Counted from the stretch's first letter, positions 1 through 64,000 are shown. The stretch is 64,000 bases of DNA from an uncultured delta proteobacterium (GCA_963766715.1 CAVYBH010000008.1:608001-672000); one strand, 5' to 3'. Notes: generated by a model not told the origin, from the sequence alone. Translations and numbers: made by a program.

Positions 1-92
1 GCGCGCGTCGCTCCTCGTCGTCCCTGTAGACACCGCACGTCCCCTGGATGTGTCATTCCGGGCGCCGCGGTCTTGTAACTGCACAGTGCGCA

Positions 93-1508
93 TCACTTCG
101 TGTACGTCCAGCGCTTCACGAGGCCGCAGAAGCCGCCGGTCTCGCCGTCGATGACCCAGTGGCCGGGCCAGCGCAGGTCCATCAGGTAGGCAGCGGCCGT
201 GGTGGCGAGCACCGGGACGTCCTGGCTCACCGGGCCGGGCAGGATGTTCTGCGGGGAGCCCGACGCGACGAGCGCGCGGGTGGCCGGGTCGTATCCGTAG
301 AGCGTCGCCTGCGGGTAGACCCCGATGAGCGGGGCGATCCCGACGTTCAGGGTCAGGTCGGCCGTGGTGGTGAGGTGGACCGGAGTCCCCACCGTCAGCG
401 CCGCGCCGACCGGTGGCGTGGACGCGACCGCGACGTCGGAGGGACACGGAAGCACCAGCGTGCGCTGGACGACGCGTCCCCGCGTCGTTGACGGTCGCCA
501 CCAGGACGATCCGCCCCCCGCTCCCGACCACCGGCTGGGTTCCGGCGGGATCGACGCGCCAGTAGCTTCCGTTCAGGGCCGGGTCGCGGAGCATGGGGAC
601 GCCGTTCAAGGTCACCGTGCCTCCGGCGGGGATGGCGCCCTTGTCGAGGGTGACGACGAGGAAGCCCTGCACCGAGGGCTCCCCCTTGGCGGGATCGACG
701 ACGTAGAGCCCCTGGGCCGCGCCCAGCTGGAAGCGGTTGCTGCCGGAGCCGCCTGCCGGCGGCGGGTTGGGATCGAAGGGGCCGGCGCGGGCGTTCCGGG
801 CGGCGTCGGGTTCGTCGTTCCGGCCGCGTTGACCGTGACGGTCACCGTGTCGGGTGACGAGCTCGCGTTCGCATCGGTCACCACCAGCGAGAAGACCAGC
901 GTGACGGGGCGCGACCCGCTGGCCACGGCCGGCGCCGTGAAGGTGGGGCCGGCCGACGGCGAGGAGGAGAGCGCCACCGCGGGGCCGGCGGTCTGCGTCC
1001 AGGCGTACGTGATGGCCTGGCCGTCGGGATCGTGGCTGCCGCTCCCGTCGAGCGTGACGGCCGCGCCCGACGCCACCGCCTGATCCGGCCCCGCGCTCGC
1101 CACCGGCGGAGGATTGGCCTGGGCGGCTGGACTCACCGTGACCGCAACCGTCGCGGGCGCCGAGGCGCCACTCGCGCTCGTCACCATGAGCGAGAAGGAG
1201 AGCGCGACGGCCGGCTGTCCGGCCGGGACCACGGGCGCCGTGAAGGTGGGCCGGACGGCGGACGCGCTGCTCAGGCTCGCGGCCGGACCCGAGGCCTGGG
1301 TCCACTGATAGGAAAGAGAGCCGCCGGCGGGATCGTGGCTGCCGCTCCCGTCGAGCGTCACCACCGCACCGGATGCGACCGCCTGGTCCGGCCCGGCGCT
1401 CGCCACCGGAAGCTGGGGACCCTGCTGCGCGGGGGAGGACGTTCCCCCACATGCGCCTGCGAGGACGGAGAGGACGGAGGTGAGAAGGGCGGCACGAGCG
1501 GTGGTCAT
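93..1508 (-). CDS. PKD-domain lipoprotein (two PKD-like repeats plus an unknown C-terminal domain), frameshifted
   Basis: Lipobox LAGAC; two PVASAGPDQAVASG.VTLDGSGSHDP repeats; reading continues across frameshifts (about 790-470) into ORF 93..455; ATG overlaps the inferred upstream stop (ATGA). Confidence 0.75.
828..1410 (-). repeat. Intragenic tandem duplication, two units of about 290 bp encoding PKD-like domains
   Basis: Near-identical DNA such as cgggatcgtggctgccgctcccgtcgagcgt at about 1025 and about 1328. Confidence 0.85.
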
Positions 1509-2562
1509 CGCGAGCTCCCCTGCGAGGAGGCGGGCAGTGCCCGCGCGTCCACCCTGGAAGACACATGTCGCTCCGCGCGAGCGTCAGGAATCACGCGCCC
1601 GCCTTGCTTCTGATCGTGGCCTTCGCTCACCGCCTTGAGGCGGGCGAGGCCGGCCTCCAGGCTCGACGCCGTCGATGCCCGGATCGCCGTTCAGGATCCA
1701 GGTGACGCGGGTGCCCTTCCCCTCCAGGGCGACCCGGAACTCGAGGTCGGTGCTGATGGCGCGAGGCGCGTCCAGCTGCAACTCGACCTCGACGCGGTTC
1801 GCGGCCGTGGCCGTCACCGTGGCGCGCCCCGCCCCTGCTTCCCCGGCGTCCCGCCAGAAGTAGGTGGAGCCCACGCCCGACTTCGGACCGCCGTAGGTCC
1901 GCTTCGCCCGGCTTCCGGTCCCCATCCAGGGAGACCAGGCCGCCCACCGGCGGAGATCGACGATCTGGCCGAGCACCACCTCGGGCGGGGCCTCGACCAG
2001 GATGGATCGCTCGATCCGGGCCACGGGAACGAGCGCCTGGGCCTCGGCAACCTTCTTCAGTCCATGGAGGCCCGCGTCGACCTCGCGCTCGGCCTTCTTC
2101 CGTCCGCCGAACCGCCAGAGCAGCCGGTCGAGGAGGTCGTTCTCTCCCGAGACGATCCAGGTGACCTTCGTGCCGTCGCCCGCCGGGGCGAAGGCGAATT
2201 CCAGGTCGCTGGAGGAAGGCCTGGGGGTCTCGAGCTCCCGCTCGATCTCGACGCGATCGGCGGTGGAGAGCACCACCGTCATGTGGCCCTTCCCGAGCGG
2301 TGGCTCGGCGGACCAGAAGTAGCTCGCGCCCGCGCCCTTCTCGGGTCCACCGTACCGGCGCTCCACCTTCTCCATGCCCACTTCCCGGGGCGACCACGCC
2401 ATCCAGCGCTGTGGACTGGCCACCTGGTCCACGACCGCGCCCTGGAGGCGCGTTCACGACGGCCGAGCGCTCCACCCGGTAGGTCGAGGGGCCGACGGTG
2501 GAGAGCCCCATCCCGACGACGGCGGCGGCGACGACGAACGCGGCGACGGCGATCTTCCACAT
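1505..2562 (-). CDS. Membrane-anchored protein with two SRPBCC/START-like domains, frameshifted
   Basis: N-terminal TM MWKIAVAAFVVAAAVVG; two repeats of ERS..V.APP..W.AWSP..YGGP..G.G..YFW; C-terminal LEAGLARLKAVSE after a frameshift. Stop position inferred. Confidence 0.75.
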
Positions 2563-2596
2563 GGCGCGGCCTCCTCCGGCACGTCGACGGGACATG

Positions 2597-2642
2597 AAAC
2601 GGCGGCGGCCAGGGGGCGGACCTGCCGCCCCCCGACCGCCGC
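2597..2642 (-). terminator. Putative intrinsic terminator
   Basis: GC stem GCGGCGG..GGGGGCGG/CCGCCCCC..CCGCCGC just after the stop at 2651, with a short T run on the minus strand. Confidence 0.45.
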
Positions 2643-2650
2643 GACACTGC

Positions 2651-5201
2651 CTACTGGCGGATCCGGTCCAGGCCGTGCGGCGGGCTGATGCCGCCGAGGT
2701 TGGACTTCACGACGAGCGGGGTCGCCGGAGGAACCGCGGGCTCGGGAGCCCCGACCAGGACCAGGATGTAGACCCCGCCGCCGTTGTTCGTGAACGTCGC
2801 CCCGAGCTGCGACGGGTCGAACGTGGTGCCGGTGGCCGTGACGTAGGGCTGCAGGGTCAGGACCACGTTCGGGCTGACCACCGACGAGCTGGCGTTCACC
2901 GTCAGGCGCTGCTTGCCGGTCCGGTACTCGGTGGCGGTGATGAGGACCGAGTCAGGCAGCGGATTCACGGTGACCGTGGTCGAGACCGGGGTCGCCGCCA
3001 GGCCCGCCGCGTTGTTCGTGTTGACGGTCACGGTGACGGTGGTGGACGTCGATCTGCCCGACCGGCAGGGTGGGCGCCGTGTAGGTCACGGTGACCGTGC
3101 AGGGAGACGTCGTGCAGGAGACCGGCGTCACCGACCAGGTTGATGAGGGCCGGGGTGCCGGTCTGCGACACGGTGAAGGTGAGCGGCAGCGCGGCGGCAC
3201 GTTCGGGTCGGTCGCCGCTGACGGTGTAGTGCCCGGTGGCGCCCGAGAAGACCGAGGCGTCGATGACTGGGCGGTCATGGTCGGCGTGCCGGGCGCGCTG
3301 ACGTTCACCACGGCGGTGGCCTGCGAGTGCCGCAGGCGTTCGACGCGGTCACGGTCAGGTTCACCGGTGGCCGGGCCGGTGGGGGCGGTGAAGGTCGGGT
3401 TCGCGACGGTGAGCGCCGAGAGCGTCCCCTGGCCGGCTGCGGGTGCCGTCCACCGGAAGGTGATCGGCGGCGGTGCCGGTGGCGGTGGCGGCGAGGGCCA
3501 CCGATCCGCCGCGAGGCGACGGTGTACGGCCCGCCGGGACTGGCGACGGGCGGCGTGCAGGCCGGCGTCGGGACCACGCTGCTCGGCCACGGGTTCAGCT
3601 GGCCGACGACGCGTGCCGGTGGAGGACGTGTAGCCGCCCTGTGCTCAGGAACGCGATGGTGTTGAAGTTGTTCTCGACGATGGGCGAGCCGGGGATGTTC
3701 TCGGGGAAGATGTACTCGCCGATCGGCGCGTGGTACTGGCCGTAGAAGATCCCGTTGGCCGTAGGTCGCCGCCGATCGCGTTGGCGCGGGACCTGGCACT
3801 GCAGCCCCTCGATGACGGCGCGCATCTCGCGGGTCGGCGGCAGGAAGGTGCCGCCGGAGGCGGCGTGCAGGACTTCTGGTCGGCCACGGTCGCCGTGCAG
3901 GGCGGACGGAAGCGCCAGCGCCCCTTCACCGCGCCGGTGGGCGGGCCCGGATCGACGCCGATGGTGCCCCAGTCGCGGTCGGTGGTGGCGCCGGTCAGCG
4001 GATCGAGGTCGATGCCGTAGAGGTGGACGTTGCGGGTCGGGTCGGTGGTCATGCCCTCGAACCGGGTGCGGATGGCGGCCTCTCCGGCGCCGAGGACGGT
4101 GAGCCCGCCGGTGCCGATGAGGCTCACCTCGACCGAGACGTAGGCCGGGTTGGTGCCGGGCCAGGTGTAGATGGCGACGTTGCTGATGATGGTGTGGGCC
4201 GAGACGTAGGTCGCGCTCGTCCCGGTGAGCGGGCCACGGACCGGTCGTCGGCGTGGCCGGCGTCCTGTCACCAGCGTGCCGGCGAAGGTCACGTAGTCGC
4301 CGACCTCCATGGGCGCCTGCTTGGTGGCGTCGGGAGGACGCCGGGCAGGCGACCGGATCGTTCATCTGGATGATGGCGGGAAGCCGCGGCGGCCGGTGGC
4401 CGGTTCGACTGCGGGCAGAGCGGGTCCGGCGTGCGACGCGCTCGGGGCGACCCGCGGGAAGCACATCGGGAAGCCGGTGGCCGAGCGTGATGGTCGGGAT
4501 TGGCGTCGTCGACGGCGAAGCGCGGAGTCGGGGACGTGGTGGCGCGGCCGAAGCGGCCCAGCGGGTCGTTGATCCGCACCCGGGTGCCGGTGCAGTTGGC
4601 GCCGCCTGCCGCCGTGTTGCCGGCGGTCGGCGTCAGCCGGGATCGGGGATATCCGCCGACCCGCATCTCGCCGAGGGCGTAGTCCATGAAGTTGATGAAG
4701 CCGGCGCCGGCGTTCAGGTCCTGCTGGGGATGTGGATGAGGCCGGCGATGTAGACGTCGGCTCCTCCCGTCCCGCCGAGCACCCGGTTGCCGGTGACGTG
4801 CGCCTCGTAGGTGGTGAGGGGCGCCGGGATGTCGGCCAGCGCCATGCCGGTCGCGACGCCGGTGTACGGCGCCGGCGCCAGCGCGAAGAGCTCCTGCCAG
4901 GTGAAGGCGCGTGGCCGGCAGGATCACGATGGTCTCCGACGGCACGATGATGGTGTGGCCGTTCACCTTGATGATGCCGCCCTGGTGGGCCCCGACGCCC
5001 GGACCCACGTTGAGCCCGGAGGTTCCGGCCCCCAGGGTCGCCTCCTGGATGAACCCGGTGATGTCGAACTGGGTGGACGCCGGCATGGGCAGCTGGGCCT
5101 GCGCCGGGACCGCGACCGCATCGCGGCGAGGACCGCCGCGAGCGATCGCCAGCCCGTTCCTCTTCGATCCTTCGCATCCAACTCGAGACCTGGCTTTTCA
5201 T
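2651..5201 (-). CDS. Large secreted beta-rich protein of unknown function (about 850 aa, PKD/Ig-like C-terminal part), heavily frameshifted
   Basis: RBS AAGGGAG before ATG 5201; signal-like N-terminus ending AQAQ; coherent segments in ORFs 4289..5086, 3645..4310, 3595..4464, 3305..3799, 2952..3590 and 2651..3031. Confidence 0.7.
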
Positions 5202-5772
5202 TTTGATGCTCCCTTGTTCTGCGCCGGCGTACCGGACCACCTCGGCACCCGGCTCGATGTCGGGTGCGGCGTGAAGCAACGGTGATCGTCGTCCATCGGC
5301 CACGTCAGTCCCTCCCGCACGGGACGCGTCGTGCCGCCGAGGAGCCTGGCTCCGGAGGCACTCCCGGATCTCGATGCAGGTGCATGGGAATGGATGCATC
5401 GGCGCGCGAGCGCACGCTGCGGGCTGACTTGCCGGGGCACGGCTTCCTCTCCCGGGCGCGACTCGACCCGGCCGGATGGACGATCCCGCCTCGGGCAGGA
5501 ACGGTGGGGACGGGGCCGCCGGCAGGCCATCCCCCGCTCGGGTCATCCGTCCCTCGGCGGTGGCGGCGGTCCGGCACCCTTCACCGGATGGCGAACGTTT
5601 GCTTGCGCTTCCGGGCCGGAGCCTGTCTCCGCGTCGCGGGACTGGGGTCTTCCGCGATCGTCGTCAGCGTTCAGGCGTTCCAGGACGTCCCCGGGTCGCG
5701 AGGACTCGGGGACGTGTTCCGGGGAGGTCGGGCCACCAACGACTCGACCAAGAGTCAAAAAGGGGAATCCAG

Positions 5773-7874
5773 ATGAAGACCAGGAGATCGAAGAACCAGC
5801 CGAGGAACCCTGGCGGCATGAGCCGCCGGGACATGCTCAAGATCACCGCGGCGACGGGCGTCGCGGCGGCCGCCGCCTCCGTCGCCGGCCCGGCGCACGC
5901 CAAGGGCGGTGGGGGGTGGCGGGGGCGGTGGGACGACCGGGCACGTGCACCGGGCCTCCAGGCCATCGAGGCGTTCCCGACGAGCCCGCTCATCCTGAAC
6001 CCGTTCACCGATCCGCTGCCGGTGCCGCAGGCGGCCCGGCCGGTGGACACGAGCAAGTGGACGAACAAGCCCAGCGGGGCGTCCGGGTGCCAGGACTCGG
6101 ACGGCTACACCCACCAGATGTGGCCGGGCCAGGCGGGCACCGTCTGCGCCAACATGCCGCAGCCGATCATCTACCAGAACAAGCTGCAGGTGGCGGCCCA
6201 CAGCTTCACGTCGTCACCGGTGCGGACGCTCGTCCCCTACACCAACACGAAGGGGAAGGTGGTGCCGGCCGGCACCGTGGTGTCGAGGCTGCCGGCCAGC
6301 ACCATCTACGGCTTCAACGGCAAGTTCCCCGGCCCCATGATCAACGCCGAGTACGGGAAGCCCTGCCTCGTCCGCTTCGAGAACCACCTCGACGAGAACC
6401 CGCTGAACCTCGACCGCGGCGACTTCGGCGCGCCCGACTGGACGTTCCTCACCCACCTGCACAACGCCCACACCGCGGCCGGAGAGCGACGGCAACCCGC
6501 ACTACAAGATGGGCGGCCTACGACACGCCCGGCGGCTGGGTCGACAACCTCTACCTGAACTACCCGGCGGGCGAACGACGAGGCGCGAGAAGCAGTCCTT
6601 CTTCTGGTTCCACGACCACAAGATGGACCACACCGGCGCCAACGTCTACAAGGGCATGGTCGGCCTGTACCCGATCTACGACCCGGTGTCCTCGACTCCG
6701 GGTGACGAGACCAAGGGGCTGCGCCTGCCCGGCGTCCGCACCAACAACCCCGACGGCACGTTCGACGTGAAGTACGACATCCCGCTGGTCTTCTACGACT
6801 GCCGCCTCGACGACGGCGCCACCCCGCACCAGGACATCCACAACGGCTGCGGCGAGGTCCACCCCGAGTGGTGGGGCAAGACCTTCTTCCAGCCACTTCC
6901 CGAACCACGGCTTCGTGGGCGACATCTTCACCGTGAACGGGACGGCCTACCCGGTCCTCACCGTCAACCGGCGCAAGTACCGCTTCCGCTTCCTCGACGG
7001 CCGCCGTCTCGCGCGCAGTTCGAGGTCGACGCTCATGAAGTCGTCCGGCGGCCCGAAGTCGGCCGTGTCGCTCGGCTACGGCGGCGACGAGCTCGAGGGG
7101 CAGTGGCGCATCCAGGACGGCGTCACCTGCATGAGCTTCATGCAGATCGCCTCGGGCGGCGGCCTCCTGCCGAGCGCCATTCCCCGGACCAGCATCGAGA
7201 ACTGGCCGGCCATGCGCCACGAGATCGTCGTCGACTTCACGAAGTACCTGGACGGCACGCCGACCACGAAGGGCGACGTCATCTACCTGACGAACATCTG
7301 AAGATGCCGGACGGGCGTGAGGCCGCCAACAACTCCCGGATCGGGCTCGACCCCCGGTACAAGATCCCGCTCCTCAAGATCGTCATCGGGAACGACGCAC
7401 CGGACAACAGCGTCATGCCGACGGCGAACACGATCCTGCGTCCGCAGCCGAAGCTCCCGGACCTGTCGACGCTCCCGACCCGCACCTTCGAGCTGCAGCG
7501 CGGCGGGTTCGGCGGCGAGATCGAGTGGCTCATCAACGGCCAGCCGTTCGACCCGGTCCGTCGCCGCTCGCGACGGTGAAGCAGGGCGCAGCCGGAGATT
7601 CTGGGTCATCAAGAACGGCGGCGGCGGCTGGACCCACCCGATGCACCTCCACATGGAGGAGCACCACGTCCTCACGCGGAACGGGCAGCCGGCCACGTCG
7701 GTCCCGGGTCACCAGGACGACACCGGGAAGGACGACGTCATCGCCCTCGACCCGTCGGAGGAGGTGGTGGTGGTCCGGAACTTCCGGACCTTCACCGGGA
7801 ACTACGTGGCCCACTGCCACAACCTGGCGCACGAGGATCACGCCATGATGTTCGGCTGGACCCTCGCGAAGTAG
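5773..7874 (+). CDS. Tat-exported three-domain multicopper oxidase (copy 1), frameshifted
   Basis: Tat motif SRRDMLK; copper motifs THLHNAH, WFHDH, HPMHLH, HCHNLAHEDHAMM; RBS AGGGGA. Confidence 0.93.
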
Positions 7875-7911
7875 GCGGCGACGGAACCGTCGAGGGGGGC
7901 AAGGAGTGGGA

Positions 7912-8466
7912 CTAGCGGGCCGCGCCCCAGGTCGGGGACGGCGCGTGTCCCTCGACGGCTTCGGAACCATGTCGGACCAGGAACTCACGGGCCCTCTCGA
8001 CGAATCTCGCGAGCTTGCGCGAGACGGTCCGCGGCGAGATGCCGAGCAGGCTCGCGACCTCCTCGTGTTCCATCCCATCCACGAAGACGCCCACGGCGAC
8101 CGCCTGGGTCACGGCGTCGAAGCGGGACAGGACGGCCTGGGCAAGTTGCCTTTCCGGGTACGCATCGGGGCGGTCCCCGTGCGCGATGGCCACCACGTCG
8201 AGGCCCTCGGCGAGGGCGTCCTCTCCGCGCCTGCGCGCGTTGCGGCGGAGGTTCAGGCAGTGGTTCATCGCCACCCGGTAGATCCAGGGGAGCAGCGTGG
8301 CCCGGTCCTTGAGCCGGTCCGCGTCGCGGAGCAGCTTCACGAACACCTCCTGGGTGGCGTCGTCGGCTCCGGCCTTGTCGCCGAGGAGGCGGAGGCATCG
8401 GCGGTACACCAAGGGCCCGAACTCCCTGTAGATGCGCGCGACCTGGCTTTCGTCGACTGGCTTCAT
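7912..8466 (-). CDS. ECF RNA polymerase sigma-70 factor
   Basis: Region 2 ADDATQEVFVKL..WIYRVAMNHCLN; region 4 GMEHEEVASLLGISPRTVSRKLAR. Confidence 0.9.
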   Translation of the reverse strand: MKPVDESQVARIYREFGPLVYRRCLRLLGDKAGADDATQEVFVKLLRDADRLKDRATLLPWIYRVAMNHCLNLRRNARRRGEDALAEGLDVVAIAHGDRPDAYPERQLAQAVLSRFDAVTQAVAVGVFVDGMEHEEVASLLGISPRTVSRKLARFVERAREFLVRHGSEAVEGHAPSPTWGAAR

Positions 8467-8731
8467 CCGCACTCCCTGGCCGGCCAACCTGGGCCGGAGA
8501 TCTTTCTCGAGCACCGGGTCGGGTAAGTGGAGCGACTCGGTCAACATTTACGTGCGATCCCATTCTTGCACCGGCCGTCCAGGGGATTGCCCGTACCGCT
8601 ACCGTGGTACGCGGACGACGAGTAAACCATGGAAATCAGGTAAGTAAACGTATCTCGGGTCTCGAAGCAGGGCCTTCGTCGGACCTGGCCTGGATCGCCA
8701 AACCGACCGCCCTCAGGAAGCAAAACGAAAG

Positions 8732-8745
8732 TTGACCTTTATCAA
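8732..8745. promoter_or_regulatory. FNR/CRP-family-like binding site
   Basis: TTGAC-CTTT-ATCAA, 9/10 match to TTGAT-N4-ATCAA, in the AT-richer divergent intergenic region. Confidence 0.6.
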
Positions 8746-8877
8746 TTCTTGATGGGATCCCACCCCGGCCGCGGCCTCGCGAGAGTTCACCGATAGTTAA
8801 TCCGGACCGCGAAGTCCCTCTTGGGGCGTGCGGGCGGAGAAACGATCGCGAGGTGTCGCTAGAAGTACCCGTCCAGC

Positions 8878-9545
8878 ATGAGCACCCGGCAATCCAGGTC
8901 AGTCCTCGTCGTCGGCGCCGGCAACCTCGGCGGCCCGGCGGCCCTCACGCTCGCCTCCGCGGGCGTGGGACGGATCACCCTCCTGGACGCCAGTGTCGTC
9001 GCGCCCCAGGACCTCTCTTCCGATCCGATCCTCGTCGAGTCGGATCTGGGTCAGTCGCGGAGCGAGGCCGCTGCACGGAGGCTGCGGCGGCTCTTCCCGG
9101 CCATCGAGGTGGAGTCCTGCGCCGATCAGGTCGCACGGAGGCGCTGCTCGACGGGCTCGTCCGATCGGCGGACGTCGTGGTGGATGCCTCCAGCGACTTC
9201 GCGGGCATGTTCGCGGTGAACGACGCCGCGATCGCGGCGGGACGGCCGCTCGTCCATGGCGGCCTGAACGGGCTCACGGTGCAACTGCTCACCATCGTTC
9301 CGCGGGTGACGGGATGCCTGCGATGCCTGTTCGAAGGACCGCCGCCGCCCGGGGCCGAGGTGGGGGTGCTGGGACCGCTGGCGGGATGGGCGGGCTCCCT
9401 CCTGGGAGCGGAGGCCGTGCGCCTGCTCGATGGCCGCCCCGGCGCCTACGCCGGTCGCCTCCTGCTCCACGAGGCGCGCCCGGGCCGCGCGCGCGAGGTG
9501 CCCGTGAAGCTTCGGCCGGACTGCACCGCCTGTGGAGCCACATGA
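8878..9545 (+). CDS. ThiF/MoeB/HesA family protein A, frameshift near 9135
   Basis: VLVVGAGNLGG..GVGRITLLD; DVVVDASSD; zinc motifs CLRC and CTAC; GVLGPLAG. Confidence 0.85.
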
Positions 9546-10237
9546 GCGGAACGGACCTCGCCGGCGACCGCTTCGCCCGTCAACGGCTCCTCGGCGGGAT
9601 CGGCGCCGACGGCCTGGAGCACGTCCGGAGCGCGCGGATCCAGGTGGTGGGAGCCGGCGCCATGGCGGGGGCCGCGCTCCTCCACCTCGCCCAGGTGGGC
9701 GTCCGGACGATCTACGTGGACGACGGCGCGGACGTCGACGGTCTCCCCGACGGCGACGGGGAATCCTGGATGTACTCCCCCGACCAGGTGGGACGGCCCC
9801 GGATCCTCGCAGCCCTCGAGGCGCTTCGGGCGGCGAGCAGCCTCGTGGAGGTCCGGCCGATCGCGTCGGACGTCGAGCCCACCGCGACGCTCGTCTGTGC
9901 GCAGCGCGAACCGGTGGCGCGCAAGGCCGCCGAGCGCGCGCGGCGGGCCGGCCTCCCGCACGTCGTCGCGCTCGCCAACGGCGACGGCGGCGTGGTGATC
10001 ACCATCCCGTCCGGCGCACCCTGCTTCGGCTGCGCCTTCCAGCCCGGGGCGCGGCTGCCGCTCCAGCCCGGCGCGGCGACCTCCCTGGGAGCGCTGTCGG
10101 CGGTCGAGCTCCTCCTCGTGGTGGCGCGCGCCCTCCCCGGGGCGGGGGGCGGGCGCCGCATCGACGTGTCGGCGGGATGGCCGAGCACGCGGCCGACGGC
10201 GCGCGTGCCGGGCTGCGACTGCGTCAACGTGTACTGA
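9542..10237 (+). CDS. ThiF/MoeB-like protein B (degenerate)
   Basis: DRFARQRLLGGIGADG..IQVVGAG; CFGC and CDC; ATGA overlap with gene A. Confidence 0.8.
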   Translation: MSGTDLAGDRFARQRLLGGIGADGLEHVRSARIQVVGAGAMAGAALLHLAQVGVRTIYVDDGADVDGLPDGDGESWMYSPDQVGRPRILAALEALRAASSLVEVRPIASDVEPTATLVCAQREPVARKAAERARRAGLPHVVALANGDGGVVITIPSGAPCFGCAFQPGARLPLQPGAATSLGALSAVELLLVVARALPGAGGGRRIDVSAGWPSTRPTARVPGCDCVNVY

Positions 10238-10261
10238 AGCGCGTCCGACCCGGCCGCCGGA

Positions 10262-11003
10262 TCACTTCCCGTAGGTGAACGGCACGGCGGCCACGGCATA
10301 GCTGCCGTCGTCGTTGGTCACGGCGATGGCCACCTGGCCGGCCCGGGCCGGCGGCGCCTCCACCGTGATCGACCGCGGCGTCCGGCCGCCACGATGCGCG
10401 CCGGGTCGAGTCCGAACATCACCTGGGCCGCCCGGAGGTTCTTTCCGCGAATGGTGACGCGCGCGCCGCCCGCGGCTGGGCCCGCGCGCGGCTGGACGTC
10501 CTCGATGACCGGTGGCGGCCGCGTCTCCGCGGCCGGATCGGGCCGCCAGGGATCCGGGGGCGGGACCACCATCTGCTGGAGCGGCTCCGGCAGTCCGGCG
10601 TTGGCGTTGAACTCGATGTCGCGAACCAGCCGCTTCATGCCCTCGGCGAGGGGCTGGGCGGCCTCACGCTCCTCCTCGCTCTCCACCTCGGCGGCCCCGG
10701 CGTCCGTCGCGAGGCTTCCGGCTTGCCCGGCGAGACCGGCCTGACCCGTCTGTAGCGGCTGACCCGTCTGGCCCACGGCCGAGGTGGACGGGAGCGCGGG
10801 GAAGGACGGCACGTCGGCAGCGGCGCGGGGGCGCGCCTCCAGCCGCGATGCACGCCCAGCCGCCGAGGCCGGGACCTGGGCCGCGCGCGCGATCGTCGGG
10901 CCAGAGCCGATCGGCCAGGTGCGTCGCTTGCCAGAAGCCCAGCCCAACCGCCGCCGAGCATCAGGGCGAAGCGGAGCGGGCCGGACTGGTACCAACGACG
11001 CAT
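10262..11003 (-). CDS. IPT/TIG-domain protein with hydrophobic N-terminus, frameshifted
   Basis: PVIEDVQPRAGPAAGGARVTIRGKNL..VMFG..IAVTNDDGSYAVAAVPFTYGK*. Confidence 0.7.
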
Positions 11004-11280
11004 CAGGGAAGACCTCGAGAGAGTGTGCTGGATTCTAGTCACCGGCACCGGCGCCTCTGGACCCAACCTCGCGTCAATTCGCGCTTACGCCCCAATGGCG
11101 GCCCGTCGCGCGACCGCGCGCCCGGATGACCGCAACGGTGGGCCTTCCGGGACCGGCCTACCCGTCCCGCGGAAGCGGTGTAGGGGGGTCGTGGGGCTAG
11201 GGTCCCCGTCGATCGTGGTCACCCTCTCGTATGCGCAACGAACACCGAGGCCCGGACCAGGAGCAGGGGAGAAGAACGAG

Positions 11281-13352
11281 ATGACGACCGAGACGGCGGA
11301 CGAACACCCGGAAACGACGATGGAACTCACCCGACGCGACATGCTGAAGATCACTGCCGCGACAGGGGTGGCCGTTGCCGTTGCCGGGGTCGCCCAGCCG
11401 GCGGCCGCCGCCACGACCGCAGGGACGTGCAGCGGCCTGGACGCCCTCGAGGCCTTCCCCACGAGCCCGCTCATCCTCAATCCGTTCACCGACCCGCTGC
11501 CCGTGCCCAGGGCGCTCGCGCCGGTCGATCCGGCCGCGGTCTCGACCTGGACCAACAAGCCCAGCGGCGCGCCGGGCTGCCAGGACTGCGACGGCGGCTC
11601 CCACCAGCTGTGGCCGGGCCAGGCCGGAACGGTCTGCGCGAAGATGCCGCAGCCGAAGGTCTACCAGATCAAGCTGCAGGTCGCCGGCCACAGCTTCTCG
11701 TCGTCGCCGGTGCGGACGCTCGTGCCCTACACCAACCCGAACGGCGTCCGCGTGCCGGCCGGCACCGTGGTGCCGAAGCTGCCCGAGAGCACCATCTACG
11801 GGTTCAACGGCCAGTTCCCCGGGCCCCATGATCAACGCCGAGTACGGCAAGCCCAACTGCGTCCGGTTCGAGAACCACCTCGACGAGAACCCGCTGAACC
11901 TCGACCGCGGCGACTTCGGCGATCCCAACCTGGGCTTCCTCACCCACCTGCACAACGCGCACACCGCGTCGGAGAGCGACGGCAACCCGCACCACAAGGA
12001 GGAGGCGTACGGCCCGGGCGGCTGGGTCGACAACCTCTACCTGAACTATCCGGCGGGGGGCGACGAGGCGGAGAAGCAGTCCTTCTTCTGGTACCACGAC
12101 CACCGCGAGGGGCACACCGGCGCCAACGTCTACAAGGGAATGGCCGGCCTCTACCCGATCTACGACCCGGTCCTCGACGCGGGCGACGAGACGAAGGGGC
12201 TGCGCCTTCCCGGCGTCCGCACCGACCACGGCGACGGCTCGTTCGACGTCGACTACGACATTCCCATCGTCCTCGGCGACGTCGCCCTCGACGACGGCGC
12301 CACCCCGCACCAGGACTTCCACAACGGCTGCGGCGAGGTCCACCCCGAGCAGTGGGGCAAGACCTTCTTCCGCCACTTCCCCAACCACGGGTTCGTGGGC
12401 GACGTCTTCTGGGTGAACGGAAAGGCCTACCCCGTCCTCGAGGTGAAGCGGCGCAAGTACCGCTTCCGCTTCCTCACGGCGGCCATCGCCCGCCAGTTCG
12501 AGCTCCAGTTCATGAAGTCGGCCGGCGGCCCGAAGTCGGCGGTGTCGCTCGGCTACTCCGGCACCGAGCTCCAGGGGCAGTGGCGGATCCAGGACGGCGT
12601 CAAGTGCCTGAACTTCGTCCAGATCGCCTCGGGGGGCGGGCTCCTGCCGAACCCCATCGTCCGCGACACCATCGAGAACTGGCCGGCCATGCGCCACGAG
12701 GTCATCGTCGACTTCACGAAGTACCTGGACGGCAACAAGACGAAGAAGGGCGACGTCATCTACCTGACCAACGTCTGCAAGATGCCGGACGGGCGCCAGG
12801 CCACCAAGAACTCCCGCATCGGCCTCGACTCCAAGTACAAGATCCCGCTCCTCAAGATCGTGATCGGCGACGACGCGCCGGACAACAGCGTCATGCCCAC
12901 GGCGAAGACGCGTGCTCCGCAAGCAGCCGGTCATCCCGGCCGACCTGTCCAAGCTCCCGACCCGGACCTTCGAGCTGCAGCGCGGCGGGTTCGGCGGCGA
13001 GACGCAGTGGCTCATCAACGGCCACCCGTTCGACGCGACCGTGCCGCTCGCCGTGGTGAAGCAGGGGCAGCCCGAGGTCTGGATCATCAAGAACGGCGGC
13101 GGTGGCTGGAGCCACCCGATGCACCTCCACATGGAGGAGCACCACGTGGTCACCCGGAACGGGAAGACCGCGACGTCGGTGAAGGGGCACGAGGACGACA
13201 CCGGCAAGGACGACGTCCTCGCGCTCGATCCGAGCGAGACCATCGTGGTGTACCGGAACTTCCGGACCTTCGCGGGACACTACGTCGCCCACTGCCACAA
13301 CCTCGCTCACGAGGACCACGCCATGATGTTCGGCTGGACCATCGAGAAGTAG
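11281..13352 (+). CDS. Tat-exported multicopper oxidase (copy 2), two frameshifts (about 11822 and 12911); alternative start 11320
   Basis: TRRDMLK; THLHNAH, WYHDH, HPMHLH, HCHNLAHEDHAMM. Confidence 0.93.
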
Positions 13353-13365
13353 GACGGACGATGCC

Positions 13366-14850
13366 ATGACCCGCGCACGATTCCTGTTCCTCGCGTTGGT
13401 CCTGGCGGCCGGAGGCTTCCTGGCCGGACGCTGGTCCGGAGGCGCCCCGGCGGCGGGGGCCTCCGCCAGCGCCCGAAAGATCCTCCACTACGTCGACCCC
13501 ATGCACCCGGCGTACAAGTCGGACAAGCCGGGCATCGCGCCCGACTGCGGCATGCAGCTCGAGCCGGTCTACGCCGACGGCGGCCCGGCGCAGGGCACGG
13601 GCGGCCCTCCCCGGCCGGCCGGCACGGTCACCCTGGACGCCGGGCTCCGGCAGCTGCAGGGCGTCCGGCTCGGCACGGTGGAGCGCGCCCCCAGCACCCA
13701 GGCCGTCCGGCTCTTCGGCCGGGTGGTCCCCGACGAGACGCGGGTCTACACGCTCAACGCCGCCATGGAGGGGAGCATCCGGGAGCTCTCGCCCGTGACG
13801 AGCGGCGCCTTCGTCCGCAAGAACCAGTGGCTCGGCGCCTTCTTCTCCGCCGAGACGCGCTCCGCGCTCCAGGCCTACATCACCGCGCTCGACGTGCAGG
13901 ACCTCGATCCCCGCAAGCGCGCCGACGCCGGCATGCAGGTGGCGGCGGGCACCACGCCGAGCCGGAGCGCGCAGTTCACGGTGGAGCGCCTTCGCGGCAT
14001 GGGGATGTCCGACCGGCAGATCGAGGACCTCCGGAAGAACCGGTCCATCCCGCTCACCATCGACATCGTCTCGCCCGTGGACGGCGTGGTGCTCACCCGG
14101 AACGTCACCCTGGGGCAGAAGTTCGACAAGGGCGCCGAGTGGTTCCGCGTCGCCAACCTCGACAAGGTGTGGATCCTCGCCGACCTGCAGGAGGCCGACG
14201 TGGCGCTGGCCCGGCCGGGCGCGAAGGTGCAGGTCACCGTCCCCGGTCGCGCGGCCCCGTTCGCCGGGGTGGTGAGCCAGGTCCCGCCCCAGTTCGACAT
14301 GGCCTCGCGGACGATGAAGCTCCGGATCGAGGTGGACAACCCCGGCGCCACGCTGCGGCCGGACATGTTCGTGGACGTGGGGCTCTCCGTGGAGCGGCCC
14401 GCCGCCACGACCATCCCCTCGAGCGCGCTCGTCGACTCCGGCCTCCGCAAGACCGTCTTCGTGGAGCGAGGCGAGGGGATCTTCGAGCCTCGGTCGGTCG
14501 AGACCGGATGGCGCGCCGGCGACCGGGTCGAGGTGGTGAGCGGCCTCGAGCCCGGGGATCGCATCGTGGTCTCCGGCACCTTCCTGGTCGACTCGGAGAG
14601 CCAGCTCAAGGCGGCGGCCGCGGGGGTCTACGGGGCCGCCAGCAAGGACCCGGTCTGCGGCATGGAGGTCGACGAGGCGCGCGCCCGCGCGGCCGGCAAG
14701 GTCGCCGAGCACCACGGCAAGCACCTCTACTTCTGCTCCGACACCTGCAAGAGCACGTTCCTGGCCTCGCCCGATCGCTTCGCCGGATCGGCGGCCGGGG
14801 ACGGGAAGCCCGGCGATTCCCTCCACGCCAGCGTCGAGGTCGTCCGGTGA
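13366..14850 (+). CDS. cusB: CusB-like RND periplasmic adaptor with an N-terminal heavy-metal-binding domain and a C-terminal YHS domain
   Basis: YVDPMHP..KPGIAPDCGMQL; LRPDMFV; GTFLVDSESQL; KDPVCGM..YFCSDTCK. Confidence 0.85.
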   Translation: MTRARFLFLALVLAAGGFLAGRWSGGAPAAGASASARKILHYVDPMHPAYKSDKPGIAPDCGMQLEPVYADGGPAQGTGGPPRPAGTVTLDAGLRQLQGVRLGTVERAPSTQAVRLFGRVVPDETRVYTLNAAMEGSIRELSPVTSGAFVRKNQWLGAFFSAETRSALQAYITALDVQDLDPRKRADAGMQVAAGTTPSRSAQFTVERLRGMGMSDRQIEDLRKNRSIPLTIDIVSPVDGVVLTRNVTLGQKFDKGAEWFRVANLDKVWILADLQEADVALARPGAKVQVTVPGRAAPFAGVVSQVPPQFDMASRTMKLRIEVDNPGATLRPDMFVDVGLSVERPAATTIPSSALVDSGLRKTVFVERGEGIFEPRSVETGWRAGDRVEVVSGLEPGDRIVVSGTFLVDSESQLKAAAAGVYGAASKDPVCGMEVDEARARAAGKVAEHHGKHLYFCSDTCKSTFLASPDRFAGSAAGDGKPGDSLHASVEVVR

Positions 14851-17800
14851 TCGACCGCCTCATCGACTTCTCGGTGAGGAACCGCTTCCTCGTCTTCACC
14901 CTGGTGGCCGCCGGGTGCGTGGCGGGCTGGTGGTCGATGCAGCGGGTGGCGCTCGACGCCATCCCCGACCTCAGCGACACCCAGGTCATCATCTACTCGA
15001 AGTGGGATCGGAGCCCGGACCTCGTCGAGGACCAGGTCACCTACCCCATCGTCACCGCCATGCTGGGCGCGCCCCAGGTGAAGGCGGTGCGCGGCTTCTC
15101 CGACTTCGGCTACTCGTACGTCTACGCCGTCTTCGAGGACGGCACCGACCTCTACTGGGCGCGCTCGCGGACGCTCGAGTACCTCTCCTCGGTCCTCCCC
15201 ACCCTCCCCCAGGGCGTGAAGACCGAGATCGGTCCGGACGCCACCGCGCTGGGCTGGGTCTTCCAGTACGTGCTCGAGGACACGAGCGGCAAGCAGAGCC
15301 TGGCCGACCTGCGCTCGCTCCAGGACTGGTACCTGCGCTTCCACCTGAAGTCGGTGCCGGGCGTGGCCGAGGTGGCGCCGCTGGGCGGCTTCGGCCAGCA
15401 GTACCAGGTCAACCTCGACCCCAACCGGCTCCGGGCCCATCGCATCCCCATCGGCCGGGTCGTCGAGGCGGTGCGCGGGGGCAACGGGGACGTGGGCGGA
15501 CGGCTCCTCGAGATCGCCGGCGCCGAGTACATGGTGCGCGGCCGCGGATACGCGAAGTCGGTGAAGGACTTCGAGGACCTGGTCCTCTCCGTGAGCGAGA
15601 AGGGCAGCCCCATCCGCATCAAGGACGTGGGGCAGGTGGTGGTGGGGCCCGACATGCGCCGCGGCGTGGCCGACGTCGACGGCACCGGCGACGCCGTCTC
15701 CGGCATCGTGGTGATGCGCCAGGGGCAGAACGCCCTCGAGGTGATCGATCGGGTCAAGGCCAAGCTCGCGCAGATCGCGCCCGGCCTGCCTCCCGGCGTG
15801 AAGGTGGTGCCGATCTACGATCGCTCCGAGCTCATCCACCGGGCCATCGCCAACCTCCGCACCACGCTGCTCGAGGTGCTGATCACCGTCTCGCTCGTCA
15901 TCCTCCTCTTCCTGTGGCACCCGCCCAGCGCGGTGATCCCGCTCGTCACCATCCCGGTGGCGATCCTGCTGGCCTTCATCCCCTTCCGCATGATGGGCGT
16001 GACCGCCAACATCATGTCGCTGGGCGGCATCGCCATCGCCATCGGCGCGCTGGTGGACGCGGCCATCGTCGTCGTGGAGCAGACCCACAAGAAGCTGGAG
16101 GAGTGGGAGAGGAACGGGCGCAAGGGGTCGTACCAGGACGTCGTCGTGGCGGCGGTGAAGCAGGTGGGCTCGACCAGCTTCTTCGCGCTGCTGGTCATCG
16201 GGGTCTCCTTCCTGCCCGTGCTCACGCTCGAGGCCCAGGAGGGACGCCTCTTCAAGCCGCTCGCCTACACGAAGACGCTGGCGATGGTCATCGCGGCCTT
16301 CCTGGCGGTCACGCTCGATCCGGCGCTGCGCATCACGCTCACCCACCTGGGGAACTTCCGCTTCCGGCCGGCCTGGCTCTCCCGGACCGCCAACGCCGTG
16401 CTGGTGGGGAAGATCCACCCCGAGGAGAACCACCCGGTCAGCCGCGCGCTCATGCGGATCTACGAGCCGGTGGTGACCTGGGCGCTGCGGCACGGCTGGG
16501 TGGTGGTGGGCGGCGCGCTGGCGCTGATCCTCGCCACCGTTCCGATCTTCCGGCAGCTCGGCTCCGAGTTCATGCCGCCCCTCGACGAGGGGGCGCTCCT
16601 CTACATGCCCAGCACCATGCCGGGCATCTCCATCGCCGAGGCCCAGCGCCTGCTCCAGGTCAGCGACGGCATCCTGAAGAGGTTCCCCGAGGTGGACCGC
16701 GTGCTGGGCAAGGCGGGGCGGGCGGAGACCTCCACGGACCCGGCTCCCCTCTCGATGCTGGAGACGGTGATCACGCTCAAGCCGGTGTCGCAGTGGCGCA
16801 AGGTCGACAACTGGTGGACCGGCTGGGCGCCCGAGGCGCTGCGCCCGCTGCTCCGCCGCGTCAGCCCCGACCACATCTCGTCCGAGCAGCTCGTCACCGA
16901 GATGAACGAGGCCGTGAAGCTCATCGGCGTCTCGAACGCCTGGACCATGCCCATCAAGGGGCGCATCGAGATGCTCTCCACCGGGATGCGCACGCCGGTG
17001 GGGCTCAAGATCTCCGGGCCGAGCCTGGATCAGATCGAGGCGCTGGGCACGCAGGTCGAGGCGCTCTTGCCCTCGGTGAAGGGAACCCGCAGCGTCTTCG
17101 CGGAGCGGGCCGGGCGCGGGTTCTTCCTGGACGTCGAGTGGAACCGCGACGCGCTGGCCCGCAACGGGCTCGGGGTCGACGAGGCCCAGATGGTCCTCCA
17201 GTCGGCCATCGGCGGCGAGAACGTCGGCACGGCCTTCGATGGACGCGCGCGCTACCCGGTCAACGTGCGCTACCAGCGCGACTTCCGCAGCGACCTCGAC
17301 GCGCTGGGGCGGGTGCTCGTCCCGGTGGCCGGCGGGGAGCGCCACGTCGCGCTGTCCGAGCTCGCCACCCTCCGCACGGTCTCCGGGCCCTCGATGATCC
17401 GCAACGAGGACGGCCTCCTCACCGGGTACGTGTTCGTCGACCTGGCCGGACGCGACCCGGCCGGCTACGTCGAGGAGGCCGGCGCCCTCCTGCGGGATCG
17501 GCTGCAGCTCCCCGCCGGCTACGCGGTGGCGTGGAGCGGGCAGTACGAGGCGCAGGTGCGGGTGGCCGAGCGCCTCCGCACGGTGGTCCCGCTCACCCTG
17601 CTGCTCATCCTCCTGCTCCTCTACCTGAGCACGAAGTCGATCGTGAAGACCGCCATCGTCGCGCTGGCCGTGCCCTTCTCGGCCATCGGGGCCGTGTGGT
17701 TCCTCTGGCTGCTCGGCTACAACATGAGCGTCGCGGTCTGGGTCGGGCTCATCGCGCTCCTGGGCCTCGACGCCGAGACCGGCGTCTTCATGCTCCTGTA

Positions 17801-18160
17801 CCTCGACATCGCCTACGCGCAGGCGCGCAAGGAGAACCGCCTCCGCAGCCTGGCCGAGCTCGACCACGCGATCCTGGTCGGCGCCGCCAAGCGCCTCCGC
17901 CCCAAGTTCATGACCTTCGCCACCGCCTTCCTCGGCCTGGTCCCGATCATGTGGGCCACCGGCGCCGGCTCGGACGTGATGAAGCGGATCGCCGCTCCCA
18001 TGGTGGGCGGCCTCCTGACCTCCTTCCTGATGGAGCTGGTGGTCTACCCGGTGATCTACCGGGCCTGGCGGCGGTACGGAGACCTGAAGGGACGGCTGGA
18101 GAAGCGGCTCCGACCCAGGAGGTCGAGGTCGGGTCCGGCGCGAACCCCGAGACGGCGTGA
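14847..18160 (+). CDS. cusA: CusA-type Cu(I)/Ag(I) RND efflux transporter (frameshift near the C-terminus)
   Basis: GTG overlapping the cusB stop; LDAIPDLSDTQVII; NIMSLGGIAIAIG; Met-site motifs EFMPPLDEG, PLSMLET, RIEMLSTG; RLRPKFMT. Confidence 0.92.
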
Positions 18161-18175
18161 GAGAATGGCGCTCCG

Positions 18176-20466
18176 ATGCCGGGGCGCGCCCTCCTCGCCG
18201 GAGTCCTCCTCCTCGCCGCGGCCTTCGCCGCGACCTGGCTCGGCCTCCAGCCGCCCGACGTCCGCCCCGCCTCGGCGCCCGCGGGCGCCTTCTCGGGCGA
18301 GCGGGCGATGGCGCGCCTGCGCGAGGTCCTGGGCGCGGCCGGGGACGGCGTCCCGCACCCGGTGGGCTCGGAGGCGAACGCGCGCGTCCGCGAGCGGATC
18401 CTGGCGGAGCTGCGGGGGCTGGGCCTTTCACCCCAGGTGGACGAGAGCGTCACCTGCGGCCGCTACCTCGACTGCACGCCGGTGGCGAACGTCGTCGCGC
18501 GGGTTCCCGGGCGCGGCGGCGGGCCCCCGGTCCTCGTCGCCGTCCATTACGATTCCGTCCCCGCCGGTCCCGGGGCGGCCGACGACGGATCCGGGGTGGC
18601 CATCGTGCTCGAGCTGGCGCGGGCGCTGCGCGCGGAGCCCGCGGCCGCCGACGTGCTCCTGCTCGTCGACGACGCCGAGGAGTCCGGGCTGGGGGGCGCC
18701 GAGGCCTTCCTGTCGGGTCCCCGGGCGGGCGAGGTCGGCGCCATCGTCAACCTGGAGGCGCGAGGCACCGGCGGGCCCAGCCTGCTCTTCGAGACCGCCG
18801 GCTCCGGGGCGGAGGTGGCGCGCCGGTTCGCGGCGGGCGCGCGCCGGCCCGTGGGGAGCTCGCTCCTCTCCACCGTCTACGCGCTGCTCCCCAACGACAC
18901 CGACCTCACCGTCCTCCGCCGGCTGGGCGTCCCCGGGGCGAACCTGGCCTTCGTCGACGGCGCGACCCGCTACCACACGCCCCCGCGACGACCTCGCCCA
19001 TCTCGACCCTCGCACGGTGCAGCACCAGGGGGAGAACGCGCTGGCCCTCGTCCGCGGGCTCGCCGAGCCGCGGAGCGGGGCGGCCGAGGGGCAGGCGGTC
19101 TGGTTCGACCTGCTCGGCCTCGCCGTGGTCCGCTTTCCGGAACGGGCGGCGGTGCCGCTCGCGCTCCTCGCGCTCCTGCTGGCCGCCGCATCGGTCGGCC
19201 TCCGACGTCCGGCGGGGGCGCTCGAGCCGGGTCGGGTGGTGCTGGGTGCGGCCGCCGTCCCGGCCGGAGTGGTGGCGGCCGCGGCCATGGGCTTCGGCGC
19301 CGGGCAGGCGCTCTCGCTCGATCCCATCTTCCGCCCCTGGGTGGCGACCCCGGCGCCGCTCGTCGCCTCCTTCCTGCTCTCGGGGATCGCCGGCGCGGCG
19401 CTGGCCGCGCTCGCCGTCGCCGGCCGCGCGGGCCCTGCGGGGCTTCGCGGCGGGATCCGCCTCGGGTACGCCGTCCTCGCGGTGGCGCTCGCGGCCACCC
19501 TGCCCGGGACCTCCTACCTGCTCCTCCTGCCCGCGCTGGGTCGGCGGCCTGGCCGGGATCGTCCCCTCGTTCTCCCGGAGTGAACGGGGCCAGGCCGGAG
19601 CCGACCTGGCCACGATGCTCGCCGCGGGACTGGTCCTGCTCCCGCCGGCCTGGCTGCTCTACCCGGCGCTGGGCCACTCCGGCGGTCCCGCGGCCGCCGC
19701 GGCGGTCGCGCTCGTGGCGCTGCCGCTCGGACCGCTGCTGGCCGGCCTCCCCTTCCGGGCCCGGCTCCCGGCGGCGATCGCTCCGGCCCTGCTCGCCGCC
19801 GGAGCGCTGGCCGTGGCCCTCATCCTCCCCGTCGCCGACGTCGACACGCCCGAGCGCGTGATCCTCTACTTCCACCAGGATGCGGAGAGCGGCCGGGCGA
19901 GGGTGCTGGCCCACGCCGACCTCGGACGGCTCCCCGGACCGGTCCGCGACGCGGCGCCCTTCTCGGCGACGCCCCGGATCTCCTTCGGTTGGGGCGCGCT
20001 TCGCCCGTCCTTCGAGGCGGCGGTCGAGTCGCTTCCCGTTCCCGGTCCGGAGGTGGCGGTGCTCGAGACCTCGCGGGTCGCGGACGGCGTGCGCCTTCGC
20101 CTGCGGGCCCGGTCGCCGCGCGGCGCGCCGGAGATCCAGGTCGCCGTTCCACCCACGGTCAGGGTTCGCTCCTTCGCCTTCGACGGGATCCCCGTGCCCC
20201 CGCCGGTGCCGAAGCTGGCGCGCTGGTACGGGGGCTGGTGGGTCTACCGGCTTCCGGCCCGGCCCGGCGGCATCGAGGTCGCGATGGAGGCGACGACCCC
20301 GGGGGCGTTCGAGATCGTGGTGGCCGACCAGTCGCCCGGGCTTCCGCCCGCCGCGCAGTCCGTCGCCGACGCGCGCCCGCCCTGGGTGGTGACGCAGCAG
20401 GAGGGGGACGTGACCCTGTTCACGCGGACGGTGCGGGTGGAGGCGAAGCCGGGCGGGGCCGATTAG
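18176..20466 (+). CDS. Membrane-bound M28 family metallopeptidase, frameshifted
   Basis: HYDSV..GPGAADDGSG; DAEESGL.GA; VNLEARG; PNDTD; YHT; multi-TM middle region. Confidence 0.88.
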
Positions 20467-20476
20467 GGTCCTTCGC

Positions 20477-21883
20477 GTGCGTCGATTCTCCGCAGCCTTC
20501 GCCTGCGCCGCCGTCTGCGCGTGTGCCACCGTCCCTCCCGTGCCGCCCCGTCCGGACGCCGGCCCCGAGGTCTCGATCCGGATCGAGCGGGTGACGGGAG
20601 ACGACGCCTGGCGGGTCTCCTACCGGCTTCCCTCGCCCGTCGCCGAGATCCGGTTCGCCCGCGGCGGGTACGAGAACCGGGTCTCCCACTGGAGCGTCGC
20701 CACGCCGGGGCTCGTCCTCGTGCGGCAGGACGGGGAGGACCGGATCGTCTCGGCCGGCGCCCCGTTCCAGGAACTCGAGCTCCACATCGCCGGGTACGCC
20801 CGCAAGCCGGAGAAGGACTACCAGGTCTTCGTCCCGTTCACCGACGGTGACGTGCTCGTCTACACGGGCGTCTTCGACCTCCTCGCTCCCGAGGGCGGGC
20901 CGGCGTGGCGAAACGTCTACCGGCTCGTCCCGCGCCCGGGCGACGGAGTCGTGGTCGGCGGCCTCCGCCAGGCGGGCGAGGCCACCTGGGTCGCCACCGG
21001 TGACGGCACCTACGCCTGCTTCGGAAGCGCGGAGCCGGTCGAGACGCCTCTCGGGATCGCGGTCGTCGACCGGGGGATGCCGTCCTGGCTCCGGGAGCGG
21101 ACCCTGGCGCTCGCGCCGCGGGTCTTCGCGCTCTACGCGGACCGGACCGGGACCCGGCTGGCGGTGCGCCCCACCTTCTTCCTCTCCTACGGCGCGGATC
21201 CCGACCCGGGAACCCGCTCGTTCGGCGGGGGAACGCTGGACTCGGTCGTCCAGGTCGACGCGCGGCTCGGCGAGCGCTTCCGGGGCGAGGGCGATCCTGC
21301 GGTCTGGGAGTCGCAGGCCCGGCTTCTCGCCCACGAGGCGGCTCATCTCTGGCTGGACCATGCCTACGAGCCGGAGGAGGGCTCGAGCCGGTGGCTCGAC
21401 GAGGGAGGAGCCGACGCCTTCGCGCTTCGCGCCCTGCTCGAGCTCGGGGTGATCTCGAGGGAGCGCTTCTCGGCGATCCTCTCCGGCGACGCGACCGACT
21501 GCCTTCGCCGGCTGGAGCAGGGGCCGCTCGCCGACGCCGGGCGCACCGGGCGCTGGAAGGCGCTCTACCTCTGCGGAGAGCTGGCCTCCTTCCTGGCGGA
21601 GGCGGCGGGGTCCCGGCTGGCGCCCCCCCAGGACCTCCTCCAGTTCTGGGGCCAGGTGTTCCGGGGGACCTCTGGCCGGAAGTACGGCGAGAGGCTCTGG
21701 CTCACGACCCTCTCCTCGCTCCCCGCCGGGACGGAGCCTGCCGGGATCGTCCGGCGAATGGTGGACGGCCCCGACGCGGAGCTGGCGGCGGACGTCGCCG
21801 CGGCACTGCGCACGGCCGGGGTCCGCGCCATCGCGTTCGGAACGCCGCCTGCCCTCCGGATCGACTCGTGGCCGACCCGTTGA
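20477..21883 (+). CDS. Putative lipoprotein gluzincin (M1-like) metallopeptidase
   Basis: Lipobox-like VCAC; HEAAH-x18-E (LLAHEAAHLW..WLDEG). Confidence 0.65.
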   Translation: MRRFSAAFACAAVCACATVPPVPPRPDAGPEVSIRIERVTGDDAWRVSYRLPSPVAEIRFARGGYENRVSHWSVATPGLVLVRQDGEDRIVSAGAPFQELELHIAGYARKPEKDYQVFVPFTDGDVLVYTGVFDLLAPEGGPAWRNVYRLVPRPGDGVVVGGLRQAGEATWVATGDGTYACFGSAEPVETPLGIAVVDRGMPSWLRERTLALAPRVFALYADRTGTRLAVRPTFFLSYGADPDPGTRSFGGGTLDSVVQVDARLGERFRGEGDPAVWESQARLLAHEAAHLWLDHAYEPEEGSSRWLDEGGADAFALRALLELGVISRERFSAILSGDATDCLRRLEQGPLADAGRTGRWKALYLCGELASFLAEAAGSRLAPPQDLLQFWGQVFRGTSGRKYGERLWLTTLSSLPAGTEPAGIVRRMVDGPDAELAADVAAALRTAGVRAIAFGTPPALRIDSWPTR

Positions 21884-23591
21884 TCCACGCCGCGCTGGAC
21901 CTCGACTCGTCGGGCTGGGGGGCGCTCGCCTTCGGCCGGCCGGCGGAGGTGATCGAGGCGTGGACGCACGCGGAGGTGATCCCGGCGCTGCGGCGCGTGG
22001 AGGAGGCGGCGCGAGCCGGGCGCTGGGCGGTGGGCGCCGTCGCCTACGAGGCGGCGCCGGCGTTCGACCCTGCACTCCGGGTCGTTCCCGCGGATGGGCC
22101 GCTCCTCCGGTTCGGCCTGCACGACGCCCCGCTCGCCGATCCGCCCGTCCCGGATCCCGATGCCCGCCTCTCCGGCCTCGCCCCCGACGTGAGCCAGGCC
22201 CGCCACGCCGCGGCCGTGGCGGAGATCCGCGAGGCCATCGCGGCGGGTGGGGTGTACCAGGTGAACTTCACGCTCCGGCTGCGCGGGCGGCTCGAGGGCG
22301 ACCCGCTCTCGCTCTACCGGCGGCTCCGCCTGGCCCAGGGCGGCGGCGAGACGGCCTTCCTCCGGTTCGGCAGCCAGGCGGTCGTCTCGGCCTCGCCCGA
22401 GCTCTTCCTGCTCCGGAAGGGAAGCCGGGTCACGTCCCGGCCCATGAAGGGAACGGCGCGGCGGGGGCGCTGGGCCGCCGAGGACGAGGAGGCGGGCCGG
22501 CGGCTCGGGGCCTCGGAGAAGGACCGCGCCGAGAACGTGATGATCGCCGACCTCCTCCGCAACGACCTGGGCCGGGTCGCGGCGCTCGGCACCGTCCGCG
22601 CCGCTCCGCTCTTCGAGGTCGAGCGGTTTCGCACGGTGTGGCAGCTCACCTCCACCGTCTCGGGCCGCCTCCGTCCGGGGAACCGGGCTCGCCGAGCTCT
22701 TCGCGGCCACGTTTCCCTGCGGGTCGGTGACCGGCGCCCCGAAGGTGGCCGCCATGAAGCTCGTCGCCGCCCTGGAGCGGGCCCCGCGAGGCGCCTACTG
22801 CGGCGCGGTCGGCGCGGTGCGGCCCGGGGGAGATTGCTGCTTCAACGTCGCCATCCGCACCGTCGAGGTGGATTTCGAGAGCGGCGAGGCCGTCTACGGC
22901 ACCGGTGGCGGCATCACCTGGGACTCGGACCCCGCCGCGGAATGGGACGAGGCGCTGGCCAAGGCGCGCGTGCTCGACCTCGACCCCGGCGTGCCCACGC
23001 TGCTCGAGACCCTCCGGCTCGAGGGAGGGCGGGTGGCGCTCCTCGACGGGCACCTGGCCCGACTGGCCGGATCGGCCCGGTACCATGCCATCCCGCTCGA
23101 CCTCCCGGCGGCGCGAGCGCGCATCGAGCGGGAGGCGGGCGACGCGCGGCTCCGGCTGCTCCTCTCCCCGGACGGGCGGCTCGCGGTGGAGCGCAGCCCC
23201 CTCCCGGAGCCGATGGCGGGCCCGGCGCCCGTGGCGCTCTCCCGCGAGCCCGTGGATCGGAGCGACCCGGCGCTCTTCCACAAGACCACCCGGCGGGCCC
23301 CGCTACGAGCGGCGGCGGGGGGAGCGCCCCGACGCCTTCGACGTCCTGCTCGCCAATCGCGAGGGGGAGATCACCGAGGCCACCATCGCGAACGTGGTCG
23401 CCGAGGTGGACGGGGAGCGGGTCACGCCTCCGCTCGACGCCGGGCTCCTGCCCGGCGTGTTCCGCGGCCACCTTCTCGCCCGCGGCGAGGTCCGGGAGCG
23501 GCCGCTCCGGGTGGAGGACCTCCGGCGCGCACGGCGGATCTGGCTGGTGAACGCGCTGCGCGGCTGGGTCGAGGCGCGCCTCATCCCCTGA
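21880..23591 (+). CDS. pabB: Aminodeoxychorismate synthase component I fused to class IV aminotransferase/ADC lyase (PabB-PabC), frameshifted
   Basis: YQVNFT; SASPELF; PMKGT; EKDRAENVMIADLLRNDLG; TGAPK; FNVAIRT; HKTT; GLLPGVFR; NALRG. Confidence 0.88.
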
Positions 23592-24103
23592 GGCGGCCCT
23601 CCCGCAGGATCTTCCCGACCGCCTCCAGGGTGGCCCACCCGCGCGTGGTGGCGGCGACGCCGAAGGCCTTCTCGACCACCGCGTTCGGGTAGAGGGCGCG
23701 CGGGCCGCCGGGGCGGCGCAGGCAGAGCGCGCAGCCCCCGATCACCGCCACGACGCGCACCTCCCAGTCCTTTCCCTCGGGCCGATCGACCGGAATGGGA
23801 AGCGAGGTCGGCGTGCCGGCCAGGAAGGAGGCGAAGCGCTGCGCGTCCGGCGGAGGACGACGGGCGAACGGGGATCCGTCGAGCAGCGAGAGGATCTCCG
23901 GGCCCGCACGGGCGATCACCTCGGTCTCGAAGGGGAGCCGCTTGCGGATGGCGGCGGCGAGTGCGGCCGGGCGCCTTGGCGTCGAGGGCGACGAAGGTGC
24001 CCGCCGCCGCGACGTTCACGAGGCCCAGCTCGTCGGCGAGCTCCCGGGTGCGGAGGGTCTTTCCCCCGAGGTTCACGGCGCGCAGGAAGGCGACGGTGGC
24101 CAT
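23581..24103 (-). CDS. DUF1697 family protein, frameshifted
   Basis: VAFLRAVNLGG N-terminus; VEKAFGVAATTRGW C-terminus. Confidence 0.75.
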
Positions 24104-24127
24104 GTACGGGGGTTATGCTGGGCGCTC

Positions 24128-24739
24128 ATGCGCCGCACGCTCCTCGCGCTGCTCCTCGGGCTCTTCGTCGTCCCGGCCTGGCGCGCGCCCAGTACCTGGG
24201 CCCCACGGAGCCGGCGCCCCCGCCGCCGCCGGTGCAGGAGGAGGCCTCGGCGCCGCAGGCCCAGCCCGCCCCGGTCCCTCCGGGCGCGCTCCCACCGGCC
24301 CAGGAGGCCGTGCCCGAGTGGTCGGCGCGACGGATTCGAGTCTGGGGAACGCTGGGCGCGACCTTCGCCTACGGACAGTCGGCCTTCAGCCTGGGCGCGG
24401 GGGTCGGGTACTTCGTCTACGGGGGGCTCCTGCCCTCGCTCGACATGAGCGTGGCGCTCGGGAACGTCTGCCACCGTCTTCATGCTGAAGCCGGGGCTCG
24501 ACTGGTTCCTGCCGGTTCCCGGGCGGATCGTGCCCTTCGTGGGCGGCTACTACGCCCACTGGTTCGTCTCCGGCGGATACCTGCCGCAGGACGCCTGGGG
24601 CGTTCGCGGCGGATTCTCGTTCGCGCAGGTGGGACCCGCGACGTTCCTCCTCGGCATCGCGTACGAGCGGGTCTTCACCAACTGCACCGGGACCTGCGGC
24701 TACTGGGTGCCCCAGGTGGCGGCCGGGTTCGCGCTGTAG
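24128..24739 (+). CDS. Hypothetical exported protein, possible small outer-membrane beta-barrel, frameshifted
   Basis: Signal peptide MRRTLLALLLG; Pro-rich linker; amphipathic strands; ends PQVAAGFAL. Confidence 0.6.
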
Positions 24740-24908
24740 GCGAGAAGAAGTTTTTCTGTTCCATCCCGGAACGACGCGGCTGTCCCCGGGTCGCACGACT
24801 ACGCCCCGTGTCCGGTCCAGTCGGCGTGCGGTGTCAGTCCACCAAACGCTCATGCATCGCGAGCCCGGGACGCGTCACCACCCGGGACGGAGCGACGGAG
24901 GGAAGTCC

Positions 24909-25832
24909 ATGTTGCTCGTGGCACCCAGCGTGGAAATGGAGCCGGTCGCCGACCTTGCCAGAGGAAAAGGACCTTCCGGGCCTGTCCTCGGGCGGGGCCT
25001 TCGCCGTGTACGTGTCGCAGATCCGGCGGATCCCCCTGCTGACGCCCGTCCGGGAGCGCGAGCTCGCCCGGGCCTACCGCCAGCACAAGGACCTCCGCGC
25101 CTTCGACCTCCTCGTGACCTCCAACCTGCGCTTCGTCGTCCAGGTCGCTCGCACCTACCGCTCGTACGGCAGGCGCATCTCGGACCTGATCCAGGAGGGC
25201 ACCCTGGGGCTCATCCGGGCGGTCGAGCGGTACGACCCCGATCGCGACATCCGCCTCGTCTCCTACGCGGTCTGGTGGATCCGGGCCCACATCCAGGCCT
25301 ACATCCTCCGGACCTGGTCGATCGTGAAGGTCGGGACCACCCAGGTCCAGCGCCGGCTCTTCTACGCGCTCGCCCGCACCAAGCGGGAGCTCGAGCGTCG
25401 CGGCGACTCGCTCCCCCCTCCCTCGAGCCCGCGGAGACCGCCACCGTGGCCGGGCGGCTCGGCGTCACGACGAAGCAGGTCGAGGAGATGACGCACCGGC
25501 TCCACCAGCGGGATCTGTCGCTCGACGCGTCGGTCGGCGAGGACGGCCCGACGCACCTCGAGTCCATGGCGTACGAGGGACCGTCGCAGGACGAGCTGTT
25601 CGACGATGCCCAGCAGCAGGCGCACGCTGCGGTGCGGGTCGGCGCGGCCCTGGCGCAGCTCGACCCGCGCGAGCGCACCGTCGTCCAGTCCCGGCTGATG
25701 AGCGATTCGCCGATGACCTTCCAGGAGGTCGGGGACGTCATCGGCTGCTCGCCGGAGCGGGCGCGACAGCTCGAGACGCGGGCCAAGCTGAAGCTGCGGC
25801 GGCTCCTCGAGGCCGCCGAGGCGGAGCGGTGA
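24909..25832 (+). CDS. Sigma-32 (RpoH-like) RNA polymerase sigma factor, frameshifted
   Basis: LVTSNLRFVV; DLIQEG.LGL; SYAVWWIRA; RpoH-box-like ILRTWSIVKVGTTQVQRRLF; ERARQLE. Confidence 0.88.
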   Translation: MLLVAPSVEMEPVADLARGKGPSGPVLGRGLRRVRVADPADPPADARPGARARPGLPPAQGPPRLRPPRDLQPALRRPGRSHLPLVRQAHLGPDPGGHPGAHPGGRAVRPRSRHPPRLLRGLVDPGPHPGLHPPDLVDREGRDHPGPAPALLRARPHQAGARASRRLAPPSLEPAETATVAGRLGVTTKQVEEMTHRLHQRDLSLDASVGEDGPTHLESMAYEGPSQDELFDDAQQQAHAAVRVGAALAQLDPRERTVVQSRLMSDSPMTFQEVGDVIGCSPERARQLETRAKLKLRRLLEAAEAER

Positions 25833-25859
25833 GCCCGCGACACCTGGCGAGAGGTTGAC

Positions 25860-26452
25860 GTGAAGAGACTGGTCCTCCTGGCGCTGGCTGGAATCGCCGC
25901 GGTCGGCGTCGGCGCCTCGCTCGTGATCCTGACGGTCACGGAGTCCCGGACCTCCTGGACGGCGACCGCCCCTGCGGAGGCGGCGGGGGCCGTTCGAGCC
26001 GAGGCGTCGCAGGCGCCCGGCGAGCCCGGGGGGTGATCCAGCCGGAGCAGCCGGTCCAGCCAGGCCTCCGTCGCCTCCAGCTTCCCCCACGCATCGCCGC
26101 CCGGGACGTGACGGCGCCCATCGCGGAGTGCCTCCGATCGCACCCCACCAGCCACGGTGGCGGCGCGGTCCTGACGCTGGAGCTCGAGGCGCTGGCGGGC
26201 GGCGGACTTCGCATCGTCGAGGCGCCGGTGGCGGCCTGGGGGAATGCCAGCCGGGCGCTGGTCGCCTGCGCCCAGCAGATCCTTCCCGGAAGGACGATCG
26301 CCATCGGAGAGTATCCGCCGGGGGAGCGCTTCCGTGCCAGGTACGATCTCGAGTCGGCCGCGGCTGCCGCGCCCGCCCGGGAGTCCCCGGTGGCGAGCAC
26401 CGTGCCCGCCCGCCAGCCGGCGCGGCGAGCGTCCGGCGGCGGACGTCGCTGA
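25860..26452 (+). CDS. Hypothetical membrane-anchored protein (frameshift in a G run near 26030)
   Basis: GAGG RBS plus GTG; N-terminal TM; continues in ORF 26033..26452. Confidence 0.55.
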
Positions 26453-26703
26453 CCGTGTCTCCGGCGGCCTCCGCGGTCCGCTGGCCGGGACGCCCCGATA
26501 ATCATCCAGGAGGGTGTCCCCGTCGCGACCGGACGCTGGCGTCACGTTCCGTGAACGGGTCGGATCCGGCAAGTCTTTCCTTACGTCAGTCCGATCGCGT
26601 GGGTGTCCGCCCCGGCCGACCCCGTTGACCGGGATCCCGGTGCTTCTCGCGGGGATTGCCAGGTGGACCGAGGTGGCGACCTCCCTCGATCAAGGTACTT
26701 CGG

Positions 26704-26717
26704 TTGACGTCGATCAA
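26704..26717. promoter_or_regulatory. FNR/CRP-family-like binding site
   Basis: TTGAC-GTCG-ATCAA, about 95 bp upstream of ATG 26810. Confidence 0.6.
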
Positions 26718-26809
26718 GTCACAGGTTCCCTCAGCGTTCCGAAACGTTCGGACCGAGTCTCCAGTTGGCTCATGCGGCCGAGGCCGCGAACGGAAGCGAG
26801 GGAGTCCCA

Positions 26810-29068
26810 ATGAAGCAGCTCACGAGATGGACCGCGACGCTGGCGATGGTCGCACTGGCGAGCGCGGCGCAGGCCGACCTGAACCGGGTCGGACCGCCTG
26901 CGTTGCCCTCCCCTCCCGGCAACGGGTTCCCGGCCTGGTACCAGGACCTGAACGGCCTGACCCTCGACATCTGCCTGCCCAACGCGAGCGGCGACACGGG
27001 TCAGGCGCAGCAGGCTGCCTGCCTCCTGACCGGGGTCGGCATCGAGCCGCCGTACGTCTTCCCGACCAACTACCCCGACGAGATCTTCTACTTCCGGGCC
27101 GTCTCGGACGTGCTCGACACGAGCGCCAACGGCGCCGCCGGGACGAACAAGGCGATCCTGGTCCTGGCCCTCGAGGCCGCGTTCGCGAGCGGCGGCGCGC
27201 AGGCGGGCCAGCAGATCGTCTTCACGCGAATCCGCGTCACCGCGGGCGTGCCGCACGCGGGCACCTACACGGTCACCCACCCCTACGGCATCGAGACCTT
27301 CGTCGTCGACGTGGCCACGGGCGCGCGGGACATCTTCTTCTCCGAGGACATCGGCATCAACCCGGGCGCCTTCACGGACGCGCTCTCGAGCCGGGTGGGA
27401 CCGTTCCTCCAGGCGTCGGCCATCGAGGGCGGCGCGCCGAAGGCGCCCGTCACCATCAACGGCGCCTCCTTCCTCTCCGACGGCGTGGCGCTCGAGATCC
27501 TCACCGGCAGCCCCTTCGGGACCAACTACTTCGAGATGTGCGGCCCCTTCGACGGCGCGGCCAATCCCGACACCTGCCGGAAGACGCCCCTCTTCAGCCT
27601 GACCGGCCGCCTGCACAGCGGGCTCATCGGCAGCCCGCTGCGGGTGGATCGCGCCTCCTACAGCCGCTTCCGGGTCGGACGCGCAGGTCGACGTCTCCGC
27701 CAACGCCAAGGCCGGCATCGGCCAGGCCGCCCCGAAGCTCACCACCGCGTCCTCCAGCGTCTCGCCGGTGCTCCTCAACGGCCCGACGGCGCTCGGCGAG
27801 TGGTACGCGCAGGGCATCCCGGTCCCGGCCAGCGCGATCCCGAGCCAGCTCACCGTGACGAACAGCGCCGACTCGCCGCCCACCTCGGTGGTGGCGCGCG
27901 TGACCGACCTCGTCACCGTCAAGTCGGCGAACTACGCCGGCGCCACCCTCACCGTCGTGGCGACCACCACCGACAAGGGTGACTTCACCAACACCCCCGA
28001 CCCGCTGCTGCCGCCCAGCCTCGCCTCGACGGATTCCCCCTGGCCAGCGTCTCCCGTGCCAACTCCTCGGATCCGGGCCGAGACCACCTTCACCGTCGTC
28101 CTCCCTGGCCGTCCGCCCCGAGCGTTCGGGTGTCCTCCGCGGCCGGCGGCCAGGGACAGATGGACGTCGTCATGGCTCGCACGGCGGCCTTCGCCGGCGG
28201 CGTTCCGCTCGCCGTCGACGACAATGCCGACCGCCACCGCGGGTGGGGGCGAGATCCCGGTGTTCGTGATGGACAACGACGTGCTGGGCAGCGTGCTGCT
28301 GAACGCGGCTCCTCTCGCGATCATCGGCGTCCCGACGGCCGGCACGGCCACCGTCCGGAAGGACGCGGTCACCGGGGCGTTCTACGTGGGCTACCTGCCC
28401 TCGCACCTCGCGGGACCGAGACGTTCCAGTACACGGTGCGGAACGCGGAGGGGCAGTCCAACGTCGCGACCGTCACGGTCGACGTGGGCCCGAACCCGAA
28501 CCCGACCCCGGTGGCGGTGAACGACCCGACGGTGGGCGCCCTCACGCTGACCACCGGCGCGACGATCACCGTCAACGTGCTCGGCAACGACAGCGGGAAC
28601 GGCGGCACGCTCGACCCGGCCTCCGTCCTGGTGAGCAGCGTCACCGGCGGAACGGCGGTCGTGAACCCGGCGAACGGGGCCATCAGCTACACGGCCGGCG
28701 CCGCCACCGGGAACTTCAGCATCACGTACACGGTGGCCAACACCAACGGCCTGAGGTCGAACGCCGCCACCGTCGCGCTGACCGTGACGGCCCCCGAGAC
28801 CATCACGCTGAAGGGCGCGCAGTGCCAGCGCCAGGGCACGCAGTGGGTGGTGCAGGGCTCGAGCACCACGCTGACCGGGACCATGACCATCTTCAACGTG
28901 GGTCTCGTTCCGGCCGCTCCCACGGTCTCCCAGATCATCGCGAACGTCCCGATCTCGGCCGGCAAGTGGCAGTACAACGTGAAGGGCGGCCCGGCCTGCG
29001 TCAGCCCCATCAGCCTGCAGTCGACGGGCGGCGGCAAGCTGCAGAACGTGAACGTGGCCATCAAGTAG
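26810..29068 (+). CDS. Large secreted protein with an uncharacterised N-terminal domain and Ig-like (Big_9/cadherin-like) repeats, frameshifted
   Basis: Signal peptide ending AAQA; GFPAWYQD..LDICLP, FPTNYPDEIFYF, LVLALEAAF, FTRIRV, YTVTHPYG; PVAVND..VNVLGND..ISYT..FSITYTV..SNAATV. Confidence 0.8.
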
Positions 29069-29086
29069 CCGGCACGCGCAGCATCC

Positions 29087-29136
29087 CCGGCCCCCGGATC
29101 CCGACGCAGCTCGGGGACCGGGGGCCGGTCCTTTTT
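29087..29136 (+). terminator. Intrinsic terminator
   Basis: CCGGCCCCCGG.TCCC / GGGACCGGGGGCCGG stem followed by TTTTT. Confidence 0.75.
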
Positions 29137-29218
29137 CTCGCCGGTTCCGGGCCGCCATCTGTCCACTGGAAACGGCGTCGGGTGTCGTACCAGCAGTCGA
29201 ACACGCCAGGAGACCCTC

Positions 29219-31886
29219 GTGACCCTCGCCCTCCCCTCGCCTCCGATCGAACGCCGCGATCCTCCTGCTCGTCCTCGCCGCCTGCGGCGGATCCGCCGGC
29301 GACCCGACGCGTCCCGTCGTGACGCCGCCCGGCGGCCCGGGGCCCCCGGCGTCCCTCTCGGCGACGGCCGGCAACCAGTCGGCGTCGCTGTCCTGGATCG
29401 GCCCGCCTCGGACGGCGGGAGCGCCATCACGGGCTACTCGGTCGTGGCCTGCCGGCCGCGCCGTCGGCCGTGGTTGCCGTCAGTCGGGACGACCGCGTCG
29501 GTCACGGGCCTCGCGAACGGGACGCACCTACACCTTCACCGTCCGGCCACCAACGCCGTCGGGAGCGGTCCGGCGTCGAGCACGCCGTCGAACGCCTACC
29601 CCGCCGCGTCGCCGCCGTCCTCGCCAGCGTGACCCCCGGCCTCGGGCTCTTCTGCGGCGGCGCCGTCGGTGACCCTCGCCGGCAGGGGCTTCGTCCCGGG
29701 CGCCGCGGGGAGCGTCGTGACCTTCGGCGGCGTCGCCGCCACCGTCACCAGCCGCACGGCCACGTCACTCGTCGTCTCGACGCCGGCGCACGGCGCCGGC
29801 TCGCAGCCGGTCACCGTGACCAACCCGGACGGCCAGGGCAGCACATGCCGGGCGCATACGCTTCGTCGATCCCCCGCCCGCCCACGCCGCCGGTGACCGC
29901 ATCCGTCACACCCGTGACGGACCCGGACTGGGCAGAGCGCCGTGCTTGCCGGGGCGTTCTCGTTCGTGACCCCTCCCGCCACTCCGGCGCCGCTCCTCTC
30001 CAGCCTGTCCCCGGCATCGGGTGCCGGCGTGGGAGGGACCGCGGTGACGCTCGCGGGAACCGGCTTCGTCTCGCCGGTCTCGGTCCGGTTCGGCGGGACC
30101 GCCGCCACGGTCTCGGCGCAGACGGCCACCTCCATCGTCGTGGTCGCCCCGCCGCACGCCCTCGGCCTCGTGGACGTGGTGGTGACGAATCCGGACGCCC
30201 AGTCCTCCACCCGGGCTCGCCGCCTTCGACTACGTCTTCCCGGCGGCCCCGCCCTCCGACGCTCTCGAGCGCGGCTCCCGCCCAGGGGGCCGCCGCCGGG
30301 CGGCACGACGGTGACGCTCGGGGGCTCCGGCTTCGTGGCGCCCGGTGACGGTCAGCCTTCGGTGGCGGCGGCGGCCACGGTCGTGAGCGTGAGCCCGAGC
30401 GCCGTGACGGTGGTGACGCCCCCGCACGCCGCGGGGGCGGTGGCGGTCGTGATGACGAACGCCGACACCCAGGCCTCGACCCTGCCCGTCCGGATTCACC
30501 TACACCGCGGCGCCGGTCATCCCGCCTCCGTCGCTCACGGGCGCGACGCCCGCCTCCGGGCCCACCGCGGGAGGCACCACGGTCGCGCTGTCGGGCGCCG
30601 ACTTCGACGCGGGCGCCTCGGTCACCTTCGGCGGCGTGGCCGCCGCGGTCGTGTCCCGGACCGCCAGCACCCTCACCGTGACGGCGCCCGCCCACGGCGC
30701 CGGGGTCGGTGGAGCGTCGTGGTCACGAACGGCAGCGGGCTGTCCGCGACCCTGGCGGGCGGGTACTCGTTACGTCGCCCCGCCCGCCATCACGAGCGTG
30801 AGCCCGGCCACCGGTCCCGTCGTCGGGCGGGACATCGGTGACCATCGCGGGCACCGGGTTCGTCTCCGGCGTCGAGCGGCAGCCAGGTGACGGTCGGCGG
30901 GGCCGCGGCCACGGTGACCGGCCGCACCAACCTGACGCTCGTCCGTGACGACGCGCCGGCGCATCCGGCGGGGCTCGCACCGGTCGCCGTGACCAACCCG
31001 GACGGCCAGAGCGCCACGCTGGCCGGGGCCTTCACCTTCGTCGACCCGCCGCCGGCGCCTTCGGCCCCGACCCTCACCGGCGATCAGCCCGTCCTCCGGG
31101 CCGGCCGCCGGCGGGACCACGGTGGTCCTCACCGGGACGAACTTCGTCACCGGCGGCGTCGTGACCTTCGGGGGCGTGGCGGCCACGATCGTCGGACCCG
31201 GTGCTCTCCACCCAGATCACCGTGACGACGCCGGCTCACTCAGCCGGTGGGCGCCGTCGACGTGACCTTCCTGAACCCGTTCACCGGCCAGGTGGCCTCG
31301 GTCGCGCTCGGCTACACCTTCCTGGCCGCGCCCCCGGTCATCGACGCCCTGAGCATCCGCGGCGCTCCGCCCGCCGGCGGGACCACGCTCAACATCCTCG
31401 GCTCCGGATTCCAGCCCGGCGTCACGGCCACCTTCGGCGGCGCGGCCGCGACCGGGCTCGTGATCTCCGACGCCACGCCGCCCGCGGAAGTACCTCACCC
31501 TGACCATCCCGCCCCAGCCCGCCGGAGCCGGGGCCTTCGTCGACCTGGTCATCCGGAACCCGGACGGCGGCTCGGCCACCTACCCCGGCTTCCACTACGG
31601 GCCGCCCCCGACCATCACGTCCGTGTCGGTCGCGCCCCCGGACGCGCTCACCAACATGCACAAGGGGGACGTCATCACCATCAGCCGGCGCGGACTTCAG
31701 CGCGAGCACCGGCGTCCAGGTCCAGATCGGCAACCTACGCGCTGATCGTGTCGGCGTCCGCCACCGAGCTCGTGGTGGAGGCACCCAAGGTGAACCCGGG
31801 CACCTACCGGCTGGTGGTGACGAACACACGACGGCCAGTTCGGCGTCGCGGCGACGGCGTTCGACATCGTCTACCAGGGACCCTGA
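29219..31886 (+). CDS. Lipoprotein with an FN3 domain and about 8 IPT/TIG repeats, heavily frameshifted
   Basis: GGAG RBS; lipobox LAAC; FN3 ATAGNQSASLSW..DGGSAITGY..GLANG; repeated P.SG...GGT.VT..G.GF..V.FGG..V.VTNPDGQ. Confidence 0.78.
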
Positions 31887-31911
31887 CGCCCGTCCCAGGC
31901 CCTCGGCCGGC

Positions 31912-32829
31912 TCACATCCGGCCGCAGGGCCTGCGGAACGGGCAGCGCCTGCAGGCGGACCGATCCTCGATCGGCGGGAACCGCTCCTTCGAGGCGGCGT
32001 TCCGGAGCGGGTCGTCGAGCATCGCCTTCATGCCGCCGATGCTCTCCCGCATCCGGGCCTGCGCGGCCTCGAGCGCCGGGGCGTCCACCGCCACGTCGAC
32101 GCGGTCGGCGCCGGCGCCCAGGTAGACGAGCCCGCCCACCACCGACTCGGGCGGCGCCTGCCACTTCTGCTGCGCGTAGAGGGCGTACTGGGCCACCTGC
32201 ATGTGGTCGGCCCCGCGCTCCTTGCCGGTCTTCCAGTCGAGGACGTGGATCCGGTCGTCCTCGTCCCGGTAGGCGAAGTCGATGGCCACCCAGATCTTGG
32301 TCCCCTCGAAGCTCCAGGAGTCGAGCTCGTCGACGGTGAGCCAGCGCGCCGCCGGGATGGCGCGGATCCGGTCGAAGGTCTGGCTGCCGTAGAAGGCGCG
32401 GATCGAGCCCTCGATGAGCTCGTCCCAGATCCGCTTCCACTCCTCGGGCGCCACCGGCTCGGCGTACTCGTGCTCGAGGAGGCCCGGGATGCGCTTGGGG
32501 TCGCGCCAGTAGCTCTTGTCGCGCGAGCCGGCGAACTGGGTCCGGGAGCGGCGCCGGGTCTCCTCGAGGAGCTGGTCGAGCGCCTTGCGGTCCCCGGTGA
32601 AGCGGGAGCGGTTCAGCATGTGGCGCAGCGCCTCGTGCACCACGGAACCCGCCCACTGCCAGCGGGAGGAGAGGTTCTTCAGGACGTACAGCTCCCGGGT
32701 GTCCGGGCCCTTGGCCGCGTCCCAGCCGCCCCAGGAGCCGTAGTAGTGGAACCAGTAGGCGCGCGGGCACTCCGCGAACTTCTCGTGGCGCGACTTGGAC
32801 CAGGAGAACTCGTTCTGCAGCTCCCTCAC
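31912..32829 (-). CDS. PD-(D/E)XK nuclease of the RecB/AddB/Cas4-like type with four Cys
   Basis: SWS..ECPRAYW; AIDFA..VLDWKTG; QVAQYALY; CRRCPFRRPC. Confidence 0.85.
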   Translation of the reverse strand: MRELQNEFSWSKSRHEKFAECPRAYWFHYYGSWGGWDAAKGPDTRELYVLKNLSSRWQWAGSVVHEALRHMLNRSRFTGDRKALDQLLEETRRRSRTQFAGSRDKSYWRDPKRIPGLLEHEYAEPVAPEEWKRIWDELIEGSIRAFYGSQTFDRIRAIPAARWLTVDELDSWSFEGTKIWVAIDFAYRDEDDRIHVLDWKTGKERGADHMQVAQYALYAQQKWQAPPESVVGGLVYLGAGADRVDVAVDAPALEAAQARMRESIGGMKAMLDDPLRNAASKERFPPIEDRSACRRCPFRRPCGRM

Positions 32830-34311
32830 GGCTTCCTCACCTCGACCTCTCCGATGGGGAGCCCGTCGAGCTGCGGCTTCACCACCGCCGGGTCGCCGAC
32901 CATCACGGTGGAGAGGCGGGCGGGGTCGAGGAAGCGCTGCGCCACCTGCTGGACGTCGGCGGCGGTGACCGCCCGGACCGCGGCGGGATAGCGGCTCCAC
33001 CAGTCGTCGGGCAGCGCGTAGACCACCTGCTCGGCGACCCGGCCGGCGATGCCGGCGACGGACGCGAAGTCGGCGGGCAGGGAACGGACGATGCCGTCCT
33101 TCGAGTCCTCGAGCTCCGCCTGCGGGCACGGGGACGTCGCGGAGCGCGTTCACCTGCGCGAGCAGGTCGCGGATGGCCTGGGCCGTGGCGTCGGCGCGCA
33201 CGCTGCCGCCCAGGTAGGAGGCCCCGCCCAGCTTCTGGGCGCTCTCCCGCGCGGAGAGGCCGTAGGTGTAGCCCTTGTCCTCGCGCAGGTCGCGGAAGAG
33301 GCGCGAGGCCGAGCCGCCGCCGAGCACCTGGAAGAGGACCTGGGCCGCCACGTACTGCGGGTCGCTGCGGGCCATGCCGGGCATTCCCAGGATGAGGAAG
33401 GTCTGCGGGGCGTCCGGCTTCTCCACGAGCACGGCCCGGCGCTGGCCGGCCGGGCTCTCGGCGCTGGCCGGGCGGGCCGGGGCGCTACCCGTCCACCCGG
33501 AGAGCGCCTTCGCGAGCTCGGCGCGGAGCGTGGCGGCATCGACGTCCCCGACCACCACCAGCTCGGCGGCGCCGGGGCGCCAGTGCTCGGCGTGGAAGCG
33601 GGCCAGGTTCTCTCGCGTCGTCCGGGCCACCGACTCCTCGGTGCCGCCCGACCAGTGGCCGTAGGGGTGGTTGCCCCAGAAGAGCTTGCCGAAGGTCTTC
33701 GACGCGATGGCGCCCGGCTGGTCGCGCTGCTGCAGCAGGGACACCTTCCGCTGGTCCTGGACGCGGCCGAAGTCGGAGGCCGGGAAGGCCGGATTCATGG
33801 TGACGTCGGCGAGCAGCTCGAGCAGCTTCGGCAGGTGGCGCGAGAGGGAGCTCCCGGAGAGGTAGGCGGCGTCCATGCTGGCGCCGGCGCCGAGCGAGGC
33901 GCCCAGGAAGCCGAGCTCGTCGGAGAGCTGGATGGCCGAGCGCGTCTTCGTCCCCTCGGTGACCATGGCGGCGGTGAAGCTGGCCACGCCCGGGAGGTCG
34001 GCCGGATCGCGCGCCGCGCCTCCCTCGAGCAGCACCAGGTGCACGGCGACGATGGGGAGGCGGTGGGACTCGACCAGCCGGACGGCGAGGCCGTTCGGCA
34101 GCGTGAACTTCTGCTGCACCGGGAGGTGCAGGTCGACGGGCGGGCCGAGCGGCGGGACCGACAGGGCCGTGGGCGACGGCGCGACGGCGGGCGCCGCCGC
34201 GGGGGCCACGGCGGCCGGCGCGTCGGGAGCGGGGCGGGGCGCGGTGGTGGCGCAGGCCGCGAGGGCGAGCGCCAGGGCCGCGAGCCAGGAGGCGGAGATA
34301 CGGGGGCGCAT
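32826..34311 (-). CDS. M16 (pitrilysin) family lipoprotein, non-catalytic-type subunit, frameshift near 33120
   Basis: Lipobox LAAC; LPNGL.V; no HXXEH; LGGGSASRLFRDLREDKGYTYG. Confidence 0.88.
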
Positions 34312-35670
34312 CACTTGGCCTCCTTCGCGGCAGCCGGGGCGGCCGGGCGCGGGACGACGGTCAGCGCGACGCGGTTCCTGTTCGCCAGGTACTTCGCGGC
34401 GGCCGCGCGGACGTCCTCCGCGGTGAGGGCGCGGAAGCGCTCCAGGTCCTTGCCCAGGTAGCCGGGGTCGCCGGTCTCCCAGTAGTAGGAGTTGAGGTGG
34501 GAGGCGCGGCCGCCGAAGCCGCCCACCGGCTCGAGGCCGAAGATGACCTGCGACTCGATCCGGTTCTTGGCCCGCTGCAGCTCCTCGCGCCGTGGGCCCG
34601 TCCTTCGCGATCCGGGCGATCTCCTGGTCGACGACCGCCTCGAGCTGCTCGGGCTTCACGCCCGGCTTGGGCGTGGCCACCACGACGAACATGCCGGCGA
34701 GCGCCTGGCGACTGCTGTCCCGCCATGACGTTCTGGGCGATCCGCTCCTCCATCACGAGGCGTCGGGTGAGGCGGCTCGACTTCCCGGTGGCCAGCACGT
34801 CGCCGAGCACCTCGAGCGCGGCGTCGCCGTCGGCGTACTCCCTGGGGGTCTGCCAGGCCAGGTAGAGCCGGGGCAGCTGGACCTGATCCGTCAGGGTGAC
34901 CCGCTTCTCGGCGGCGAGCGGCGAGGGCAGCGGCCTGACCCGCGCGCGGCGGGGGCGCGGCCGGGATCCCGCCGAAGTACCGCTCGACCATCGCGCGGGT
35001 CTTCACCGGGTCGATGTCGCCCACGATGGCGAGCGACGCGTTCCCGGGGCCGTACCAGCGCTGGTAGAACTCGCGCACGTCGGCGAGCGACGCCGCCTGG
35101 AGGTCCTCGTGCGAGCCGATGGCCTGCCAGTGGTAGGGGAACTCGGGGTTCCAGAGGTTCTCGAGGAGCACCTTCCAGGCCAGGCCGTAGGGCTTCATCT
35201 CGTAGTTCTCGCGCCGCTCGTTGCGCACCACCTCGCGCTGGTTGTCGAGCTTGGCCTGGTCGAGCGTGGGCAGCAGGTGGCCCATGCGCTCGGCCTGGAT
35301 GAAGAGCATCTGCTCGAGCGCGTTCGAGGGGACCTGCTCCCAGTACTGGGTGCGGTCGGGGCTGGTGGAGCCGTTCGACGACGCCGCCGGCGGCCTCGAT
35401 GAGCCGGTCGGACTCGCCCTTGGGGAGGTTGGCCGTCCCCTGGAACATGAGGTGCTCGTACAGGTGGGCGAAGCCGGTGCGGCCGGGCTTCTCGTCCTTC
35501 GAGCCCACGTCGTAGAGCATCTCGACCCCGACGAGCGGGGCGGTGTGATCCTCGGAGAGGATGACGTGCAGGCCGTTCGGCAGCGTGAACTGCTGGAACG
35601 GGATGGATGGGACGGCCTGGGGGGCGGCGGCCATCGAGGCGCCGCAGGCGAGGGCGAGGAGGGCGTTCAT
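34311..35670 (-). CDS. M16 zinc peptidase, catalytic subunit, frameshifted
   Basis: GRTGFAHLYEHLMFQG (HXXEH); VVRNERR; HWQAIGS. Confidence 0.9.
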
Positions 35671-35692
35671 TCCCCCTCCTTCTAACGTGGAT

Positions 35693-36937
35693 CTACCCGC
35701 GCGGCTCGATCCGCATGCCCTTGGGGATGACCACGATGCCGCTCTCGGTCACCTGGAAGCGGGCCTTGTCCTCCTCGGGGTCGTAGCCGATGACCGTCCC
35801 GGGCGGGATGTCGACGTGCTTGTCGATGATGGCCCGCCGGATCTTGCAGTGGCGTCCCACCGTCACGTCCTCGAAGAGGATGGCGCCCTCCACGTAGCTG
35901 TAGCTGTTGATGCGCACGCGGGGCGAGAGGATGGAGTGGTGCACGTTGCCGCCCGAGACGATGCAGCCCTCGGAGATGAGCGAGTCGGTGGCGCGGCCGA
36001 CCCGGTTCTCGGCGGCGTTGTTGAAGACGAACTTGGCCGGCGGGTAGTTGTACCGGATGGTGAAGATGGGCCACTCGAAGTTGTAGAGGGAGAAGACCGG
36101 GTCCACGTCGACCAGGTCCATGTTGGACTGGTAGTACGCGTCCAGGCTCCCCACGTCGCGCCAGTAGCCCCGCTCCTTCTCCGACTGGCCGGGCACGATG
36201 TTGGTCATGAAGTCGTAGACGAAGACGCGCTTGCGGGCGTGCATCGACGTGACGATCGACTTGCCGAAGTCGTGGGCCGAGGCCGCGTCGCCGGCGTCGC
36301 GGACGATCTCCTGCACCAGCGAGTCGGTGGTGAAGAGGTAGTTGCCCATCGAGGCCAGGCAGCGGGTGTCGTCGCCGGGCATGGTCTTCTCGGTCCCGGG
36401 CTTGGGCTTCTCGACGAAGCCGATCATCCGGCCGTCGGGGGCCATCTCGATGATGCCGAAGTCGTGGGCCTCGGCGCGCGGCACCGGGATGGCGGCCACC
36501 GTCAGGTCGGCCTGGTGGCCGGTGTGGTAGTCGAGCATCTGGCGCACGTCCATGCGGTAGACGTGGTCGGCGCCGAAGACGAAGGTGTAGTCCGGCTCCT
36601 CGTCGGTGATGATGTTCAGGTTCTGGTAGATGGCGTCGGCGGAGCCCTCGAACCACTTCGGGCCGTAGCGCATCTGCGCCGGCACGATCTCCACGTACTC
36701 GTTGAGGAGCGAGGTGAGGCGCCAGGCCCGCTGCACGTGGGTGTTGAGGGAGTCCGACTTGTACTGGACGAGCACCTTCATCCGCACGATGCCGGAGTTG
36801 GCGAAGTTGGAGAGGACGAAGTCGATGATGCGGTAGCGGCCGCCGAAGGGCACCGCCGGCTTGGCGCGCTCGCGGGTGAGCGGATCGAGCCGCCGCCCTT
36901 CCCCACCAGCCAGGATCATCGCGAGCACCTTCGTCAT
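35693..36937 (-). CDS. glgC: Glucose-1-phosphate adenylyltransferase
   Basis: [42 protein letters not shown]. Confidence 0.97.
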
Positions 36938-37027
36938 GTTCGACCTCCTCGACCGACTCTAGCAGGGCTCGGGGGCGCGGCAAGTGCGCTTGGCGGGGGG
37001 CGGAACCGGTGTTATGAGGTCGCCCCC

Positions 37028-37963
37028 GTGAGGGAATCCACCGCCATCGCCAGGGAACCCGCACGCGCGCTCGCGCCCGTGCCCGATCGCTGCGTGCTCT
37101 GCGGGGACTCCCGGCTCGCCCTGCGCTTCCCGGCCCGGGGGCAGATGGCCCAGCTCGACGGCGGCGCCTGGCGCTGCACCAGCTTCGGCCACCGGCACCA
37201 CCCCCCCATCTATGGATGCGAGGACTGCGGCCTGCTCTTCCAGTGGCCCATGCCGTCGGACGAGGCGCTCCACGAGGCCTACACCGGCGTGGTCGACCCG
37301 CTCTACATGTCCGAGCGGGAGAACCGCATCCTCACGTTCCGCAACGTGATCCGGACGCTGGGGCCCGGCACCGGGCGCCGCCTGCTCGACGTGGGCGCCT
37401 ACTGTGGGTACTTCCTCGAGGTGGCACGGGAGCACGGCTTCCGCGCCGAGGGGCTCGAGCTCTCCCGCTGGGCCGCCTCGCACGCCCGGGCGCAGGGCTT
37501 CACCGTCCACTCCACGCCGCTCGAGACCCTCGCCGGCACGGCCGAGCGCTACGAGGTCCTCACCCTCTGGGACGTGGTCGAGCACCTGCCCGACCCGCGC
37601 GAGGAGCTGGCGGCGGCCCGCATGCTGCTCCTCCCCGGCGGCCGCCTCTACCTCTCGACCATCGACACCGGCAGCCTGGTGGCCCGGCTGCTCGGCGCCC
37701 GCTGGCCCTGGCTCATGGACATGCACCTCGTCTACTTCGACCGCCCCACCATGTCGGCGCTGCTCGAGGAGGCGGGGTTCCGCGTCACCGGGATCCGCAC
37801 CTACAGCCACACGGTCTCGGCCGGCTACCTGCTCCGCAAGATCGGCGCCAGCTTCCCGGTGCTCTCGCCCTTCACCCATTCGCTCGCGCGGGTGGTCCCG
37901 CCGAGCTGGCCGGTCCCGGTGAACCTCGGCGACAACATGCTGGTGAGCGCCGAGCGGATCTGA
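37028..37963 (+). CDS. Class I SAM-dependent methyltransferase with N-terminal CxxC zinc motifs
   Basis: CVLC..CEDC; LLDVGAYCG; WDVVEHLPDP. Confidence 0.85.
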   Translation: MRESTAIAREPARALAPVPDRCVLCGDSRLALRFPARGQMAQLDGGAWRCTSFGHRHHPPIYGCEDCGLLFQWPMPSDEALHEAYTGVVDPLYMSERENRILTFRNVIRTLGPGTGRRLLDVGAYCGYFLEVAREHGFRAEGLELSRWAASHARAQGFTVHSTPLETLAGTAERYEVLTLWDVVEHLPDPREELAAARMLLLPGGRLYLSTIDTGSLVARLLGARWPWLMDMHLVYFDRPTMSALLEEAGFRVTGIRTYSHTVSAGYLLRKIGASFPVLSPFTHSLARVVPPSWPVPVNLGDNMLVSAERI

Positions 37964-37966
37964 TCC

Positions 37967-39067
37967 ATGGAGAAGCCGCCGCGCCGCGCGCTGGTCGCGC
38001 TGGTCGCCGTCTCCCTGGGGCTCACCGCGCTGGTCCCGCTCACCAACACGAGCCCGTACGGCGACCTGTCGGCGGGCTACACCGACCACCTCCACCACGC
38101 GCACGCCACCTGGGTCTTCCTCCAGAAGGGGCTCGACGCGTACCGGCTCCCGCTCGCCGAGTCGTCGCGCGGGGTCGAATACCCGCAGCAGACCGGCGCC
38201 TGGCCTCGGATGCCGGTGAACTATCCGCCCGGGATGTTCGCGGTCTTCCTGCCCGCCGCCATCGCCGGGCGGCTCGTTCCCATGAGCCAGGAGACCTTCG
38301 GCCGGGTGGGGGTGCTCTGGCTGCTCGTGCTCGCCCACCTCGCGCTGCTCGGGATCTTCGCGCTTCTCGCCGAGGAGCCGGCCGGCGGCCGCGCCGTGGT
38401 GGGGATGATCGCCTGGGTCTACCTGATCCGGCTGGCGCTGCAGGGGTTCTACGACGTCACCTTCCTCGGCGCGGGGGCCATGGCGCTCCTCTCGCTCCGC
38501 CGGAGCCGACCCGATCGCGCGCTCCTCTGGCTGGCGCTGGCCGGCCTCCTCCACTACCGGGCGGTGGCGCTCGTTCCGGTGGGCGTGGTCGCGCTCTGGC
38601 AGGCGCTCACCGCGCCCCGCGAGGAGCGCCCCTGGGGCGCGATCGCCGCGGTCGGCCTGGCCGGGGCGGTGGTGGTCGGGACCTTCCTCCTGCAGTGGCC
38701 GGCCACCAAGGCCTACCTCGACACCCTGCACCCTTCACTCGGCGTGATCGGCGCCGGGGCCCGGTTCTGGGCGGTGGTGGCGGCGAGCGCGGCGGCCGCG
38801 GCGGCCTCGTGGTGGTACGGGAGTCCGCTGGTGGCGGGACTGGTGGCCGCAGCCCTCGGCCTCGCCCTCACCGACATCTACGACTGGTGGCACGGGGCGG
38901 TCCTGCTCTTCGCCCCCATGGCCGTGGGCGTGGGGGGCGCGCGGGCCGCCTCGACGGCCCGGGCGGTGCTCGTCGGGTGGCTGCTCCTCATGCAGCCGCT
39001 CGGCTTCGACCAGACCCCGAGCGACCTGTTCCTCGACTTCGCAAAGCACTACCGACCGAAAAACTGA
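37967..39067 (+). CDS. Polytopic membrane protein, possibly a GT-C fold glycosyltransferase
   Basis: Multiple TMs; early loop YTDH..NYPPG; GFYD motif. Confidence 0.55.
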   Translation: MEKPPRRALVALVAVSLGLTALVPLTNTSPYGDLSAGYTDHLHHAHATWVFLQKGLDAYRLPLAESSRGVEYPQQTGAWPRMPVNYPPGMFAVFLPAAIAGRLVPMSQETFGRVGVLWLLVLAHLALLGIFALLAEEPAGGRAVVGMIAWVYLIRLALQGFYDVTFLGAGAMALLSLRRSRPDRALLWLALAGLLHYRAVALVPVGVVALWQALTAPREERPWGAIAAVGLAGAVVVGTFLLQWPATKAYLDTLHPSLGVIGAGARFWAVVAASAAAAAASWWYGSPLVAGLVAAALGLALTDIYDWWHGAVLLFAPMAVGVGGARAASTARAVLVGWLLLMQPLGFDQTPSDLFLDFAKHYRPKN

Positions 39068-39170
39068 ATTGTTGCCATGATATTGCGACAGCTTGCGCCC
39101 CGAGCAGGGGCTCGTGGACAATGCACCCTTTCGGGTCCCAGCCTGCCGGGGACCCCCGAAGGGGCCCGCC

Positions 39171-39284
39171 ATGAAGTTCATCGAGCTCGACTTCCGCACC
39201 ACCCCCTGGACACTCCGGGTGAAGGTCCTCTGGGCGGCGATCATCGGGGGGAAGGTGCTCCTGGGCGGCGGCCCGACGGCCTGA
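39171..39284 (+). CDS. Small hypothetical protein (37 aa)
   Basis: AAGGGG RBS; GC3-biased codons; MKFIELDFRTTPWTLRVKVLWAAIIGGKVLLGGGPTA. Confidence 0.55.
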   Translation: MKFIELDFRTTPWTLRVKVLWAAIIGGKVLLGGGPTA

Positions 39285-39318
39285 CGCGGCGGCCCCCCGG
39301 CCGCGCGGCCATTCCCCG

Positions 39319-39771
39319 TCAGTAGGCGACGCGGACGACGATGCGGTTCTCGCCGGGCCGAACCTCGACTCTCGCCTCGTCGAACCCCGGCGGCCCCATG
39401 AATCCCTTGGCGTCGTTCGAGGCGCCGAGCCCCTCGGTGGGGATGCCCAGGAAGCCGGTGTCGAGCTTCCCGTTGCCGTTCTCGTCGTGGTACGCGGCGA
39501 CGGCGTAGCCGCCCGGCGAGAGTCCCTGGAAGACCACCCGGGCCGTTCCCCCCGAGATGAACGCGTCGGCCTGGCGGAAGGCCTTGGCCGGCCGGGTGGG
39601 GAACCCGTCCGCCGAGGCGTAGAGCGAGGCGTGGACCGTCCCCGCGTCGTCCTTCAGCCCCGCGATCTCGACGGTCAGGGAGGCGGCCGGGGCGGGCGGG
39701 GCGGAAGCCGGTGGCAACTCCTCCGCGGCGAGGAGGGTGCAGAGGACGAGGAACGTGGCGCGCACGGGCAC
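39319..39771 (-). CDS. DUF2141 family protein
   Basis: GGYAVAAYHDENGNGKLD..GIPTEGLGASND..GPP.F. Confidence 0.88.
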   Translation of the reverse strand: MPVRATFLVLCTLLAAEELPPASAPPAPAASLTVEIAGLKDDAGTVHASLYASADGFPTRPAKAFRQADAFISGGTARVVFQGLSPGGYAVAAYHDENGNGKLDTGFLGIPTEGLGASNDAKGFMGPPGFDEARVEVRPGENRIVVRVAY

Positions 39772-39772
39772 C

Positions 39773-40273
39773 TCAGACGTGGCGGGGTGGGCGCAGCGGA
39801 CGCAGGGCCGGCCCGTGCCCCGCCTCGTGGGCGAGCAGCCAGGCCTTCACGTCGGCGCCGCCGGCGTAGCCGCCCAGGCGCCCCCCGGCGGCGACCACCC
39901 GGTGGCAGGGAACGAGGATGGCGACGGGATTCTGGCCGTTGGCGTTGCCCACCGCGCGGGCGCCGCGGGAGCCGATGCGGGCGGCCAGTTCACCATAGGT
40001 GACCACCTCGCCCCAGGGGATGGCGAGCAGCGCCTCCCAGACGATCCGCTGGTGCTCGGTCCCGTGCAGGTCGAGGGGCGGGAGGAGCGGCGGCTGGCCG
40101 GAGAAGTAGTCGGCCAGCGCCTGCAGCCCGGCCTCCAGGTTGTGGCGGGTCTTCTTGCTGATGGGGGGGCGGACCCCGTCGCGCCCGCCGAAGCGGACGC
40201 TGCACACCCCCTCGTCCGTCGCCTCCACCGAGAGGGTCCCGACGGGCGACCGGAAGCGGGCGAGTGCGGTCAT
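39773..40273 (-). CDS. ogt: Methylated-DNA--protein-cysteine methyltransferase
   Basis: IPWGEVVTYG; ARAVGNANG.NP; PCHRV. Confidence 0.93.
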   Translation of the reverse strand: MTALARFRSPVGTLSVEATDEGVCSVRFGGRDGVRPPISKKTRHNLEAGLQALADYFSGQPPLLPPLDLHGTEHQRIVWEALLAIPWGEVVTYGELAARIGSRGARAVGNANGQNPVAILVPCHRVVAAGGRLGGYAGGADVKAWLLAHEAGHGPALRPLRPPRHV

Positions 40274-40293
40274 GACCGGCCGAGTCTAGAACA

Positions 40294-42648
40294 TCACCCG
40301 CGCCTGAGGAACTTGGCGATCACCCGCTTCTCGCCGACCCCGGGAAAGGCCACCGTGACCTTGGCCTCCGGCCCGGGGCCGTCGCAGGTCCGCACCAGGC
40401 CCACCCCCAGGCTGGGGTGGGTCACCCGGTCACCCGCGGTGAAGGCCGCCCTCGTCCCCTCGGGGCGCTGATCGAAGGAGTAGTCCACCGTGGGACCGCC
40501 CGGCCGCCGGGGAGCCGGCCGGGCCGGGGCCGGGGGCGTGCGCGAGGGTGCGTCCTCGCCGTCGTACTCGATGACCGGATCGCCGGGGAGCGAGCCGGGG
40601 TGGCGCCGGATCACCGGCCCGGTCGGCGCGGGGCGCGGCGGCGGCCGGGAGGGAAGGCCGAACAGCTCCGGCGGGAGGTCGCCCAGGAAGCGGGACGGCT
40701 CCCGCTCCCGCCAGCTCGGTCCGGCCTCGCCATAGGCCATGCGCCGGCGGGCGAGCGACAGGGTGAGCCGCGACTTCGCGCGGGTCATGCCGACGTAGCA
40801 GAGGCGCCTCTCCTCGTCGAGCTCGGCGGCCCGCTCCCCGCCCTCGGACTCGCGCCGCCAGGGGCGCTCGTAGGGCAGCATGCCCTCCTCGACGCCGGCC
40901 AGGAACACCGCCTCGAACTCGAGCCCCTTGGCCGCGTGGAGCGTCATGAGCGCCACCCGGCCCTCCGGCGTCGGCCCGTCGGCGTCGCCGATGAGGGCGA
41001 TCTGCTCGAGGAAGCGGGCCAGGGGCGGCGGGAGCGGCTCCTCCGGATCGCGGGAGGGGCGCTCGGTGGCCCGCGCCTCGTCGAACTCGCGGGCCGCCGC
41101 CACCAGCTCGAGCAGGTTCTCGGCCTTGTCGGCGGCCTCGTCGGTCCCCTCCGCCTTGAGCCGCTCCAGCAGTCCACTCCGGGTGACGGCCTCCTGCACG
41201 GCCACGCCGGCGTCGAGCCCGGGGATGTCCTGGTGCAGCCCGGCCACCACCTCGTGGAACTCCCCCAGGTTGCGCCGCGCCGCGGACTTCAGCTCGTCGA
41301 TCTCGTCCCGGCGCCCCACCGCCTCGAAGAGGGTGAGGCCGTTGCCGGCGGCGAAGGCCTGGAGCCGCTCGAGCGTCTTCTCGCCGATGCCGCGGGCCGG
41401 GCGGTTGACCACCCGGAGCAGGTCGAGGTCGGAGGAGGGGTTGAGCGCGAGCCGCAGCCAGGCCGCCGCGTCGCGCACCTCGGCTCGCTCGTAGAAGCTC
41501 GTGCCCCGCACGATCACGTACGGGATGCGCCCCGCGCGCAGCGCCGCCTCGAGCGGGCGCGACTGGGCGTTCACCCGGTAGAGCACGGCGATCTCGTCGC
41601 CCCGGGTCCCGCGGTGGCGCTCGGCCTCCACCGCCGCCGTGATCCGCTGGGCCTCCTCGTGCTCGTCCTGGGCCACCAGCAGGGCGAGCGGCGCCCCGGC
41701 CTCCCGGGTGGTCCAGAGCTTCTTCTCCCGGCGGCGCGTGGCCCGCGAGATGACCGCGTGGGCGGCCTCGAGCACGTTGGCGGTGGAGCGGTAGTTCTGC
41801 TCCAGCTTCACCACCCGGACGCCCGGGAAGTCCTTGTCGAAGTCGAGGATGTTGGACACGTCGGCGCCGCGCCAGCGGTAGATGGCCTGGTCGTCGTCGC
41901 CCACCACGCAGACGTTCCGGCGCTCCCCGGCGAGCAGGCGCAGGAGCCGGTACTGCGCGGGGTTCGTGTCCTGGAACTCGTCCACCAGCACGTGGCGGAA
42001 GCGCTGGCTCCAGCGGGCCCGCAGCTCGGGGTCGGCGTCGAGGAGCTGCGCCGGGCGCAGCAGGAGGTCGCCGAAGTCCACCGCGCCGGCCCGGGAGAGG
42101 GCCTTCTCGTAGCGGCGCCACACCTCGAGGCTGCGCTCGGTCTCGACGTCGTGCTCCTCGAAGCGCACCGAGCCGGGCGAGTGGCCCAGGTTCTTCCAGC
42201 GATCGATGCGGGAGAGCACGTCGCGCGGGCCGAAGCGGCCGTCGTCGGAGATCCCCATGTCGGCCAGGATCCGCTTCACCAGCCGCTTCTGGTCGTCGTC
42301 GTCGTAGATGGCGAAGGAGGGCGGCAGGCCGGCCCGGGCCGCCTCGCGCCGCAGGAAGCGGGCCCCGAAGGCGTGGAAGGTCTGCACCCAGGCGTCGGCC
42401 CCCTCCAGCCCGAGCAGGTCGGCGAGCCGCTCCCGCATCTCGCCCGCCGCCTTGTTGGTGAAGGTGACGGCGAGCACGTGCCAGGGGGCGATGCCCCGCT
42501 CCCGGATCAGGTGGGCGATGCGGTGCACGATGACGCGGGTCTTGCCCGAGCCCGCGCCGGCGAGCACCAAGAGCGGCCCGTCCCCGTGCAGGACCGCCTC
42601 GCGCTGGGCGTCGTTCAGCGGGTCGAGGATGGGGTCGACGGGCGCCAT
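40294..42648 (-). CDS. pcrA: UvrD/PcrA ATP-dependent DNA helicase
   Basis: AGAGSGKT; TFTNKAA; VDEFQD; VGDDDQAIY; LEQNYRS; TLHAAKGLEF; EERRLCYVGMTRA. Confidence 0.93.
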   Translation of the reverse strand: MAPVDPILDPLNDAQREAVLHGDGPLLVLAGAGSGKTRVIVHRIAHLIRERGIAPWHVLAVTFTNKAAGEMRERLADLLGLEGADAWVQTFHAFGARFLRREAARAGLPPSFAIYDDDDQKRLVKRILADMGISDDGRFGPRDVLSRIDRWKNLGHSPGSVRFEEHDVETERSLEVWRRYEKALSRAGAVDFGDLLLRPAQLLDADPELRARWSQRFRHVLVDEFQDTNPAQYRLLRLLAGERRNVCVVGDDDQAIYRWRGADVSNILDFDKDFPGVRVVKLEQNYRSTANVLEAAHAVISRATRRREKKLWTTREAGAPLALLVAQDEHEEAQRITAAVEAERHRGTRGDEIAVLYRVNAQSRPLEAALRAGRIPYVIVRGTSFYERAEVRDAAAWLRLALNPSSDLDLLRVVNRPARGIGEKTLERLQAFAAGNGLTLFEAVGRRDEIDELKSAARRNLGEFHEVVAGLHQDIPGLDAGVAVQEAVTRSGLLERLKAEGTDEAADKAENLLELVAAAREFDEARATERPSRDPEEPLPPPLARFLEQIALIGDADGPTPEGRVALMTLHAAKGLEFEAVFLAGVEEGMLPYERPWRRESEGGERAAELDEERRLCYVGMTRAKSRLTLSLARRRMAYGEAGPSWREREPSRFLGDLPPELFGLPSRPPPRPAPTGPVIRRHPGSLPGDPVIEYDGEDAPSRTPPAPARPAPRRPGGPTVDYSFDQRPEGTRAAFTAGDRVTHPSLGVGLVRTCDGPGPEAKVTVAFPGVGEKRVIAKFLRRG

Positions 42649-42719
42649 GGCCGCCCATACCACGACCCGGACGCGTCCGGGGGGCTCGCCCGCCGCCGGG
42701 GCGGGGTAGATTGGCGGCG

Positions 42720-44372
42720 ATGGCATCCTCGGTCCGCATCTCCGCGCTGGGCGGCCTCGGCGAGATCGGCATGAACTGCCTGGCGCTCGAGTCCGAGGGG
42801 CGCGTCGCGGTGGTCGACTGCGGCCTGCTCTTCCCGGCCGAGCCCTTCGGCGTGGACGCCATCTCGCCCGACCTCTCCTGGCTGCGGGAGCGGCGGGACC
42901 GGGTGGACGCCGTCTTCGTCACCCACGGTCACGAGGACCACATCGGCGCGCTCCCGCTCCTGCTGCGCGACCTGGCCGTCCCCGTGTTCGGGCCCCGGCT
43001 GGCGCTGGCGCTCCTGCGGCCCCGCCTGGAGGAGGCGGGGGTGAAGGCCGACCTGCGCGAGGTCCGGGCCGGGGACGCGGTGCGATCCGGCGCGGCCTCC
43101 CCGTTCGGCGCCGAGTTCGTGGCCGTGGCCCACTCGATCCCGGACGCCTGCGCGCTGGCGCTCTCCACGCCGCAGGGGACCGTCTACCACTCGGGCGACT
43201 TCAAGATCGACGAGGCGCCGCTCGACGGGCGGCGCACCGACCTGGCCCGCGTCGAGGCGCTCGGCCGCGAGGGGATCCGCGTGCTCCTCTCCGACTCCAC
43301 CAACGCCGACCGGCCCGGCACCTCGCTCTCCGAGTCGGCGGTCGGCCCGGCCCTCCGCGTCGCCATGGACGGCGCGCCCGGCCGCGTCTGGGTGACCTGC
43401 TTCTCCTCCCACCTGCACCGCATCCAGCAGGTGGCCGACGCGGCCCGGAGCTACGGACGGCGCCTCGTGCCGCTCGGCCGCTCCATGGAGGAGAACCTGC
43501 GGCTCGGCGTCGAGCTGGGCTACCTGCGATTCCCGCCCGGCCAGCTGGCCACCCTGGAGGAGGCGCGCGACCTGCGCCCCCGCGAGACCTGCGTGGTGGT
43601 CACCGGGACCCAGGGGGAGCCCCGCAGCGCGCTGGGGCGGCTGGCGCGGGGCGAGCTGCTCGAGCTGCCGGTGCGTCCCGGCGACCGGGTGCTGCTCTCG
43701 TCCCGCTACATCCCCGGGAACGAGGTGGCCATCGGCCGCACGGTGAACGGGCTGACCGGGCGCGGCGCCGAGGTGCTCTGGGAGGACTTCCGCGCGCTCC
43801 ACGTCTCCGGGCACGCCCAGGAGGACGAGCAGCGGCGCCTGGTCCGCCTGGCCCGGCCGGAGCACTTCCTCCCCATCCACGGGGAGCTCCGCCACCTGAC
43901 GCGGCACGCCGCCCACGCCGCCGCGGAGGGGCTCTCCGCCGACCGCCGCCACGTGATGGTGGACGGGGAGGTGCTGGAGCTCTCCGACGGCGGGGTCCGC
44001 CGCGTCGAGGACCGCCTCCCGTCCGGGCGCATCCACCTCGACCGCGACGCCTCCTTCGGCGTGGTGGAGCCGGGCGTGGTACGAGATCGGCGGGCGCTCG
44101 CCGAGTACGGGATCGTCCTGGCGGTGCTGGTGGTGGACCGCGTCACCCGGGAGGCGGTCCGCCCCCTGGAGATCCGCGGACGGGGGGCGGCGGGGCTCGC
44201 CGGCCGGGAGGCGGAGGTGGCCGGCGAGGTGGGGCGCGCGCTCCTCGAGATCCCCGCCGGGTCCCGGGACGTGCGGTCGCTGGAGCGGGAGGTCTCGCAG
44301 GCGGTCCGGCGCTGGTTCCGGCGGGAGGGCGGCCGGCGCCCGGCGGTGCAGGTGGTGGTGCTGGAGATCTGA
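42720..44372 (+). CDS. rnj: Ribonuclease J
   Basis: LGGLGEIGMN; THGHEDHIG; HSIPD; GDFK; DSTN; GTQGEP; HVSGHA; PIHGE. Confidence 0.95.
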   Translation: MASSVRISALGGLGEIGMNCLALESEGRVAVVDCGLLFPAEPFGVDAISPDLSWLRERRDRVDAVFVTHGHEDHIGALPLLLRDLAVPVFGPRLALALLRPRLEEAGVKADLREVRAGDAVRSGAASPFGAEFVAVAHSIPDACALALSTPQGTVYHSGDFKIDEAPLDGRRTDLARVEALGREGIRVLLSDSTNADRPGTSLSESAVGPALRVAMDGAPGRVWVTCFSSHLHRIQQVADAARSYGRRLVPLGRSMEENLRLGVELGYLRFPPGQLATLEEARDLRPRETCVVVTGTQGEPRSALGRLARGELLELPVRPGDRVLLSSRYIPGNEVAIGRTVNGLTGRGAEVLWEDFRALHVSGHAQEDEQRRLVRLARPEHFLPIHGELRHLTRHAAHAAAEGLSADRRHVMVDGEVLELSDGGVRRVEDRLPSGRIHLDRDASFGVVEPGVVRDRRALAEYGIVLAVLVVDRVTREAVRPLEIRGRGAAGLAGREAEVAGEVGRALLEIPAGSRDVRSLEREVSQAVRRWFRREGGRRPAVQVVVLEI

Positions 44373-44406
44373 ACGCGGCGCCCAGGGTGCCGGAAGGGAG
44401 CGGGAG

Positions 44407-44895
44407 ATGCCGAGCTTCGACGCGGTGAGCGACCTCGACCTCATGGAGGTGGAGAACGCCTTCCAGCAGTCGCGGAAGGAGATCGCGCAGCGGTTCGACT
44501 TCAAGGGGACCTCGACCGACCTGGAGCGGCAGCAGGACGGGGGCATCCTCATCAAGGGGAACAGCGACGGCCGCGTCGACGCGGCCTACACCGTGCTCAT
44601 GGAGAAGTTCGCCAAGCGCGGCGTTCCGCTCGAGGGGCTCGACCCCCAGGCGATCGAGCCGGCCGCGGGCGGGCACGTGAAGCGGCTCGTGAAGCTCCGC
44701 CGAGGCCTGAAGCAGGAGGACGCGAAGAAGATCGTGGCGCTCATCAAGGGCTCCGGGCTCAAGGTGCAGGCGGCCATCCAGGGCGAGGCGGTGCGGGTCA
44801 CCGGCAAGAAGCGGGACGACCTCCAGGGCGCCATGGCCGCCATCCGGGGAGCCAACCTGGGGATTCCGCTGCAGTTCCAGAACTTCCGGGAGTGA
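44407..44895 (+). CDS. yajQ: YajQ family nucleotide/c-di-GMP-binding protein
   Basis: MPSFDAVS; RFDFKG; VRVTGKKRDDLQ; LQFQNFRE. Confidence 0.95.
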   Translation: MPSFDAVSDLDLMEVENAFQQSRKEIAQRFDFKGTSTDLERQQDGGILIKGNSDGRVDAAYTVLMEKFAKRGVPLEGLDPQAIEPAAGGHVKRLVKLRRGLKQEDAKKIVALIKGSGLKVQAAIQGEAVRVTGKKRDDLQGAMAAIRGANLGIPLQFQNFRE

Positions 44896-44936
44896 CGGGG
44901 GGTTCGGCGCGCTCGCGCCTGTCGTATGCTCCGCGG

Positions 44937-45806
44937 ATGCGACGCTTCCTCTTCCTGCTTCCCCTCGCCGTCCTCGGCCCCTTCGCCCTCACCTCCTGCG
45001 GCAACCCGGCCACCCCGGCCGGCTACGTGGGCTACCTCACCCGCGGCGCCATCGTCGGCAAGGCGAGCTACGTCGGGCTGCAGACCGGCCCCACGAGCTA
45101 CGGCGCCTCCTGGCTCGTGAAGGTGATGAACGTGTCGGTCACGCCCTTCAGCTACGAGGAGGACTTCTCCGGCGACAACGCGGTCCTCACCAAGGACAAG
45201 CTGATGGTCTCCTTCCGGGCGCACACCATCTTCCGCGTCCGGGGCGACCGGGTGAAGGAGTTCATCGAGCAGTACACCACGCTCGGCGAGGGGCCGAACC
45301 AGGTGCAGGTGGCCTTCGGGAACTTCCTGAAGGAGCCGCTCCGCACCGAGATCCGCGAGGCGGTGGCCCACTACGACGCGTTCCCGCTGAACGAGAACAT
45401 CGGCAAGATCAGCAACGAGCTGACCCGGTGGGCGCAGGAGAAGACCAAGGACGGGCCGTTCGAGGTCATGAACGTGGTGGTGGGGAACCTCCAGTACCCG
45501 GCCGTCGTCGCGCAGGCGGTCTCGAACAAGCTCGCCGTCACCCAGGACCTCGAGACCCGCGCCACCCAGGTGGAGATCGCCAGGAAGGACGCCGAGCGGC
45601 GCGTGGTGGAGGCCGAGGGCATCGCCCGGGCCACCCAGATCATCCAGCAGCGGCTCACGCCCCTCTACGTGCAGCACGAGGCCATCGAGGCGCAGAAGGC
45701 CATGGTGGGGAGCCCGAACCACTCGGTCATCTACATCCCGGTCGGCCCCATGGGCGTCCCGATCGTCACCACGACGCCCCCCTCGGCGCCAGCCGCCAAG
45801 CACTGA
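44937..45806 (+). CDS. SPFH/band-7 domain lipoprotein
   Basis: Lipobox LTSC; TPAGYVG; VLTKDKL; AERRVVEAEGIARA coiled-coil tail. Confidence 0.8.
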   Translation: MRRFLFLLPLAVLGPFALTSCGNPATPAGYVGYLTRGAIVGKASYVGLQTGPTSYGASWLVKVMNVSVTPFSYEEDFSGDNAVLTKDKLMVSFRAHTIFRVRGDRVKEFIEQYTTLGEGPNQVQVAFGNFLKEPLRTEIREAVAHYDAFPLNENIGKISNELTRWAQEKTKDGPFEVMNVVVGNLQYPAVVAQAVSNKLAVTQDLETRATQVEIARKDAERRVVEAEGIARATQIIQQRLTPLYVQHEAIEAQKAMVGSPNHSVIYIPVGPMGVPIVTTTPPSAPAAKH

Positions 45807-45871
45807 GCCGGGCCCCGATCCGGGTGGCGTTGCGCCACCCCGGCCCGGCGGGTTAGATCGCGCCCCTCCCC

Positions 45872-47305
<1,434 letters not shown>

Positions 47306-47309
<4 letters not shown>

Positions 47310-47961
47310 CCCTCGAGCACCTCGCGCGGCCCGCCGCGGTCGAGTCCGCCCGGCCGCCCATGGCGCTCCTGCTGCACGGCCTCGGCGCCGACGAGCAGGA
47401 CCTGTTCGGGCTCGCGCCCTGGCTCGACCCGCGGCTGGTCGTCGTGTCGGCCCGGGCGCCCCGCGAGGCCCAGCCCATGGGCTACTCGTGGTTCGACATC
47501 GACTGGTCGGAGTCGCCGCCGCGGATCGACTTCGAGCAGGTGGTGGAGAGCCGCGACGCCATCCTCCACTTCGCCGGGGAGGCCGCCGACGCCTACGGCG
47601 CCGATCCCTCGCGCGTCTGGCTCGTCGGCTTCAGCCAGGGAGCCTCGATGGCCGCCGCGTCGGTGCTGGCGCGCCCCGACCTCTTCCGCGGCGTGGTGGC
47701 GCACTCCGGACGGATCACCCGCCTGTCCGTGCCGGCCAATCCCCCGCCGGGCCTGGCTGGCCTCCCGGTCCTCTGGCAGCACGGCCGGGCCGACCCGGTG
47801 GTCCCGGTGGCCTTCGGCCACGAGGCCCGCGACGTCCTCGACGCACTGGGACTCCGGGTGGAATACCGGGAGTACCCATCGGCCACGAGATCTCCGAGGA
47901 GAGCCTGCGGGACATGGCCGGCTGGCTCTCCGCCCGGATCGACGAGTCCCCGGCGCCCTGA
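47306..47961 (+). CDS. Phospholipase/carboxylesterase (alpha/beta hydrolase), frameshift near 47876
   Basis: [24 protein letters not shown]. Confidence 0.88.
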
Positions 47962-48031
47962 GGGGCACGCCGACCCGCCCGGGCCGGCCCGGCCGGGTCC
48001 CCCCGTTCCGCCCGAACCTCCGGGTTCCGGC

Positions 48032-48055
48032 CATCGTTCCATCCATGGAACGATG
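48032..48055. promoter_or_regulatory. Perfect 11-2-11 inverted repeat, putative operator
   Basis: CATCGTTCCAT-CC-ATGGAACGATG, about 50 bp upstream of ATG 48108. Confidence 0.55.
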
Positions 48056-48107
48056 AGTGTCTTTCCTGCGCCTACCGGTGGTTCGGTGCGATCCCTATCC
48101 TGGTCGC

Positions 48108-48497
48108 ATGAACGAGACGCATGCGACACCCGGTCCGTCCGGCCGCCGCGCCCGCCGGGGGGACGGCTCCGCGCTGGCGAGCTTCCTGTGCCCCGTCTGC
48201 CTCCACGACGCCCTCGTCGAGGACGTCGCCTGCCCGCACCTGCTGCTCGTCCAGGATCGCCACGGGGACGTCTTCTGCCGCGACTGCCGCGTCCGGACGC
48301 TGGCCCGGGACGCGGAGGCCGAGAGCGGCGGGCGCGGGTCGAAGGCCATGGAACGGCTCTGCGAGCGGCTGGGAGGCGGCGTCGTGCTCTACGAGCTGAT
48401 CGAGCCCTTCGCTCCCGGGGTGGGGACGTCGAGCGTGTACTTCGTGGTCGACGCCTCGGACGTCGCCCCGGGCGGCGCGGTGGGCGCCACCGGGTAG
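48108..48497 (+). CDS. Small Cys/His-rich hypothetical protein
   Basis: CPVCLH..CPH..CRDC motifs; GC3-biased codons. Confidence 0.6.
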
Positions 48498-48521
48498 CCG
48501 CCGCCGCTCCCGCGGCGGGGG

Positions 48522-51847
<3,326 letters not shown>

Positions 51848-52013
51848 GGCGGCGCAATCTACAACGCCCCGGACCGGCCGGGGCTTCCCGCCGGATCGCA
51901 CCCCCGCTGGCCGGTTCGGCCACGACGTCGGCGCGTCGGGCAAAGCGCCGCAGGCGGGCCTGCGCCAGACTCCTCCCCGGTGGCGCCACCCCGGCGCCCC
52001 AGGGAGACCGCCG

Positions 52014-53634
52014 ATGAGCGCCGCCACGAGTCCAACCCACGACGCCGACGTCCTCGTCATCGGCTCGGGCATGGGAGGGCTGGCCACCGCCGCCCTGCTG
52101 GCCCGGCTGCACGGCAGGAAGGTGCTGGTGCTCGAGCGCCACTACCGCGCCGGCGGCTTCACGCACACCTTCACCCGCCGCGGCGGGTTCGAGTGGGACG
52201 TGGGCGTCCACTACGTCGGGGAGATGGGCGCCCCGGGCATGATGCGCCACGCGATGCAGGTGGCTACCGGGGGCGAGCTCCACTGGTCGCGCATGCCGGA
52301 GACCTACGATCGGCTGGTCTTCCCGGACTTCGAGTTCGGCATCCGCGCCGGCCGGGAGAACTTCCGATCCGACCTGCACGCGGCCTTCCCGGCGGAGGGG
52401 CGGGCCATCGACCGGTTCTTCACCGACGTGGACCGCGCGGCCTCCTGGGTGAACGTGCTCGTCGATGCGCTCGGCCGCACCCGCCCCGGTGGCGGCGCTG
52501 GCAGGGGCGATCCTGGCGCGCCGGGGCTCGCTCGCGCTGCGCACCACCCGCTCGTGGCTCGACGAGCACGTGCGCGACGAGCGGCTCCGGGCGGTGCTGG
52601 GCGCCCGCTGGGGCGACTACGGGCTCCCGCCCGGGAAGAGCGCCTTCCTGGCGCACTCGGTGATCACGGCCCACTACCACGAGGGCGCGTACTACCCGTC
52701 CGGCACCTCCGCGCGCATCGCCCAGGGGGCGATCCGCGTCATCGAGCGCGCAGGCGGCGCCGTTCGCGTCCGCGCCGAGGTGGAGCGGATCCTCGTCGAG
52801 GGCGGGCGCGCGGTCGGCGTCCGGCTGGCAGGCGGCGAGACCCTGCGCGCGCCGGTGGTCGTCTCCGACGCCGGGGCCCGCGCCACGTTCCTCCGGCTCC
52901 TCGGCGACGACGTGCCCCTCCCCTTCCGCGACGAGCTGCGGGCCACGCCGCGCAGCATGGCCCACGTCTCGCTCTACCTGGGGCTCTCCCGTTCCGCCTC
53001 GTCCCTGGGCGTGAATGGCGAGAACTTCTGGCTCCACGACGAGCTGGACCAGGACCGCATGTGGGAACGGGGCGGCGAGATCCTCGGGGGGCATTCCCCC
53101 CAGACCTACGTCTCCTTCCCGTCGATGAAGGACCCCGAGGCCCGCGCACACACCGCCGAGATCATCGCCGGCGTCGACGCGAGCCATTTCGAGCCCTGGG
53201 CCGGGACGAGGTGGATGAAGCGGGGCGAGGACTACGAGGCCACCAAGGAGCGCATCGCCGACGCGCTGCTCGCGCAGGCCGAACGGCGCCTGCCCGGGCT
53301 CTCGAGGCTGGTGGTGCACCGGGAGCTCTCCACCCCGCTCTCCACCGCCCACTTCACGGGCCACGCGGGCGGGGAGATCTACGGGCTCCCGGCCACGCCG
53401 GATCGGTTCCGCAAGCGCTGGCTGCAGCCCCGCACCCCGGTGAGCGGGCTCTACCTCGCCGGCGCGGATGCGCTCATGCTGGGCATCGGCGGCACCGTGA
53501 TGTCCGGGGTCATGGCCGCCGCGGCCATCGCCGGCCCGTCCACCTTCGGGAGGCTCATCGCCGCCGGGAAGCGGCTCCCGGACCCGACCGTGCCTCTCGC
53601 CACTCCGTCGGCGACGTCCCCTTCCATCGCTTGA
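52014..53634 (+). CDS. FAD-dependent oxidoreductase, phytoene desaturase/retinol saturase family, frameshift near 52462
   Basis: VIGSGMGGL; LERHYRAGGFTHTF; WDVGVHYVG; STPLST; TPVSGLYLAG. Confidence 0.88.
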
Positions 53635-54575
53635 AGGCCCGGTTCCAGGCGGTCTGATCGGAGAAGCCCAGCCGGAAGGCCACGTCGGAGAGCTCCGCCC
53701 TCCCGGAGGAGAGCAGCCGCTCGGCCTCGGCCTCCCGGAAGGCGTCGAGCACGCCGCGCCAGGTCTTGCCGATCTCCTGGAGGCGCCGGTTCAAGGTCCG
53801 CTCGGAGAGGCCGAGGGTCCGGGCGATGGTCGCGGCGTCCACCTTCCCTTCCGGGAGCAGCGTCCGGAGCCGTGCCCGGATCGCCAGCTCCAGATCCTCG
53901 CCCGCCGCGCCCAGGTCGAGCCGGCTGGCGAGCTGCGCGCAGCGTCGCCTGGAGCGCGGGATCGGCGCGCCGCATGGGCGCCGTCCATGCGGCGAGCGGG
54001 ATCTCGAGGCCGGAGACCGAGCATCCGAAGGTGACGGGCGCCCAGCAGCGCCTCGTGGCGCGTCGGCGACCGTGGCAGGGGGCGCGTGAGGCGCACCGAC
54101 GACGGGCGGAAGGGAGCCGCGGCGTCGCCGCGAAAGCGTCCGACGAAGATGGCGAGCGTCATCTCGTCGGAGATCTCCAGCCCCGGGAACGGCTCGGGGT
54201 TCACCAGCCGGACGTCGGCGCCCGTCGGGGTGCGCTCGATCTCGAGGTGGATGTGCGCCACCTGCCGGAAATGGCTCCGGAGCGAGTGGAAGGCGGCCTC
54301 GACGGTGGGGGAGCTGCCCGGCCAGGTAGTCGAGCGCGCCGAAGGCGCCGAAGGGGATGGCCAGCCCGGCCTCGGTGGGGAGCTCCTCGCGAGGCGCCCT
54401 GCGGAAGGCCTCCTGCCACAGCCGGGCGAAGGTCTCTCCTGGGACGAATCCCGTCGGGAGCCGAAAGCTCCGCCTCCCCGATCCCCGCGGCCCGGCGAAG
54501 CGCGTCCGCGTCGAGGCCGACGGCGGTGAGGCCGGCGAGGATCGCGCGTGCGGATGCGGCGGGCACGACCTGCAT
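53555..54575 (-). CDS. AraC family transcriptional regulator, frameshifted
   Basis: C-terminal IARTLGLSERTLNRRL..VAFRLGFSDQTAWNRAFKRWKG.SP. Confidence 0.85.
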
Positions 54576-54577
54576 GG

Positions 54578-56243
54578 CTACGAACCGGGCACGCCGTACT
54601 GCGCCAGGAGCGACGTGAATCGCGGGTCCTTCCGCAGCGGCTCGAACCATCTCGATCCGCGAAGGCTCGGCACGTCCCGGTAGCCGCGCGAGAGCGCCAG
54701 CTCGAGCGCCTTCAGGGCGCTGTCGTTCTCGCCGAGCTGCGCGTACGCCATGGCGGCCCAGGCGGGCGACAGCTGGGTGGTCCGGAAGCCCTTGTCCACC
54801 TGCAGCGCGTCGAGCGCGTCCTTGGGCCGGCCGGAGGCGAGCGCGATCCAGAACTCGCCAGGCCGACCAGGTTCGTGGTGGTCGGGCCCTCCTGCAGGGC
54901 CGCGAGCGCCTTCTTCGCGTCGGCCTCCCGCCCCTGCAGCGCCAGCGCCCGGACGAGGTGGTAGTAGGCCTCCCCGTATCCCGGATTGATCTCGAGCGAC
55001 TTCCGGCAGGCTTGCTCCGCCTCGACGGCGCGCGGAGGCTCGACGTACCCGAGCACCCAGCAGAGCCGGTCCCATGCGAGGTAGCTCCGCGGGTCCTCGC
55101 CGACGACCCGCCTCATCTCGTCCACCGCTCCCACGTAGTCGAAACGGTTCGCCTTCACGCTGGCCAGCATGCTCCGGGCGTGACTCAGTCGCGGATCGAT
55201 GGCGAGGGCCCGCGTCGCCGCCGCCTCTGCGCGCACCAGCCTGGCCGGATCCCCGTCGAAGTTGCGGTTGAGCTGGACCTCGACGTCCGCCATTCCCGCC
55301 AGCGCCGGCGCGAAGCTCGCGTCGATGGCGAGCGCGCGCTCGAAGTGCTCGCGGCCGGCCTCCAGCTTCACGCGATCGTCGAAGTGCTCGGCCTGGGCCA
55401 TGCCCCGGAGGAACTCGTCGTAGGCCGCGGCGTTGCGGGTTCCCCAGCTGGCGAGCGATCTCGACTCCTCGGGCGCCAGGTGCACGCCGAGCGCCTCGAC
55501 GATCCGGGTGGCCACTCGCTCCTGCACCTCGAAGATGTCGTCGAGCGTCGCGTCGAAGTCCTCGGACCAGACCCGGAAGGCGTCGGAGGTCTTCACGAGC
55601 CGCGCGGTGACGCGGATCCGGTCTGCCGGATCGCCGGACGCTTCCCTCGAGGACGTGGGCCACCTGGAGCTCGGCCCCGATCTCCCTGGGCCCGGCGGGG
55701 GACTTCCGGTACCTGGCCACGCTCGACCCGGCCGCGACGGAGAGCCCCTTCAGGCGCGACAGCTTCCCGGTGATCTCCTCGGTCATGCCGTCGGCGAAGT
55801 AGTCCTGCGCCGCATCCCCGGAGAGGTTGGCGAACGGCAGCACGGCGACGGACGGCGTGGCGCCCGACGGGCTGGCCCGCCGCCGGGCGCTGCGAGGCGT
55901 TCCGCCCCAGGAAGTACCAGGCGAGCCCCGGAACGGCCGTGAGCACGCCGAGGCCGAGGAGGAGCACGGCGAGCCTGGCCCGGGTGGGGGTACCGCCGGT
56001 GGGCTCCGTTCGCTCGATGCCGGTGGTGCGCAGGTCGAAGATCCACGCCAGCATCACGGTCACGGGGAATCCGCCGGCCAGCACCAGGATGACGAGGCTC
56101 AGGGTCCACTCGGGCAGGTGGAGCCCGTGCATGAGCGGCTCGTAGACCTGGAGAATGGCGAACGCGAAGATTCCCCAGCCCACGAGCGCGCGAATCACGC
56201 GCCGGCGCTTCAGCTCGGAGATGAAGTCCTGGAGCTTCGCCAC
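54578..56243 (-). CDS. Membrane protein with TolB-N-like and TPR domains, frameshifted
   Basis: ELKRRRV plus 3 TMs; VAVLPFANLS..DYFADGMTEEI; VLEGSVR; DIFEVQE; TPR-like helices. Confidence 0.8.
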
Positions 56244-56295
56244 CCGTCTCCCCCTGTTCGCGCGGGGAGCATAGCACCGGCCGGAGCCCGCCCCG

Positions 56296-57672
56296 TCACG
56301 CCACCGGATCGACCAGCTGAAGCCGCCGCCAGGCCCCGGAGCGCAGGCGCAGGAAGAGAATGAGGGCGAGCAGCCCCAGGTACACCACGAGCCAGGTCAC
56401 CGCGGCGATCTCGCCGCCGCCGAGCCAGCGGACGGTGATCCAGGCGCCGGGCACGAACACCAGCCAGCCGGCGGCCAGCCTCGACCAGAGCACGAAGGCG
56501 GTGTCGCCGGCCGCCCGGAGCGACTCGGCGAAGACGCCGGCGGCCGCGTCGAACACCTGCCAGGCCGCCGAGAACGCCAGCATGCGGGCGCCCACCTCGA
56601 GGAGCCCCGTCTCGGAGGCCGGGTCGCGCGCGAAGGGCGCGAAGAGGAGGCGGGGCGCGACCAGGTAGAGGATCCCGACGAGGCCCTGCCAGGTCCCGGC
56701 GGCGGCGAAGCCGAGCCGGACGAGTCTCGGGACCTCGTCCTTCGCACCGGCCCCGATGGCCTGCCCGACCAGGATGGCGCAGGCGCTCGCCAGCGCGAAG
56801 GCGGGCATGAAGGCCACCGAGTTGAGCTGGAAGACCGCCATGAGGGCGGCGAGCGCGGTCGTCCCCAGCCCCGCCACCACCACGTTCACGAAGAACATGA
56901 AGGCGAGGAACTCGAAGAACCAGTTGAGGCCGGAAGGGATCCCGAAGCGGAGCATGCGGACGAGCTCGGCGCCGCGCAGGCGCGGCCAGCGGGCGCCCGC
57001 CGCGCCTCGCGCGCGGAGGAACACGGCGAGGAGCCCGGCGAAGGCCAGGGTGGTGGAGAGCGTGCTCGCCAGCGCCGCGCCGCGCACGCCCATGGCCGGC
57101 GCACCGAGGTGGCCGTCGATGAGGATCCAGTTGCCCAGGACGTTCAGCGCCATGGCCGCGACGCTGGCCCGCATGGGCAGCCGGGTGTTCCCCAGCCCTC
57201 CATAGTAGTTGGCGAGCGCCTCGATCCCGATGGCGGCCCCTCCCGACCAGAGCCGGATGGCCACGTAGTCGGCGAGCTGCGCCCGGACGTCCGGGGCGAA
57301 GGCGAGCGGCGCGAGCGCCCGATCGAGGAACGGGATGCCCGCCATGCCGACCGCCTGGGTCGCCGCGGCGACGCACAGGCCGTAGAAGGCGTAGCGCCGC
57401 GCGCCCGCCAGGTCGCCGCGCCCGAAGAGCTGGGACGAGAACGAGGACACGATGAAGACCACGCCGAACGGCAGGATGAAGAAGGCGAAGGTGTTCATCG
57501 CGCCCGCCGTGGTGGCGGCGAGCGCGGACTCGCCCAGGTGCGCGACCATCAGGGCGTCGGCGATCCCGACCACGACCTGCGACGAGCGGGAGACGACGAT
57601 GGGCCAGGCGAGCGAGAGCAGGCTCCGGAGGGTGGGCGCCGCGCGCGCCGGGGTGCTCTCGGGTTCCACCAT
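56296..57672 (-). CDS. MATE family efflux transporter
   Basis: LAWPIV; DALMVAHLG; GLGNTRLPM; MGVRGAALAS; LRAAGDT. Confidence 0.92.
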   Translation of the reverse strand: MVEPESTPARAAPTLRSLLSLAWPIVVSRSSQVVVGIADALMVAHLGESALAATTAGAMNTFAFFILPFGVVFIVSSFSSQLFGRGDLAGARRYAFYGLCVAAATQAVGMAGIPFLDRALAPLAFAPDVRAQLADYVAIRLWSGGAAIGIEALANYYGGLGNTRLPMRASVAAMALNVLGNWILIDGHLGAPAMGVRGAALASTLSTTLAFAGLLAVFLRARGAAGARWPRLRGAELVRMLRFGIPSGLNWFFEFLAFMFFVNVVVAGLGTTALAALMAVFQLNSVAFMPAFALASACAILVGQAIGAGAKDEVPRLVRLGFAAAGTWQGLVGILYLVAPRLLFAPFARDPASETGLLEVGARMLAFSAAWQVFDAAAGVFAESLRAAGDTAFVLWSRLAAGWLVFVPGAWITVRWLGGGEIAAVTWLVVYLGLLALILFLRLRSGAWRRLQLVDPVA

Positions 57673-57701
57673 GTCGCCGGTGGTTATACCCTCGACCCGT
57701 C

Positions 57702-58574
57702 ATGGACCCCGCCCCGCCCGATCTCGCCCGCCAGGTCGACCAGGCCCAGTCGATCCTCGATACGCCCGCCGCGGGCCAGGCGCGGCGCCTGGAGCGCGCC
57801 TTCGCGACCACCTGCCGATCGCTCGCGGCGGCCATGGCCCGGCTCCATCCGGCCTCGGGCGCGGGGGCGCTCTCGCTGCCCGCCGGCGTGGCGGTGTTCG
57901 CCGGCGCGGGGAGCCCGCTCACCCAGGCGCTCGCGGTGGGGCTCGCGGGCCCGATGTCCGCCGTCGACCTCGATCGGCTGGAGGGCTTCCTCCGCCCCGA
58001 GGGACGGGGCGCCGCGCAGGTCGAGCTCTGCCCGTTCGCCGATCCCAGCGTGGCGGGCCTGCTCGCGGAGCGGGGGTACCGGATCCAGGAGTGGCAGCTC
58101 ACCTGGACGCGGCCGGTGACGCCCGGGCCACTCCCGCCCGCGCCGCGCGGCGTCGAGGTGAGGCGCGTCCAGCCGGGCGAGGAGGGGCTCTACTTCCACG
58201 CCGTGCTCGCCGGGTTCCTCGAGACCGAGGAGGTGCCGGAGGAGGCGGTCGCGCTCCTGCGCCCGGGCGCCTTCGCCGAGGGGCACGAGGCCTATCTCGC
58301 CTTCGTCGACGGCGAGCCGGCCGGGGGCGCCAGCCTGGGCTGGGCCGACGGCGTCGCCTTCGTGAACGGCAGCGGCGTCCGGCCCGCCTTCCGCCGGAGG
58401 GGCGCGCAGGGGGCGCTCATCCGGGCGAGGCTGGAGCGCGCGCGGGAGCTGGGCTGCGACGTCGCCTGCTCCAGCACGCTGCCGGGCACCGCCTCGCGCC
58501 GGAACATGGAGCGGCACGGCTTCCAGGTGGCCTACCCCAAGCTGGTCCTGCTCTCGAGGCCGCCGGCCGGCTGA
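57702..58574 (+). CDS. GNAT family N-acetyltransferase
   Basis: VRPAFRRRGAQGAL; SRRNMERHGF. Confidence 0.85.
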   Translation: MDPAPPDLARQVDQAQSILDTPAAGQARRLERAFATTCRSLAAAMARLHPASGAGALSLPAGVAVFAGAGSPLTQALAVGLAGPMSAVDLDRLEGFLRPEGRGAAQVELCPFADPSVAGLLAERGYRIQEWQLTWTRPVTPGPLPPAPRGVEVRRVQPGEEGLYFHAVLAGFLETEEVPEEAVALLRPGAFAEGHEAYLAFVDGEPAGGASLGWADGVAFVNGSGVRPAFRRRGAQGALIRARLERARELGCDVACSSTLPGTASRRNMERHGFQVAYPKLVLLSRPPAG

Positions 58575-58586
58575 CCCGCGGCCGGC

Positions 58587-59222
58587 TCACTTCCCGGGCA
58601 TGGCCAGGCGCCGGACCCCGGACGGGAGCGCCAGCTCGAACCGGTCGTCCTTCACCCCCGGGTTCCGCTCGATCGCCTCGAAGGTGATGTCATTGGCGTT
58701 GCCCTGCCCGTCCACGACCACGGTCCGCGTCACCTCGCCGTCGGGCCCGGCGGTCAGCGTCACCGACTCGACGCGCGGGTCGGCCTTGCGCGGACGCATC
58801 ACCAGCGTCCCTCCCTCCCCGGCCGAGAGCAGGAACTCCTTCTCCAGGCTTCCCTTCCCGAGCAGGAAGGTCACGGCCGCGCTCATGGCGGTGGCGTCGA
58901 ACTTGTCGTCCACGTAGGCCTGGTTGGCCTCCGGCTCCCACTGCACGAGGCGCGAGCCGTTCACCACGATGGTCTTCGTCGAGGGCGACTCGTAGTCCCA
59001 GCGCATCTTCCCCGGCTTCTTCACCTCGAGCGTCCCCTTCGACACCGCCCGGCGCCCGATCGAGGCGTAGGTGTAGGTCTGCACGAAGCGGGCTCGCAGG
59101 TCGCGGGTGGTCTCGTAGAACCCCTGGACCTTGCGGGCCAGCGCGGTGGCATCGGCGGCGGGCGGCGTCCCCGACGGGGCGGCGGCGACCAGGAGGGCGA
59201 GCGAGGCGGCGATCGGAAGCAT
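58587..59222 (-). CDS. lolA: Outer-membrane lipoprotein carrier protein LolA
   Basis: ARFVQ; KKPGKMRWDY..P; IVVNG; signal peptide. Confidence 0.88.
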   Translation of the reverse strand: MLPIAASLALLVAAAPSGTPPAADATALARKVQGFYETTRDLRARFVQTYTYASIGRRAVSKGTLEVKKPGKMRWDYESPSTKTIVVNGSRLVQWEPEANQAYVDDKFDATAMSAAVTFLLGKGSLEKEFLLSAGEGGTLVMRPRKADPRVESVTLTAGPDGEVTRTVVVDGQGNANDITFEAIERNPGVKDDRFELALPSGVRRLAMPGK

Positions 59223-59272
59223 GGATCCGTTATACAGGAGGGGCTCCCACGGACGGGTACAGAGGAGAGACG

Positions 59273-59864
59273 ATGGCGACCCTCGAGTTCTTCTACGACT
59301 TCGTCAGCCCCTACTCCTACCTGGCATCGACCCGCGTCGAGGCCGAGGTGGCGAAGGTGGGGGGCAAGGTCCGCTTCCGCCCGTTCCTGCTGGGCGGGGT
59401 GTTCAACGCCACCGGCAACAAGGCGCCCATCGAGAACCCCGCCAAGGGGCGCCCACCTCGCGACCGACCTGGGGCGGTGGGCGGCTCGCCTCGGCGTGCC
59501 GTTCGCCTGGCCCGCGAAGTTCCCGGTCCTCACCGTCCTGCCGCTTCGCGCGGCCTTCGCCGCCGAGAAGGGCGGCCACCTCCTGCCCTACACCCACGCC
59601 ATGTTCCGGGCCTACTGGGCGGAGGGGCGCGACCTCTCCGACGCGGCGGTGGTGGAGGACGTGGCGACCCGGGCCGGGCTCGACGGCGCCGCGCTGGTCG
59701 CCGAGGCGCCGGCCTACAAGGAGGCGCTGAAGGCCCAGACCCAGGAGGCGATCGACCGCGGCTCGTTCGGCGCCCCCACCTTCTTCGTCGGGCAGGAGAT
59801 GTTCATCGGCAACGATCGGCTCGATTTCGCCATCGAGGCGCTGGCGGCGGCCGGGAAGGGCTGA
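59273..59864 (+). CDS. DsbA-family 2-hydroxychromene-2-carboxylate isomerase/kappa GST, frameshift near 59450
   Basis: FFYDFVSPYSYL; RPFLLG; FGAPTFFV..GNDRL. Confidence 0.88.
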
Positions 59865-59925
59865 TCGGCCCGGGCGCCGGACTCGCTTGACCCCGGGGGG
59901 GGTTCGGGCGATCCTCCGCCGCCTC

Positions 59926-60320
59926 ATGCGCAGCCGCCTTTCCCTCACGCTGGCCTTCGGCCTGGCCCTCGCGCTCGGCGCGGCGGGATGCAGCACGCCC
60001 TGCCAGGACCTCGGCGACCGGATCTGCAACTGCGTGCCGGAGGGGCAGATCCGGAACAACTGCAAGACCAACGTGAAGACCCGGGTGAACAACTCGGGCG
60101 CCACGGGTTCCGAGCAGGACTACTGCGACGCGGATCCTCGGCACCTGCCCGGATCCCCAGGGCGACGTGGACAAGTGCGCCTTCATCCTCAACACCTGCC
60201 CCGGCCGCGTCGGCTGCGGGCTGGCGCTGCCCGCCCCGGACAGCCCGGACGGCTGCACCCCCACCGACATCCCGCTGGTCTCGAGCCCCCTCGTCACCAG
60301 CCCGTCGGACGCGCCTCTAG
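59926..60320 (+). CDS. Cys-rich lipoprotein, frameshift near 60131; 3' end uncertain (60320 or 60490)
   Basis: Lipobox AAGC; CQDLGDRICNC..C..C..C..C..C..CGLA. Confidence 0.65.
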
Positions 60321-61378
60321 CTCCCCCGCCGTCGAACACCCCGGCGATCCGCTCGCCGCACTCCGGGCAGGCGCCGCCGGGCCCGAGCAGGTTCTTCCGC
60401 ACCGAGTTCCAGTCCCTCCGCACGACCGCCTTCCCGCAGCGCGGGCAGAAGGTGCACTGTCCGTCGGGGTCGTGGACGTTGCCGGTGTAGACGTGGCGCA
60501 GGCCGGTCTCCCGGGCGATGCGCCGCGCCTCGGTGAGGGTCGCGGGCGGGGTCGGCGGCCGGTCGGTCATCTTCCACGCGGGGTGAAAGGCCGAGAAGTG
60601 GAGCGGGACGTCCGGGCCCATGTGCTTCCCGATCCACTCGGCGAGGCGGCGGATCTCCCCGGGGTCGTCGTTCAGGCCGGGGATGACGAGGTTCGTCACC
60701 TCGGTCCAGGTCCTCCCCTCCCTCGCCAGCCACTCGAGCGTCTCGAGCACCGGCGCGAGATGGGAGAGGGTCACCTTGGCGTAGAAGTCCTCGGTGAACG
60801 CCTTCAGGTCCACGTTCACCGCGTCCATGGTCGCGAAGATCTCCTCGCGCGGACGGGCCTCCACGAAGCCACTGGTGACGAAGACCGTCCGGATGCCTCG
60901 CCGCCGGGCCACGCGCGCCACGTCGATGGCCCACTCGGCCCAGATGATCGGGTCGTTGTAGGTGAAGGCGATGGACGGCGTCCCGGACGACTCGGCGAGC
61001 GCGACCACGTCCTCGGGGGACATCGCGGCCATCGATCGCCCCGACTCCCGCGCCTTGGAGATGTTCCAGTTCTGGCAGAAGCGACACCCCAGGTTGCAGC
61101 CCACCGTGCCGAAGGAGAGCACGCCCGTCCCGGGGAGGAAGTGGTAGAGCGGCTTCTTCTCGATCGGGTCGACCGCGAACCCGGTGCTCATTCCCGTAGG
61201 CGAGCAGGACCATCTGGCCGCCCTGGTTCTGCCGGACGTAGCAGAAGCCGGCCTGGCCGTCGGCGAGCGTGCACTCGCGGGGGCACAGCGTGCATCGGAG
61301 GCGTCCGTCCTCCTCCCGCTCGAAGAAGCGCGCGGGGTGGGCGGGGGCGCGGACCACCGGTTCAGCGAGGGAGGGCAT
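60317..61378 (-). CDS. amrS: AmmeMemoRadiSam system radical SAM enzyme, frameshift near 61190
   Basis: CTLCPREC..GFCYVR; DPIEKKPLYHF; GCNLGCRFCQNWNIS; AFTYNDP; VDLKAF; PLHFSAFHP; YTGNV. Confidence 0.92.
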   Translation of the reverse strand: MPSLAEPVVRAPAHPARFFEREEDGRLRCTLCPRECTLADGQAGFCYVRQNQGGQMVLLAYGNEHRVRGRPDREEAALPLPPRDGRALLRHGGLQPGVSLLPELEHLQGAGVGAIDGRDVPRGRGRARRVVRDAVHRLHLQRPDHLGRVGHRRGARGPAARHPDGLRHQWLRGGPSARGDLRDHGRGERGPEGVHRGLLRQGDPLPSRAGARDARVAGEGGEDLDRGDEPRHPRPERRPRGDPPPRRVDREAHGPGRPAPLLGLSPRVEDDRPAADPARDPHRGAAHRPGDRPAPRLHRQRPRPRRTVHLLPALREGGRAEGLELGAEEPARARRRLPGVRRADRRGVRRRGS

Positions 61379-61381
61379 CCT

Positions 61382-62828
61382 TCAGAGTAGTGTAAGTCCG
61401 TCTCGCGCCGAGGGAGTGTCCCCTCCCAGGTCCGGAAGGGAACGATGATGCCCTCCTGCAGCACCCGGCCCTTCAGCAGCACCTCGAAAGTGGCAGGCGC
61501 GCCGGCGCCCTCCGCGCGAAACAGGCGTCGCCCCAGCGGAATCTCCCCGACGGTCAGGAAGGGCTCCCCGATCCGGGGGTGCTGCGTCCCAGAGATCGAG
61601 CTGGACTGGGCGCTGGGACGCGGGCCCGAAGCGCGTCCATCCGGCGTAGAAGGCCAACTCGGCCGCGTCCTGGTAGCTCGATGGATAGACGAAGGGGTCT
61701 GCCGGATTGCAGCCGGGCGGGCTCCCGATCGACGTGCAGGCCTGCTCCGCCGCGGCCCGGGCGCGCTTCGCGAACTCGGGCCAGCCCCGGAAGCGCTTCA
61801 TCACCTCGCTGTCGGGCGGGATGAGGGTGGGGTTGCGGACCTCGAGGCCGAAGCCCACCGCGAAGAGCAGGCCCAGGCCGACGGTGAAGGCGAGCAGCCC
61901 CTGCGACCAGGCCGGCCGGAGGCGGAGGAGCGCCGCCGCGCCGGCGCCGCAGAGGGCGGGATAGACGAGCGCCCCCCAGTTGGCCTCGACCGGGCCGCGG
62001 AAGGCCGAGACGGCGGTGACGGCGATGGGCACGAGCGTCGCGGCGGCGACGCGCAGCGAGGCCGAGCCGCGCCCGCGCGCGAGCTGCCAGATTCCGAGCG
62101 GCAGGGCCACCACGCCCGCGCCGCCCAGCAGGCCGCCCGCGAACTCGAGGAAGGAGCGGATCGTGGCTTGGCTCCCCAGGCCGTGCCGGATCTGGAAGAG
62201 GATGGCGGACCACTCGTGGGTGGCGTTCCAGGCCAGGTTCGGCAGGAACACCAGGATCGGCGACGCCGCCGCCGAGCCAGGGCCACGGCGACCGGAGCTC
62301 CGCGCGGAGGTCCCGATCGAGGAGCACGAGCAGGAGCAGCGCCGGTGCGAGCAGGGCTGCGGTGTACTTGGAGAGGAGCGCGAGCCCCACCGCGACGCCG
62401 GCCGGTATCCAGGCCCGGCCCCGGGCCCGCGCCACGAGCCAGGTGGCGCAGGCGTAGGCCGCCGTCACCGGCGCGTCGGGCAAGGCCAGTCCCCCGGTGA
62501 GCACGAGGATGGGGGAGGTGGCGGCGAGCACCGCCGCGATGGCGGGGGCGCGCGGGTCGTCCGACAGCTCGCGGGCCACGAGCGCCGCGAAGACGATGGC
62601 CAGCCCGCCGCAGGCGAGGAAGAGGAGGCGCACGCCCAGCTCGCCGGGGACCACCGCGGAGGAGACCGCGATGATCCAGGCCACCATGGGCGGGTGATCG
62701 AAGTACCCGGCGGCCGGCCGGCGCGACCACATCCAGTAGTAGGCCTCGTCCGCATAGAGGTCGAGGCCGAGGAAGAGGAGCAGCCGGAAGGCCGTCGCGC
62801 CGATCGCGATGGACCAGACCGTTCGCAT
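61382..62828 (-). CDS. GT39/ArnT-like membrane glycosyltransferase, frameshift near 62260
   Basis: DEAYYWMWS..GYFDHPPMVAW; PDAP; LLSKYT; PNLAWN. Confidence 0.88.
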
Positions 62829-62949
62829 CTCCCCGCGGCGTGGCTGCATGGCCGCGCATCTTACATGCGAGACGCCCCGCTCGCCGCTTGCCCGGAGGGG
62901 CGAAACACCATAGGTATTCGCTTTCCGTTCCAGCGGATGGGGAGCACAC

Positions 62950-64000
62950 GTGACGTTCCGGGAAGCGGTCGAGAAGCGCGTCCTCGTCTTCGACGGGGCC
63001 ATGGGGACCCAAATCCAGGGGTTCGACCTCAAGGTCTCCGACTTCGGCGGCAAGGAGGGGGCGAACGACCTCCTCACGCTGACGCGTCCGGACCTGGTCG
63101 AGGCCATCCACGGCCGGTACTTCGCGGCCGGCTGCGACGTGGTGGAGACCAACACCTTCGGCTCGTCCCGGCTCAAGCTCGACGAGTACGAGCTGGGGCA
63201 CCGCACCTACGAGGTGAACTTCCGCGCCGCCATCCTGGCGCGGCGCGCCGCGGAGAAGCACGCCACGCCCGGGCAGCCCCGCTTCGTGGCCGGCTCGATC
63301 GGCCCGACCGGCATGCTGCCCTCCTCCTCCGACCCGGCGCTCTCGCGCATCACCGGCGACGCGCTCGAGAAGATCTTCCAGGAGCAGGCCCGCGCGCTGG
63401 TGGACGGCGGCGTCGACGCCATCCTCATCGAGACCCAGCAGGACATCCTCGAGCTGCGGGCCGCGGTGCTGGGCGCCGACGCGGCCCGGCGCGAGGCGAT
63501 GCGCGACGTCTTCGTCATCGCCCAGCCCACGCTCATCGACGCCTCCGGGCGCATGCTCCTCGGCACCGACATCTCGGCGGCCATCGCCACGCTCGAGCGG
63601 CTGCCGGTGGACGCGCTGGGCATCAACTGCTCCACCGGGCCTGCCGAGATGCGGGAGAGCGTGCGGACGCTCTGCCAGAAGTCGAGCCACTACGTCTCGG
63701 TGATGCCCAACGCCGGCCTCCCGGAGAACGTGAACGGGCGCGCCGTCTACAAGCTGTCGCCCGATGCGCTCGCCGACGCGCTGGCCGAGTTCGCCGGCGA
63801 CCTGGGCGTGGACATGGTGGGCGGCTGCTGCGGCACCACCCCGGAGCACATGGCCCGGGTGGTGCAGCGGATCCGGGCCCTCTCGACGCCGCGGCGCCGG
63901 CGCCCCCGCCCCTCCCCCGACCTCTCCTCGGCCATGAAGGCGGTGCCCCTCGACCTGCAGCCCCGGCCGCTGATCGTCGGGGAGCGGGTGAACAGCCAGG
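62950..64000 (+). CDS. metH: Cobalamin-dependent methionine synthase, 5' part (runs off the window)
   Basis: GTG after GGAG; VFDGAMGTQIQ; ETNTFG; AGSIGPT; GINCSTGP; PNAGLP; GGCCGTTPEH; IVGERVN (translated by hand; absent from the ORF track). Confidence 0.95.
   Translation, partial: MTFREAVEKRVLVFDGAMGTQIQGFDLKVSDFGGKEGANDLLTLTRPDLVEAIHGRYFAAGCDVVETNTFGSSRLKLDEYELGHRTYEVNFRAAILARRAAEKHATPGQPRFVAGSIGPTGMLPSSSDPALSRITGDALEKIFQEQARALVDGGVDAILIETQQDILELRAAVLGADAARREAMRDVFVIAQPTLIDASGRMLLGTDISAAIATLERLPVDALGINCSTGPAEMRESVRTLCQKSSHYVSVMPNAGLPENVNGRAVYKLSPDALADALAEFAGDLGVDMVGGCCGTTPEHMARVVQRIRALSTPRRRRPRPSPDLSSAMKAVPLDLQPRPLIVGERVNSQ

Follow-up and report, generated by a model that had tools for sequence, protein, structure and literature searches.

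Does a 32-kb run of genes for multicopper oxidases (MCOs), Ig-like surface proteins and a metal pump encode a single oxidase-plus-scaffold apparatus for Mn/Fe chemistry, as the original prediction had proposed from the sequence alone? The stretch analyzed here, referred to as the window, comprises 64,000 nucleotides from an uncultured delta proteobacterium (GCA_963766715.1, CAVYBH010000008.1:608001-672000), with the relevant genes at positions 93 to 31,886 (Table 1). The genes are real, and the 32 kb is a mosaic rather than a single conserved locus: a mobile island with famA, MCO1 and a peroxidase is combined with an independent, conserved TIG-MCO2-CusBA unit and with famB, which has been relocated. 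A connection with Mn-oxidase-type systems is better supported than the original prediction had it, and the strong signal lies in famA and famB.

Table 1. Features located in the window, with positions counted from its first nucleotide
Feature	Position	Strand	Remarks
PKD-repeat lipoprotein, frameshifted, famA island	93..1508	-	Pfam PF22352; lipobox-like LAGAC; orthologue in G011
Double-SRPBCC membrane-anchored protein, famA island	1619..2562	-	PF10604; tblastn to G011 orthologue
famA, secreted, heavily frameshifted	2651..5150	-	Intact 857-aa orthologue P0001
MCO1, three-domain multicopper oxidase with Tat signal, resembling bilirubin oxidase/CotA; gene divergent from famA	5773..7874	+	
ECF sigma factor, divergent from FNR-type box	7912..8470	-	Pfam, NCBIfam
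FNR/CRP-type palindrome between ECF and ThiF pair	8732..8745	.	
ThiF/MoeB-like pair	8878..10237	+	Pfam; ThiF2 without NCBIfam match
Single-TIG anchored protein, divergent from MCO2	10262..11003	-	
MCO2, multicopper oxidase with Tat signal, heads the conserved MCO-CusB-CusA unit	11281..13352	+	
CusB-type adaptor (HMBD, YHS) and CusA-type RND pump	13366..18160	+	
RpoH-like sigma factor	24910..25832	+	Absent from this position in relatives examined
Small membrane-anchored protein	25860..26452	+	Kept upstream of famB across the genus
FNR/CRP-type palindrome upstream of famB	26704..26717	.	Perfect in 8/8 genus relatives at -65/-66
famB, family labelled 'Glycoprotein gp2'	26810..29068	+	Signal peptide, ~260-aa core, Ig/Big_9 stalk, C-terminal domain in common with famA
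TIG-repeat lipoprotein	29219..31886	+	Pfam

Pfam and NCBIfam searches bore out the predicted CusB/CusA-type pump, ECF factor, RpoH-like sigma factor and ThiF pair, the second ThiF protein by Pfam only. Five beta-sandwich proteins had been proposed; PKD, single-TIG, Big_9 and TIG-repeat domains were recovered in four of them, but famA has no Pfam match. The search reported none of the implied FN3 modules in the window proteins, and no sigma-54 promoter motif was found at positions 1-33000.

The famA and famB Families

The famA protein consists of a core of about 500 residues and three Ig/PKD-like domains, so only its C-terminal third is Ig/PKD-like. The family yielded 883 matches among 8000 scored. 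A weak match of the core to the DUF5666 OB-fold (PF18914) was seen in 1 of 44 members (E 0.0066), and the Ig domains, searched together with the core, masked it in the fold search. The famB core (residues 1-262), likewise searched with its Ig parts, had no PDB fold match among the matches listed, in which the best Z score, 7.6, belonged to the Ig parts; the family comprises 1287 representatives at E 1e-10 or better. Both families share a C-terminal domain (98.5%, E 1.5e-15), which an Arthrobacter MCO also carries as a fusion (24.8 bits).

The proposed co-occurrence of the MCO with these two families holds across phyla. Oxidases adjoin famB in four phyla, including 6 of 7 famB genomes of the Actinomycetales and all three plasmid records with famB, in which an MCO lies nearby, and MCO-SCO-famB operons occur in Skermanella, G537 and Methylomicrobium. 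The protein P0510 joins a peroxidase to two famB cores, and no fusion of the core with an MCO is present among the 527 collected proteins. For long famA, a bilirubin-oxidase (BOD)-like MCO is present at 20 of 73 genome loci, or 14 of 33 when loci span at least 18 kb, and a di-haem peroxidase at 9 of the 73. Of 46 metagenome loci of at least 10 kb with short famA, 34 have a MnxG-like gene next to it, a count drawn from partly redundant loci with a query that was itself taken from a MnxG-adjacent gene. Genes for type II secretion (T2SS) adjoin famA or famB in several taxa; in the Mn-oxidizing Rubrivivax A210, the famB homologue is located by gspG genes. P. putida McoA has this homologue listed as its best hit in the published record, and McoA is reported to have a region in common with a famB homologue.

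The label 'Glycoprotein gp2' is borne by the famB homologue P0351 and two Atlas clusters, but also by an McoA orthologue. The Atlas clusters match the famB core (TM 0.81), and no Pseudomonas name was found among the 20 protein clusters looked up. Two proteins so labelled, PRES513_05617/05618, which are candidate famB homologues by their label, are up together with two MCOs in a hyper-oxidizing P. resinovorans mutant (PMC13631088).

The mnxG-Type Operon and a Shared Promoter Box

A mnxG-type operon lies in the same genome about 18 kb downstream of the window, with the gene at C8:690 kb. In the related genome G017, the gene order is mnxG-propeller-SCO-SCO-cytc/PBP-SurA-x-famB, and the legend to Fig. 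[quoted passage not shown] This set (mnxG, propeller, two SCO, ABC-type binding protein, SurA) was recognized by Pfam in G017, by gene order in G011 and by synteny in G000, where the propeller and both SCO genes were detected. The MnxG-like proteins match the NF041487 model over its full length, scoring 2169 in G011 and 2262 in G017 (the G000 copy is frameshifted), and all scored below its cut-off of 3100 (best 2575); the gene at C8:690 kb and its orthologues fall outside the model's membership, but the claim that they work like MnxG is upheld.

Among 40 relatives, famB was found in 11 and a strong MnxG-like gene in 11, with both in 10 and neither in 28; these famB carriers are not independent, as 9 of the 11 come from a single family. 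The famA family occurs in only one of the 40 and in 2 of 201 Myxococcota genomes sampled. In the latter sample, 3 of 15 strongly MnxG-positive genomes carry a famB core, and five genomes chosen for MnxG include one with famA and none with famB. Neither family is obligatory for MnxG-bearing genomes. The MnxG model matched none of 301 Gammaproteobacteria, and 251 Burkholderiales yielded one famB core and three MnxG-like genes without overlap.

Both FNR-type boxes of the original prediction are present, where 0.01 would be expected by chance (background of TTGA-N6-TCAA, 0.0017 per 400 nt). Only 18 perfect boxes occur in 4.2 Mb, and three of them are located at ThiF/ECF, at famB and, beyond the window, 5' of the mnxG-like gene. 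None precedes MCO1, MCO2 or famA1, and the box before mnxG is absent in G004, G009 and G026. Placed at a conserved promoter position, the palindrome fits an FNR/CRP regulon, with a candidate regulator of that type.

Proposed Role of famA and famB

From the genes, domains, neighborhoods and boxes directly observed, we propose, at about even chances of being right, that the secreted, Ig-stalked famA and famB proteins serve at the cell surface as accessory factors to a Mn-oxidase-type system, with the MnxG-like oxidase encoded 18 kb beyond the window as the likely main enzyme. Both are likely surface helpers of Mn oxidation because they adjoin oxidases in several phyla and because one of the families has a regulator-type site in common with the mnxG-like operon. 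A type II secretion system would carry copper-loaded oxidases, exported by Tat in the case of MCO1 and MCO2, to the cell surface; in famA and famB alike, an Ig stalk would bear an N-terminal head domain, and the shared C-terminal domain, fused to some oxidases as well, may serve as a tag for secretion or anchoring. Enzyme, Mn(II/III) or oxide nuclei might be retained on the surface by the heads, and joint control of mnxG, famB and the local sigma factors at oxic-anoxic interfaces could fall to an FNR/CRP-family regulator. A further and more speculative proposal, which we put forward only tentatively, is that the two families supply the accessory subunits so far lacking for Mn oxidases of Gram-negative bacteria and actinobacteria: stalked surface proteins, with heads of unclassified fold, that nucleate or position Mn oxide and have a C-terminal export tag in common with McoA-type enzymes.

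If this more speculative proposal is correct, an Anaeromyxobacteraceae genus would carry a full FNR-type-controlled Mn-oxidizing apparatus, in a lineage best known for anaerobic metal reduction. The analysis flags this lineage as a carrier of a Mn-oxidase-type gene set, names two widespread unannotated families as accessory-protein candidates, with a common domain and promoter box, and points out cultured strains amenable to knockouts. The literature matches listed held no direct evidence of Mn oxidation in this lineage, and famA and famB were nowhere found described as oxidase partners; the GB-1 papers Geszvain 2010, 2013 and 2016 lie outside that search and may mention them.

An unlikely alternative is a role for famA and famB in biofilm or adhesion, in which the neighboring laccase-like MCOs and the di-haem peroxidase would cross-link or modify these proteins or other phenolic matrix components, any metal oxidation being secondary. 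It would account for the variable partner oxidase (MnxG-like, BOD-like or peroxidase), for stalks that resemble cadherin-like/PKD adhesins, for the kinship of the window MCOs to bilirubin oxidase and CotA, and for tandem arrays of famB cores that contain no oxidase, with up to three repeats, as in 7 of 12 new actinomycete famB loci. The P. resinovorans gp2 pair is down in pilC and algR mutants, and the authors interpret it as biofilm proteins (PMC13631088). However, tight placement in mnxG-type operons and the box in common with mnxG point to a metal-oxidase context, and we prefer the accessory-factor proposal.

The Window Oxidases and Copper Handling

The claim of two complete Tat multicopper oxidases stands for the genes, signals and copper sites, but completeness is reached only once frameshifts are bridged. 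Both enzymes carry the copper motifs HLHNAH, WF/YHDH, HPMHLH and HCHNLAHEDHAMM, and with their intact orthologues they retain ten His, the Cys and the axial ligand in these four motifs. The Tat model PF10518 scored 23.7 bits, above its cut-off, and 21.1 bits, just below it, at an S/TRRDML motif. The best PDB sequence matches are Myrothecium bilirubin oxidase (E 7e-41) and Bacillus CotA (E 3e-34). Three assignments were rejected: MnxG, since a 690-aa orthologue has no match to NF041487 (model of about 1900 aa); CueO, since NF008205 scored 115 against a cut-off of 525 and a Met-rich loop is absent (3 Met per 30 residues in the substrate-loop region vs 10 in CueO); and OmpB, since a fused FN3 domain is lacking and the clade is another. 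In a quick tree, 26 of 28 small MCOs from famA/famB neighborhoods group with the window type in a single clade (SH-aLRT 98), separate from CueO. Elsewhere in the genome, at C8:144413-147201, lies a larger MCO of another clade, labelled MofA-like here from its motifs and an FN3 match in a relative. A complex prediction for the MCO of G004 with famB residues 1-362 scored 0.00 and was uninformative either way on binding.

The original prediction set the system apart from simple copper detoxification; copper handling stays plausible for MCO2. MCO2-CusB-CusA forms one co-directional unit in seven genus relatives (split between contigs in some), unlinked to famB there and with no FNR-type box 5' of it, and is likely a separate conserved unit handling copper at least in part; the single-TIG gene lies upstream of MCO2 in 6 of 7 relatives, the G007 contig beginning 0.6 kb before the MCO. 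The broader copper explanation, in which the window MCOs would oxidize Cu(I) in the periplasm in concert with the CusBA pump and the Ig proteins would play no part, is quite improbable. Besides the distance from CueO, CusA is found at none of the 73 famA loci, and every relative with a close MCO orthologue also has MnxG-like and famB genes (8 of 8). Copper handling may hold for MCO2 alone, with the accessory-factor proposal applying to famA and famB.

Origin of the Gene Arrangement

The full 32-kb arrangement was found in none of the relatives examined, so one conserved operon cluster was rejected and the single apparatus first proposed was given up; its link to Mn-oxidase-type systems is stronger than first supposed, through the nearby mnxG-type operon, the common FNR-type box and the published McoA-famB similarity. 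The famA island lies at different sites in G000 and G011 and adjoins another member of the set in both, i.e., mnxG about 4 kb away in G011 and the original famB locus in G000. Directly upstream of the window is a second copy of the PKD-repeat lipoprotein, and a famA paralogue and a di-haem peroxidase are also found upstream. In relatives, famB and MCO2 sit on other contigs. In G017, a ThiF/MoeB-like pair is also 5' of the orthologous MCO and a shorter TIG lipoprotein likewise lies downstream of famB. The block at 18-24.7 kb, suspected of being unrelated, is probably so in function, but it is a conserved chromosomal neighbor of famB across the genus.

The frameshifts in the window genes are probably assembly or sequencing errors because intact orthologues exist, because 4 of 11 control genes show frame switches, and because contigs of two other runs have an extra base at the break at 7300; a pseudogene reading was rejected. 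That unrelated islands were joined by rearrangement or mis-assembly with no common function is very improbable and largely refuted for the families, though it may still hold for the exact gene order: the shifting island site, the separate contigs and the error-rich assembly would fit, but cross-phylum adjacency, the common domain and box, the island's set-member neighbors in both genomes and another run's contigs spanning the MCO1-ECF, ECF-ThiF and ThiF-TIG-MCO2 junctions argue against it.

Comparison with Known Systems

Judged by descriptions, the window MCOs differ from Leptothrix MofA and Geobacter OmpB in clade and in having no fused FN3. The order of a Tat MCO followed by CusB/CusA-type genes recalls CueO plus CusCBA; however, the unit here has no Met-rich insert, belongs to a separate branch, and shows no CusC or CusF. 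Standard T1/T2/T3 ligands with an axial Met are held in common with Myrothecium bilirubin oxidase and Bacillus CotA, although the window MCOs are about 150 aa longer, Tat-exported, of low identity and in another gene context.

Bacillus PL-12 MnxE3F3G is a Mn-oxidizing MCO that requires accessory subunits, and section 7 of a 2026 review treats the same need in pseudomonad, Gram-negative enzymes as an open question (PMC13689576). In contrast to MnxE/F, the famA and famB products are large beta proteins built from several domains.

The closest parallels are with P. putida GB-1. Its MnxG (1944 aa) and McoA (1131 aa; ABY98562.1, with SCO next) are described in the same review as Sec-exported (PMC13689576), whereas MCO1 and MCO2 are of about 690 aa, Tat-exported and, unlike McoA, without an adjacent SCO. 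Control is by MnxS/MnxR there and looks FNR/CRP-like here, and the available portions of the sources do not name famA or famB as operon members. In turn, the GB-1 mnxG operon is matched by the MnxG-like gene with propeller, two SCO, cytochrome c/periplasmic-binding protein and SurA in G017 and G011, and in part in G000; the mcoA-SCO operon resembles the MCO-SCO-famB operons; and the xcm type II secretion system has its counterpart in the T2SS genes beside famA or famB.

Gene Content and Mosaic Layout of the Region

Two unnamed, Ig-stalked secreted families, famA and famB (the latter labelled 'Glycoprotein gp2'), accompany extracellular-type oxidases, and in this respect their neighbourhoods agree with the original prediction; its single locus founded on the multicopper oxidases (MCOs) MCO1 and MCO2, however, is instead a mosaic of separate units. 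We regard famA and famB as candidate surface accessory proteins of a manganese-oxidase-type system, a reading to which we give an even chance, and the main oxidase of this system is probably the MnxG-like protein encoded beyond the window.

Many genes of the window are broken by single-base indels in this 4.2-Mb, 85%-complete genome. Since frame switches also affect at least 4 of 11 control genes, unbroken orthologues of the interrupted genes are present in relatives, and contigs from two public sequencing runs have one base more at the break at 7300, the breaks were taken as errors, and the analyses were run on intact orthologues. All genes previously listed for the window were found, including two MCOs that each possess the claimed Tat signal and a full set of Cu ligands.

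Features of the region and of related loci
Feature	Location	Strand	Remarks
famA	window 2651-5150
MCO1	window 5773-7874
MCO2	window 11281-13352
famB	window 26810-29068
Multihaem cytochromes, histidine kinase, sigma-54 response regulator	C8:591543-597451		upstream of famB in genus relatives
Island, first half	C8:598236-608000		directly upstream of window; second famA, peroxidase, SRPBCC, RpoH-like sigma, PKD lipoprotein
Island, content			famA paralogue, di-haem peroxidase, SRPBCC, RpoH-like sigma, PKD lipoprotein, SRPBCC, famA, MCO1
M16 peptidase pair, then PD-(D/E)XK nuclease	window 31912-34692	-	genus backbone; fused here by frameshifts
mnxG-type operon	C8:689990-699500		MnxG-like, beta-propeller, two SCO; 18 kb past window end
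Third, larger MCO	C8:144413-147201		62-67% identity to an MCO of genome G017
famB cluster of genome G625	G625:C110 (loci L212-L215, L237)		six famB-core genes, peroxidase, TSP3-containing MCO, famA-core protein with famB-type tail
(C8, contig of the source genome, G000, that holds the window at 608001-672000)

One unit is a 15.5-kb island beginning 10 kb upstream of the window, whose peroxidase (~800 aa, di-haem, MauG/MbnH-like) scores below model cut-offs. The island also occurs in G011, a same-genus relative (family Anaeromyxobacteraceae), at a different site ~4 kb from an mnxG-like operon, and famA was detected in 1 of 40 relatives. In the genus, the genes ahead of famB encode multihaem cytochromes, a two-component pair of the sigma-54 type and a small anchored protein, and famB is followed by an M28-PabB block; the source genome differs, with the island and MCO2 unit lying between the sigma-54 regulator and M28, and famB after the block. 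Contigs of another run span MCO1-ECF, ECF-ThiF and ThiF-TIG-MCO2, and the local order MCO1-ECF-ThiF-TIG-MCO2 therefore truly exists in a related strain. The genome encodes five or more RpoH-like paralogues (window 24910-25832; C8:605 kb, C8:879 kb, C13:221 kb and C12:416 kb), two of which flank the famA/famB-MCO system.

Neighbourhoods of famB and famA

The model of famB residues 1-452 (pLDDT 94.7) consists of a 260-aa core, in which Cys, His and acidic residues are conserved, followed by two Ig-like domains, and the C-terminal 250 residues of famB are homologous to the famA C-terminus. Outside the genus, MCO-SCO-famB or famB-MCO-SCO operons are found in Skermanella, genome G537 and Methylomicrobium; famB adjoins MnxG-like operons in G017, G026 and Terrabacter, and lies 17 kb from one in Indioceanicola, with T2SS genes in between. 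In Arthrobacter, famB is flanked by MCOs, one of which bears the shared famA/famB tail, while the G625 famB cluster has a peroxidase, famA and MCO ~7 kb upstream. No MCO lies within 10 kb of famB at three loci (that of G034 and a single one in each of G017 and G043). The famB core was detected in 7 genomes among 251 Actinomycetales; an MCO is adjacent in 5 of 12 newly fetched actinomycete loci, and several of the 7 oxidase-free loci are tandem arrays. Four actinomycete loci (L252, L255, L256, L257) encode 1200-1800-aa proteins in which the famB core occurs two or three times in tandem; some of the genes form tandem pairs, and no oxidase is nearby.

Among 40 relatives, famB was present in 11, a strong MnxG-like match in 11 and both in 10, these ten representing about three independent lineages. 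Across 201 Myxococcota genomes the overlap comprised 3 of 15 MnxG-positive and 3 of 5 famB-positive genomes; every MnxG-like score was below the model cut-off. Based on these counts and the neighbourhoods, the dependence is one-way: famB nearly always has an exported oxidase nearby or elsewhere in the genome, and the presence of an oxidase does not imply famB.

The famA model (pLDDT 83.5) contains a ~500-aa core and three Ig/PKD-like domains. An 857-aa orthologue gave 883 matches among 8000 scored candidates, almost all without a name. At 73 GTDB loci, from the best 80 of 262 confirmed stretches and retrieved with queries excluding MnxG, the neighbours included a bilirubin-oxidase-like MCO at 20, a di-haem peroxidase at 9 and famB at 1. 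On a Paraburkholderia plasmid, T2SS genes are followed in succession by famA, peroxidase, famA, MCO and SCO-cytochrome c, and the MnxG-like operon of Roseomonas terminates in a short, core-only famA. With an MnxG-adjacent gene as query, 79 partly redundant metagenome loci with short famA were obtained; the 46 of at least 10 kb contained an MnxG-like gene in 34, a propeller in 28, a peroxidase in 8 and a bilirubin-oxidase-like MCO in 2. One Atlas famA-like cluster has Ascomycota as its most frequent recorded phylum, a lead to possible fungal homologues. Matrix cross-linking is a doubtful alternative, at about half the weight of the accessory-protein reading.

Multicopper Oxidases of the Window

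Among solved structures, the window MCOs come closest to bilirubin oxidase (E 7e-41) and CotA; they match no NCBIfam equivalog, and the MnxG model gave no match. A quick 45-row tree built with IQ-TREE, in which G011 orthologues represented the broken genes, gave a window-type clade (SH-aLRT 98) that took in 26 of 28 small MCOs from famA/famB neighbourhoods, separate from a Priestia plasmid MCO, a MofA-like group and CueO, whose long branch makes its placement unsure. The G017 MCO resembling the third MCO is presumably MofA-like.

Copper defence, which would concern chiefly MCO2, is an unlikely rival reading of the system. The MCO2-CusB-CusA unit is kept in 7 genus relatives on contigs other than that of famB, and in 6 of them a TIG gene diverges from it; a Met-rich loop was absent from the window MCOs, and CusA from all 73 famA GTDB loci (best 80 of 262 stretches). 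MCO2 DNA is 82% identical to the G011 MCO1 orthologue versus 78%, over the MCO-Cus stretch, to the MCO2 orthologue, and MCO2 bears MCO1-type motifs, so that gene conversion or replacement is possible.

FNR-Type Boxes

The two predicted FNR-type boxes (TTGA-N6-TCAA) were recovered, against 0.01 expected by chance. Of 18 perfect sites in the genome, three precede ThiF/ECF, famB and mnxG (the last at C8:689632); other boxed genes, by translation, are presumably those for a cytochrome, citrate synthase, pyruvate oxidoreductase and IspH. All eight genus relatives examined have a perfect famB box, located at -65/-66. For mnxG, the box is fully matched in G000, G011, G005 and G008 and deviates at one base in G003, G012 and G017; none was detected in G004, G009, G026 or the G002 stretch. 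The perfect-site scan revealed no box at MCO1, MCO2 or the first famA gene, which the boxed sigma factors may drive. Tandem ThiF/MoeB-like genes (window 8878-10237) lie behind one box, and this gene pair also stands ahead of the orthologous MCO in G017.

Comparison with Known Manganese-Oxidizing Systems

In its available part, PMC13689576 describes MnxG, McoA and T2SS export and poses the need for accessory proteins as an open question. Excerpts of PMC8218464 name the mnxG operon gene set and give the best McoA match in Rubrivivax A210 as RA210_u420004, 'Glycoprotein gp2' (49% similarity, E 3e-11), without a cupredoxin domain and with gspG genes two loci off. Since its length (2286 bp), name and strain agree with those of the 761-aa famB homologue P0351, we infer that the two are one protein; by sequence, McoA and famB may have a non-catalytic region in common. 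According to the accessible text of PMC13631088, two gp2 proteins are up (4.9 and 4.4) in a hyper-oxidising mutant, as are two MCOs, and both gp2 proteins are down in two non-oxidising mutants; by their label and by Atlas clusters, they may be famB. The part seen of PMC9765421 does not mention gp2, and that of bioRxiv 2022.11.10.515945 reports MnxG and MofA homologues in Deltaproteobacteria.

The histidine kinase and sigma-54 response regulator upstream of the island loosely resemble MnxS/MnxR. The proposed manganese-oxidase-type system would function in the manner of Pseudomonas Mnx/Mco/Xcm, with additional parts that are so far undescribed.
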